Assembly: GCA_034658915.1 (NCBI GenBank)
Contig: JAYEGD010000290.1
Coordinates: forward strand, 1-26,112
Length of the DNA stretch: 26,112 nucleotides
Source: Campylobacterota bacterium
GTDB taxonomy: Bacteria; Campylobacterota; Campylobacteria; Campylobacterales; Sulfurimonadaceae
Direction of reading: 5' to 3'
Part shown: in pieces, positions 1-26,112 of the stretch
How the letters are laid out: each line of letters begins with the position of its first letter
Position numbering within the stretch: position 1 is the first letter of the stretch
The notes under the pieces: generated by a model
Database searches by the model: none
Told to the model about the DNA's origin: nothing
The model's input: the letters and a program-made list of their open reading frames with translations, nothing else
Program-made: the position numbers and the translations under genes

Positions 1-150
1 CTATCCATCATCCCCATTTGCAGGCTCATTTGTAATTTTAGAAGTTATGTTTGGGCAGATATTTTTTGCAGTTGTAATTGCAAAAATAGTCTCTCTAAGC
101 TTAGTTGAGCAATTAAAGAAGTAATAGTGGCACTAAAAATTACCGAAAAA

Positions 151-236
151 TCTCAAAAACGAAAGTTTTTGTAGCTTTAGGGGGTTGTAGGGACAAATTG
201 TCCATGCCACTAAAATGGACGCGTTCATTTTAGTGT
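151..236 (+). repeat. Copy 1 of an ~85-nt three-hairpin repeat element: HP1 caaaaac-gaaa-gtttttg, conserved linker tagctttagggggttg, HP2 tagggacaa-att-gtcc, HP3 cactaaaatg-gacgcgt-cattttagtg
   Basis: Direct alignment with copies at 8201-8288 and 25977-26062; all three stems show compensatory changes between copies; lies immediately 3' of the agcS stop on the minus strand. Confidence 0.8.
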
Positions 237-241
237 GCAAA

Positions 242-1693
242 TCAATGAAGCCTCTTGACCTCTTTGTCCAACTTTCCAGCTTTTAATTTTGCTAAATAGC
301 TATCTAACTCTTTTTTTACGCCTGAGCTTAATATAAAGAGTCCTAAAATGTTTGGCAGTGCCATGGCTAAAATCAGATAAAAACTAAAATCTACCATTAT
401 ATCTGTACTCACAATTGAAGCAATCATAGCTAAACCTAAAAAGATTAACTTGTAAATAAGTGAGTATTTTGAGCCAAAAAGATATACCCATGCACGCTCA
501 CCATAGTATGACCATGAAATCATCGTACTAAATGCAAAAAGCACAATAGATATTGACAAAATAGTAGGAAACCACCAAACAACACTACCATACGCAGCAG
601 CAGTTAATGCAGCTCCTTGTTTAGCAGCGATTAACTCTCCAAAACCATTAATAGGGTCATGGACACCTGTAATTATGATTACAAGTGCAGTCATTGTACA
701 AACAACAACAGTGTCAATAAAAGGCTCATACAGTGCAACCATACCTTGAGAAACTGGATGCTTTACTTTAGCAGGTGCATGAGCAACAGCAGATGAACCA
801 AGCCCAGCTTCACTAGAAAAAACTGCTCGCTGAAACCCTTGAACAATCACTCCAACAATTCCACCCTCAACTGCGTGTGGTGCAAATGCTTCACTAAAAA
901 TCAATCCAAACGCATGAGGAATCAGATCATAGTTTGAACCCAAAATCCATAATGATGCGCCAATGTATATTACAACCATTGATGGGACAACTTTTGCAGT
1001 CACGGTCGCAATTCTCTTTACGCCACCAATAATTACAGCACCCACAATAACTGCTAATCCCATTCCAAATACAAGTGGATTTGTCTCAAAAAAACTCACC
1101 TGTTGTTGTACTACACCTAACGCTTGAGATACTTGAAAGGTGTTTCCACCTCCAATTGCTCCACCAATCATTAAAAATGCGAATACAACTGCTAAAACTT
1201 TTCCAAATTTAGCGTAACCTTTTTGAGCCAAACCCTTTGAGAGGTACTCCATAGGACCACCCATAACAGAGCCATCTTTTAAAAACTCACGATGCTGCAG
1301 TGAGAGAGTAACCTCTGTAAACTTTAGACTCATACCTAAAAAACCAGCAATTATCATCCAAAATGTAGCCCCTGCCCCACCAATTGAGACAGCTAGTGCA
1401 ACACCCGCAATATTTCCAAGCCCAACAGTAGCAGACAGAGCAGTCGTAAGTGCAGCGAAAGGTTCAATTTCGCCTCTATCATCTTTAGTTCTGAAACGCC
1501 CTCTTATAACCTCATAACTATGCTTAAACATTCTAAGGTTAATAAACCTCATCAATATAGTTAAATAGAGACCTCCTAAAATTAGCCATGCTACTAAAAA
1601 TGGAACTTTCATCTCTCCACCAAAACCTAACAAAATGTCAAAAAACAAAATTGCACCTAAAAAATCATTAATACCTATAAACAGTTCATTCAT
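242..1693 (-). CDS. agcS: Sodium:alanine (alanine/glycine:cation) symporter, AGCS family
   Basis: 483-aa polytopic membrane protein; glycine-rich TM segments and overall architecture typical of the AGCS family (recognised from sequence, not a database search). Confidence 0.8.
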   Translation of the reverse strand: MNELFIGINDFLGAILFFDILLGFGGEMKVPFLVAWLILGGLYLTILMRFINLRMFKHSYEVIRGRFRTKDDRGEIEPFAALTTALSATVGLGNIAGVALAVSIGGAGATFWMIIAGFLGMSLKFTEVTLSLQHREFLKDGSVMGGPMEYLSKGLAQKGYAKFGKVLAVVFAFLMIGGAIGGGNTFQVSQALGVVQQQVSFFETNPLVFGMGLAVIVGAVIIGGVKRIATVTAKVVPSMVVIYIGASLWILGSNYDLIPHAFGLIFSEAFAPHAVEGGIVGVIVQGFQRAVFSSEAGLGSSAVAHAPAKVKHPVSQGMVALYEPFIDTVVVCTMTALVIIITGVHDPINGFGELIAAKQGAALTAAAYGSVVWWFPTILSISIVLFAFSTMISWSYYGERAWVYLFGSKYSLIYKLIFLGLAMIASIVSTDIMVDFSFYLILAMALPNILGLFILSSGVKKELDSYLAKLKAGKLDKEVKRLH

Positions 1694-1695
1694 AC

Positions 1696-2592
1696 TTACT
1701 CTCCTGGACCCTTAACTCTTTTGGCTTTTTTAAACAAAATATCACTCGGACTTCTCTTTAACTCTAATACCGTCTCATTAATGTTTAGCGTTAAAGAGCT
1801 CAACTCATCTAAAAGTTCATCAAGTTTATTGATAGAGTTTTGACTAATATCTTTAACACTGTAGTCACCTCTTTTAATGCTCTTCTCTAAAATCTTTGCA
1901 ACTTTTGAGACATTTTTAGACGCTTCGCTCATATCTTCAAATGTAACACTAGCATCTTTTTCAAACTTTTTTCCATCTTCTATTAGTGACTCAATACTAC
2001 TCATATTTGCTTTTAAAGTTGCAGTAATACTTTGAATATTCTCAATAGAAGCATCTATGTTTTCAATGTTTTTACTACTTAATAGCAAATTAATTTTACC
2101 TAATGAATCAATCAATTTATTAGAAATTTCAGATAGCACCTCATCAACTCTAACAAGTGTTGATGGAGTTGATTTTATGTAAGCAATTTTATCTTTACAT
2201 GTAATCAAAGTAGGCGACTTGTTAGAGCCACCATGAAGCTCAATAAATGCCAAACCAGTCATTCCATAAAATTTCAAACTCGCCAACGTATCTTCTTTAA
2301 TAGGCACAGACTCATTTACATGTAAAAGAAGTAAAACCTCTTTAGTGTTTGATGGATTAATCTGCATAGAATCTACACTACCAACATTTACACCCATGTA
2401 CTTAACACTAGCTTGTGGATTAAGACCCGAAACAGACTCACTCATAACAACATAGTAACTTTTTAAACCACTCTCGTCTCCATATTTACTCAACCAAAAA
2501 ATGAAGCCAATTAGTGCAAAACTAATTAAAACAAAAAATGTTCCAACCATCACATATGATGCTCTGCTATCCATTAATGCCTCTCTTTCCAT
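1696..2592 (-). CDS. mlaD: MlaD-like MCE-domain periplasmic substrate-binding component of an Mla-type ABC transporter
   Basis: N-terminal single TM helix followed by an MCE-like domain; in operon with MlaF- and MlaE-like genes; C-terminal coiled region. Confidence 0.7.
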   Translation of the reverse strand: MEREALMDSRASYVMVGTFFVLISFALIGFIFWLSKYGDESGLKSYYVVMSESVSGLNPQASVKYMGVNVGSVDSMQINPSNTKEVLLLLHVNESVPIKEDTLASLKFYGMTGLAFIELHGGSNKSPTLITCKDKIAYIKSTPSTLVRVDEVLSEISNKLIDSLGKINLLLSSKNIENIDASIENIQSITATLKANMSSIESLIEDGKKFEKDASVTFEDMSEASKNVSKVAKILEKSIKRGDYSVKDISQNSINKLDELLDELSSLTLNINETVLELKRSPSDILFKKAKRVKGPGE

Positions 2593-3319
2593 AAAAAAAA
2601 CTTTTTATTATAGGATGATTACACTTCATAACCTCTTGCAAAGTTCCTTGCGCAACCACTCTAGCCTCTGCTAAAAGTGCAAACCTATCTACACTATTTT
2701 TAATTGAGTCTAAGTCGTGAGTAATCATAACAATACTCAATCCCAGCAAATCTCTCAACTCTACAATAAGTTCATCAAACATATTAGCACTTATGGGGTC
2801 TAACCCTGATGTTGGCTCATCTAAAAAAAGAAGCTGAGGATCCATGCTTAAAGCTCTAGCTAACCCTGCTCTTTTTTTCATTCCACCACTCAACTGCGCT
2901 GGATGCATACTCTTTACATGTAGAGGAAGTCCTACTAAATCAAGTTTTGCATCTACAATTTTATCTATTAAAGAGTTCTCAATATTTGTGTACTCTTTTA
3001 GTGGGAGTGCAATATTTTGTGCAACATTTAAAGATGAATAGAGCGCACCTGATTGAAACAAAACTCCCCAATTTCTTCTTAAAAAATCGCCATCACTAAT
3101 GCTAATGTTTGAGAGTTTTTTACCTAAAATTGTAATGTTGCCACTGCTGGGTTTTTGCAACATTATCATCTCTCTTAGAAGTGTAGATTTACCACTTCCA
3201 CTTCCACCCAGCAGTGCATAAATTTCGCCTCTATTCACACTCAAGCTAAGACCATTATGAACTACATTTTCACCAAATGATGTAACAATATTTTGAACAT
3301 CAACTACAACTTCACTCAT
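2567..3319 (-). CDS. mlaF: ABC transporter ATP-binding protein (MlaF-like)
   Basis: Walker A GGSGSGKSTLLR, ABC signature LSGGMKKRAGLARAL, Walker B LLFLDEPTSGLD. Confidence 0.9.
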   Translation of the reverse strand: MSEVVVDVQNIVTSFGENVVHNGLSLSVNRGEIYALLGGSGSGKSTLLREMIMLQKPSSGNITILGKKLSNISISDGDFLRRNWGVLFQSGALYSSLNVAQNIALPLKEYTNIENSLIDKIVDAKLDLVGLPLHVKSMHPAQLSGGMKKRAGLARALSMDPQLLFLDEPTSGLDPISANMFDELIVELRDLLGLSIVMITHDLDSIKNSVDRFALLAEARVVAQGTLQEVMKCNHPIIKSFFYGKRGING

Positions 3320-4431
3320 AAATTCAACTTCGTTAAAATAACTGAAAAAATAGCGTCACACAAAATAACTAAAAAAATTGAATTAACAACGCTAATGGTA
3401 GTGTAACGCCCAATACTCTCACTACTAGAAGATACTTGAAATCCTCTAAAACAGCTAATGGAAGCAATTAGTAGTGCAAAAAATGGTGCTTTAATTAACC
3501 CAATGTAAAAGTGTCTAATATTTAAAACATCTTGAGTTCTATCTAAAAACTCACTAAAAGTGATGTTTAGTTGTGCCTTTGCAACAACCATACCGCCAAA
3601 TATTCCGACAATATCTGCAACAAAAATAAGCAACACCATAGCAACCATAAGTGCAATAATACGAGGAAGAACTAAAAATCTGTACGGATTAAACCCCATA
3701 GCTTTCATAGCATCAATCTCTTCAGTTAGCTTCATAACGCCCAACTGAGCTGTGTAAGCTGAACCACTTCTTCCAGCTACAACCACCGCAGTCATAAGAG
3801 GTGCCAACTCTCTTGTTAAAGAGATAGTTATCATATCTACAACAAACATATTGGCGCCTAGTTTCTCTAACTGAACTGCACCTTGAAATGTTGTTACAAC
3901 ACCAATTAAGAATGATGTAACAAAAATGATGGGAAGTGCTTTTACTCCTGCGTCTTGAATGTGTCTAAAAATGGAGTTAAATCTTATGGAGCTAGGGTGT
4001 AAAATGTAGTAGATGAGCGCAAAAACACTCTCCCCAGTAAAGTTTAAAAAAAGTTTTAACTCATCTTTAATACCTACAAGATATTTGCCAATATAGTAAA
4101 ATAGGCTCTCTTTTTTAGTTACCTTAACTTCACTATTTTGCACACTGCTTAGTAGCTTGTAAAGCTCTAAATGTCTCTTTGTAGCACCCTTTACATGTAG
4201 TGCAATATTTGCTTTTTTCAATCTCTCATAAAACTCAATAAAAAGTAAAATAGATGAAGAGTCAAACTCCTTTACATCTTCTACATGTAGAACTACCTCT
4301 TTGATGTTTTTGAGTGAAATCTTTTTCAACTCTTTAGAGATTTCTCCCACTCTTTGTACTTTACAATTATCACTAACACTAATGTTAAGTCTCTCATCTT
4401 CTACATGTAGAGTAATCAATTTTACTTCCAC
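3316..4431 (-). CDS. mlaE: MlaE-like ABC permease with an N-terminal ~110-aa STAS/MlaB-like extension
   Basis: C-terminal ~260 aa polytopic permease typical of MlaE; N-terminal soluble region with an internal LHVED duplication; start overlaps the upstream gene. Confidence 0.7.
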   Translation of the reverse strand: MEVKLITLHVEDERLNISVSDNCKVQRVGEISKELKKISLKNIKEVVLHVEDVKEFDSSSILLFIEFYERLKKANIALHVKGATKRHLELYKLLSSVQNSEVKVTKKESLFYYIGKYLVGIKDELKLFLNFTGESVFALIYYILHPSSIRFNSIFRHIQDAGVKALPIIFVTSFLIGVVTTFQGAVQLEKLGANMFVVDMITISLTRELAPLMTAVVVAGRSGSAYTAQLGVMKLTEEIDAMKAMGFNPYRFLVLPRIIALMVAMVLLIFVADIVGIFGGMVVAKAQLNITFSEFLDRTQDVLNIRHFYIGLIKAPFFALLIASISCFRGFQVSSSSESIGRYTTISVVNSIFLVILCDAIFSVILTKLNL

Positions 4432-5675
4432 ATAGAGTTATTAATAAGTAAATGATACGCCAAATTTTTAAAAAATTTTCCAAAAGAGACAGATGTAAGC
4501 TTCTCAGTATTAATAGTAAAATTCAGACAAACAACATCTTGACTCACACACTGCGCACTATATGGTACAGCTGAGTTAAAAACTGCATATGCATCTACAA
4601 CAAACTCATTTGCACCAATATATTTTTCAATATCACGGCTAAAAAGCCTCACTTCACCAGAGATAAGCAGCAAAAGATGAGAGAAGTTTGTATCTTCAAC
4701 AACAATAAAATCTCCAGATCTATATTTTTTAAAAATTGCACTCTCTATGGAGTTCTCTAAATTCTTCTCATTAATATCTAAAAAGAGTCTCAACTTTTTT
4801 TGTAAAATAACCTTTGTAGGAGTAGTTGAAGCTACACTACTTTGTGCTAAATGTCTATCTGATGCATGTTTAAAGCAGTACTCTTTAGCTCCATTAATTC
4901 TCATTTTAAGAGCGTCATCAACAACAATTTTTGTAACAATATTTTTTGAGTAATACTCTAAAAATTTACAAATATTAAGTTCACCTCTAACACCAGAACG
5001 CAATAAAAAGTTCTCTATTAATTTAGAAGATTTTGCACGAGAAAACATCTCTTTATTGTACTCATAAGCATAAGTGTCTAAAATTTGAAAAAACTTACTC
5101 TCAATAGAGGATTTAATCTCCTCAAAAATATCAAAAAAAGCCCCTTTATGGTAATCATAAAAGTTATTTACATATTTAACAAGCTCTTTAATTGATTTGT
5201 CTAAAATATCCCTTTTATCAAGCACGTCGGCGTGTCGTGTGCGAAGATATTTTATGTTCTCTTCATTAGGATTTTGAATTTTTTTGTAAAGAGCATCTTC
5301 TTGTTTGTTTAACTCAATAAGTTCAAACTCTTCAGCTTCAAGCAACTCCACTTTGTCCATAAAGCTCTCTTGCTTTTTTAAAAAACTGTTTTCATAAAGG
5401 GTAAGAGAGTTTTTTGAACGCATTTTAAAGTTAAAATATTTGTCATAAATAGAGTTTAACTTAACAAAGGAGTCCTCTAACTCTTGAGTAATAATTCGCT
5501 CATCAATATTACGAAACAGCCCAGTTGCAGAACTTATGAGGTCTTTAAAAATAATATAGTGAAAATCTTCATCTGCTGAAGCAATACGTTCAAAAGAGTA
5601 GCTATCACTTACTAAAATATCATCTTTAAAATAGGTTACTATACTCTGCTTGTACTGTGAGGTTAACTTTGTCAT
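4422..5675 (-). CDS. Cyclic-nucleotide-binding-domain protein (C-terminal cNMP-binding/Crp-like domain)
   Basis: C-terminal segment GDFIVVEDTNFSHLLLLISGEVRLFS resembles a cNMP-binding beta-roll. The track ORF extends to 5801 but those codons overlap the tRNA, so the start was moved to the first Met after the tRNA (MTKLTSQYK). Confidence 0.5.
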   Translation of the reverse strand: MTKLTSQYKQSIVTYFKDDILVSDSYSFERIASADEDFHYIIFKDLISSATGLFRNIDERIITQELEDSFVKLNSIYDKYFNFKMRSKNSLTLYENSFLKKQESFMDKVELLEAEEFELIELNKQEDALYKKIQNPNEENIKYLRTRHADVLDKRDILDKSIKELVKYVNNFYDYHKGAFFDIFEEIKSSIESKFFQILDTYAYEYNKEMFSRAKSSKLIENFLLRSGVRGELNICKFLEYYSKNIVTKIVVDDALKMRINGAKEYCFKHASDRHLAQSSVASTTPTKVILQKKLRLFLDINEKNLENSIESAIFKKYRSGDFIVVEDTNFSHLLLLISGEVRLFSRDIEKYIGANEFVVDAYAVFNSAVPYSAQCVSQDVVCLNFTINTEKLTSVSFGKFFKNLAYHLLINNSMWK

Positions 5676-5748
5676 AAACAGTATAGTACCAAAAAAAGTG
5701 TTAAAATATGAGGAGTTAAAGGATAAAGTATATAAAAAAGTAGTATGA

Positions 5749-5823
5749 TGGTGCTCAATACTGGACTTGAACCAGTGACTTTTTCCTTGTCGAGGAAACA
5801 CTCTACCACTGAGTTAATCGAGC
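5749..5823 (-). tRNA. tRNA-Val (anticodon GAC), 75 nt including encoded CCA
   Basis: Manual cloverleaf: acceptor GCTCGAT/ATTGAGC (one G-U), D-stem ACTC/GAGT with AGTGGTA loop, anticodon stem TTTCC/GGAAA with loop TCGACAA, T-arm ACTGG-TTCAAGT-CCAGT, 3' ACCA. Position 33 is C rather than the usual U. Confidence 0.7.
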
Positions 5824-5844
5824 TGCTTTTTAAAAGAGCTGGAA

Positions 5845-5876
5845 TTATAGCAAAAGAACTATAAAACCATCTTTAT
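5845..5876 (+). repeat. Left copy of a perfect 32-bp direct repeat ttatagcaaaagaactataaaaccatctttat (candidate attL)
   Basis: Identical to 9909-9940; 21 nt upstream of the tRNA-Val 5' end. Confidence 0.9.
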
Positions 5877-5928
5877 ATCCACTTTTATGATATTTGACAT
5901 ACTTTTTTATCTCCTTGAAATTTTATTA

Positions 5929-5934
5929 TATAAT
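5929..5934 (+). promoter_or_regulatory. Candidate sigma70-type -10 box (tataat) for the R-M operon
   Basis: TATAAT about 35 nt upstream of the first ATG of the 5970 ORF, in an AT-rich periodic-T region typical of epsilonproteobacterial promoters; TTGACA at 5894-5899 is too far away to serve as its -35. Confidence 0.3.
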
Positions 5935-5969
5935 TCAAAAAATATTCAGATAAATATTCATACTAATAA

Positions 5970-6962
5970 ATGGAACATATAATGAAAAAAGAATCTACTC
6001 AAACAAAGGATGGGAAAGCATTTGAATATTCTATTCTAAAAGAATTTAAAGAAAAACTAGGAAGTTCAACGACAGTAGAGGTTTTAGAAAACAATGCATT
6101 ATTAACAGCACAAAAACACTTTAATTCTTTTAAAAAAATAGAACAAGCAGAATTTCTACTTTATGCAAGTTTTGCAGTTAACTTTTTAATTGATATAGAA
6201 CCAAGATTATCTAACAGCTTTGATGAAGATGATATTTTACAATTAGAAATATTAACATATGACAAGGGACAAGATGGTGATGTGAGAGATGTTGTTGCTA
6301 TAAGATTATTACAAAAATGGGAAATAGGGATTTCAGCTAAAAATAATCATAAAGCTATAAAACACTCAAGACTTTCTAATAAAATAGATTTTGGAGAAAA
6401 ATGGCTTGGAATAAAATCATCAACACAATATTTCGATGAAATAAGACCAATATTTAACTCTCTTGAAAAAATGAGAACAGAAAGTAATAAAACTAAAACT
6501 TGGAAATCTTTAGGCGATTATCATCATACAGTATATATTCCTATATTAGAAGCCTTTAAAACAGAATTATTAAGAATATATAATACAAACCCTTCTCAAG
6601 TTGCTTCTACTTTAGTAGAGTATCTAATAGGAACTAAAGATTTTTATAAAGTAATTAAAAGTAGAAACAATATTGAAATTCAAGCATATAATTTGCACGG
6701 CACTTTAAATTTACCTTTTAAAGATATTAATCCTAAATTTAATACACCAAAAGTTAATTTACCAACTGAAATTACCAACATATCGTATAAAAAAGACACA
6801 CTAACAACTTTAATCGTTGAATTAAATAACGATTGGACACTATCTTTTCGAATTCATAATGCAAGTTCTAGAATTGAACCATCATTAAAATTTGATATAA
6901 ATTTACTAAAAGCACCTAATTCATTATTTACCAATAAACTTTCTATTGGAGGAGAAGAGTAA
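5970..6962 (+). CDS. Putative Type II restriction endonuclease, cognate partner of the downstream m5C methyltransferase
   Basis: 330-aa ORF whose stop overlaps the methyltransferase ATG by 1 nt (gagtaATGaat), with a GGAGGA ribosome-binding site for the downstream gene inside its 3' end; no recognisable family motifs beyond a possible D..E.K-like patch (DVRDVVAI...EIGISAK); assignment rests on position. Confidence 0.5.
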   Translation: MEHIMKKESTQTKDGKAFEYSILKEFKEKLGSSTTVEVLENNALLTAQKHFNSFKKIEQAEFLLYASFAVNFLIDIEPRLSNSFDEDDILQLEILTYDKGQDGDVRDVVAIRLLQKWEIGISAKNNHKAIKHSRLSNKIDFGEKWLGIKSSTQYFDEIRPIFNSLEKMRTESNKTKTWKSLGDYHHTVYIPILEAFKTELLRIYNTNPSQVASTLVEYLIGTKDFYKVIKSRNNIEIQAYNLHGTLNLPFKDINPKFNTPKVNLPTEITNISYKKDTLTTLIVELNNDWTLSFRIHNASSRIEPSLKFDINLLKAPNSLFTNKLSIGGEE

Positions 6963-8047
6963 TGAATATAATATCTCTGTTTTCTGGTGCTGGAGGATTG
7001 GATTTAGGTTTTGAAAAAGCAGGTTTTAAAACTATTTGGGCGAATGAATATGACAAAGAAATTTGGCAAACATTTGAAAAAAATTTTCCTGATACCATTT
7101 TAGATAGAAGAAGTATATCAAAAATAGCATCAGATGAAATACCAGAAACATTAGGACTTATCGGTGGACCTCCATGTCAAAGTTGGAGTGAAGCAGGAAA
7201 ATCAAGAGGGATAGAAGACCATAGGGGACAACTATTTTTTGAGTTTATAAGAGTTTTAAGAGATAAAAAACCTCTATTTTTCTTAGCTGAAAATGTTTCA
7301 GGAATGTTAGCTCCAAGACATGAAGATGCATTGGAAAATATAAAAAACCACTTTATCGATAGTGGATACACTTTATCGTTTAAACTCATGAATGCTCATG
7401 ATTATAAAGTGCCTCAAGATAGAAAAAGGATATTTTTTATTGGATTTAGAAATGACCTAAATATCACTTTTAAATTTCCAAAAGAGTTTGAAAAAAAACG
7501 ATTTTTAAAAGATGTTATTTCTGATTTAAAAGATAATGTACTTCCTGCTAAAGAAAAAAATTATACAAATGCTGATAAGTGCAAAATAGAAAATCATGAA
7601 TTTATGATTGGTGGATTTTCATCAATGTTTATGTCTAGAAATCGAGTTAGAGGTTGGGATGAACCATCATTTACAATTCAAGCGGGTGGAAGACATGCAC
7701 CACTACATCCACAAGCACCTAAGATGCAACTTGTAGAGCAAAATAAAAGAATATTTGTTCCACATAGTGAACATCTGTATAGAAGACTTAGTGTTAGAGA
7801 GTGTGCTAGAATACAAACATTCCCAGATAGTCATAAATTCTATTATAAAAATGTGACTGCTGGATATAAAATGGTTGGTAATGCTGTACCTCCTAACCTC
7901 GCATACTACTTAGCAAAAAAAATAATTGAAGACTTACAAAGTATTCATCCTAACAAAACAGTGGAACTCACAAATATACCTATCGCTGGTAATTCTAATT
8001 ATTACGAAAATAGCTATATTCCTGAAATTCAAGCTGTGTCAGGCTAG
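6962..8047 (+). CDS. DNA (cytosine-5)-methyltransferase, M.HaeIII-like (predicted GGCC specificity)
   Basis: Motif I FSGAGGLDLGF, motif IV GGPPCQSWSEAG, motif VI ENV, C-terminal GNAVPPNLA. From memory the sequence is near-collinear with M.HaeIII (MNLISLFSGAGGLDLGF...GGPPCQSWSEGG...FMSRNRVR.W.EP.FT.QA.GR...LHPQAP...HLYRRL.VRECAR.Q.FPD...GYKM.GNAVP.NLAY). Confidence 0.9.
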   Translation: MNIISLFSGAGGLDLGFEKAGFKTIWANEYDKEIWQTFEKNFPDTILDRRSISKIASDEIPETLGLIGGPPCQSWSEAGKSRGIEDHRGQLFFEFIRVLRDKKPLFFLAENVSGMLAPRHEDALENIKNHFIDSGYTLSFKLMNAHDYKVPQDRKRIFFIGFRNDLNITFKFPKEFEKKRFLKDVISDLKDNVLPAKEKNYTNADKCKIENHEFMIGGFSSMFMSRNRVRGWDEPSFTIQAGGRHAPLHPQAPKMQLVEQNKRIFVPHSEHLYRRLSVRECARIQTFPDSHKFYYKNVTAGYKMVGNAVPPNLAYYLAKKIIEDLQSIHPNKTVELTNIPIAGNSNYYENSYIPEIQAVSG

Positions 8048-8200
8048 AAGGTACATTTGTAGTTCAACACAACCGTTATGTTCACACCAAGAAAATCAAT
8101 GAGAGAATCATTTAAAAGTAAAATTATAGAAGTTTGCAATAAGAAAATTGAAACTAGAGGTTCAAATGTTTCATAAAAAGCATATAGAAGAACATTTTAT

Positions 8201-8288
8201 CTCTCGAAAACATTGTTTTCGTAGCTTTAAGGGGTGGTAGGGACAAAATTGTCCCTACTACTAAAACGGACGGAGGCGTTTTAGTGCA
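8201..8288 (+). repeat. Copy 2 of the three-hairpin repeat element: HP1 cgaaaac-att-gttttcg, HP2 gtagggacaa-aa-ttgtccctac (perfect), HP3 actaaaacg-gacggagg-cgttttagt
   Basis: Aligns with copies 1 and 3; aaatg/cattt in other copies becomes aaacg/cgttt here (compensatory); sits between the convergent 3' ends of the methyltransferase and the HExxH gene. Confidence 0.8.
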
Positions 8289-8308
8289 TAACATCAGTTA
8301 TTAAATCT

Positions 8309-9259
8309 CTAAGCTTGATTTACGTTAGCATTATGTAAAGCATCATCAAGCTCTTGATCAGAAATCTTTTTCCATGTACTTAAGTCAATTCCAAGTGTAA
8401 CATCTCTTCTTAAATATTTAGCATTCTCTTTTTCTTGGTGTTCTAGTAACTCTAGCACATCCTTGATATCAATCATAGCACCATCATTTCTTGGCATAAC
8501 TCCATAATCTGCTGGGTCGCTAAAGTCTCCTGTTAGGGCTCTGATTAATGTATCACTCTCTACAATATTGAAGTCATTAATAGCCTCATTTATATCAACT
8601 TTTATTCCCATCTCATCGAGTAATTTCAGTTGAGTTCTGAATGCTACATCTTCCCACTCTACCGCTCTTTGAGCGTTTAATAAAGACAAACCAGAATAGA
8701 TTTTTTTATCATTTTTGTTGTATGGATTCTTAATATCAAAAGATAAAGCACCAAACCTCTTGCTATCTCCATATCGTGACTGCATAAGAGTTTCTGTGAG
8801 CGCATGAGCTAGTTCATGAACTCCTCTCCATACTTTTGTATATTCTACATCATTAAATGCACCATGAGCAGAGTAAGGGTCATAAACAAAAATATTACCT
8901 TTTGCATAGCCATTCTTTTTAAGGCTTCTACTAGATGGCTGTTTAATTATTGTCTTCTCTCCAATTTTTCTACCAATATTGTCTGGATTCGTAGAAATAT
9001 ATTCAATATTGTATCCATACTTTTTAGCTAATTCATCTATGTAGTTTGGATTTTCAACCAGCTTACTTAATACGATAGACTTTAGCATATCAGCACTATT
9101 TTTGTTTGAGAACATCTCAAAAGTTCTACTAAATATAGCTTTGCACAAAGTATCAAAAGATTTTTTATCTCCCTGAGATGCCTTTTGTACAAGTTCAGCA
9201 GGCGCAGCAGATGTATTTATATGATGGCTAGTTGCATTAGTGTCGTTTGCTTTATTCAT
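8309..9259 (-). CDS. HExxH zinc-metalloprotease-like protein
   Basis: 316 aa with a single HELAH motif at residues 148-152 (WRGVHELAHALTE); GGAG ribosome-binding site; family not assignable from memory. Confidence 0.5.
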   Translation of the reverse strand: MNKANDTNATSHHINTSAAPAELVQKASQGDKKSFDTLCKAIFSRTFEMFSNKNSADMLKSIVLSKLVENPNYIDELAKKYGYNIEYISTNPDNIGRKIGEKTIIKQPSSRSLKKNGYAKGNIFVYDPYSAHGAFNDVEYTKVWRGVHELAHALTETLMQSRYGDSKRFGALSFDIKNPYNKNDKKIYSGLSLLNAQRAVEWEDVAFRTQLKLLDEMGIKVDINEAINDFNIVESDTLIRALTGDFSDPADYGVMPRNDGAMIDIKDVLELLEHQEKENAKYLRRDVTLGIDLSTWKKISDQELDDALHNANVNQA

Positions 9260-9275
9260 ATTGGCTCCAAAAGTG

Positions 9276-9704
9276 TTAACTTATATCTTCTATTTTACTA
9301 CTTTTAAGTAAAACTTTTTTAGTTTGACATTCGATATATTCTAAAAAATGGTAACTGTTGTAAAAAATACTATACTGTTCATATTTCATACCAAGACTTA
9401 GTGCATCATTTTTACTGATTCTATAAACAATAAAGCTATCTTCTTTGTGCTCATCACACTTTCCAACTGTACCCTCATATTCATATTTCAAAGCCTTTAA
9501 ATCATCTTCTAACTTATGGTTGAGTATCTTGTTTTCTGCCTCTGAAAGTTCTCTATTCATAGGGTTCCATGCTGTAATAATAGCAAATGGTATATCTAAA
9601 GATAGACTCTCTTCTAACTCTTCAATACCAACCCAAATTTCTTCTGATTTATTCTTAAATAGAAATTTATTGCGTCTGTAAATATCTATGAGTTGCACAG
9701 TCAT
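9276..9704 (-). CDS. Hypothetical 142-aa protein (possibly DUF3293-like; motif FAIITAWNP)
   Basis: ORF 16 nt upstream of and co-oriented with the HExxH gene; domain guess is from memory only and weak. Confidence 0.4.
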   Translation of the reverse strand: MTVQLIDIYRRNKFLFKNKSEEIWVGIEELEESLSLDIPFAIITAWNPMNRELSEAENKILNHKLEDDLKALKYEYEGTVGKCDEHKEDSFIVYRISKNDALSLGMKYEQYSIFYNSYHFLEYIECQTKKVLLKSSKIEDIS

Positions 9705-9768
9705 TTAATACTCAACCACAACACAAAGCTTTTTTATAAACATCCATATCTTCTCTTTTTCCTACTGC

Positions 9769-9774
9769 TATAAT
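9769..9774 (+). promoter_or_regulatory. Candidate -10 box (tataat) for a plus-strand small transcript
   Basis: Perfect TATAAT about 60 nt upstream of an intrinsic terminator on the same strand; no protein-coding ORF between them. Confidence 0.3.
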
Positions 9775-9830
9775 GTAAATCATAACCTCGTCCTCAATAG
9801 TTTCATTCTATGGAGCGGTAAAAAGCTTTT

Positions 9831-9868
9831 AAAGGTCAAAGGATTAATTACCCTTTGACCTTTTTTTT
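9831..9868 (+). terminator. Rho-independent terminator: stem aaaggtcaaagg / cctttgaccttt, loop attaattac, followed by T8
   Basis: 9-12 bp inverted repeat followed by eight T on the plus strand; could also act weakly for the minus-strand ybeD operon. Confidence 0.6.
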
Positions 9869-9908
9869 GCCCTCCTAGAATATTTTAACCCATTTCCCAA
9901 CATCATTG

Positions 9909-9940
9909 TTATAGCAAAAGAACTATAAAACCATCTTTAT
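9909..9940 (+). repeat. Right copy of the 32-bp direct repeat (candidate attR), overlapping the last four codons and stop of the ybeD-like gene
   Basis: Identical to 5845-5876; its reverse complement reads aag atg gtt tta tag = K M V L stop of the 9923..10192 ORF. Confidence 0.9.
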
Positions 9941-10192
9941 GTTTTGATGTGCTTTTAGGGCTTCGTAGATGAAGTTTCTGTCATCTTCATTATGAACTAG
10001 TAGGTCTAAGTTCATACTTATGTACTTGCCGCTTCCACTTTTATTTGAGTGAGCTAGTTTATGCTCTCTTGTCTCAATTGCACTATGTATCGCTTTTTCA
10101 ATTGCCTCTTTCTCATAGCCTATTAGCTTGTAAGTCCAATTGCAAGGATACTCTAGCTCTAACTTCTCTTTACTATCGTTTATAACTTCCAC
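9923..10192 (-). CDS. YbeD/DUF493 (UPF0250) family protein
   Basis: 89-aa protein with the conserved [11 protein letters not shown] start typical of this family. Confidence 0.7.
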
Positions 10193-10637
10193 TTTTTCCT
10201 CCTACTTTTGACTCTAGTTGAATATCTGTAATTATCATTGACTTATCTATCGCTTTTATCATGTCATAGATTGTTAAAAGTCCAACACTTACACCTGTTA
10301 ATGCTTCCATCTCAACACCAGTTTGACCTGTAAGTTTTGCTGTTACAAATAGTTTAAAGCCATCTTCTAACTCTTTAACATCACAGTTTATACCACTTAA
10401 ATTAAGTGGATGACACATCGGAATCAGTTCACTTGTTTTTTTAGTTGCCATAATTGCTGCAACAATTGCAGTTTGTAAAACAGGACCTTTTTTTGATTTT
10501 TCATTAACAATTATGTCATACGCTTCACTGCTCATATGAATTTTGCCACTTGCAACTGCTACTCTTGTTGTCTCAGTTTTTTCACTAACATCAACCATTT
10601 TTGGTCTATCTTTTTCATCTAAATGTGTTAGACTCAT
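10173..10637 (-). CDS. moaC: Cyclic pyranopterin monophosphate synthase accessory protein MoaC
   Basis: 154 aa; conserved MoaC segments ([32 protein letters not shown]). Confidence 0.9.
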
Positions 10638-11214
10638 CTGCTATCCTTACTGCTTTATTGTACTCGTCTTTGTAATTTAAGTTCATAAACTCATCTTCAC
10701 TCTCACATGTAATTAGTTTTGAGTTTGAATTTTTTATTAGTTTTCCTAAACGGTGGTTTTTATCTTCTACCATTTTTTGAAATGTCTCTTTTAACTTTGT
10801 GCTATAGACCCCACACATGGGTTGCATTCCACTACATGTAGAAGCTACTGTAATGTCGTAACCATCTGAGCTATTAATTAACTTTAAAATTGTCTCTTTT
10901 GTAACAAATGGGGTATCTACACTAATAACAAAAAGAGAGTCACTTTTCAAATATTCACAGCAACTAAGTAGTGCTACTGTTGGTGCGCTATCTTCACTTA
11001 TTCTCAAATCTTCAATGAAATTTGCTTGAAAATCAAACTTATCTTTTGACTTTGTGCTTATATATACCTCTGAAAATATCCTGCTCATCTTCACATGTAG
11101 ATACTCACTAAGCGTTTCAAAACCTCCAAAAGGTAAAAGAGCTTTGTCCTCTCCCATTCGAGAGCTTTTCCCACCTGCTAAAATAACACATGGGACTTCA
11201 CAAAGTTGTTGCAT
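10615..11214 (-). CDS. mobA: Molybdenum cofactor guanylyltransferase MobA
   Basis: N-terminal [19 protein letters not shown] nucleotidyltransferase motif; adjacent to moaC. Confidence 0.85.
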
Positions 11215-11741
11215 TAGTGAACTTTCAAGCTAGTCTTATCAGCTGTTTTTGTAAAATATCTAGGATATGGCATAGAGACATTAAAGAATTTAGTACTTCC
11301 AGGTGGTAGGTTTTTAACCACTATGAAATCATTTGATACTTGTTGAACCTTTGTATCGTTTGTGAACAGGTCATCAAATCCATTTCTTGGCTCGTACATA
11401 GTTCCTGGCTCATAGTAGTTAATATCTCCACGATTTACAAGCTCAACACTAAGTTTTACAAAGCCTATTTTGTACTTTCCAACATTTTTAATGTAACCAC
11501 TATAATAGACTTTATTGTTCATTTTTCTAACTTTTAATTTTGTTAGTTTTGCTTTTTTTAGGTATGTGTCCATGACAGACAAAACAATTCCTGCAAAGAC
11601 TAAAGTACCAACAATCAGTGCAATTGAAACAACTAGTTGAGACTTTTTTTCCACACTCTTAAATGTTGCAAAAAGCATCAAAGCAAGACCTATAAGTAGT
11701 AGTGCTATGACACCATAATGCCAAACAGTTAAATACATCAT
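11214..11741 (-). CDS. Hypothetical membrane protein (2 N-terminal TM helices plus a ~110-aa C-terminal domain)
   Basis: Hydrophobic N-terminus; C-terminal domain shares an SGYIKNVGKYK-type motif with the neighbouring ORF (paralog). Confidence 0.5.
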   Translation of the reverse strand: MMYLTVWHYGVIALLLIGLALMLFATFKSVEKKSQLVVSIALIVGTLVFAGIVLSVMDTYLKKAKLTKLKVRKMNNKVYYSGYIKNVGKYKIGFVKLSVELVNRGDINYYEPGTMYEPRNGFDDLFTNDTKVQQVSNDFIVVKNLPPGSTKFFNVSMPYPRYFTKTADKTSLKVH

Positions 11742-11753
11742 AACTTTATCCTC

Positions 11754-12278
11754 CTATTTACACTGAACATCAACACTTACGTTAAAGTCTTTTGAGTAGT
11801 TGAATGGTTCCAATATGACTTTGTATTGACTACTCTCACTTTTAAGTATCGGTTTATTAATAACTATCGACCCTCTTTTAAAAGGGTTAAGTTTATATAT
11901 CTGCGTAACAATAGAGTATTTGTTAACTTTATATGCTGCTGCTTCAACTTCACAAGATTTAAAATTTCTCTTTGAAACGTTTTTAATTTCACCAGAGACA
12001 ATAACTGCATGTGAAAACTCTAACTCTTTAACAATGTCAATACTATGAGTAGTTTTAAAGAGCCATTTATGTAGTTCAATGTAGCCTAATGTTGGACCAA
12101 GAAGTAAAATAAAAAAAGATACTATAATAAGAAAAATAGATAAAAAAAGTTTTTTATAGAGAGCAATTGCTAAAAGAAGCGTAATTAAAAATAGTGCTAA
12201 TACAGAAGCAAATAAGATGTAGTCATAGGGAATTAGTTGTGCTATAAACTCCGTTACTTTTGCTTTTGCATTAATCAT
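11754..12278 (-). CDS. Hypothetical membrane protein, paralog of 11214..11741
   Basis: Same architecture; motif SGEIKNVSKRN aligns with SGYIKNVGKYK of the neighbour. Confidence 0.5.
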   Translation of the reverse strand: MINAKAKVTEFIAQLIPYDYILFASVLALFLITLLLAIALYKKLFLSIFLIIVSFFILLLGPTLGYIELHKWLFKTTHSIDIVKELEFSHAVIVSGEIKNVSKRNFKSCEVEAAAYKVNKYSIVTQIYKLNPFKRGSIVINKPILKSESSQYKVILEPFNYSKDFNVSVDVQCK

Positions 12279-12281
12279 GAT

Positions 12282-12962
12282 TTAATCTTTTCTCGAATTT
12301 TTTTCCGCTATTCCACTCATATTAAATCTTCTTGAAAGCTCTTGTTTTACTCTATCTGGAGAGATGTTTTTGTAGCCTAGAGCAACTAACATATGGTATG
12401 TTAAATCTGCTGCTTCATAAATCATCTCATCTTCATCACTATCTTTTAGAGCAAAACAGAACTCACCAGCCTCTTCAATAACTTTTTTCAAAATTGTGTT
12501 TTCACCTTTAGCAAAAAGTTTTGCAGTCCAAGATGAGTCTGGGTCTGCATTTTTACGCTCTAAAATCGTATGATAGAGTGTGTCAATAACGCCATACATA
12601 GCGTCAGTTTCAACCTCAACACTACTACATGTAGAGCCACTCTCAAGCTCTGTAAAAAAGCATGAACGCCTACCTGTATGACATGCAACACCATCTTGTG
12701 CAACTTTAATTAAAAGAGTGTCATTATCACAATCAATATTGAAAGACTTAATGTGTTGTAGATGGTTAGAGCTTTCACCCTTTTTCCAAATTCTCTGTTT
12801 TGAACGTGAAAAGTAGTGAGCTAGTTTTGTCTCTAAAGATAGCGTTAGAGCCTCTTTGTTCATGTAAGCCATCATTAAAACTTCAGAGTTTTCATAATCT
12901 TGCACAATAACAGGGAGAAGCTCGCACTTCTCCCAATCGACTCTATTTAAAATCTCTTCCAT
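12282..12962 (-). CDS. hisIE: Bifunctional phosphoribosyl-AMP cyclohydrolase / phosphoribosyl-ATP pyrophosphatase HisIE
   Basis: N-terminal HisI region (LPVIVQD...CHTGRRSCFF) and C-terminal HisE MazG-like region (LEEAGE...EAADLLYH-like). Confidence 0.85.
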   Translation of the reverse strand: MEEILNRVDWEKCELLPVIVQDYENSEVLMMAYMNKEALTLSLETKLAHYFSRSKQRIWKKGESSNHLQHIKSFNIDCDNDTLLIKVAQDGVACHTGRRSCFFTELESGSTCSSVEVETDAMYGVIDTLYHTILERKNADPDSSWTAKLFAKGENTILKKVIEEAGEFCFALKDSDEDEMIYEAADLTYHMLVALGYKNISPDRVKQELSRRFNMSGIAEKNSRKD

Positions 12963-14080
12963 TATTTAGAACTAACTCTTTTTTGAGCATCTTTTGTATC
13001 TACCCAAATGTTTGGAGTAGATCCACCAGGTGTTAAGAATATTTTTGCATCTTTATTAACTTTTAGAGCTTCATTAAACTTACCTTGAACATGAATTTGC
13101 TCTAAGTGTAGAAGTTTTTCAGTTAAAGATTTTGAAATTAAAAGGTTCGCTTTTGCTTGTGCATCTGCTTCAATAGTAATTGCATCTGCTGCACCTGTTG
13201 CTGCAATTTTAACTGCATTTGCTTTACCTTGCGCATCAGCTTCACGTTTTAGAGCCTCTTGTTTTGCACGTTGAACCTCTTGTTCTGCACGTTGAACCTC
13301 TTGTTTTGCAATTTGAACACGCTCTATTTGATCTTTTACTTTTGTAGGTAAAATTATTTCACGAAGTTGCACAGATTGTAAAATGGCAGGAGAGTTCTTT
13401 TGAGACTCAACACTTTGACTAATTCCATCATCAATCTGCTTTGCAATTGTGTTACGCATTGTAGGAAGTGACTCTGCATCATACTTACCAACAACATTTC
13501 TTACAACATCACGAACAACAGGACTAATGATTTTGTCTTCCCAGCTAAAGCCCCAATTTGAGATTGTTTGAGCTGCAAATTGTGAGTTAAGACGGTACTG
13601 AACAGTCAGCTCAATAGAGACAGGAAGACCACGTTTATCAAGAACTGTAATTGCAGGTTTTGCATTAATTCCATCACTTCCACCCATAGTAGAGCGCTCA
13701 ATTTTATTTACATAGTTAATAATACGTACTTTAGTATCTACTAAATATACTTTTTGAATTATTGGTACAATAAAGTGAAGACCAGGAAGTAAAGTATGCT
13801 CTTGGTACTTACCATTAGTTGCCAAAATACCACGCTCACCCTCTGTAATAATTACAAATGGTTTAGAGATGACTAAAAATAGAATTATTGCTAAAACAAA
13901 GTAGATAATTCCAGCTTTTCCACCACCAAAGTTAAAGTCTATCTTAGGCATATTAGGAGGAGTGAAGTTTCCACCACCACCGTTTCCACCGTTTCCACCG
14001 TTTCCACCACTTCCACCGCCAGAGCCACTTTTACTCTCTTTTTTCTTCTTGTTAAAATAATCATTCATATCTGTTGCCAA
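12962..14080 (-). CDS. SPFH/band-7 (prohibitin-like) membrane protein with a Gly/Asn-rich N-terminus
   Basis: N-terminal GGGSGGNGGNGGNGGGG, one TM helix, SPFH-like core, C-terminal coiled region containing the tandem repeat QEVQRAEQEVQRAKQEA. Confidence 0.7.
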   Translation of the reverse strand: MATDMNDYFNKKKKESKSGSGGGSGGNGGNGGNGGGGNFTPPNMPKIDFNFGGGKAGIIYFVLAIILFLVISKPFVIITEGERGILATNGKYQEHTLLPGLHFIVPIIQKVYLVDTKVRIINYVNKIERSTMGGSDGINAKPAITVLDKRGLPVSIELTVQYRLNSQFAAQTISNWGFSWEDKIISPVVRDVVRNVVGKYDAESLPTMRNTIAKQIDDGISQSVESQKNSPAILQSVQLREIILPTKVKDQIERVQIAKQEVQRAEQEVQRAKQEALKREADAQGKANAVKIAATGAADAITIEADAQAKANLLISKSLTEKLLHLEQIHVQGKFNEALKVNKDAKIFLTPGGSTPNIWVDTKDAQKRVSSK

Positions 14081-14121
14081 TTTGTATCCTTGTTTAAATT
14101 TATTTTCTAATTTTTATGTGG

Positions 14122-15039
14122 TTAAACATATGTCAAATAATGGTTATATTTCTCATTTCTTCCAAAGACAATATCAAAATATGTGCTTTGAATTACTTCA
14201 GTAATAGTTCCACGACTTCCACATCCAATAACTCTAGCATCAACTTCACGTACTGGTGTTATCTCTGCTGCTGTTCCTGTTAAAAATGCTTCATCTGCAA
14301 TGTAAATCTCTTCACGAGTAATACGACGACGCTCAACTTCATAGCCCATATCTTTAGCTATTTCAATTACTGTTTTTTGAGTGATTGACTCTAGTGTATT
14401 GTCACTTGGTGGAGATATTAGCTTACCATCACGAACCATAAAAAAACACGCTCCACTAGCTTCTGCCACATAACCTTGATCATCTAGTAAAAGTGCTTCA
14501 TCATAACCACAATCAATAGCCTCATATTTTGCCATTTGAGAGTTAAGGTAGTTAGCAGTAGCTTTTGCTTTACCCATATTTGAAGTGTTTGCTGCTCTAG
14601 TCATAGATGCAATTTTAAGTTTAATCCCAGATTTTAACCCCTCTTCGCCCAAATAAGCACCCCACTCCCATGCTGCTAAAACAGTCTCAACAGGTGCGTC
14701 TTTGTGGTAAACACCCATAACACCATATCCTAAAAATGCAAAAGGACGAATATAGACATTATCACCCTCAAACTCATTTTTTTTGAGTAGTTCAAGCTGT
14801 GCATTGTTAAGCTCTTCAACACTGTATGGAATATCAATAAGTGTCATTTTAGCTGACTCAATTAGACGTTTTGTGTGATCATTTAGACGAAAAATTGCGT
14901 AACCTTTGTCTGTTTTATAAGCTTTAGTTCCCTCAATAACACCATTTCCATAGTGTAAAGTGTGTGATAAAACGTGAGTTGTAGCATCTTGCCACGGTTT
15001 AAACTCACCATTCATCCATATAACTTTTGCTGCATCCAT
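14122..15039 (-). CDS. ilvE: Branched-chain amino acid aminotransferase
   Basis: 305 aa, class IV aminotransferase pattern (WMNGEF..W.DA..HVL.H.LHYG..V.EG.KAY); EAFLTGTAAEI region. Confidence 0.85.
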   Translation of the reverse strand: MDAAKVIWMNGEFKPWQDATTHVLSHTLHYGNGVIEGTKAYKTDKGYAIFRLNDHTKRLIESAKMTLIDIPYSVEELNNAQLELLKKNEFEGDNVYIRPFAFLGYGVMGVYHKDAPVETVLAAWEWGAYLGEEGLKSGIKLKIASMTRAANTSNMGKAKATANYLNSQMAKYEAIDCGYDEALLLDDQGYVAEASGACFFMVRDGKLISPPSDNTLESITQKTVIEIAKDMGYEVERRRITREEIYIADEAFLTGTAAEITPVREVDARVIGCGSRGTITEVIQSTYFDIVFGRNEKYNHYLTYV

Positions 15040-15109
15040 TATGTAGTTCTCCAGATTAAAATTAGATGATTTTACCTTTATTGTGTTTTAATTTTGATAA
15101 AATGCATAA

Positions 15110-15667
15110 ATGAATAAAAAAAATTTATGTGGAATTGATGAGGCGGGGCGTGGTTGCATTGCTGGAAGTTTGGTTGTGACGGGTTTGGTGTTGCATAAAA
15201 GAGTGGATGGTTTAAGAGACTCAAAAAAGTTGAACGAGAGAAGACGTGAAGAGTTGTATGATGTAATTTTGCAAAATTCTACATCAAAAAGCGTAATATA
15301 TAGTGCAGTTGAAATAGATGAAATTGGTCTCTCAAAAGCAATATCTTTAGCGTTAGAGAAGATTAAAGAGGCTCTACATGTAGATGAGTACTTGTTTGAT
15401 GGAAACTCAACTTTTGGAGTCTTGGGTATAACAACTATGGTAAAAGCTGATGATAAAGTAGATGAGGTGAGAGCTGCTTCAATAGTTGCAAAAGTAACTC
15501 GTGATAGGTTAATGATTGAGGCTTCTAAAGTTTATCCGCAGTACAAATTTGAGAAGCATAAAGGTTATGGGACAGCTTTACATGTAGAGCTAATTAAAGA
15601 ACATGGATATTGCGTAGAGCATAGAAGAACATTTAAGTTAAAGGCATTGGAGGGAACACTATTTTGA
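15110..15667 (+). CDS. rnhB: Ribonuclease HII
   Basis: N-terminal GIDEAGRGCIAGSLVV active-site motif; 185 aa. Confidence 0.9.
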   Translation: MNKKNLCGIDEAGRGCIAGSLVVTGLVLHKRVDGLRDSKKLNERRREELYDVILQNSTSKSVIYSAVEIDEIGLSKAISLALEKIKEALHVDEYLFDGNSTFGVLGITTMVKADDKVDEVRAASIVAKVTRDRLMIEASKVYPQYKFEKHKGYGTALHVELIKEHGYCVEHRRTFKLKALEGTLF

Positions 15668-15897
15668 AAACAATAAAATTTATAGAAGATGCACTAATGA
15701 GTGTGGATGATGATGTTATGGAGTTGTTGTCAAACATGAAACTCTCTCAAAATGAGAAAGATGATTTAATGTTGCCACTGCTTCATCAAAAAAAGGTTTT
15801 AACACAAACATTGAGTGATTTGGAGTATTTGAAGCAAAATCCACCAACTCCAAAAAGTGGATGTAAAGCTGGAAGTTTTAGGGATGAAGAGAGTTGA
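15664..15897 (+). CDS. Hypothetical 77-aa protein
   Basis: ORF with 4-nt overlaps to both neighbours (translationally coupled); no recognisable motif. Confidence 0.4.
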   Translation: MKTIKFIEDALMSVDDDVMELLSNMKLSQNEKDDLMLPLLHQKKVLTQTLSDLEYLKQNPPTPKSGCKAGSFRDEES

Positions 15898-16370
15898 AGT
15901 TTGTTCTACTTTTTTTGTTTGTTACATCATTAGCCGCGCAGAGATATAATTTTGATGAGTCACGCTACATTAGTGCAATTTCTCAAACTTTTAAAAAGAG
16001 TGGGGTGATAGTAATTGAAGATGATAGTGTTCAAATTAGCTACAATAAACCAACTTTTTACAAAATAACTCTTAATAAAAATGGTGTTAGTATTGAAGAT
16101 GACTCAAAAAACATTACGCAACTAAAAGGAAAAAAACTACTCTTTTCAAAGCTCTACTTGAATTTAATTAAAGAGATAAACAAGAGTGCAACTCCAAAAA
16201 ATAGTGACTATTTTGATGTTAAAAGAGTTGAAAATGGGTATGAGTTATACCCTAAAGATGAGATGAAAAACTACATATCTAAACTATATTTACATGTAGA
16301 TGGTAATGAGTTGGTAAGTTTTAAAATTGTTATGCAAAATGAAGATGTAATTGAGATTGTGAAAAAATGA
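15894..16370 (+). CDS. Secreted LolA-like (lipoprotein-carrier-fold) protein, putative
   Basis: Signal peptide MKFVLLFLFVTSLAAQ; size and position upstream of an MMPL-type exporter resemble LolA-like components of lipid export clusters; weak. Confidence 0.35.
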   Translation: MKFVLLFLFVTSLAAQRYNFDESRYISAISQTFKKSGVIVIEDDSVQISYNKPTFYKITLNKNGVSIEDDSKNITQLKGKKLLFSKLYLNLIKEINKSATPKNSDYFDVKRVENGYELYPKDEMKNYISKLYLHVDGNELVSFKIVMQNEDVIEIVKK

Positions 16371-18451
16371 AAAAAGCTCATTTAAACTTACTTGTTTTCA
16401 TCTTTTTACTCGCTATGTTTGGAACTTTTTTCAAACATATTCATTTTAGTACAAACTTAGTAGAGCTTTTAGCTTCTAAAGATGTGACAAGACCAATTGA
16501 TATTGCAAATGAGCTAGGGTACTCAAAAGAGCTTTTTGTTAGCGTTAAGAGTTTTGATGAAAGCTCATTGAAAAAACTCCGTATTATCAAAGCTGAATTA
16601 GAGAAGTTAGAGCTAATTAATAGCGTTGAGTTAGAGCTAAAACCATCAGTTGAGGTGCAAGAGTATTTCAAGAAAAACTACTACATTTTAGCAGACTTCA
16701 ACTCCACAACATTGAGTGAAAATCAACTACATGTAAAGCTTGAAAAACTCTACAACAAAAGCATAAACTCTTTTATTTATGAGCCTCTCAACACGAGTGA
16801 CCCATTAGGGCTATTTGAGTTTAAAGTCTCAAACTACGAGAGCTATTTGAAGTTAGATGAGTTTGGTTATATGTTAAAAGCTTCTACTTCAGCGTCTCTA
16901 TCTAACATGAAAAATGCAAAGAGTATGTATGATGAGGTGCATGAAATTTTACAAAAATATCCTGATGCTATCTCTTTTGCTCCATTTTATTTTTTAGTAG
17001 AAAATTCAAGCTACATCAAAAGTGATGCAACTAATATTATTCTTTTCTCAACTGCTCTTTTACTACTTCTTTACATTGTAATTTTGAAAAATTTTAGGCT
17101 ATTTTTTCACACAATTGTTGCAATTTCTAGCTCAGTTTTGAGTGCTATTTTACTAACTTCACTCTTTTTTGAGAGCATTAACATTATGGTGTTGGCATTT
17201 GGAATAAGCATTACAACTATCTCAATTGACTATATGTTTCACTACTATTTTCATAATGAATTTTCACATCAACACCCAATTAAAAACAAAAAAGTATTTC
17301 TAGGTTTTCTTACAACTGTTGGTGTATTTGTTATTTTTAGTTTTATTGATATTAAACTTTTTGAACAACTTAGCATTTTTAGCGCAATCTCACTGAGTGT
17401 TGCTTACTTACTTTTTAGTTATGTTTTTATCTACTTGAGCATAGAGCCTCCAAAAGTTATTAAGAGTTCAAAAAAGAGCAGAGATATAAACTTGCTATAT
17501 GTAATGAGTGCTTGTGTGCTGATGTTAGCTTATGCATCTCAAAATTTGAGTTTCGATACAAACATAAGAAATTTAGACTACCAAAACACGAAGCTACTAA
17601 GTTTAAGTGAGCAATTTAGTAACTCACTGTCACGTGATGAGTACCAGAGCATTATAATTAGTGCATCAACTAAAGAGGGACTTCTACAACGTTATGAACA
17701 GTTAGCAAAAATAGAGCCATCGCTTCTAGGTATTGGAAAGTTTGAACTAAGCAAAAAAGAGTGCCAAAAGAGACTACATGTAATAAAAAACTACAACTTT
17801 ACAAAGCTTAAAAAAGAGCTAGAACAAAGTGCAACTTCTATTGGTTTTAACAACATATTTAAAAACTCTTATGATGGGCTAAATACTCTTACATGTAGTG
17901 TGGAAGTTCCAAAAAATATGGGTTTTAAAATAGCTTTTTATGATGGAGAGTTTCACACTTTAGCACTAATAAATGAAGATGTAAACATAGAGAATATGCA
18001 AGGAGCAAGCTCTCTACATGTAAGTAAAATTCTCTCAAAAAGTATTGAGTTTATGAAAGAGCAACTTCTTGTTTTTATGGCGCTATCTTTTGCTTTTATT
18101 TTAGCTCTGCTTTTTTTCATGGCAAAGAGTAGATTTTTAGAGCCTCTTAGTTATGTTTTGCTTCCTCTTAGTTCTGTTTTGTTTGTTATCTCATTAGTAG
18201 GTAACTTGAACATTATGCACCTCTTTGCCATTGTAATTTTAGTAGCAATTGGAATTGATTATGGCATTTACATGTACAACTCTACAACCATTTCACAAAC
18301 AACAACTGCAATAAGATATGCACTTTTAAGCACTTTTGCAGGGTTTGGAGTTTTGATTTTTAGTAGTGTTGTCGCTCTTTACTCTATTGGTTTAGTTATT
18401 AGCGTTGGAATTAGTGTCATAGCTATTTTACTTTTTTGGAAAAATTTATGA
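16367..18451 (+). CDS. MMPL/RND-superfamily membrane exporter (putative lipid exporter)
   Basis: 694 aa with two clusters of ~6 TM helices (residues ~220-350 and ~560-690), each preceded by a large soluble loop, as in MMPL/RND-type exporters. Confidence 0.6.
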   Translation: MKKAHLNLLVFIFLLAMFGTFFKHIHFSTNLVELLASKDVTRPIDIANELGYSKELFVSVKSFDESSLKKLRIIKAELEKLELINSVELELKPSVEVQEYFKKNYYILADFNSTTLSENQLHVKLEKLYNKSINSFIYEPLNTSDPLGLFEFKVSNYESYLKLDEFGYMLKASTSASLSNMKNAKSMYDEVHEILQKYPDAISFAPFYFLVENSSYIKSDATNIILFSTALLLLLYIVILKNFRLFFHTIVAISSSVLSAILLTSLFFESINIMVLAFGISITTISIDYMFHYYFHNEFSHQHPIKNKKVFLGFLTTVGVFVIFSFIDIKLFEQLSIFSAISLSVAYLLFSYVFIYLSIEPPKVIKSSKKSRDINLLYVMSACVLMLAYASQNLSFDTNIRNLDYQNTKLLSLSEQFSNSLSRDEYQSIIISASTKEGLLQRYEQLAKIEPSLLGIGKFELSKKECQKRLHVIKNYNFTKLKKELEQSATSIGFNNIFKNSYDGLNTLTCSVEVPKNMGFKIAFYDGEFHTLALINEDVNIENMQGASSLHVSKILSKSIEFMKEQLLVFMALSFAFILALLFFMAKSRFLEPLSYVLLPLSSVLFVISLVGNLNIMHLFAIVILVAIGIDYGIYMYNSTTISQTTTAIRYALLSTFAGFGVLIFSSVVALYSIGLVISVGISVIAILLFWKNL

Positions 18452-19581
18452 AAATATTGAATTTAGATACAAACAGTTATGAGGTGGTTCGTAAAATTGA
18501 GTCGCCTCAAACAAAAATTGAGCAACTTCTGCACCTTTTATACTGTTATGAAAACTCTATTTATGAGACACTTTATGACAAAAACCAACCCATTTTAAAG
18601 AGCTATGTGCAGAGTTTAAAAGAGGTTAAAGAGACAAATGAGCAGTTTTTATTTTTTACATCTGGGACAACTGGCAATCCAACTGGAGCATTTAAAACTA
18701 AGGAAAATTTAGAGCTAGAGGTAAAAGAGTTAGTTGATATTTTGAGTGCTTATGCAATTCAAAGAGTAGTTGTAACTGTACCATTTGTTCATCTTTATGG
18801 TGTTAATGTGGGGGCGTTGCTTTCAAAGTATCTACATGTAGAGCTTGTTGTGAAAGAGAATTTTTTACTAGAAGAGCTAATTGAACAAGCTCAAAAAAGA
18901 GACACCCTAGTGGTTACTACACCGCTTTTCATAAAAGCGTTAAATAGATTGAAAAAAGATGTAGAGTTTAAAAATGCACTCTTTATTACCTCCACTTCGC
19001 CACTACAACAAAGCGATGCAAAGGAGTTTAAAGAGCATTACAACTCTACTGTAATGCAGATATTTGGCTCAACAGAGAGTGGAGCAATTGCTTATAAATT
19101 TGATGATAATAAGATATGGAGAGCATTTAAGAGTGTTGAAATAAGCTCAAAAAATGAGATGCTAGAGGTGACATCGCCATTTATTTCTCGTAAGCTTCTA
19201 AATGAAAAAGTACAAACTGTAGAGTTACCATTCAAAAGTGAAGATATTGTAAACATTGTAAGTGAAAAAGAGTTTATTTTAGTAGGAAGAGACTCATCGC
19301 TTATTAAAATAGCTGGCAAGAGGTTTTCGACTCTTCAAATAGAGAGTATTGTGGAGTCATTACCTGAGGTCAATAGCGCCATAGTAAAAGTTAAAAGAGA
19401 TGACAAAGCACTTAAAGATGAAATTGTGGAAATTTACATAGAACAAAATGAAGATTTTAACCACAAAAAAGTAAGAGAACTTTTTTTAAAAAACTTTGGT
19501 TCAACGCATATTCCATACAAGCTACATGTAGTGCAAAAAATACTATTTAGTTCTGTTGGAAAAAAGATTGGATTTGAGTAA
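18436..19581 (+). CDS. AMP-dependent synthetase/ligase family protein (short acyl-CoA/acyl-ACP ligase-like)
   Basis: AMP-binding motif FFTSGTTGNPTGAFKT; start overlaps the MMPL gene by 16 nt. Confidence 0.65.
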   Translation: MEKFMKILNLDTNSYEVVRKIESPQTKIEQLLHLLYCYENSIYETLYDKNQPILKSYVQSLKEVKETNEQFLFFTSGTTGNPTGAFKTKENLELEVKELVDILSAYAIQRVVVTVPFVHLYGVNVGALLSKYLHVELVVKENFLLEELIEQAQKRDTLVVTTPLFIKALNRLKKDVEFKNALFITSTSPLQQSDAKEFKEHYNSTVMQIFGSTESGAIAYKFDDNKIWRAFKSVEISSKNEMLEVTSPFISRKLLNEKVQTVELPFKSEDIVNIVSEKEFILVGRDSSLIKIAGKRFSTLQIESIVESLPEVNSAIVKVKRDDKALKDEIVEIYIEQNEDFNHKKVRELFLKNFGSTHIPYKLHVVQKILFSSVGKKIGFE

Positions 19582-19652
19582 AATAGAGTACTTTTATTGT
19601 ATCATTGTGTATTAAATTTACAAATATACAAATATTCAACAAAGGAAGAGAA

Positions 19653-20345
19653 ATGAAAAAACAACTACTAACACTGGCTATGAGTGTTGCTGCACTTAGT
19701 GCTATGCAAAATAGCGATTTTGATAAACTAGAGGTGTTTAAAAGTAAAGGTGCTAAAACAGTAGCAAACAAACTAGTTGGTAAAAACTTGGATTTATATA
19801 TTGTTAGAGGTATTGATGGACGTGGAAACAGCTATGAAATAGTTGTAGATTCAACAGGTAGGTACATAGTTCCAACTGCCAGTGTTTTAGATATGAACAT
19901 CCAAGAAGCGATAAAAATTCCACTAGATATGTCAAAGTTAAAAGGTAAAGAAGCATTTAGTTATGGAAGCGGTAAAAATGAGTATTACGTGTTTACTGAT
20001 CCTGAGTGTCACTATTGTAAAAAGTTTGAGAAGATGTGGCCCTCACTAAGTAAAGATATTAAGCTTAATGTCTATCTTTACAACTTGCCATTTCATAAAG
20101 AGGCTAACAGTATGAGCAACTGGATTTTAAGTGCAAAAAATAGCAAAGAGAAAGCACAAAGGCTAATAGATATTGCTAATGGCTCAACTAAGTACAAAAG
20201 TGCTAAATATAGTGCAGATGAGATTAAAAAATTAAATGAGATATTGGCAAAACAAAAAGCGTTAGGTGTTGCTTATGGTGTTAAAGGAACTCCAACTGTG
20301 CTAGACTCTAAGGGCAACTCTGTTGTGTGGACAAATTTAAAGTAA
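19653..20345 (+). CDS. Periplasmic thiol:disulfide interchange protein, DsbC/DsbG-like
   Basis: Signal peptide MKKQLLTLAMSVAALSA, thioredoxin-fold CHYC active site (YVFTDPECHYCKKFE), N-terminal dimerisation-like domain; start chosen at the Met preceded by an AGGAAG ribosome-binding site rather than the track's 19605. Confidence 0.7.
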   Translation: MKKQLLTLAMSVAALSAMQNSDFDKLEVFKSKGAKTVANKLVGKNLDLYIVRGIDGRGNSYEIVVDSTGRYIVPTASVLDMNIQEAIKIPLDMSKLKGKEAFSYGSGKNEYYVFTDPECHYCKKFEKMWPSLSKDIKLNVYLYNLPFHKEANSMSNWILSAKNSKEKAQRLIDIANGSTKYKSAKYSADEIKKLNEILAKQKALGVAYGVKGTPTVLDSKGNSVVWTNLK

Positions 20346-20354
20346 GAGAGTAAT

Positions 20355-20374
20355 ATTGCGCGCTTTAGCGCAAT
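20355..20374. terminator. GC-rich hairpin attgcgc-gcttta-gcgcaat between convergent genes (bidirectional terminator candidate)
   Basis: 7-bp GC-rich inverted repeat overlapping the cysQ-like stop codon; no long T-run, so weak. Confidence 0.35.
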
Positions 20375-21132
20375 AAGTGCCTGACAATAAACCCACTGTT
20401 AACTAAACTCTTTTTATTGTACTTTAACTCTTCATTATCAAACACGCTTATTATGTTTTTTCCACACTCTAATAGAACACTATGAGCCGCTGCACTGTCC
20501 CACTCCATAGTTGGTGCAAAACGTGGGTACTCATCTGCTACTCCCTCAGCCACAAGGCAAAACTTTAGCGAGCTTCCAATATTTACTAGCTCTACATCTT
20601 TAGTTTTTTTAAGCTCTTCAATGTACTTTTTCGTCTCATCATTCATATGTGAATTACTTGCAACTACTACATATTTATCTCTTACATGTAGTGAGCTATT
20701 TTGAACTATTTGTATGCCATTTTTAAAAGCTCCAACACCTTTTTTTGCACTGTACATATCTTTTAAAACAGGTGCATAAACTACACCTAACACTGGTCTA
20801 TTATCTTGCATTAGTGCAATATTTACTGTGAACTCTCCATTTCTTTTTACAAACTCTTTTGTACCATCAAGTGGGTCTATGCACCAGTAACTTTTCCAAC
20901 ATTTTCTTACTTCATACTGTGTTTCATCATCCTCTTCTGACATAATCTCTATCGTAGGATAGAGCTTTTTAAGAGCTTCACAAATTATCTCATTTGACTT
21001 TAAATCTGCTTTTGTTAGAGGCGAATTGTCATCTTTGAAATTTACTTCAAACTCTTCATTATAAATTTCTAAAATTGCTTCACCTGCTTCAACTGCAATT
21101 TGCTCTATCTTTTTTAAATCAATCTCTATCAC
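20365..21132 (-). CDS. cysQ: Inositol-monophosphatase-family protein, CysQ-like 3'(2'),5'-bisphosphate nucleotidase
   Basis: [12 protein letters not shown] metal-binding motif and overall IMPase-fold pattern; 255 aa. Confidence 0.7.
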
Positions 21133-22939
21133 TATACACCTCTTTAATTTTTAATGCATCACTCATATTCAGCACTTCAGCAATCTCTTCAACACTCAAT
21201 TTTTTTAGTGCTTCAAATGTTCCAAAATGAAGTAGAAGTTTTTTCACTTTTGCTTCGCTTACACCTTTTACATGTAGAAGTTTACTTTGCTTGTCTAATT
21301 TTAGTTTACTCTTTTTATGAAACCCTATTGCACTTCTATGCGCTTCATCTCTTAAAAGTTGAACAAACTGTAACCTTTTGTCAGAGGGTTGCAGTTTAAA
21401 TGAGTCGTTAATAGTATGAATTTCATCATTAGCCCTACCCTTTGCACGGTGTGATTTTGCATCTATCTTCTCTTTAGAAATAGCAATTACATCGAGGTTA
21501 ACACCACAACTCTCAATAATGCTTTGAGCTAGTAGAAGTAGAGTTCTACCACCATCTAAAACCCATAAATCAGGTGGTGGATTTTTTTCAAAACTCTCAA
21601 CTCTTCTTGTTAATGTCTCTCTCATTTGAGCATACTCATCTAACGCTTTTAAGTGGTAAAGTCTGTATGACTCTTTTTCAAACCTATTATCATCATACAC
21701 AACCATAGCTCCTACAGGTGCAGTTCCACCCATATGTGAGTTGTCAAATGTCTCTACTCTTAATGGTACTCTTTGTAGTGAACACAACTCTTTTAGTGCT
21801 TCGCCAACCTCTTGTGATTGCTCTTTTTTCTTAATTAATAGCTCTTTTGCATTACTAAAAGCCAATTGTGTAAGCTCTCTTTTAACACCCTTTTGAGGAG
21901 AAATTATTTTTACTTTTTTTCCAAAAAGGTTGGTTAAATGTTCTGAAATAACACCCTTTTCATCAAAATTATCATAACACAAAACATCTACTACAATGGG
22001 TGGTTTTTCATTTCCATAAAAGTTTACAATTGAGCGTGAGTATAGCTCATTAACATCTGCTCCATAGAGCAGATTTATATTAGTTGATGAACTTGAAATA
22101 ATCTTACCATCGCGCATAAACATCTGCATCATAACCGCTTTTTTCTCACTATGTGCTAGTGCAAAAATATCATAATTCTCACTACTCATCACATCAATAC
22201 TTGACTTAATTTCACTCTTTTGAATTCTTATAATTCTATCTCTTAGTGTTGCAGCCTCTTCAAAACGCTCATTTTGTGCATAAAAGAGCATCTTTTGCTC
22301 AATATCTTTAAGAAGTGTTTTTTTATTTTGAATATAGCTTACTCCTTTTGCAACAATTTTTTTGTACTCTTCAACGCTAATGCTACCCTCACATGGAGCT
22401 AAACACTTCTCGATTTGTTGATATAAACAAGCTTTCTTCCCTTTTAGACAACTCTTTTTTTGTACTAATTGACATAGCTCATAAATGCTGTCGTAAATAT
22501 CTCTAGCACCAATTGAGTATGGTCCAAAATATTTAATATCTCTACCTTTAATTACTCTTCTTGTTATCTCAAATCTTGGATAATCTTCTGACTCATCTAT
22601 GTAGATATAGGGGTAGGTTTTGTCATCACGAAGTAAAATATTGTATTTTGGATTCAACTGCTTAATAAGTGAGTTCTCTAAAATTAGCGCATCATGCTCA
22701 CTAGATACTACAATATACTCTAATGAGACTACTTCATCTAACATCTTTAAAATACGCAAAGATTGATTAGGGTTTGGCTTTAAAGTCGGAGTAAATCGCC
22801 AATAGCTTTTTACTCTTTTTGACAACTCCTTAGCTTTTCCAACATACAACAACTTGCCATTTTTGTCTAAATATTGGTAAATCCCTGCACTTTGTGGAAG
22901 AGATTTAATTACATGTAATAACTCATTAATCTCTTGCAT
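21119..22939 (-). CDS. uvrC: Excinuclease ABC subunit C
   Basis: N-terminal GIY-YIG ([28 protein letters not shown]), UvrBC-interaction region, C-terminal endonuclease and HhH regions; 606 aa. Confidence 0.9.
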
Positions 22940-23330
22940 TAAGTGCTGACTTTAAAACTTTTGCTAACGCTTTTTTACTTTGTGGATTTGCTTTATTAAG
23001 CGCTCTATCAAACTTTAATACTAATGTCTTATCTACATTTTTATGGCTAAACAGGCTTGTAATTAGACCCTCATACTTTTTAAATCCATTAGGTGGAATT
23101 TCAACATGATGCTCAATAATGTAGTTTACTGCATCATTAAGTTTTGACCTTGAGGAGTGTGAAGATTTAAAAATTTTTTCAACTTTTTCAAAACTCATCC
23201 CTGAGTCACTATTTTGCGCAGCTCTTTTTGCTCTTGATGATGCAATTACAACATACAATAGTACTAATATTGGTAAAACAAGAAGAGTAATTGCAACTGC
23301 TATAAGTAAAATCGTTATATCTATATTCAT
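22926..23330 (-). CDS. Small membrane protein (one N-terminal TM helix), hypothetical
   Basis: 134 aa, hydrophobic N-terminus; 4-nt overlap with the upstream kinase gene. Confidence 0.4.
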
Positions 23331-25333
23331 ACTCTTTTACGCTCTCTTACCTCTTTTTTTAGTGCAATCGATGTACTAACACCACCCTTAATATTTCTCA
23401 TCTTTAGTTTACCTAAGTGGTGTTCATTAACAATTATTCGTGACATATAAAGACCAAGCCCAGTACCATTTTTTTCCTCTTTTGTGGAGAAGTATGGGTC
23501 AAAAACTTTATCTATAATTGCATCTGGTACTCCACCACCATTGTCTGATATATCGATATAAACATACTCATTATCTTCATATGTTCCTATATTAATAACA
23601 GGATTTAATATTTTTCTTTCATGAAAATTATCTTGTGAATTTTTTAAGATATTTAGCACAACTTGCATCATCTCACTGGAGTACATGTAGATCTCTATTT
23701 GAGTCTGATAATCTTTTTTCACCTCAATTAAACTACTCTCAAAAAGGCTCTGCACAATTTTAAATGACTTCTCAATAGGTTCTATAATTGTAACTAATCC
23801 TCTTCTCTTATCGCTTTTGTAGAAGTCTCTAAAATCATCAATTGTTCGTGTTAATGTTTTTACCATATAATCAATTTCAGATGTTTTTGATAAGATGAAC
23901 TCTTCATAATTTTTAGCACCACTTTTGCTATTTAAATCAAACCTTTTAAGTGTAGTTTTTACCTCAACATCTATTACGGTAGATGCAATTGCTGCAAGAG
24001 GTTGTCTCCATTGATGCGCAATCATACTTATCATCTCGCCCATTTGAGCTAGTCTAGCACTTTGTGCTATCATTAAATCTTTTTTTTCTAACTCTGCTAA
24101 TGAATCTTGAACCTTTTTTTCTAGGTTTTGATTTAGCAGTTTAAGCTCATTTGCAGTTGCAGAAGTGATGTTTAAGAGTGTATCAACTGTGCTGTTTTCA
24201 CTGCTTAATTTCCTCTCAATATTGAGTGAACTTCTTGAGTCAATTTTACTATTTTCACTAAGTGCTAATAGCGTTATAGAGTTGTTTAAGATATCTGAAC
24301 GACTCTTATGAGTAAAAAATTCTCCATAAGTAAAAAAACCACTAATATTTTCATTATCGCTAAAGTGTTCAAACTCATACTCTGCCATATTTTTCAAAAA
24401 ATGTCTTCTAGCCATGCATGAATAGACAAAGATTGTTTCACTATTTTTTTGAGCAATATCTTCAGCTAGTATATTTGCACTATCTAAAATTCTATCTACA
24501 CTACCTACAGAGAAACTAACTTTGGATCCTTGTGGCATATCACCTGCAAAAACTAATGAGCCATCGCTACCTTTATTAAGCATAACTCTAGCAATTTTAT
24601 AGCCATCTTTGTTGATTACAAGAGGAAACTCTGTACCCAAAAGAGGAAGATTAGCTGTAATTTCACTGCCTAAAAACTTGTTAAACAGCTCCAAAGGATT
24701 TTTATTATTAATAGAATATACAATATTATCAACCGACCTTGTAATAGTAAACTCTACACCAATAGCTTTCCAAGAGAGAAGATTTTTTTGGTATATGCTA
24801 AGTGTTTTTGATACAAAAGCAACACCAACAATTCCAGATTTTAAAACACTACTGTCGTGAATTATATAGCTCTCACTAAATGCACCATTGTCTCCAGCAA
24901 CTCCACCACTTATTATTAACTTTTTATGCTCATCTTTAATTGCAGAGAGTATCTTACTTATTCTAGTATTAAACCCACAAGCATACATAATTAAGAGTTT
25001 TGAAGATTTAGGTATTTTTTTATTAATTGCAACATCTGAATCATCAAATTCTGAATGATATAGATGAAGTTTTGTACTCTCAAAATAGCTAATAGATATT
25101 ACAATCTTATTAGTAGAGACTATTTTTTCATTAATTTCACCATCAGTAGTTGCACCTATAATTTTTGCCTCTGGCAAGCTCTTTTTTATTAAAGAGGATA
25201 TATGCTCAAGCAAATCAACCAATAATAGACCAGAAAAAATTTGCACTAAAACATCTGTGTGAAGCTCTTTTGAGTTCTCAATAAAATCTATTAAATCTCT
25301 GTCTGATTTATAATATGTTGTTTTTGTAGTCAC
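23327..25333 (-). CDS. Cytoplasmic sensor histidine kinase with an N-terminal FIST-like sensory region
   Basis: C-terminal H-box HQWRQPL and HATPase motifs DNGGGVP and GTGLGLYMSRII; a coiled linker precedes the H-box; N-terminal ~400 aa with no TM helix resembles FIST N/C domains (from memory, moderate). Confidence 0.65.
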   Translation of the reverse strand: MTTKTTYYKSDRDLIDFIENSKELHTDVLVQIFSGLLLVDLLEHISSLIKKSLPEAKIIGATTDGEINEKIVSTNKIVISISYFESTKLHLYHSEFDDSDVAINKKIPKSSKLLIMYACGFNTRISKILSAIKDEHKKLIISGGVAGDNGAFSESYIIHDSSVLKSGIVGVAFVSKTLSIYQKNLLSWKAIGVEFTITRSVDNIVYSINNKNPLELFNKFLGSEITANLPLLGTEFPLVINKDGYKIARVMLNKGSDGSLVFAGDMPQGSKVSFSVGSVDRILDSANILAEDIAQKNSETIFVYSCMARRHFLKNMAEYEFEHFSDNENISGFFTYGEFFTHKSRSDILNNSITLLALSENSKIDSRSSLNIERKLSSENSTVDTLLNITSATANELKLLNQNLEKKVQDSLAELEKKDLMIAQSARLAQMGEMISMIAHQWRQPLAAIASTVIDVEVKTTLKRFDLNSKSGAKNYEEFILSKTSEIDYMVKTLTRTIDDFRDFYKSDKRRGLVTIIEPIEKSFKIVQSLFESSLIEVKKDYQTQIEIYMYSSEMMQVVLNILKNSQDNFHERKILNPVINIGTYEDNEYVYIDISDNGGGVPDAIIDKVFDPYFSTKEEKNGTGLGLYMSRIIVNEHHLGKLKMRNIKGGVSTSIALKKEVRERKRV

Positions 25334-25872
25334 TATTTATCATACTTTGTTAGGTTATTGTATCTAATAGTATCGGCTACAATTTTAGTGTATTTAGCCC
25401 CTAACTCTGAGTATTTATTAAGCTCTTTCACCAATAGATAAACATTATTAGTTTTCATCTGTTTCTCTTTGAATTTTTTGTAAGCTTTTGCTCTACTAAT
25501 TGTTAAATAGTAGCTACTAATAGAGTCTTTAATAGTTGCGTACTTTCTTACCCAAATACTCTTACCATTACGCTTTTGAGATGCTGCAATTTTTGGAAGT
25601 TTTGAACTCCCTGCCCACATACCAAAAGCGTTATTAGCCTCTTTAAAAAAACGTGAAGTTCCCCAGCCACTCTCAATAGCAGCTTGTGCAACTGCAATAC
25701 TAATTGGATGAGGCTTAATAGCTTTTAGCAACTCCTCATCAGTAGATACTCGATATTTTTTTTTTAATAATGCAATTAACTGAGTACTTTTTCCATAAGC
25801 CATATCACTTTTAAGCCTTAAATATTGATACTGTAAAGAGTTGTAAGTTTGTGTAATTTGAGGAACCATCAA
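25333..25872 (-). CDS. Glucosaminidase-domain protein (FlgJ C-terminal / Bax-like peptidoglycan hydrolase)
   Basis: Motif AQAAIESGWGTSRFFKEANNAFGMW typical of the mannosyl-glycoprotein endo-beta-N-acetylglucosaminidase domain. Confidence 0.65.
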   Translation of the reverse strand: MMVPQITQTYNSLQYQYLRLKSDMAYGKSTQLIALLKKKYRVSTDEELLKAIKPHPISIAVAQAAIESGWGTSRFFKEANNAFGMWAGSSKLPKIAASQKRNGKSIWVRKYATIKDSISSYYLTISRAKAYKKFKEKQMKTNNVYLLVKELNKYSELGAKYTKIVADTIRYNNLTKYDK

Positions 25873-25976
25873 TGCAAAAAATCTATCTTTTTTAGTTTGA
25901 GTTGCATTTGATAAAGTAGATGTAATAAGTATAATAATTAAATATCTTAAAATAATTACTCCTTAAAATCTTTTAA

Positions 25977-26062
25977 TTCTCGAAAACAGAGTTTTCGCAG
26001 CTTTAGGGGGTTGTAGGGACACTTGTGTCCCTGCCACCAAAATGGACGTGTTCATTTTGGTG
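25977..26062 (+). repeat. Copy 3 of the three-hairpin repeat element: HP1 cgaaaac-aga-gttttcg, linker cagctttagggggttg, HP2 tagggacac-ttg-tgtccctg, HP3 caccaaaatg-gacgtgt-cattttggtg
   Basis: Aligns with copies 1 and 2 with compensatory substitutions in HP2 and HP3. Confidence 0.8.
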
Positions 26063-26076
26063 TAAAAATAGTGTTA

Positions 26077-26112
26077 TTGTAGGGACACTTGTGTCCCTGC
26101 CAGCAAAATGGA
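26077..26112 (+). repeat. Second, partial HP2-HP3 unit (ttgtagggacacttgtgtccctgccagcaaaatgga) 14 nt after copy 3, truncated by the window end
   Basis: 35 of 36 nt identical to 26030-26065 region of copy 3; indicates tandem iteration continuing beyond the window. Confidence 0.7.

Follow-up and report, generated by a model that had tools for sequence, protein, structure and literature searches.

A highly iterated palindromic octamer in an uncultured Campylobacterota genome and its likeness to HIP1 and DNA uptake sequences

The window analysed here is an entire contig of 26,112 bp from the MAG of an uncultured member of the Campylobacterota, and all counts for the MAG refer to these 26 kb. One exact 8-base palindrome, TACATGTA, recurs throughout its genes, which raises the question of whether so short a sequence is repeated by chance, through the proteins that contain it, or through a signal carried by the DNA itself, and in the last case what maintains it. 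No earlier description of this palindrome was found in the literature.

Abundance and placement of the palindrome

An exact search finds 22 copies of TACATGTA in the window, a density of 0.84 per kb. One hundred dinucleotide-preserving shuffles of the window yield a mean of 0.62 copies and a maximum of 2, and an order-3 Markov model predicts 0.54 per strand, which corresponds to an enrichment of about 40-fold; exact palindromic octamers of the HIP class exceed composition-aware expectation at least 15-fold. The first-pass annotation had counted 21 copies against about one expected, a slight understatement, as all 21 of its positions are present together with a further copy at 2196 and the expectation is 0.5-0.6. 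A second, independent assembly of the same organism has the same sites.

The enrichment is confined to the octamer itself. TACATGTA is the top-ranking 8-mer of the window (44 both-strand counts vs. 32 for TTTTAAAA), the remaining strongly enriched 8-mers are all shifted versions of it, and 22 of the 24 ACATGT hexamers fall within it. Comparison of 8-mer counts with the Markov expectation reveals no palindrome of comparable enrichment in the window, including AT-rich ones: TTTTAAAA is unremarkable (16 observed vs. 13 expected) and CAATATTG occurs 6 times vs. 1.6 expected. The concern that other AT-rich palindromic octamers might be equally enriched, raised in the first-pass annotation, is thereby laid to rest. 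Octamers one mismatch away from TACATGTA show no excess in the window (7 observed vs. ~16 expected) or in the pooled relatives described below (113 observed vs. 124 expected, among the matches listed), and damaged copies are therefore efficiently removed or restored. The sole enriched one-mismatch variant is CACATGTA, changed at an outer position, which reaches 2.9-fold in the pooled relatives (among the matches listed) and 16-fold in one relative, L239; as in the HIP class, single-base deviations are concentrated at the first and last positions. TATATGTA, the product of deamination if the C is methylated, is mildly low (14 observed vs. 17.5 expected).

All 22 copies lie within ORFs, 13 in number and belonging to unrelated genes, on either coding strand (Table 1). 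The first-pass annotation had placed nearly all copies in unrelated genes, and Pfam confirms the gene names for MlaD, an ABC ATPase, MlaE, a MobA-like protein, HisIE, RNase HII, an AMP-binding protein, an inositol-monophosphatase/CysQ-like protein, UvrC and a FIST histidine kinase; the label "MMPL exporter" for the ORF at 16367-18451 finds no support in Pfam or NCBIfam. Sixteen copies are read as YTA-CAT-GTA (Leu-His-Val) and four as ACA-TGT (Thr-Cys), in agreement with the Leu-His-Val or Thr-Cys-Ser readings proposed earlier, and a third frame accounts for the other two, read as TAC-ATG-TAY (Tyr-Met-Tyr). Each frame is found 18-62 times more often than codon usage predicts, and both coding strands are enriched. 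The tripeptide Leu-His-Val occurs 17 times in the window vs. 1.1 expected, with YTACATGTA encoding 16 of the 17, and the Leu codons CTA and TTA stand at 12:4 in the motif vs. 163:315 overall. The proposal that the motif imposes residues on its proteins holds for UvrC, where His at both sites is unique among 120 homologues and the positions are variable, and fails for RNase HII, where a copy coincides with a pre-existing conserved His.

Table 1. Copies of TACATGTA and features of the acquired island in the window
Feature	Position	Remarks
TACATGTA in mlaD	2196..2203	T-ACA-TGT-A, Ile-Thr-Cys-Lys; overlooked in the first-pass annotation
TACATGTA in mlaD	2317..2324	TTA-CAT-GTA, Leu-His-Val
TACATGTA in mlaF-like ABC ATPase	2915..2922	CTA-CAT-GTA, Leu-His-Val
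TACATGTA in mlaE, N-terminal STAS part	4192..4199	Leu-His-Val
TACATGTA in mlaE	4282..4289	Leu-His-Val
TACATGTA in mlaE	4402..4409	Leu-His-Val; final copy ahead of the motif-free stretch
Acquired island, no TACATGTA	5845..9940	Perfect 32-nt direct repeat at ends (5845-5876, 9909-9940)
HaeIII-like endonuclease, in island	5970-6962	
C5 cytosine methyltransferase (HaeIII-type), in island	6962-8047	Sole methyltransferase of the window
TACATGTA in mobA-like gene	10833..10840	ACA-TGT frame, Ser-Thr-Cys-Ser
TACATGTA in hisIE	12626..12633	ACA-TGT frame, Ser-Thr-Cys-Ser
TACATGTA in rnhB (RNase HII)	15375..15382	Leu-His-Val; Leu-His-Ile in E. coli RNase HII
TACATGTA in rnhB	15579..15586	Leu-His-Val, over a His conserved in solved RNase HII homologues
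TACATGTA in 158-aa LolA-like ORF	16291..16298	Leu-His-Val
TACATGTA in 694-aa unannotated ORF	16728..16735	Leu-His-Val
TACATGTA in 694-aa ORF	17775..17782	Leu-His-Val
TACATGTA in 694-aa ORF	17890..17897	Leu-Thr-Cys-Ser frame
TACATGTA in 694-aa ORF	18015..18022	Leu-His-Val
TACATGTA in 694-aa ORF	18269..18276	TAC-ATG-TAC, Tyr-Met-Tyr
TACATGTA in AMP-binding acyl-CoA-ligase-like gene	18833..18840	Leu-His-Val
TACATGTA in AMP-binding gene	19523..19530	Leu-His-Val
TACATGTA in cysQ/inositol-monophosphatase-like gene	20683..20690	Leu-His-Val
TACATGTA in uvrC, aa 555-557	21269..21276	His in 0/119 homologues; N/S/T there
TACATGTA in uvrC, aa 8-10	22910..22917	His in 0/119 homologues; E/D/Q/N there
TACATGTA in FIST histidine kinase	23682..23689	Tyr-Met-Tyr; orthologous copy in L254 (nearest relative), offset by a 6-nt indel

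Flanks, distribution and conservation among relatives

Relatives were found by scanning 185,579 species genomes, one per species, for a pattern of three motif copies. The scan returned at least 28 blocks from at least ~23 other Campylobacterota genomes (Sulfurimonas, Sulfurospirillum and Arcobacter-like), with copies dispersed in all of those listed. Among the matches listed, TACATGTA still occurs at 0.13-1.7 per kb vs. ~0.03 expected once the triplet behind each hit is removed, ACATGT counts lie near those of TACATGTA, several contigs per genome carry coding and non-coding copies, and one motif-rich relative is a genome of 56% GC. The density in these relatives is 2.2 per kb in non-coding vs. 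0.8 in coding DNA, with 7-11 copies piled up in spacers that separate unrelated housekeeping genes; TACATGTA accumulates more where coding constraint is absent. Dispersal through unrelated genes and spacers with unrelated flanks, seen in the 13 ORFs of the window and in the relatives listed, is characteristic of the HIP class, while a frequency of about one copy per kb, greater density in non-coding DNA and placement at tolerant protein positions are characteristic of uptake sequences.

Flanking bases are biased as well. In the window, Y stands at -1 in 21 of 22 copies and +1 holds G (15 copies), A (6) or C (1), which confirms the flank bias behind the 10-bp form YTACATGTAG/R given in the first-pass annotation; that form is a lineage dialect and not a fixed motif. 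The -1/+1 pair varies from ~100% T..A (L152, L182 and L218) to a majority of C..G (L206, L214 and the window), and such lineage dialects of one core are a trait of uptake sequences. The YYY/RRR bias is equal at coding and non-coding sites and reaches +/-3 in the relatives (among the matches listed). TACATGTA forms the core of a longer palindrome of ~14 bp with graded preferences, roughly CTT-TACATGTA-AAG, that varies by lineage at -1/+1. Flanks beyond the core are unrelated (mean identity 0.33-0.38 in relatives, among the matches listed), and no shared flank sequence was found beyond the position bias (P = 0.33). A strand or replichore skew such as that of Chi or KOPS is impossible for TACATGTA, which is its own reverse complement.

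At uvrC-anchored loci, chosen independently of the motif, no copy of TACATGTA occurs in 13.9-21.8 kb of five Sulfurimonadaceae lineages (Sulfurimonas sp. CS5 and S. gotlandica GD1 are among them), a sixth lineage has 8, and the nearest relative has 2 in 5.2 kb. The enrichment is common to a patchy subset of non-pathogenic Campylobacterota, relatives that oxidise sulfur. At orthologous positions, 30 of 40 TACATGTA sites (75%) are conserved vs. 23% for control octamers, and 16 of 31 without the copies that caused the hits, figures drawn mostly from blocks picked for three copies and therefore biased upward, which the use of neighbouring sites corrects in part. Retention of orthologous copies above control octamers is again a HIP-class property, here with some upward ascertainment bias remaining. 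Seven of the 15 non-conserved sites hold one-off variants, mostly at positions 7-8, the one-off states being TACATGTT, TACATGTG and TACATGCA; between the L239 sites and their motif-poor orthologues, 2-6 of the 8 positions differ.

Possible explanations and comparable systems

The enrichment of TACATGTA is a DNA-level signal, and neither codons nor peptides nor repeat elements account for it. The alternative that there is no biological signal, only an artefact of composition or codon usage, selection for a Leu-His-Val peptide, or remnants of dispersed repeats or mobile elements, draws on the 16 of 22 copies in one frame and one tripeptide and on the AT-rich genome, but its probability is negligible: it is refuted by the shuffles and the Markov expectation, by enrichment in all frames and on both coding strands, by the non-coding pile-ups in relatives, by the 56% GC genome and the lack of any other enriched AT-rich palindrome, by the unrelated flanks and by the agreement of the independent assembly. 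It is also very improbable that TACATGTA is a by-product of restriction-modification directed at ACATGT or at the octamer, with protected sites drifting upward or maintained by selection linked to post-segregational killing. Type II systems typically have a palindromic core of 6-8 bp, the patchy species distribution resembles that of mobile restriction-modification genes, and such systems have left strong footprints elsewhere in the window, where GGCC (1 vs. 18.5 expected), CCGG (0 vs. 18.5) and GATC (11 vs. 78.5) are depleted. However, restriction targets are normally avoided and the deviation of TACATGTA has the opposite sign, at 40-fold enrichment, while Type II recognition seldom shows a flank bias as far out as +/-3, and we know of no mechanism by which a restriction-modification system would raise the density of its own site.

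The copies could instead be sites bound by an abundant dimeric protein, such as a nucleoid-associated or chromosome-organizing factor, each kept by natural selection for its part in chromosome structure or in epigenetic control by CATG methylation. This would account for a graded palindrome that spans ~14 bp, as dimer footprints typically do, and is alike in coding and non-coding DNA, for positional conservation in excess of control and for the clustering of copies in long spacers. In the window, 5 of 21 start-to-start spacings also measure 90-125 bp, more than expected (simulated P = 0.0008, for a range picked post hoc), and a structural role was proposed for HIP1, itself conserved beyond control octamers. 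This explanation nevertheless appears quite unlikely, as the motif is wholly missing from sister species with the same biology and is therefore dispensable, and its placement tracks protein tolerance with no visible genomic landmark; the sites of known site-specific organizers, such as parS, matS and those of Noc and SlmA, number tens per genome, not about one per kb. Unlikely, too, is methylation with biased repair and no role in uptake, as in Elhai's model of HIP1, where the core is marked and repair of the mismatch or very-short-patch type makes near-matches exact. The one-mismatch neighbours at or below expectation with only outer-position variants enriched, the one-off states at 7 of 15 non-conserved orthologous sites and the presence of CATG methylation in relatives are consistent with it, and the outer-position bias parallels that reported for HIP1. 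Against it, a Vsr-like single-base activity corrects one position and not eight, the L239 sites are hard to reach from near-matches, and no repair gene was found in the window or ~250 kb of relatives. To our knowledge, Helicobacter and Campylobacter are without MutS1/MutL mismatch repair, and a like deficiency in the motif-rich lineages would also count against biased repair.

The explanation we favour, tentatively and with a little less than even confidence, is that TACATGTA is a genome signature of the HIP1 or DNA-uptake-sequence class that depends on recognition and on transformation or recombination. A signature of this kind was the first-pass reading, and it is upheld by the enrichment of three frames and both strands, by the excess of Leu-His-Val and by the non-coding pile-ups. 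A lineage-specific recognition system probably reads TACATGTA around its nested CATG, and an advantage in transformation or recombination probably maintains it. Motif-rich lineages would possess a system that recognizes the palindrome by its sequence, most likely an orphan DNA methyltransferase that marks the nested CATG/ACATGT core, and a step in natural transformation or recombination would favour DNA bearing the marked motif, so that alleles with exact TACATGTA would spread and displace alleles without it. The motif would build up where proteins tolerate Leu-His-Val, Thr-Cys or Tyr-Met-Tyr, saturate the spacers and tag resident DNA as self. Precedents exist in C. jejuni, where methylated RAATTY is an uptake signal, and in Synechococcus, where HIP1 methylation raises transformation >100-fold. 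No TACATGTA-specific methyltransferase, uptake receptor or repair nuclease was found in the window or in ~250 kb of relatives, nor an N6/N4 methyltransferase signature in the ~250 kb of relatives' blocks. The earlier lead to CATG methylation gains outside support from active m6A CATG methyltransferases in Sulfurimonas denitrificans and Sulfurospirillum barnesii, species not necessarily motif-rich, which appear with no listed partner nuclease in a published survey (Blow et al., 2016). A more specific proposal, possible but on the whole doubtful, is that TACATGTA, with its flank dialects, is a methylation-marked tag by which environmental Campylobacterota recognize self DNA in natural transformation, and that it arose independently of HIP1 and works alike. 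If so, highly iterated palindromes would be a general means, reached by convergence, of biasing DNA exchange towards kin, and the genes responsible could be sought by comparing motif-rich with motif-poor sister species, whose patchy occurrence would amount to a natural experiment.

TACATGTA is the closest counterpart of HIP1 outside the cyanobacteria. Like HIP1 (GCGATCGC) and the alternate HIPs, it is an exact palindromic octamer, tens-fold over-represented at about one per kb, that occupies several reading frames of unrelated genes and also occurs in spacers. Both nest a 4-bp methyltransferase target (GATC in HIP1, CATG in TACATGTA), vary most at the outermost positions, are conserved at orthologous sites above control octamers, have been lost or replaced in some lineages and are scarce in acquired DNA. 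HIP1 proper was rejected, since it would require GCGATCGC in a cyanobacterium, whereas the motif here is TACATGTA in a MAG of the Campylobacterota. The two sequences are unrelated (75% GC for HIP1 vs. 25%) and occur in different phyla; HIP1 is nearly phylum-wide, whereas TACATGTA is patchy within genera and has lineage-variable flanks, and enzymes for CGATCG and GATC are known for HIP1, whereas none was matched to TACATGTA in the window and ~250 kb of relatives.

The USS of Pasteurellaceae and DUS of Neisseriaceae also occur about once per kb, at tolerant gene positions and more densely in non-coding DNA, with a core, weaker flank preferences and lineage dialects, and they are expected to accumulate through transmission advantage rather than benefit to the gene, as would be expected of TACATGTA. 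They differ in being asymmetric 9-12-mers with abundant one-mismatch variants, whereas TACATGTA is a perfect palindrome with no one-off excess; DUS often form inverted pairs in terminators, and USS and DUS are usually family-wide, whereas TACATGTA is missing from sister species within one genus. Within the same phylum, RAATTY methylated by CtsM in Campylobacter jejuni, a palindromic motif marked as self for transformation by an orphan methyltransferase, is the model for the mechanism favoured here. RAATTY is, however, a degenerate hexamer found about every 60 bp in AT-rich DNA, no sharp enrichment as an exact octamer has been reported for it, and we know of no CtsM-like enzyme for TACATGTA. 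Very-short-patch repair by Dcm/Vsr at CCWGG in E. coli likewise uses biased repair to raise the frequency of a methyltransferase target at the expense of its deamination neighbour, but the effect is few-fold and at one position, compared with ~40-fold and eight sharp positions for TACATGTA, with TATATGTA only mildly low. REP/BIME, Correia and other miniature repeats are short palindromes too, with copy numbers in the hundreds to thousands; they are intergenic elements of 30-150 bp with conserved flanks and hairpins, whereas TACATGTA has ~14 informative bp, unrelated flanks and a mostly in-frame genic location. A dispersed repeat of REP or MITE type was rejected on the lack of flank sharing and the location of every window copy in an ORF.

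The motif-free stretch

The absence of TACATGTA from 4410-10830 claimed in the first-pass annotation is real, with no copies from 4410 to 10832. That this gap marks foreign DNA stands in part: the repeat-bounded island within it is motif-free, but the gap runs past the island into MoaC and DUF493, and the chance of zero copies in 4.1 kb at the local density is ~0.02. The island was recently acquired, without TACATGTA, and is context for the motif rather than part of it. In addition to its restriction-modification genes (Table 1), it contains one hypothetical gene and one DUF3293 gene, and GC dips to 26.6% within it (at 6001-7000).

Abundance and coding placement of the palindrome

Exact search finds 22 copies of the palindrome TACATGTA in the 26,112-bp window, comprising all 21 positions listed in the first-pass annotation and one additional copy at 2196. 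Chance would supply very few: dinucleotide-preserving shuffles of the window hold a mean of 0.62 copies (maximum 2), and an order-3 Markov model predicts 0.54 per strand. TACATGTA is the commonest 8-mer of the window, with TTTTAAAA behind, and the remaining strongly enriched 8-mers and 10-mers are shifts or extensions of TACATGTA. Other palindromic octamers are unremarkable (TTTTAAAA, 16 observed against 13 expected; CAATATTG, 6 against 1.6), and the equal enrichment of many AT-rich palindromes, which the first-pass annotation had set against its own reading, is not seen. The signal is also sharp, as 22 of the 24 ACATGT hexamers lie within TACATGTA and its one-mismatch octamers number 7 against about 16 expected.

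All 22 copies fall within ORFs, in 13 functionally unrelated genes on both strands. The frames used are YTA-CAT-GTA (Leu-His-Val) in 16 cases, ACA-TGT (Thr-Cys) in four, and TAC-ATG-TAY (Tyr-Met-Tyr) in two, against codon-usage expectations of 0.26, 0.16, and 0.11 copies, respectively. Every frame is therefore enriched, by 18-62 fold. The tripeptide Leu-His-Val occurs 17 times (1.1 expected) and is spelled YTACATGTA in 16 of these; inside the motif CTA outnumbers TTA by 12 to 4, yet TTA is twice as common in the window overall. Among 120 aligned UvrC homologues, only that of the window organism has His at the two motif sites, where the rest carry E/D/Q/N (one site) or N/S/T (the other). By contrast, the motif in RNase HII coincides with a His that solved homologues conserve. 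These placements indicate that the motif comes to lie at positions that demand few changes or only tolerable ones. The earlier proposal that a DNA-level motif imposes residues on unrelated proteins is thus borne out by the enrichment in all frames, the Leu-His-Val excess, and the UvrC histidines.

Beyond the position bias described below, the flanks of separate copies are unrelated. A 17-nt exact repeat at 4275 and 4395 hinted at spread by a mobile element or copy-paste, but across all pairs shared flank runs are no commoner than column shuffles predict (P = 0.33), which excludes such spread. A sequence-specific force acts at the DNA level on the exact palindrome, limited by coding constraint.

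Two minor observations concern the window itself. Five of the 21 neighbour spacings measure 90-125 bp, with none below (2196/2317, 4192/4282/4402, 17775/17890/18015); the simulated P is 0.0008 for a range of 88-130 bp that was picked post hoc, after the data had been inspected, and these spacings could reflect chance, clustering in tolerant protein segments, or true phasing. The label "MMPL exporter" formerly given to the 694-aa ORF is unsupported here, since this ORF has no Pfam or NCBIfam match; its neighbours suggest a lipid or pigment export cluster.

Coordinates of features in the window and in fetched DNA blocks (L-numbers)
Feature	Sequence	Position	Strand	Remarks
Acquired island	Window	5845-9940		4.1 kb; perfect 32-nt direct repeat TTATAGCAAAAGAACTATAAAACCATCTTTAT at 5845-5876 and 9909-9940
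Island genes	Window			HaeIII-like endonuclease, C5 methyltransferase, 316-aa hypothetical gene, DUF3293 gene
Weakly LolA-like protein gene	Window	15894-16370	+	Adjoins 694-aa ORF
694-aa ORF	Window	16367-18451	+	Five motif copies
Acyl-CoA-ligase-like enzyme gene	Window	18436-19581	+	Adjoins 694-aa ORF
MidA/DUF185-like methyltransferase gene	L124	4600-5655
Motif-rich long spacers (0.3-0.9 kb, 5-11 copies each)	L134; L183; L218; L128	1605-2413; 4531-4894; 6530-6833; 2456-2727		Campylobacteraceae-labelled MAGs
Clustered copies in viral contig	L025	3138-3948		IMGVR_UViG_3300035510_000526, 4.2 kb
UUID-named assemblies	L122, L133, L142-L143, L148, L166-L167, L172-L173, L192-L194, L197, L202, L213, L217, L224, others			CBDBCZ, CBDBZY, CBDFIV, OZ2199xx, CBDHDT

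Distribution and dialects among relatives

The window spans an entire contig of an NCBI MAG that bears the label Campylobacterota bacterium and has MEA1917908.1 as its UvrC. An independent Logan assembly (run SRR26901924) reproduces the sequence, differing by 2 mismatches over 5,183 bp and sharing the motif sites. The closest UvrC among 5.8 billion proteins, at only 67% identity, comes from Sulfurimonadaceae. Exact products of the first and last window ORFs are absent from the records, where the called start codons probably differ.

Three copies of TACATGTA at fixed gaps were sought in a single genome from each species (596 Gb); by our own estimate chance would give a single-digit number of matches, and at least 116 stretches matched. 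Among the matches listed, at least 28 blocks come from about 23 Campylobacterota genomes, several of them matched on two or three contigs, and these genomes carry the labels Sulfurimonas, Sulfurospirillum, Arcobacter, Campylobacteraceae, Campylobacterales, and Helicobacteraceae. In the Campylobacterota blocks, ACATGT lies nearly always within TACATGTA, the flanks are unrelated (mean identity 0.33-0.38), and the density after subtraction of the three hit-causing copies per block is 0.13-1.7 per kb against about 0.03 expected. One block recorded as "Campylobacterales bacterium" (L196, JAFGUB010000008.1) has 56% GC and holds eight dispersed CTTACATGTAAG-type copies in ORFs within 8 kb, which indicates that AT-richness is not the cause of the enrichment. 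As a side observation, three blocks labelled Arcobacter sp. (L124), Sulfurospirillum arcachonense MAG (L170), and Sulfurospirillum sp. (L206) share 75-88% nucleotide identity (L124 against the other two), so at least some NCBI genus labels are inconsistent.

Matches outside the phylum are a different phenomenon, most being tandem repeats with fixed periods. UUID-named long-read assemblies (labels Nitrospirales, "bacterium", Stappiaceae, and Ekhidna) hold 2-11 copies of TACATGTA per kb, including (TACATG)n runs. They were likewise set aside on account of these microsatellites and a stop-free coverage of 4-67%; this coverage is unlike that of normal prokaryotic DNA, and the assemblies may be mis-binned eukaryotic or satellite-rich sequence. 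Among viral contigs, a two-copy pattern scan was overwhelmed by chance matches, and the 20 stretches from a three-copy scan were tandem repeats or one unrelated phage family (48% GC), none of them Campylobacterota-like. In one viral contig of 4.2 kb, 11 copies occur together as GTGTCTACATGTAGTG and ACACTACATGTAGTGT, and this cluster looks like an iteron or operator array rather than a dispersed genomic signal.

Loci anchored on uvrC, and thus chosen independently of the motif, reveal a patchy distribution. TACATGTA is absent from 21.8 kb of Sulfurimonas sp. CS5, from 21.8 kb of S. gotlandica GD1, and from the uvrC loci of three more lineages (L240, L255, and L256), while the locus of the RIFOXYD12_FULL_33_39 lineage has eight copies and eight half-variants NACATGTA. 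The nearest relative of the window organism (L254) has two copies in 5.2 kb, one of them an orthologue of window site 23682. The window's own sites were checked for positional conservation at this one locus; no orthologues of window genes other than uvrC were found in the motif-rich blocks. Motif-rich and motif-poor species therefore coexist within one genus. Compared with motif-poor orthologues, the RIFOXYD12-lineage sites differ at 2-6 of 8 positions (control octamers, mean 2.0). This indicates that these sites were built or erased through several changes, and not by slow drift around a conserved ancestral word.

In the flanks, positions -3 to -1 tend to be pyrimidines and +1 to +3 purines, alike at coding and non-coding sites, which assigns this bias to the DNA signal itself. 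The signal amounts to a palindrome graded over about 14 bp, CTT-TACATGTA-AAG (14-mer CTTTACATGTAAAG). Its -1/+1 pair is essentially always T..A in L152, L182, and L218, mostly C..G in L206, L214, and the window, and relaxed in L128, L239, and L232. The force on TACATGTA is lineage-specific, with dialects.

Over 215 pooled sites in relatives, the frame preference is 113 : 45 : 7, like that of the window, and 50 sites lie outside long ORFs. Density is higher in non-coding DNA (2.2 per kb) than in coding DNA (0.8 per kb), and long spacers such as those in L134 and L183 collect 7-11 copies within 0.4-0.9 kb. No shared genomic landmark accounts for these pile-ups, which are flanked by mutually unrelated housekeeping genes (LuxS, IGPS, a TonB receptor, P5C reductase, and a P-type ATPase), and no Rfam family was found in them at gathering score. 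Some spacer copies sit within longer palindromes, such as TAATCCTTACATGTGAGGATTA in L134.

Maintenance of sites and possible mechanisms

Several independently matched blocks proved to be orthologous between species (69-92% nucleotide identity), which would be very unlikely without positional conservation. Orthologous alignments retain 30 of 40 motif copies but 23% of all other octamers; without the hit-causing copies, the motif figure is 16 of 31, and both motif figures are biased upward by the block-finding method. Among the 15 non-conserved sites, seven carry single changes, mostly at positions 7-8. The MidA-like gene (Table), whose orthologues lie in L170 and L206, would serve well as a natural test locus, as it packs five copies, with every frame in use, into 240 bp. 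Each of them is kept in the L170 orthologue at 88% nucleotide identity, and at 75% identity three are kept and the other two are one-off variants. Across the pooled relatives, one-mismatch neighbours number 113 against 124 expected, the exception being CACATGTA at about 3-fold. Simple decay of about 200 exact copies would yield roughly as many one-off variants, yet the neighbours overall show no excess, which implies that damaged copies are efficiently removed or restored. The force has the strength to keep sites in position and to eliminate copies that decay.

The comparison with HIP1 (GCGATCGC, the highly iterated palindrome of cyanobacteria) and uptake sequences made in the first-pass annotation stands up well for the former. 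TACATGTA is likewise an exact palindromic octamer, with at least 15-fold enrichment, dispersal, conservation above controls, and deviation at outer positions; of the traits compared, it departs from HIP1 proper only in identity, as its sequence is not GCGATCGC and its host is not a cyanobacterium. Its likeness to the uptake sequences of Pasteurellaceae and Neisseriaceae lies in density, non-coding excess, and dialects, whereas the asymmetry and abundant one-off variants of those sequences are lacking in TACATGTA. In the literature covered, which excludes most subscription journals, we found no account of hyper-abundant TACATGTA or ACATGT in bacteria and no report of a HIP-type palindrome in Campylobacterota.

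Our leading, though tentative, explanation is a recognition system centred on the nested CATG/ACATGT, in which methylation of the motif would be coupled to natural transformation or recombination and motif-bearing alleles would gain a transmission advantage. If so, the motif would build up in tolerant codons, pile up in spacers, persist at its positions, and be missing from new DNA, and dialects might co-evolve with the receptor or enzyme. This reading is favoured because of precedents in relatives and in cyanobacteria. CATG is m6A-methylated in Sulfurimonas denitrificans and Sulfurospirillum barnesii by enzymes without a listed partner nuclease (Blow et al., 2016, supplement). In Campylobacter jejuni, of the same phylum, uptake is reported to be limited to DNA with methylated RAATTY, a palindromic site of an orphan methyltransferase. 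Transformation of Synechococcus is more than 100-fold higher with methylated HIP1, and HIP1 abundance correlates with uptake machinery. Against it stand the difference from known uptake sequences, the existence of sister species without the motif, and the failure of a screen for [DNS]PP[YFW] ORFs to find a determinant methyltransferase gene in any fetched Campylobacterota block. Of the main rivals, methyltransferase-directed biased repair, Elhai's model for HIP1, appears unlikely as the source of the palindrome, and selection for many sites bound by a dimeric protein of the chromosome quite unlikely; that the motif is a by-product of a restriction-modification system is improbable.

HIP1 is nearly universal in cyanobacteria, where its determinant is hard to find by profiling. 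To our knowledge, three decades of study, all within one phylum, have brought no agreement on its function. A second, unrelated palindrome of the same anatomy (exact octamer, nested methylation site, positional conservation, outer-position variation, and absence from acquired DNA) offers independent comparative leverage, in a host phylum with proven methylation-dependent DNA uptake in one species. As close relatives with and without the motif exist, phylogenetic profiling could reveal the determinant, be it a methyltransferase, an uptake receptor, or a repair nuclease, and could make the long-standing HIP question directly testable. If the link to transformation is true, added methylated copies could improve genetic tools for hard-to-engineer chemolithotrophs.

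The motif-free stretch and restriction footprints

No copy of TACATGTA occurs between 4410 and 10832 of the window. The first-pass annotation took this gap as a mark of foreign DNA, which stands for the acquired island (Table), but the gap also spans DUF493 and MoaC, which resemble core genes. The island, whose GC dips to 26.6%, resembles a site-specifically integrated restriction-modification island, with no integrase visible in it. At about one copy per kb elsewhere, its lack of copies over 4.1 kb has P of about 0.02, which is consistent with slow accumulation in resident DNA without proving it. The motif is a strong marker both for binning and for telling resident from acquired DNA in Sulfurimonas-, Sulfurospirillum-, and Arcobacter-type genomes.

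The window has a single GGCC (18.5 expected), matching the HaeIII-type system of the island. It also avoids CCGG (0 against 18.5 expected), GATC (11 against 78.5), and ACGT and TCGA (both at about 0.28), while AGCT and TGCA are about 2-fold over-represented.

Follow-up and report, generated by a model that had tools for sequence, protein, structure and literature searches.

The three structured repeats in the window (the whole 26,112-nucleotide stretch of Sulfurimonadaceae DNA analysed here, contig JAYEGD010000290.1) are very probably copies of an undescribed MITE of Sulfurimonadaceae and related Campylobacterales, because complete members of the family carry 14-bp terminal inverted repeats and are flanked by 7-bp, AT-rich target-site duplications (TSDs). 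The MITE was one of several identities that the original prediction had entertained for a dispersed mobile element, and it is the one borne out by the complete copies. The element is thus of a known kind, common in Sulfurimonas and its relatives, despite having gone undescribed.

Structured repeats in the window

A search for the linker AGCTTTAGGGGGTTGTAGGGACA, allowing up to two mismatches, returned three plus-strand occurrences in the window against none expected by chance, and a covariance model recovered exactly three full copies, at 149-261, 8200-8312 and 25976-26088 (86-90 bits, E ~1e-17), with no match above 18 bits in the rest of the window. The predicted three-copy repeat is therefore real. 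All copies lie on the plus strand, at 151-244, 8200-8297 and 25976-26072, and have the linker and three helices in common. The extent first given to them, about 85 nt, was too short, as the units run on to 244, 8297 and about 26072, taking in a right terminal repeat that is degenerate, and what had been taken for the whole element is the right-hand part of one of 116-143 bp.

Copy 1 (plus strand, model match 149-261, 86.7 bits) is left-truncated and consists of a pyrimidine tract (151-154), HP1 (154-171), the linker TAGCTTTAGGGGGTT (172-186), HP2 (187-207), HP3 (208-235) and a degenerate right terminus to 244. The minus-strand gene agcS (242-1693, from the list of open reading frames) has its TGA stop codon in the TCA at 242-244. 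The plus-strand RNA fold of this copy has an energy of -28.4 kcal/mol (z = -3.3).

Copy 2 (plus strand, model match 8200-8312, 86.5 bits; fold z = -4.4), which lies within an island flanked by direct repeats, comprises a pyrimidine tract (8200-8205), HP1 (8205-8221), linker (8222-8236), HP2 (8237-8258), HP3 (8260-8285) and the right terminal repeat GTGCATAACATCAG (8284-8297). This repeat is well kept (regular-expression match at 8297), and copy 2 is the only window copy to retain one. It has no recognisable left terminal repeat, the best match of the left-end profile being at 8188-8206 with an E-value of 1.2.

Copy 3 (plus strand, model match 25976-26088, 89.5 bits; fold z = -4.1) is built of a pyrimidine tract (25977-25981), HP1 (25981-25997), linker (25998-26012), HP2 (26013-26033), HP3 (26034-26061) and a degenerate right terminus to about 26072. 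It is followed on the plus strand by a partial fourth unit (26077-26112), containing HP2 and the 5' arm of HP3, which runs off the end of the window and is identical at 35 of 36 bases to 26011-26046, 66 nt upstream (repeat family D6). Copy 3 has additionally undergone a partial tandem duplication, and module duplications of this type are also present in loci L019, L079, L080 and L107.

The stems largely agree with those first reported. The arms of HP1 are CAAAAAC/GTTTTTG in copy 1, the other two copies having CGAAAAC/GTTTTCG, and HP3 has three mutually compensated versions. For HP2 the loop-proximal exchange of ACAA/TTGT for ACAC/GTGT was confirmed, but the stem of copy 1 contains one mismatch (A204, giving GTCCA for GTCCC); copy 2 has T-A in place of the usual T.G. 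Contrary to the claim that the copies sit 3' of minus-strand genes, copy 3 is not 3' of any gene in the window and lies upstream of a glucosaminidase-domain gene (25333-25872, minus strand, Pfam). The idea of 3'UTR modules of such genes is contradicted by the strand that folds, since the plus strand is antisense both to agcS and to the gene for 316 aa, and by the random orientation of about 90 copies to their neighbouring genes.

Left terminal repeats and TSDs were sought for all three window copies and found for none. Having lost the left terminal repeat, these copies are probably immobile relics, and their place in the family is read from homology of the core, the copies carrying no transposon hallmarks of their own.

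Ends and target sites of the complete element

The complete element is non-coding and 116-143 bp long, with terminal inverted repeats of 14 bp that read 5'-CTGACCTTACGCAC ... GTGCGTAACATCAG-3' in long forms (in short, CTGA...TTACGCAC), and terminal 14-mers that are perfectly complementary in medium forms such as L086. Between these ends lie, in order, an optional left hairpin, in which the left repeat pairs with an internal GTGCGTAA, the pyrimidine tract, HP1, the conserved linker AGCUUUAGGGGG, whose G-run is able to pair with the pyrimidine tract, HP2, with arms GUAGGGAC/GUCCCUGC and made up of GTAG followed by a short palindrome, and HP3. Derivatives include one terminal-repeat hairpin standing alone (L096:5149-5187), copies with internal deletions (L106:3093-3188, L035), copies with small insertions nested in them, and modules in tandem, a range of forms typical of MITE decay.

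The right end could be identified in 61 copies. In 16 of these, spread over four length classes, the 7-mer following ...TCAG was repeated exactly and directly before 5'-CTGAC, compared with matches in 2 of 183 trials with control 7-mers. The duplications, which the original prediction had named as something to look for, are 7 bp long, occasionally 8 (as in L003), variable in sequence and by inspection mostly A and T, and the duplicated target often consists of the last codons of a gene together with its stop codon. Orthologous regions of which one has the element and the other lacks it (e.g. L083 and L022) come from genomes about 75-80% identical, with intergenic DNA that is not alignable, and no clean pair of filled and empty sites was found among the available relatives because these are too diverged.

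A candidate mobiliser

The ends and the duplication suggest that a DDE transposase acting in trans, and cutting with a 7-bp stagger, would move the element. This enzyme would most likely belong to the IS4 family and be of ISPepr1 type, an assignment drawn solely from the ends, the TSD length and the target preference. The ISPepr1 subgroup has 5'-CT ends with the consensus YT-AA-YTT---A (De Palmenaer et al. 2008, PMC2266710), 7-8-bp direct repeats and an AT-rich target preference (PMC2266710, Table 1). By our own comparison both MITE ends, CTGACCTTACGCA and CTGATGTTACGCA, match this consensus at 6 of 8 positions, and the MITE shares with the subgroup its 5'-CT termini, a TSD of 7 bp (8 in L003) and AT-rich targets. 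With one gap allowed, the ends are also similar to the Tn5 outside end CTGACTCTTATACAC (PMC3347997). The MITE differs from the insertion sequences of the subgroup in having no transposase gene, in its length of about 140 bp, where they have 1.5 kb, and in its conserved multi-hairpin core, which is not a described feature of them. A source or mobiliser from this subgroup would be expected to encode a DDE transposase with the YREK motif. A cognate transposase, or an autonomous partner with the same ends, was found neither in the window (Pfam) nor in 0.9 Mb of element loci nor within the first 100 kb of pSULKU01. In agreement with the original prediction, the Pfam matches of the window include no gene for a transposase or a reverse transcriptase and no cas gene.

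Selection on the fold

The hairpin pairing is under selection and the plus strand is the folding strand. In 112 aligned copies, fitted by the model to the plus-strand structure and hence biased toward that strand in their pairing and wobble counts, 93.7% of cells were paired, compared with 76.3% in shuffles (none of 500 reached the observed value), and G.U wobbles in the stems outnumbered A.C by 266 to 49, or by 94 to 49 when two fixed wobbles are left out, an asymmetry that identifies the strand. When the 3' partners were shifted by 1-3 columns, pairing fell to 41-50%. The covariation proposed from three copies was thus borne out, and it is strong in HP1 and HP3, where both sides had changed in 8 of 8 and 11 of 12 pairs, respectively. 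The pyrimidine-tract/G-run helix was 92% paired, with changes between U and C only. Nearly all copies were ascertained by a pattern in the linker and HP2, and the way the seeded set was built thus accounts for part of the invariance of these columns in it; HP2 hardly varies among the pattern-found copies but covaries in those found by the model alone, and the single-stranded linker is conserved also in copies found without the pattern. The full-length plus strand folds at -54 kcal/mol (z = -8.2) and the minus strand at -45.6 kcal/mol (z = -5.1). In orthologous copies from three species, every stem substitution keeps plus-strand pairing, including a series from C-G through U.G to U-A, while the loops vary freely.

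From these patterns we infer that the fold acts in single-stranded plus-strand form, as RNA or as single-stranded DNA. In read-through RNA it may serve as a stabilising, processing or insulating structure, roles that have been proposed for REP, ERIC, BOX and Correia elements; alternatively, it may act as single-stranded DNA. Maintenance of the fold would be the reason that copies persist at orthologous sites.

The internal hairpins count against the MITE reading, as they are not needed by a DDE cut-and-paste mechanism. There is some room, though not much, for the transposon being a vehicle for a functional single-stranded module that is active wherever it lands and whose copies are kept by host-level selection. 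Such a module would comprise the pyrimidine-tract/G-run helix, HP1, an AGCUUUA bulge, HP2 and HP3, as an RNA or a single-stranded-DNA ligand. It might determine processing or stability when bound by a protein specific to Campylobacterota, or else regulate the element's own IS4-type transposase in the manner of RNA-OUT. Host-level selection continuing after the loss of mobility would explain the pairing-preserving change both at orthologous sites and in left-truncated relics such as the three of the window.

Distribution and gene context

Among the matches listed, the linker pattern occurs at more than 112 loci. These come from some 60 species-level genomes, almost all of Sulfurimonas, Sulfuricurvum or other Campylobacterales, and the family is present in more than 60 genomes of these groups. 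Several metagenome-assembled genomes have at least 5-10 copies each, the present window has three and one partial copy in 26 kb, and contigs often stop within the element (e.g. L113). The orientation of flanking genes around 89 copies is random (-- 26, -+ 21, +- 21, ++ 21), which argues against a simple cis-regulatory RNA role, and many copies finish 10-25 nt upstream of a ribosome-binding site and start codon.

This last position, along with the strong covariation and plus-strand wobble asymmetry, the pairing kept through change at orthologous sites, the linker conserved even in copies found without the pattern and the very low folding z-scores, would suit a family of genes for structured non-coding RNAs, or of RNA modules regulating in cis (small RNA, 3'UTR or 5'UTR), in which the fold is the function, the spread incidental and the inverted repeats only a closing helix. 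Exact 7-bp duplications at the termini make this improbable, as do the random orientation to both neighbours, which are both on the opposite strand in 26 of the 89 copies, and the frequency of truncated, deleted and nested forms. No promoter consensus, and no terminator consensus on either strand, was found within copies 1 and 2, and HP3 is followed by GCGUAACAUCAG with no U-tract, which does not make the GC-rich hairpin plus U-tract of an intrinsic terminator. In Rfam 15, tRNA-Val is the only family to pass its gathering threshold in the window, and a full-length copy scored at best 19 bits (E = 0.13) with a family whose threshold is 39.8. The family has no annotation in RefSeq and no description was found in the literature searched, in line with the original prediction, which had matched the repeat to no named family.

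Comparison with other small repeats

HP2, with its GTAG and short palindrome, resembles the REP signature, and the element, like REP/RAYT systems, is intergenic, multi-copy and strand-specific in its hairpins, the folding strand being slightly more often the G-rich one (61 of 102 loci, p ~0.06). A REP/BIME-type element moved by a RAYT, or an IS200/IS605-derived PATE, in which a Y1 HUH transposase acts on single-stranded DNA hairpins, is nevertheless very improbable, since such systems have neither TSDs nor terminal inverted repeats and the family has both; it is also composite and much longer (116-143 bp and four helices, compared with a 20-40-nt palindrome), with no RAYT gene seen and no Y1 transposase in the window (Pfam). 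The PATE, with subterminal hairpins, insertion on the 3' side of a fixed tetra- or pentanucleotide and no TSD, is ruled out by the variable-sequence TSDs and terminal inverted repeats. Sites of the integron attC type, which would form arrays of one orientation at cassette ends beside intI, or a CRISPR-like array beginning at the window end (36-nt repeat, 66-nt spacing), hardly merit consideration: the copies are imperfect palindromes adjoining gene ends, and the units at 26011 and 26077 are nearly identical, but the window has no integrase or cas gene (Pfam), the copies are single, scattered, randomly oriented and, in the family, associated with TSDs, the supposed spacer (26047-26076) holds the conserved 3' arm of HP3, and tandem partial units elsewhere are module duplications. 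The TSDs thus exclude the REP/RAYT, IS200/IS605 and attC mechanisms suggested by the original prediction.

Small structured intergenic repeats are known from other bacteria as Correia (Neisseria), ERIC/IRU (Enterobacteria) and BOX/RUP (Streptococcus pneumoniae). The MITE resembles these repeats in being non-coding, 100-150 bp long and inverted at its ends, in having size variants produced by internal deletion as well as sub-units that are modular or in tandem, in lying hard against gene ends, in forming stable folds if transcribed and in persisting at orthologous sites. It is unrelated to them in sequence and differs in its host clade, the Campylobacterota, and in its asymmetric fold of three to four hairpins plus linker, compared with their one long end-to-end hairpin. 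The TSD of Correia and RUP is TA, in contrast to the 7 bp of the MITE.

Significance

An abundant unannotated repeat of Sulfurimonas, Sulfuricurvum and their relatives, key sulfur-oxidising and denitrifying members of sediments, vents and aquifers, is now named and delimited. The element breaks metagenome assemblies, many contigs stopping inside it, supplies or overlaps the stop codons of neighbouring genes and often fills the entire gap between convergent genes, and gene annotation as well as operon and terminator predictions in these genomes should allow for it; the covariance model built here can be used to mask or map it. The family is a clean case of a MITE with its clearest signature of selection in the internal secondary structure and not in the ends, and what the fold of a MITE does can therefore be tested in hosts that grow in culture, among them S. 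kujiense and S. denitrificans.

Structured repeats in the window

The linker AGCTTTAGGGGGTTGTAGGGACA, a conserved single-stranded stretch between the first and second hairpins (HP1 and HP2), has three matches on the + strand of the window at two mismatches or fewer, compared with none expected in shuffled sequence. These define copy 1 (151-244), copy 2 (8200-8297) and copy 3 (25976-26072), which share the same order of parts: a pyrimidine tract TCTC, HP1, the linker TAGCTTTAGGGGGTT, HP2 with the stem GTAGGGAC-loop-GTCCCTGC, a third hairpin (HP3) and a tail resembling GTGCGTAACATCAG. The original prediction of three structured copies was real and carefully made, and its quoted stems are accurate on direct reading apart from one mismatch in HP2 of copy 1. 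A covariance model of the family recovers exactly these three full copies (86-90 bits, with everything else in the window at 18 bits or less). The original prediction had also placed every copy 3' of a minus-strand gene, which is incorrect for copy 3, located upstream of the nearest such gene. A fourth, partial unit, made up of HP2 and the start of HP3, begins at 26077, 66 nt downstream of the corresponding segment of copy 3, and is truncated by the window end. A CRISPR reading of this repeat pair (26011 and 26077) was ruled out, the apparent spacer being a conserved HP3 arm.

The window has a G+C content of 33% and encodes housekeeping genes, and Pfam searches of it detected no transposase, integrase, reverse transcriptase or cas gene. 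Copy 2 is located in a 4-kb insert (5877-9908) bracketed by exact 32-bp direct repeats TTATAGCAAAAGAACTATAAAACCATCTTTAT at 5845-5876 and 9909-9940, the left of which is 21 nt from tRNA-Val(GAC) (5749-5823). The insert also carries a HaeIII-type restriction endonuclease (5970-6962), a C5 cytosine methyltransferase (6962-8047), a 316-aa protein without a Pfam match and a DUF3293 protein, with no integrase, and has the appearance of a restriction-modification island whose insertion duplicated the 32-bp site. Elsewhere, the minus-strand ORF at 12962-14080 (SPFH/Band 7 domain) contains in-frame tandem repeats of 3 x 21 nt and 4.7 x 9 nt (13255-13318 and 13977-14018), which are low-complexity repeat segments in the protein.

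Distribution of the family

A scan of one genome per species with the pattern GCTTTANGGGGNNGTAGGGAC expanded the family far beyond the three window copies to at least 112 outside loci, with at least 5-10 loci per genome in several genomes. Their hosts are nearly all Sulfurimonas, Sulfuricurvum, Sulfurimonadaceae or otherwise-labelled Campylobacterales MAGs, and the outlying labels among the matches listed are Sulfurovum (one), Arcobacter (one), a Sulfurospirillum MAG (two) and a 'Pseudomonadota' MAG (one). BLAST with a full-length copy identified one unannotated copy on the Sulfuricurvum kujiense plasmid pSULKU01 in the plasmid collection and no match in the phage collection, and one IMG/VR contig contains the element pattern. 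Many matches are located at contig ends, as is typical of dispersed repeats. The only public contig of the window's own organism, Logan contig SRR26901924_257684 (99.8% identical over 3 kb, essentially the same organism), breaks at its position 3003, inside HP3/HP2 of copy 1, and the repeat therefore fragments short-read assemblies of this organism.

In keeping with the earlier failure to name the element, no Rfam 15 family matched the element, either within the window at gathering thresholds or as a full-length copy in E-value mode, and no description was found in the literature on MITE, REP or hairpin repeats in Sulfurimonas and Epsilonproteobacteria. Synteny in the nearest relatives by AgcS (83% and 76% identity) differs from that of the window, and the orthologous pairs of filled and empty sites in the fetched loci have diverged too far to be compared base by base.

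The complete element is a probable MITE

The ~90-nt unit represents a portion of a longer element. Extension of the flanks showed that complete forms start with CTGACCTTACGCAC and end with GTGCGTAACATCAG, forming a 14-bp inverted repeat. In the long form (~142 bp), a loop and an internal GTGCGTAA come after the left repeat and form with it an additional hairpin on the left, which a spacer separates from HP1. The medium form (~116 bp, for example L086) has its left repeat directly against HP1, and its ends are complementary to each other throughout. Forms of intermediate length begin 57 and 36 nt upstream of the linker. Target-site duplications, which the original prediction had proposed to look for, are present: in 16 of the 61 copies whose right end could be identified, the exact 7-mer following ...TCAG is repeated immediately before 5'-CTGAC, compared with 2 matches in 183 control 7-mers taken 15-35 nt further on, both at unrelated positions. 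The duplications, 7 bp long (8 bp in locus L003), occur in all four length classes and are AT-rich, often with a stop codon (GAAGTAA, TGAATAA, ATATTAA, TTAGAAT, ATTTTTA).

Terminal inverted repeats together with a target-site duplication of fixed length define a DNA transposon, and since this element has both and no coding capacity, it is very probably a miniature inverted-repeat transposable element (MITE). REP/RAYT elements, IS200/IS605-derived PATEs and attC sites, all three suggested originally for a dispersed hairpin repeat, do not duplicate their target and are excluded by the duplications. Half of the earlier interpretation stands, namely that the element moves and has a structure; the class of mobile element proposed for it is contradicted by the duplications, and the proposed strand logic by folding of the + strand. 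The element is undescribed and belongs to a known kind, the structured MITE.

The three window copies are probably left-truncated or decayed relics that have lost mobility. All three lack a recognisable left terminal repeat and a 7-mer duplicated in their flanks, and nothing significant emerged at their left ends when they were searched with a profile spanning the terminus, hairpin and spacer of the left side. The right repeat is well kept only in copy 2 (8284-8297), and copy 3 retains, by eye only, a spacer-like stretch before HP1. The degenerate right terminus of copy 1 supplies the TGA stop codon of agcS (242-1693, minus strand), read there as TCA at 242-244. Stop codons of neighbouring genes often lie in or against the element termini across the family. 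At L016:1083-1237 (orthologues L046 and L087), the TAA stop of the left gene is part of the duplicated GAAGTAA, and immediately after the second GAAGTAA comes the stop codon of the right gene, which is convergent with the left one. The stop codons of the two genes abutted before insertion, and a 142-bp MITE is now their entire intergenic region.

The ends and the core of the element can be lost independently. A 39-nt solo hairpin between convergent genes (L096:5149-5187) consists of the two terminal repeats only, and two internal deletion derivatives (L106:3093-3188 and the L035:2248 region, minus strand) have lost HP2 and HP3. Decay products of this kind are expected of a MITE, as are the tandem sub-units and the small insertions nested within HP1 or HP3 that also occur. 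A second, smaller repeat containing ...TTCTAAAGAAAC... is nested in HP1 or HP3 in different genomes (L011, L018, L051, L056, L087, L104 and L109, for example L109:5098-5250), in some copies accompanied by ...TTGTTTTG and a hairpin of the CGCTTCGCGAGCG type; this smaller repeat could be a further mini-element or a recurrent HP1 duplication.

Conservation of the fold and of the folding strand

The covariance model was built from 97 copies and used to align 112, and the compensatory changes first noted in three copies were borne out in this alignment. Standard pairs make up 93.7% of pair cells, compared with 76.3% in column shuffles (none of 500 reached the observed value), and sliding the 3' partners reduces pairing to 41-50%. 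Changes on both sides are present in 8 of 8 HP1 pairs and 11 of 12 HP3 pairs. HP2 and the linker are nearly invariant, partly by construction, as both formed the search pattern; copies found by the model without the pattern therefore provide an independent check, and these kept AGCTTTAGGGGG and include the pairing-preserving HP2 variants GCAAGGGAC/GTCCCTGC and GCAAAGGAC/GTCCTTGC. RNAalifold also pairs the pyrimidine tract with a G-run, enclosing HP1. This predicted helix is 92% paired in the large alignment and varies only by U<->C changes, which is consistent with the pairing and short of proof.

The pairing is selected on the + strand, as indicated by wobble pairs, fold energy and orthologue substitutions. 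Stem cells contain 266 G.U versus 49 A.C combinations (94 versus 49 without two fixed wobble positions), counts that carry a small bias from an alignment fitted to the + strand. A full-length copy folds at -54 kcal/mol as + strand RNA (z = -8.2) and at -45.6 (z = -5.1) as the complement. Three species (L016, L046 and L087) carry the element at an orthologous position, and there every stem substitution keeps + strand pairing, including C-G, U.G and U-A in HP0 and AAGACG/CGUCUU versus AAAACG/CGUUUU in HP3; five changes produce wobbles and none A.C, and loops and spacer vary freely. Selection on pairing probably continues after insertion; gene conversion between copies may also lie behind such pairing-preserving change. 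The + strand of the window is antisense to agcS and the 316-aa gene, which removes the earlier idea of a 3'UTR module of minus-strand genes.

Possible role of the fold

The element is most economically read as a selfish MITE with a fold that functions while the + strand is single-stranded. Flanking-gene orientations (26 --, 21 -+, 21 +- and 21 ++) are those of random insertion into intergenic DNA. In read-through RNA, the fold could form a stabilising, processing or insulating structure of the REP, ERIC, BOX or Correia kind; a role at the RNA level is a tentative and rather doubtful possibility. Copies 1 and 2 contain no sigma-70-like promoter or intrinsic terminator consensus, no U-tract follows HP3, and inspection showed no conservation across subfamilies of the right-end hexamer that was a candidate -10-like element. 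Action of the fold as single-stranded DNA instead of RNA is less likely; orientation relative to replication, approximated by GC skew, is weakly biased (61 of 102 loci, 61:41, p ~0.06), a signal too weak for strand bias to be used as evidence.

Candidate origin and significance

Members of the ISPepr1 subgroup of the IS4 family have 5'-CT ends with the consensus YT-AA-YTT---A (PMC2266710, Table 1 and text), and 7-8-bp direct repeats with an AT-rich target preference (PMC2266710). The MITE ends CTGACCTTACGCA and CTGATGTTACGCA fit six of the eight consensus positions, its duplication length and AT-rich targets correspond, and, with one gap permitted, its ends are similar to the outside end of Tn5 (sequence from PMC3347997). 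A putative IS4/ISPepr1 descent, judged from these end sequences and duplications, is most likely, a well-fitting lead short of proof; an IS4-type partner would share the end sequence CTGAnnTTACGCAC. A tblastn search with Tn5 transposase returned nothing in all fetched DNA; against all plasmids, neither the top organism names nor the 40 matches listed included Campylobacterota, and 700-2600-bp segments with CTGA/CTGT-type inverted ends were only chance or non-IS pairs. Unannotated gaps in pSULKU01 (L119:18602-21758 and 32104-35206; 68.6-71.8 kb and 82.1-85.2 kb of the plasmid record) contain long ORFs and no listed gene. Their translations, by eye, resemble Tn3-family transposases, and they were rejected as the partner; they are probably pseudogenes omitted from the plasmid gene table and are unrelated to the MITE.

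The element is widespread in Sulfurimonadaceae, with practical consequences for assembly and annotation.

Follow-up and report, generated by a model that had tools for sequence, protein, structure and literature searches.

The window, the whole 26,112-nucleotide stretch of DNA that was analyzed, contains two open reading frames on the same strand, 5970..6962 (+, 330 aa) and 6962..8047 (+, 361 aa), which are predicted to encode a HaeIII-family restriction endonuclease (R) and an M.HaeIII-like methyltransferase (M). The two frames meet at gag TAATG aat, where the TAA stop codon of R (6960-6962) and the ATG of M (6962-6964) overlap by one base. Both the ORF coordinates and the one-base TAATG overlap had been described in an earlier reading made from the sequence alone (the sequence-only reading), and both agree with the ORF list and the sequence. 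The most likely start of R is ATG 5982 (326 aa) rather than 5970 (330 aa), because relatives of R are 325-326 aa long and L003, the closest of them, has the upstream ATG in another reading frame. Residue numbers of R are therefore counted from ATG 5982. The features of the locus are collected in Table 1.

Table 1 Features of the predicted HaeIII-type locus and its tRNA flank
Feature	Position	Strand	Basis or remark
tRNA-Val(GAC)	5749..5823	-	ARAGORN; Rfam RF00005, 65.9 bits; host flank, outside the R-M system
Upstream region travelling with the cassette	5885..5981	+	Alignment with six Campylobacterota relatives
Predicted HaeIII-family Type IIP restriction endonuclease gene (R), 326 aa	5982..6962	+	Frame open back to ATG 5970 (330 aa)
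Shine-Dalgarno sequence GGAGGAG of M	6948..6954	+	Read from the sequence; within the 3' end of R
M.HaeIII-like DNA (cytosine-5) methyltransferase gene (M), 361 aa; predicted GGm5CC	6962..8047	+	
Short conserved 3' tail of the cassette	8048..8085	+	blastn match to L002 reaches 8082; end alignment

The R protein scores 322.5 bits (cut-off 25; E = 3e-96) with the Pfam model of the HaeIII restriction endonuclease (PF09556) and covers model positions 1-297 of 298. This full-length match refutes the view of the sequence-only reading that the 330-aa ORF could not be assigned to any known family of restriction endonucleases. R also matches the PADLOC Type II model PDLC03430 (REase_II) at 8.4e-99. In the Pfam search at E <= 1, RE_HaeIII was accompanied by only two chance-level matches and by no other restriction-enzyme family, and the NCBIfam search returned no match. 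The database holds 6,509 relatives of R, of which the best show 91% identity. The name HaeIII family restriction endonuclease is already attached to many of them, including ones from Sulfurovum, Sulfurimonas, and Halarcobacter. An exhaustive search yielded 820 R clusters among 50%-identity representatives; annotated family members reside on six plasmids, and no R gene was found in phages. Across 86 family sequences with 33-61% identity, 12 residues are invariant (G11, E73, D100, D103, K120, K127, R130, W141, G217, W285, R290, and H292), and R of the window carries all of them. R thus has the appearance of an ordinary, intact-looking member of the large and known family PF09556.

The M protein displays, in canonical order, the motifs FSGAGG (residue 7), GPPCQ (69, including Cys72), ENV (110), QDRKR (152), RE (279), and GNAVP (306), and FSGAGG, GPPCQ, and ENV are the m5C motifs that had been recognized from the sequence alone. 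It matches Pfam PF00145 over residues 1-322 (E = 7.6e-97) and TIGR00675 of NCBIfam at 1.8e-80. A comparison of M with the PDB, proposed by the sequence-only reading, returned M.HaeIII as the best sequence match in the whole PDB (1DCT, E = 3.2e-128; 3UBT, 3.9e-127), with residues 1-321 of M aligned to residues 1-320 of M.HaeIII; the next match, M.HhaI, followed at 2.4e-47 and in two pieces. The corresponding scores are 431 bits for M.HaeIII versus 165 bits for M.HhaI. In the pairwise alignment, M and M.HaeIII share 59.1% identity over 325 positions with a single one-residue indel, and the identity is similar in the catalytic half (58%), the target-recognition region (M.HaeIII residues 181-270, 59% and collinear), and the C-terminal part (62%). 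The PDB match and the pairwise identity of 59% bear out the collinearity with M.HaeIII, including the target-recognition region, that the sequence-only reading had stated. Beyond this shared part, M has about 35 extra C-terminal residues (326-361) that are absent from M.HaeIII and common to the close Campylobacterota relatives.

The residues of M.HaeIII that matter for catalysis and target choice are also retained, as C71, S224, R225, R227, and R243 correspond to Cys72, S225, R226, R228, and R244 of M in the alignment. Ser224, Arg225, and Arg227 of M.HaeIII contact the bases of GGCC, and substitution of Arg243 shifts its specificity (Rockah-Shmuel and Tawfik, PMC3526282). The prediction of GGCC as the target of M, already made from the sequence alone, is therefore supported by direct comparison with M.HaeIII, in which the target-recognition region is collinear and the base-contacting residues are conserved. 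Exact-sequence look-ups of M and of the neighboring MoaC yielded no identical protein. The exact R and M proteins appear to be absent from the databases, with best identities of 91-92%, and their family is already known.

The pairing of R with M is a property of the family. In 81 of 82 related loci, the R homolog has an adjacent M.HaeIII-like gene on its own strand; R precedes M in 66 loci and follows it in 16, the latter mostly from Bacteroidota. The Bacteroidota-type loci with M ahead of R are L027, L041, L053, L062, L067, L069-L072, L074, L076-L078, L080, and L081. The distance from the stop codon of R to the start codon of M ranges from -4 to +16 nt and is at most 10 nt in 64 of the 65 R-then-M junctions measured, with ATGA (-4) or TAATG (-1) overlaps in the close Campylobacterota relatives. 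Since the R-then-M relatives share it, the tight junction is a family trait and not a peculiarity of this locus. In the reversed members, the two genes likewise overlap slightly or lie only a few nucleotides apart; the order of R and M has therefore been exchanged one or more times within the family without loss of the tight junction.

Two further statements of the sequence-only reading, that R precedes M with a 1-nt overlap and that a controller gene is lacking, hold in the window. The intergenic spaces flanking the pair measure only 146 bp and 261 bp and contain no controller gene, and none of the six small ORFs (30-58 aa) beside the pair has a Pfam match at E <= 1. The pair therefore does not look like a C-protein-controlled system.

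Upstream of R, a weak GGA ribosome-binding site lies at 5972-5974, seven nt 5' of ATG 5982, and its two G's and the next A are invariant in close relatives. Further upstream, at 5927-5935, the window shares with six Campylobacterota relatives an invariant TATATAnTT box, which is likely a -10 element. Between this box and the start codon, the leader of the window (5935-5981) is without a segment of 45-50 nt that all six relatives carry, among them L003 (5925-6003); the consensus of the absent segment is AAAATTAGTTCAAAAGnGAAnTTTAGCTATTATC. A conserved RNA fold in the leader of the relatives was unsupported (-0.72 kcal/mol, no covariation), and the lost segment may have served as an operator or as a second promoter.

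By comparison, M is preceded by the strong site GGAGGAG, seven nt 5' of ATG 6962, and GGAG/GAGG-like sequences occupy the same place in close relatives. It is possible, if somewhat doubtful, that this site uncouples M from R, perhaps together with a promoter inside R, as in some other R-before-M systems; many relatives indeed have a gap of 1-16 nt instead of an overlap. Promoter-like hexamers are present within R at 6518-6584. However, a sigma-70 promoter scan of this AT-rich region found 6 sites versus 15.6 in shuffled sequence, so the promoter-like matches carry no weight and give no sign of an internal promoter. The junctions of at most 10 nt are, moreover, what coupling predicts. Translational coupling of R and M is compatible with this arrangement, and only compatible, because M has a strong Shine-Dalgarno site of its own. 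A single R-M operon would be the natural reading, with M presumably translated at least as well as R, be it from its own ribosome-binding site or through re-initiation where the two frames overlap.

The structure of R was approached by prediction. Searches of the PDB with the sequence and profile of the 330-aa protein, a check that the sequence-only reading had suggested, gave no meaningful match to any solved structure, and no solved structure of a HaeIII-family endonuclease was detectable from R by these means. A 2008 structural classification placed the HaeIII family under 'unknown superfamily' (PMC2441816), and the text of a 2012 census of PD-(D/E)XK enzymes does not include the family (PMC3424549). 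An AlphaFold2 model of R built from 51 family sequences reached a pLDDT of 87.8 and a pTM of 0.81; a Foldseek search of this model against the PDB returned nothing at E <= 0.001. The model proceeds from a helix (52-77) through four strands (85-90, 104-108, 113-121, and 126-131) to a second helix (148-167). Invariant E73 ends the first helix, invariant D100 stands just ahead of a strand, and near-invariant S118 and invariant K120 sit on the next strand after D100. In the model, E73, D100, and S118/K120 would hold the positions of the catalytic residues in PD-(D/E)XK enzymes. The D-X17-S-x-K spacing of R equals that of a BspRI-like GGCC enzyme that has been aligned to MspI, with D47, S65, and K67 set against N117 of MspI (PMC7559349).

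In view of this model, the active site of R would most likely be Mg2+-dependent and of the PD-(D/E)XK type, with E73, D100, and S118-x-K120 as candidate residues. The fold of R would resemble those of the monomeric 4-bp cutters HinP1I and MspI, which bind their palindromes as monomers (PMC1874612), and R may act as a monomer as well. We regard it as an evenly balanced proposal that the HaeIII-family endonucleases are MspI/HinP1I-like PD-(D/E)XK enzymes with a non-canonical E...D-X17-S-x-K site. If so, they would probably act as monomers and nick first one and then the other strand of GGCC; the GGCC enzymes BspRI and BsuRI cut both strands sequentially (PMC2978348). The modeled likeness would be one of fold only and not of family membership. 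R has no detectable sequence or profile similarity to MspI or HinP1I. Whereas MspI and HinP1I cleave CCGG and GCGC and leave 2-nt overhangs, R is predicted to cut GGCC to blunt ends. R also exceeds them in length by about 80 residues, and its model shows an additional beta domain at the C-terminus. A modest by-product of the analysis would be this fold-level link, which would tie the structurally uncharacterized family of R.HaeIII to MspI and HinP1I, both monomeric enzymes.

Taken together, the locus is very probably a two-gene Type IIP R-M system of the HaeIII type that is apparently intact, and the pair agrees with such a system on every point that a sequence can test. With S-adenosylmethionine as its cofactor and Cys72 as the catalytic residue, M would methylate the inner cytosine in both strands of GGCC, and this methylation would shield the host DNA. 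R would cut unmethylated GGCC in incoming DNA, and by analogy with its family it would leave blunt ends by cleaving at GG^CC. The two genes probably form an operon with R ahead of M that is transcribed from the conserved region upstream. The TAATG junction and the contrast between a strong ribosome-binding site for M and a weak one for R would favor M over R without a controller protein.

It is improbable that a point-mutational knock-out has inactivated R and left M as a de facto orphan, because the R frame is full length, all 12 invariant residues and the near-invariant ones are kept, and R is modeled with high confidence. What speaks for such a loss is the decay of a related R-M pair in Halarcobacter anaerophilus (L001), in which M is split beside an intact R, together with the missing part of the leader upstream of R in the window. 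In that related locus (L001:6978-8059, JXXG01000001.1), M is represented by ORFs of 181 aa and 146 aa next to an apparently intact R. A split M beside R is odd for a toxic R gene; the sequence may be in error, the frameshift may be bypassed, or R may be inactive.

The occurrence of the target itself was analyzed in the window and in the related loci. The 26-kb window has a single GGCC (at 20038), against 8.2 sites expected under a Markov model, an observed/expected ratio of 0.12 (Poisson P = 0.0025). Across the 82 loci that carry R (789 kb), 485 GGCC sites were found against 1,143 expected (ratio 0.42), which makes GGCC the most depleted of all sixteen 4-bp palindromes in this set. Of the 68 loci with three or more expected sites, 44 have a ratio below 0.5. 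This depletion of GGCC gives independent support for GGCC as the target. An alternative would be that the families are correct and the specificity has drifted to a similar site, for example a subset or an expansion of GGCC. In its favor, the identity of M with its prototype is no more than 59%, and in laboratory evolution a few substitutions at S224, R225, R227, or R243 can broaden or shift the target of M.HaeIII (PMC3526282). However, it is exactly these four residues that are conserved in M, its target-recognition region is collinear with that of M.HaeIII, and the word depleted in the window and the related loci is GGCC itself, so that drift is very unlikely.

The sequence-only reading had considered that the upstream ORF might encode a GGCC endonuclease that is new or strongly diverged, or else a protein without nuclease function. 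This is dismissed as next to impossible: the lack of an NCBIfam match and of a solved structure detectable from the R sequence would fit it, but the full-length PF09556 match (E = 3e-96) rules it out, and the PADLOC REase_II match (8e-99), the thousands of relatives (6,509), and the M.HaeIII-like neighbor in 81 of 82 loci all speak against it.

Other words were also unevenly represented in the window. GATC is strongly depleted, with 11 sites seen versus 56.5 expected, and CCGG has 0 sites versus 1.9 expected. These counts suggest that the lineage has also been exposed to GATC-specific, and perhaps CCGG-specific, restriction. The window contains no GATC- or CCGG-specific restriction system.

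The HaeIII-type pair is bounded sharply at the DNA level. By blastn, similarity to relatives (80-92% identity) is confined to the region from about 5892/5951 through 8030/8082, and alignments of the ends place the start of conservation at about 5885-5892 and its stop at about 8085. The relatives of the pair sit in unrelated genomic neighborhoods, and none of the seven flanking proteins of the window has a counterpart in any related locus. The GC content is 27-28% over the pair and 30-36% around it. Because the DNA similarity ends at these limits and the flanks differ, the pair presents itself as a mobile cassette of about 2.2 kb next to tRNA-Val, and this cassette would have spread by horizontal transfer within Campylobacterota and outside this phylum. 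A search for direct or inverted repeats at the cassette ends gave only short matches at chance level. Searches for an empty site gave no relatives in metagenomes with the cNMP-binding neighbor and only distant relatives (at most 59% identical) with MlaE.

Closely related cassettes, annotated as HaeIII-family R-M, occur in Sulfurospirillum, Sulfurimonas, Halarcobacter, and Arcobacteraceae, with protein identities of 80-91% for R and 82-92% for M. Like the window, they have R ahead of M with an overlap of -1 or -4 nt, and they share the TATATAnTT box and the 3' tail; their genomic neighborhoods, however, differ from that of the window. In comparison with the HaeIII system of Haemophilus aegyptius, R belongs over its full length to the Pfam family of R.HaeIII (PF09556), as judged via the family model, and M is collinear and 59% identical and keeps the catalytic Cys and the residues that contact GGCC; R and M of the window are adjacent on one strand. 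The GGCC endonuclease families NgoPII/MthTI/FnuDI, BsuRI, and BspRI share their predicted target with R and are partnered by a methyltransferase of this type; in the literature they are cited as cases of convergence on one specificity (PMC4081073; PMC2978348). HaeIII, NgoPII, and BsuRI are regarded there as unrelated, convergent ways of cleaving GGCC (PMC4081073). R belongs to the HaeIII solution and matches no other restriction-enzyme family in Pfam at E <= 1.

For annotation, the locus can be labeled as a HaeIII-family Type II R-M system with predicted GGCC specificity. Anyone transforming the organism would be advised to premethylate the DNA with M.HaeIII or to remove its GGCC sites. The cassette would also be a further case of a small R-M unit that spreads horizontally, here through Campylobacterota and many other phyla.

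The host flanks of the window are ordinary chromosomal genes, including those for an alanine symporter, the MlaDEF transporter, MoaC, and MobA. Immediately to the right of the cassette, 8309-9259 (-) encodes a 316-aa protein with an HExxH motif (VHELAHAL) that has no Pfam, NCBIfam, PHROG, or PADLOC match, and it is followed by a DUF3293 protein at 9276-9704 (-). For the neighboring genes of no assigned function, PHROGs and NCBIfam gave nothing. In the window, about 5.5 kb separate MoaC/DUF493 from MlaE and hold the DUF3293 gene, the HExxH protein gene, M, R, tRNA-Val, and the cNMP-domain gene. On a metagenome contig of a distant relative (Ga0256831_1031413, L083:1-1846), MoaC/DUF493 and MlaE are divergent and only 140 bp apart. 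The interval between MoaC/DUF493 and MlaE may be a variable region; the arrangement in L083 hints at such variability and does not prove an insertion.

The cassette is situated on the 5' side of tRNA-Val; the usual place of integrase action would be the 3' end. The tRNA-Val(GAC) gene overlaps the 5' part of a listed 459-aa ORF (4422-5801, -), and the cNMP-binding-domain gene probably starts instead at an ATG near 5675, which gives a protein of 417 aa.

What the first reader, a model, noticed from the sequence alone, without database searches (positions are those of the whole stretch)
20039..20042. GGCC is almost absent from the window (one site), consistent with selection by a GGCC restriction system
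Scanning every GGC and GCC context finds a single GGCC, at 20039-20042 inside the dsbC-like gene. The sister tetramers are common: AGCC about 30, TGCC about 25, GGCT about 22, GGCA about 15, CGCC about 15 and GGCG about 11. Base composition predicts roughly 15-20 GGCC. Palindrome avoidance of this strength usually reflects long-term exposure of the lineage to a cognate restriction enzyme. That supports the GGCC call for the resident R-M pair, or for homologues common in this lineage.
Basis: seen in the sequence. Interest (0 to 1): 0.55.

Follow-up and report, generated by a model that had tools for sequence, protein, structure and literature searches.

The report
GGCC avoidance beside a HaeIII-type restriction system
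This stretch of a Sulfurimonas-like bacterial genome has lost every GGCC site it could lose without changing a protein, and it carries an intact HaeIII-type (GGCC-cutting) restriction-modification gene pair; this is a clean but textbook case of a genome evolving to avoid a restriction enzyme's target.

Summary
Dinucleotide shuffles expect 18.3±3.5. A stricter shuffle that keeps proteins and codon usage expects 7.5±2.4 (p≈0.0005). Non-palindromic G/C-only tetramers are at expectation, so this is not a composition effect.

The window encodes an intact HaeIII-family endonuclease (5982-6962) overlapping a C5-methyltransferase (6962-8047) that is 59.5% identical to M.HaeIII. The pair is a ~2.1-kb low-GC cassette found in a different genomic context in every carrier examined.

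GGCC avoidance is lineage-wide but patchy. Pooled o/e is 0.42-0.48 over 80 related loci (1.2 Mb), none of which has the cassette at that locus. A few relatives are undepleted.

Codon-phase analysis favours selection against the site over m5C-deamination decay. The window's only GGCC is TGG|CCC (Trp-Pro), the one context with no synonymous escape.

However, most of the depletion probably reflects long, repeated exposure of the lineage rather than this particular cassette copy. GATC is also depleted in the window, and CCGG more weakly, with no cognate system in the window.

This is known biology with a new family member. The one less ordinary point is that Trp-Pro is absent from a related Sulfurovum-like clade (0 vs 21 expected).

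The parts
20038..20041 (.). The only GGCC in the window. It is read as TGG|CCC (Trp-Pro) in the DsbC-like gene, just after the CHYC active-site motif (..ECHYCKKFEKMWPSL..). Trp has a single codon and every Pro codon starts with CC, so this site cannot be removed synonymously.
   Evidence: it is the only Trp-Pro dipeptide in the window's ORFs
19605..20345 (+). DsbC/DsbG-like thiol:disulfide interchange protein gene that holds the surviving site
   Evidence: Pfam Thioredoxin_2 3.7e-10, DSBA 3.9e-5; CxxC motif visible in the translation
5982..6962 (+). HaeIII-family Type IIP restriction endonuclease gene. It is 326 aa from the ATG at 5982; the longest ORF starts at 5970. It looks intact.
   Evidence: PF09556 E 3e-96, profile positions 1-297 of 298; PADLOC REase_II 8e-99; alignment with 9 homologues keeps all invariant columns, and the homologues start at M5
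6962..8047 (+). C5-cytosine DNA methyltransferase gene, M.HaeIII-like (predicted GG(m5C)C). Its ATG overlaps the R stop codon (TAATG), with a GGAGG Shine-Dalgarno inside the end of R.
   Evidence: PF00145 E 8e-97; 1DCT M.HaeIII E 3e-128, residues 1-321 vs 1-320; 59.5% identity overall, 62% in the variable region; junction sequence
5951..8082 (+). Extent of the mobile R-M cassette, defined as the DNA homologous (81-85% identity) to the same two-gene module in other Campylobacterota genomes. GC is 29% against 33% for the rest of the window. It contains no GGCC.
   Evidence: blastn against L082-L089; cassette-removed statistics
5749..5823 (-). tRNA-Val(GAC) gene about 130 bp from the cassette's left edge. 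It is context only; the cassette lies on the tRNA's 5' side and no integrase is present.
   Evidence: ARAGORN; Rfam RF00005, 65.9 bits; 93-97.5% identical 80-bp stretch in unrelated contigs

Best explanation
The near-absence of GGCC is restriction-site avoidance. It was produced by selection against the target of HaeIII-type (GG^CC) orthodox Type II restriction-modification systems, one of which is resident in the window.

Mechanism: the endonuclease cuts unmethylated GGCC, and the separate methyltransferase protects the site by making GG(m5C)C. Protection can lag behind the nuclease, for example after replication or repair, when such a cassette first arrives, or when it is lost. Each chromosomal GGCC is then a potential double-strand break, so lineages that meet these cassettes repeatedly accumulate site-destroying substitutions, mostly synonymous ones.

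Shown here: (1) an intact cognate R-M pair; (2) depletion specific to GGCC beyond composition and codon usage; (3) depletion shared by many relatives, patchy, and not tied to this locus; (4) a codon-phase pattern that fits selection on the whole tetranucleotide; (5) the window sits at the synonymous floor, since its only GGCC is an unavoidable Trp-Pro.

Inferred: that the enzymes are active and GGCC-specific; that self-restriction rather than restriction of exchanged DNA is the selective agent; and that most of the depletion predates the present cassette copy.
For: Specificity of the depletion: 1 site vs 18.3±3.5, 8.2-8.8 and 7.5±2.4. Other G/C-only tetramers are near o/e 1.

Cognate system: PF09556 and PF00145, M.HaeIII 1DCT E 3e-128, 59.5%/62% identity, intact R, PADLOC Type II REase and MTase.

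Lineage pattern: pooled GGCC o/e is 0.42 (dinucleotide) and 0.48 (trinucleotide) over 80 loci and 1.2 Mb. 33 low-GC loci are at o/e 0.11-0.16, while low-GC L012, L032 and L046 are at 0.90-0.95, so the null model is sound at this GC. In carriers with the cassette removed, obs/e1/e2 are L089 2/24/14, L090 4/26/21, L100 1/16/11, L098 0/12/4, L083 10/27/20 and L085 24/44/38.

Selection versus mutation: in the depleted relatives o/e by phase is GGC|C 0.09, nnG|GCC 0.16 and nGG|CCn 0.57. 18 of the 24 survivors in the last phase are TGG|CCn. After a G, Ala GCC falls from 11.9% to 1.9% and is replaced by GCA, GCT and GCG alike. At the conserved Met-Ala in the aminotransferase, 6 undepleted or intermediate relatives use ATG|GCC, while all 33 depleted relatives and the window use GCA/GCT/GCG. 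GGTC/GACC shows no excess.

The pattern matches published generalisations: orthodox Type II sites are avoided in about 50% of carriers, more so with long residence, and avoidance without the system is read as a trace of lost systems (PMC4687349). Self-restriction as the selective agent is discussed in PMC8410138.
Against: Only 26 kb of the source genome is available, so genome-wide avoidance is extrapolated. Enzyme activity and specificity are predicted from homology and were not measured. It is unknown whether the 80 related genomes carry a GGCC system elsewhere, so presence versus depletion could not be tested as an association. One carrier (L085, 48% GC host) is only weakly depleted (o/e 0.55-0.63), which shows that presence alone does not give depletion. 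The insertion could not be dated because no close relative resolved the insertion site. GATC, and more weakly CCGG, are also depleted without a cognate in the window, so some general tendency to lose short palindromes in this lineage cannot be fully separated from the GGCC-specific pressure.
Confidence: 0.8

Rival explanations
1. The resident cassette copy itself caused the depletion, through long residence at this locus, rather than earlier or other GGCC systems in the lineage.
For: The cassette is intact. Its GC (29%) is close to the host's (33%), so it is not obviously recent here. The window is at the synonymous floor, which under Rusinov et al. indicates long residence.
Against: None of the 80 relatives has the cassette at this locus, yet most low-GC ones are just as depleted. 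The cassette's GC is 26-29% in every host, so its closeness to this host's GC says nothing about age. Cassette DNA is 81-85% identical across hosts whose housekeeping proteins are only 50-80% identical, which implies transfer after those hosts diverged.
Confidence: 0.25
2. Mutational decay. M.HaeIII-type methylation makes GG(m5C)C, 5-methylcytosine deaminates to T, and GGCC erodes to GGTC/GACC without any selection by the nuclease.
For: The methyltransferase is a C5 enzyme and the cassette has no Vsr-like repair gene. Gly GGC before C falls from 13% to 1% while GGT stays the commonest Gly codon there, which is compatible with C-to-T changes.
Against: In phase nnG|GCC both deamination products are nonsynonymous (Ala to Val or Thr), yet depletion there is nearly as strong (o/e 0.16) as in GGC|C (0.09). 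Sites in that phase are lost by changing the outer C or the preceding wobble base, which are not the methylated positions, and to A, T or G alike. GGTC/GACC is not enriched: 0.96 in depleted vs 0.91 in undepleted relatives, and 0.91 in the window.
Confidence: 0.07
3. Composition or codon-usage artefact. GGCC is rare simply because GGC, GCC and CCN codons are rare in a 33%-GC genome.
For: Codon- and trinucleotide-aware nulls halve the expectation from about 18 to about 8, so part of the apparent deficit is compositional.
Against: Observed 1 vs 7.5±2.4 with proteins and codon usage held fixed (p≈0.0005). Other G/C-only tetramers are at expectation. Relatives with the same GC (L012, L032, L046) have o/e 0.90-0.95.
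Confidence: 0.03
4. General avoidance of short palindromes in this lineage for reasons unrelated to a specific GGCC system, such as many different R-M systems or DNA-structural effects, with the HaeIII cassette a coincidence.
For: GATC (11 vs 43-58) and CCGG (0 vs 2-6) are also low in the window. The Sulfurovum-like relatives lack GGCC, CCGG, GCGC and GATC together.
Against: Avoidance is palindrome-specific and varies independently between genomes. The window has normal GCGC (25 vs 13.5-27.8), AGCT, TGCA and GTAC. Many Sulfurimonas-like relatives avoid GGCC while having normal or excess CCGG (for example L042 7/22 vs 35/11, L056 5/27 vs 35/17). That mosaic is what a changing repertoire of specific systems predicts.
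Confidence: 0.1

Closest known systems
HaeIII restriction-modification system of Haemophilus aegyptius (R.HaeIII GG^CC; M.HaeIII GG(m5C)C; PDB 1DCT, 3UBT), with NgoPII-type relatives in Pfam PF09556
   Same: Same two protein families. The REase matches PF09556 over its full length. The MTase aligns with M.HaeIII over 321 columns with a single one-residue gap, at 59.5% identity, including the target-recognition region. The R and M genes are separate and adjacent, i.e. an orthodox Type IIP arrangement.
   Different: The host is a Sulfurimonas-like member of the Campylobacterota. The gene order is R then M with a 1-nt overlap. The MTase has about 35 extra C-terminal residues (361 vs 330 aa). Specificity and activity are predicted, not measured.
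Restriction-site (palindrome) avoidance in host genomes (Karlin 1992; Gelfand & Koonin 1997; Rocha 2001; Rusinov et al. 2015, PMC4687349)
   Same: The site of an orthodox Type II system is under-represented in the genome that encodes it. Avoidance also appears in relatives where the system was not found at the sampled locus, and carriers differ in degree, as the published residence-time ('lifespan') model expects.
   Different: Here the depletion is resolved by codon phase and shown to reach the synonymous floor in the window. In a related clade it extends to loss of the Trp-Pro dipeptide. A nonsynonymous contribution is only mentioned as a possibility in the review read (PMC8410138).
Helicobacter pylori and other Campylobacterota with large, variable R-M repertoires and multiple avoided palindromes
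   Same: Same phylum. Several 4-bp palindromes are avoided at once (GGCC, GATC, CCGG), and the patterns differ between close lineages. This is consistent with turnover of R-M systems in bacteria that exchange DNA frequently (my own knowledge, together with PMC4687349's remarks on H. pylori).
   Different: These are free-living, vent- and sediment-type Sulfurimonadaceae and Sulfurovum-like genomes known mainly as MAGs, and no methylome data exist for them here.
BsuRI / BspRI (GGCC isoschizomers of Bacillus)
   Same: Same predicted recognition sequence and the same m5C methylation (my own knowledge; the BspRI paper PMC2978348 is listed).
   Different: From my own knowledge their endonucleases belong to other families than PF09556. 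I did not compare them here. The window's enzyme is of the HaeIII type.

Membership tests
HaeIII-family orthodox Type IIP R-M system (GGCC) | Endonuclease belonging to the HaeIII REase family over its full length | tested here: met
   PF09556 E 3e-96, profile positions 1-297 of 298; PADLOC REase_II 8e-99; all invariant columns of a 10-sequence alignment retained
HaeIII-family orthodox Type IIP R-M system (GGCC) | C5-cytosine methyltransferase with catalytic motifs and a target-recognition domain like M.HaeIII | tested here: met
   1DCT E 3e-128 over residues 1-321 vs 1-320; GGPPCQSWS, FLAENV, QDRKR and GNAVP motifs visible in the alignment; 59.5% identity overall, 62% in the variable region
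HaeIII-family orthodox Type IIP R-M system (GGCC) | Separate, adjacent R and M genes forming one unit | tested here: met
   R 5982-6962 and M 6962-8047 on the same strand, TAATG overlap; the same pair travels together in 8 other host loci
HaeIII-family orthodox Type IIP R-M system (GGCC) | Cleavage at GG^CC and methylation of the inner cytosine | not testable with these tools
   Needs enzyme assays or methylome sequencing; inferred from homology only
Restriction-site avoidance in a host genome | Site significantly under-represented against Markov or compositional expectation | tested here: met
   o/e 0.05 (dinucleotide), 0.11-0.12 (trinucleotide), 0.13 (codon shuffle, p≈0.0005)
Restriction-site avoidance in a host genome | Not explained by base composition or codon usage; compositionally equivalent words not depleted | tested here: met
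   Most G/C-only non-palindromes at o/e 0.9-1.1, CCCG/CGGG 0.70, GCGC 0.9; same-GC relatives with o/e about 1
Restriction-site avoidance in a host genome | Cognate orthodox Type II system encoded in the genome or its lineage | tested here: met
   Resident pair; close homologues (79-91% identity) in Sulfurimonas, Sulfurovum-labelled and Halarcobacter genomes
Restriction-site avoidance in a host genome | Avoidance holds genome-wide in the source organism | not testable with these tools
   The source genome is not retrievable: exact look-ups found only a 5-kb contig that lies inside the window, and the metagenome scan was unproductive
Restriction-site avoidance in a host genome | Depletion correlates with presence or residence time of the system across related genomes | tested here: inconclusive
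   Carriers pooled give o/e about 0.26-0.37 against 0.42-0.48 for the 80 loci of unknown status. The R-M status of those 80 genomes outside the sampled locus is unknown.
m5C-deamination-driven site decay | Excess of the deamination products GGTC/GACC | tested here: not met
   o/e 0.91 in the window; 0.96 in depleted vs 0.91 in undepleted relatives
m5C-deamination-driven site decay | Loss concentrated where inner-C to T is synonymous (GGC|C) and weak where it is not (nnG|GCC) | tested here: not met
   o/e 0.09 vs 0.16, both strongly depleted; replacements occur at unmethylated positions

The most novel reading that the evidence does not exclude
In this branch of the Campylobacterota, pressure from GGCC-specific restriction systems has been strong and long enough to act on protein sequence as well as on synonymous sites. 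The window sits exactly at the synonymous floor, since its only GGCC is an unavoidable Trp-Pro. In a related Sulfurovum-like clade the Trp-Pro dipeptide has been removed altogether: 0 observed vs 21.4 expected in 75,600 residues. It is the only W-X or X-P dipeptide at zero, while sister lineages without GGCC avoidance have o/e of about 1. If this holds genome-wide, it would be a clear case of a restriction enzyme shaping a proteome's dipeptide content.
Probability: 0.45. Interest if true: 0.55.

Novelty: new member of a known kind. Interest (0 to 1): 0.33.

Why it matters
For this window the result is confirmatory. It shows that the R-M pair is very probably GGCC-specific, and that the host lineage has a long history with such systems. 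That is useful for annotation, for predicting the methylome, and for anyone trying to transform these so far mostly uncultured Sulfurimonas/Sulfurovum-type bacteria: DNA free of GGCC, or pre-methylated with M.HaeIII, should escape this barrier.

More generally, the codon-phase test used here separates selection against a restriction site from methylation-driven mutational decay using sequence alone. The data also suggest that site avoidance can go beyond synonymous changes to remove a dipeptide, Trp-Pro. The literature read here mentions that only as a possibility.

Tried and rejected
1. Extending the window to more of the same genome. Exact-protein look-ups for the REase and the Na/Ala symporter found nothing. 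The FIST kinase gave only a 5.2-kb Logan contig that lies inside the window. The genome-wide o/e for the source organism therefore could not be computed.

2. Resolving the cassette's insertion site by synteny. The genome scan anchored on the aminotransferase returned 80 loci, but only aminotransferase-SPFH-HisIE(-DUF2393 x2) is syntenic, and the nearest relatives are only 70-79% identical in SPFH/HisIE. The one metagenome scan, anchored on the gene next to the cassette, found only an 80-bp tRNA-Val match. The insertion could not be dated.

3. Ranking relatives by aminotransferase identity was misleading. The top hits (86-90%) turned out to be the more distant Sulfurovum-like group (SPFH/HisIE 52-57%).

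4. Linking REase-carrying contigs to the 80 loci by WGS accession prefix gave no overlap. An association test of R-M presence against depletion was therefore not possible.

5. Gly-codon redistribution before C, as a deamination test, was confounded by different codon usage in the control group. I relied on the Ala phase instead.

6. Composition artefact and deamination decay were considered and rejected (see the rival explanations).

7. NCBIfam and PADLOC scans of the unannotated neighbours found no further defence genes that could explain the GATC or CCGG depletion.

8. The literature search for GGCC in Sulfurimonas returned nothing relevant.

Full report
**Observation**

GGCC occurs once in the 26,112-bp window, at 20038-20041. 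That is one base to the left of the coordinates given. The window is 32.8% G+C.

- Expectation from mononucleotide and dinucleotide composition is 18-18.5. In 100 dinucleotide-preserving shuffles the mean was 18.26 with sd 3.51, and no shuffle had fewer than one site.
- Two stricter nulls give a lower expectation. A trinucleotide Markov model expects 8.2-8.8. A shuffle that permutes synonymous codons while keeping all 27 protein sequences and the pooled codon usage expects 7.5±2.4. Only 1 of 2000 shuffles reached the observed count.
- The deficit is real (o/e 0.05-0.13), and it holds after correction for the 16 palindromic tetramers. About half of the naive deficit comes from codon usage.
Most non-palindromic G/C-only tetramers lie at o/e 0.9-1.1 and GCGC at 0.9. 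CCCG/CGGG is lower, at 0.70 on 5 observations. Only GGCC (0.11), CCGG (0 observed) and CGCG (0.47) are clearly low.
CCGG is absent (expected 1.9-5.6). GATC is statistically the most depleted (11 vs 43-58).

**What is in the window**

The window is about 95% coding and mostly housekeeping. It includes a Na/Ala symporter, MlaDEF, MoaC, MobA, HisIE, an SPFH protein, a class IV aminotransferase, RNase HII, a DsbC-like protein, a SuhB-like protein, UvrC and a FIST histidine kinase.

- An ORF matches Pfam RE_HaeIII over the whole profile (E 3e-96). It is followed by a C5-cytosine methyltransferase (E 8e-97).
- The methyltransferase aligns with M.HaeIII (PDB 1DCT) over 321 columns with a single one-residue gap (E 3e-128), and the catalytic motifs are visible. 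It is 59.5% identical overall and 62% in the variable, target-recognising region.
- The endonuclease keeps every invariant residue of a 10-member alignment. It most likely starts at the ATG at 5982 (326 aa), as its homologues do.
- The R stop codon and the M start codon overlap (TAATG), with a GGAGG just upstream.
- PADLOC calls the two a Type II REase and a Type II MTase. No other defence gene was found in the window.

The GGCC specificity is therefore well supported by homology, though it has not been measured.

**The R-M pair is a mobile cassette**

- The closest endonuclease homologues (79-91% identity) come from Sulfurimonas, Sulfurovum-labelled and Halarcobacter genomes and from vent and sediment metagenomes.
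- In eight host loci (seven distinct genomic contexts, L090 and L093 being syntenic) the same R-then-M module sits among unrelated housekeeping genes.
- DNA homology to the window runs from about 5951 to 8025-8082 at 81-85% identity.
- The cassette's G+C is 26-29% in every host, while the hosts range from 27.5% to 48%.
- Housekeeping proteins of the related genomes are only 50-80% identical to the window's. The cassette has therefore moved between these lineages since they diverged.
- In the window it lies about 130 bp from a tRNA-Val(GAC) gene (5749-5823, minus strand), on the tRNA's 5' side and without an integrase.

**Relatives**

One genome-collection scan, anchored on the aminotransferase, returned 80 loci (1.2 Mb) from Sulfurimonadaceae and Sulfurovum-like MAGs.

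- None carries a HaeIII-type endonuclease in the fetched region. Synteny with the window does not extend to the insertion site, so this is not a test of the orthologous site. Even so, pooled GGCC o/e is 0.42 (dinucleotide) to 0.48 (trinucleotide). The same-composition palindrome CCGG is at 0.9-1.2.
- 33 low-GC loci (576 kb) have o/e 0.11-0.16.
- Three low-GC loci (L012, L032, L046) and the 44-51% GC Sulfurimonadaceae have o/e 0.8-1.0. The null model is therefore sound at this composition, and the avoidance is patchy rather than universal.
- Carriers of the cassette, analysed with the cassette removed, range from 0/12 and 2/24 through 10/27 to 24/44 (observed / dinucleotide expectation). The least depleted is the 48%-GC host, where the cassette's composition stands out most.

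All of this matches the published picture. Orthodox Type II sites are avoided in about half of carrier genomes, more so with long residence. Avoidance without the system is interpreted as a trace of lost systems (Rusinov et al. 2015, PMC4687349).

**Selection or mutation?**

M.HaeIII-type methylation marks the inner cytosine, so deamination would give GGTC or GACC. Three results argue against deamination as the driver.

1. GGTC/GACC is not enriched: o/e is 0.91 in the window, and 0.96 in depleted against 0.91 in undepleted relatives.
2. Depletion was resolved by codon phase against a per-locus synonymous shuffle. In the depleted relatives, GGC|C is at o/e 0.09. nnG|GCC is at 0.16, even though in that phase both deamination products would change the amino acid. 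nGG|CCn, where synonymous escape is limited, is at only 0.57.
3. The replacements occur at unmethylated positions and go to any base. After a G, Ala GCC falls from 11.9% to 1.9%, while GCA, GCT and GCG all rise. At a conserved Met-Ala in the aminotransferase, six undepleted or intermediate relatives read ATG|GCC, while all 33 depleted relatives and the window read GCA, GCT or GCG.

The tetranucleotide as a whole is being selected against. That is what a nuclease recognising GGCC would do. Self-restriction when methylation lags is the agent proposed in the literature (PMC8410138). Whether self-restriction or restriction of exchanged DNA matters more here is inferred, not shown.

**The surviving site**

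The window's one GGCC is TGG|CCC, a Trp-Pro pair just after the CHYC active-site motif of the DsbC-like protein.

- Trp has one codon and all Pro codons begin with CC, so Trp-Pro is the only dipeptide that forces a GGCC. It is the only Trp-Pro in the window's ORFs (expected 1.3).
- The window therefore has no synonymously removable GGCC, against about 6.5 expected.
- 18 of the 24 survivors in that phase in the depleted relatives are also TGG|CCN.
- In carrier L082 the single GGCC is again a Trp-Pro, and in L089 one of the two is.

**A less ordinary side result, outside the window**

- In 16 Sulfurovum-like loci (75,600 residues, 231 ORFs) Trp-Pro is absent: 0 against 21.4 expected. It is the only W-X or X-P dipeptide at zero.
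- W-X dipeptides with similar expectations occur 20-41 times in 15-20 distinct sequence contexts, so redundancy among orthologues does not explain the zero.
- In Sulfurimonas-like loci Trp-Pro o/e is 0.63 in depleted, 1.06 in intermediate and 0.95 in undepleted genomes.
- This suggests that avoidance can reach the amino-acid level. It rests on about 20 kb per genome and needs whole proteomes to confirm.

**Verdict**

The depletion is shared with relatives that lack the cassette in the sampled region, and the cassette is mobile, so the present copy is probably the latest in a series of exposures rather than the sole cause.

The phenomenon and the enzyme family are both well known. What is new is a further family member in a little-studied group, a clean demonstration that the window is at the synonymous floor, and the Trp-Pro lead. 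The genome-wide test for the source organism could not be run because its genome is not in the searchable collections.

Noticed in passing
window, whole: GATC is the most strongly depleted palindrome (11 observed vs 43-58 expected, o/e about 0.2). CCGG is absent (0 vs 1.9-5.6; p 0.013 by codon shuffle, not significant under the trinucleotide model). No cognate R-M genes for either are in the window. Many relatives share one or both depletions, in different combinations.
   Followed up: partly
L002-L011, L013, L015, L019, L021, L023-L025 (Sulfurovum-like relatives): The Trp-Pro dipeptide, which forces a GGCC, is completely absent: 0 vs 21.4 expected in 75,600 residues. It is the only W-X or X-P dipeptide at zero. 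Sister lineages without GGCC avoidance have o/e of about 1. This suggests restriction-site avoidance acting at the amino-acid level.
   Followed up: partly
L002-L015 and similar loci, compared with the window: The Sulfurovum-like relatives also lack GCGC almost entirely (0-1 vs 3-14 expected). The window has a normal GCGC count (25 vs 13.5-27.8). Sets of avoided palindromes differ between lineages like a mosaic.
   Followed up: partly
window 5749-5823 (-): tRNA-Val(GAC) gene about 130 bp from the cassette's left edge. The longest-ORF start (GTG at 5801) of the neighbouring 459-aa gene overlaps the tRNA, so that gene's true start must be at a lower coordinate. That protein has no relatives in the metagenome scan and only a sub-threshold cNMP-binding hit.
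   Followed up: partly
L089:10978-12059 (Halarcobacter anaerophilus JXXG01000001.1): Next to an intact HaeIII-type endonuclease gene, the methyltransferase is called as two ORFs (181 + 146 aa). This could be a frameshift, a pseudogene or a sequencing error. The flanking DNA in that locus has only 2 GGCC in 19 kb (14-24 expected). If the split is real, near-absence of sites might make loss of the methylase tolerable.
   Followed up: no
window 5951-8082 and the cassettes in L082-L100: The cassette's G+C stays at 26-29% in hosts ranging from 27.5% to 48% G+C, so it has not ameliorated towards the host composition. In L100 it sits beside a phage-type integrase, a DUF4365 protein and toxin-antitoxin genes, in what looks like a defence or mobile island.
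   Followed up: partly
window, whole: CGCC/GGCG is about twice as frequent as expected (36 vs 17). It is also raised in GGCC-depleted relatives (o/e 1.47 against 1.04 in undepleted ones). Part of this follows arithmetically from removing GGCC from the GGCN pool, but the excess is larger than for GGCA or GGCT.
   Followed up: no
window 8237-8258: Perfect 9-bp inverted repeat with a 4-nt loop (GTAGGGACAAAATTGTCCCTAC) in the 260-bp spacer between the methyltransferase gene and the convergent 316-aa ORF. It is probably a bidirectional terminator, and it lies just outside the cassette homology.
   Followed up: no
window 8309-9259 (-), 16367-18451 (+), 22926-23330 (-): Three ORFs of 316, 694 and 134 aa have no Pfam, NCBIfam or PADLOC match. 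The 694-aa ORF sits between a weakly LolA-like ORF and an AMP-binding enzyme gene.
   Followed up: no
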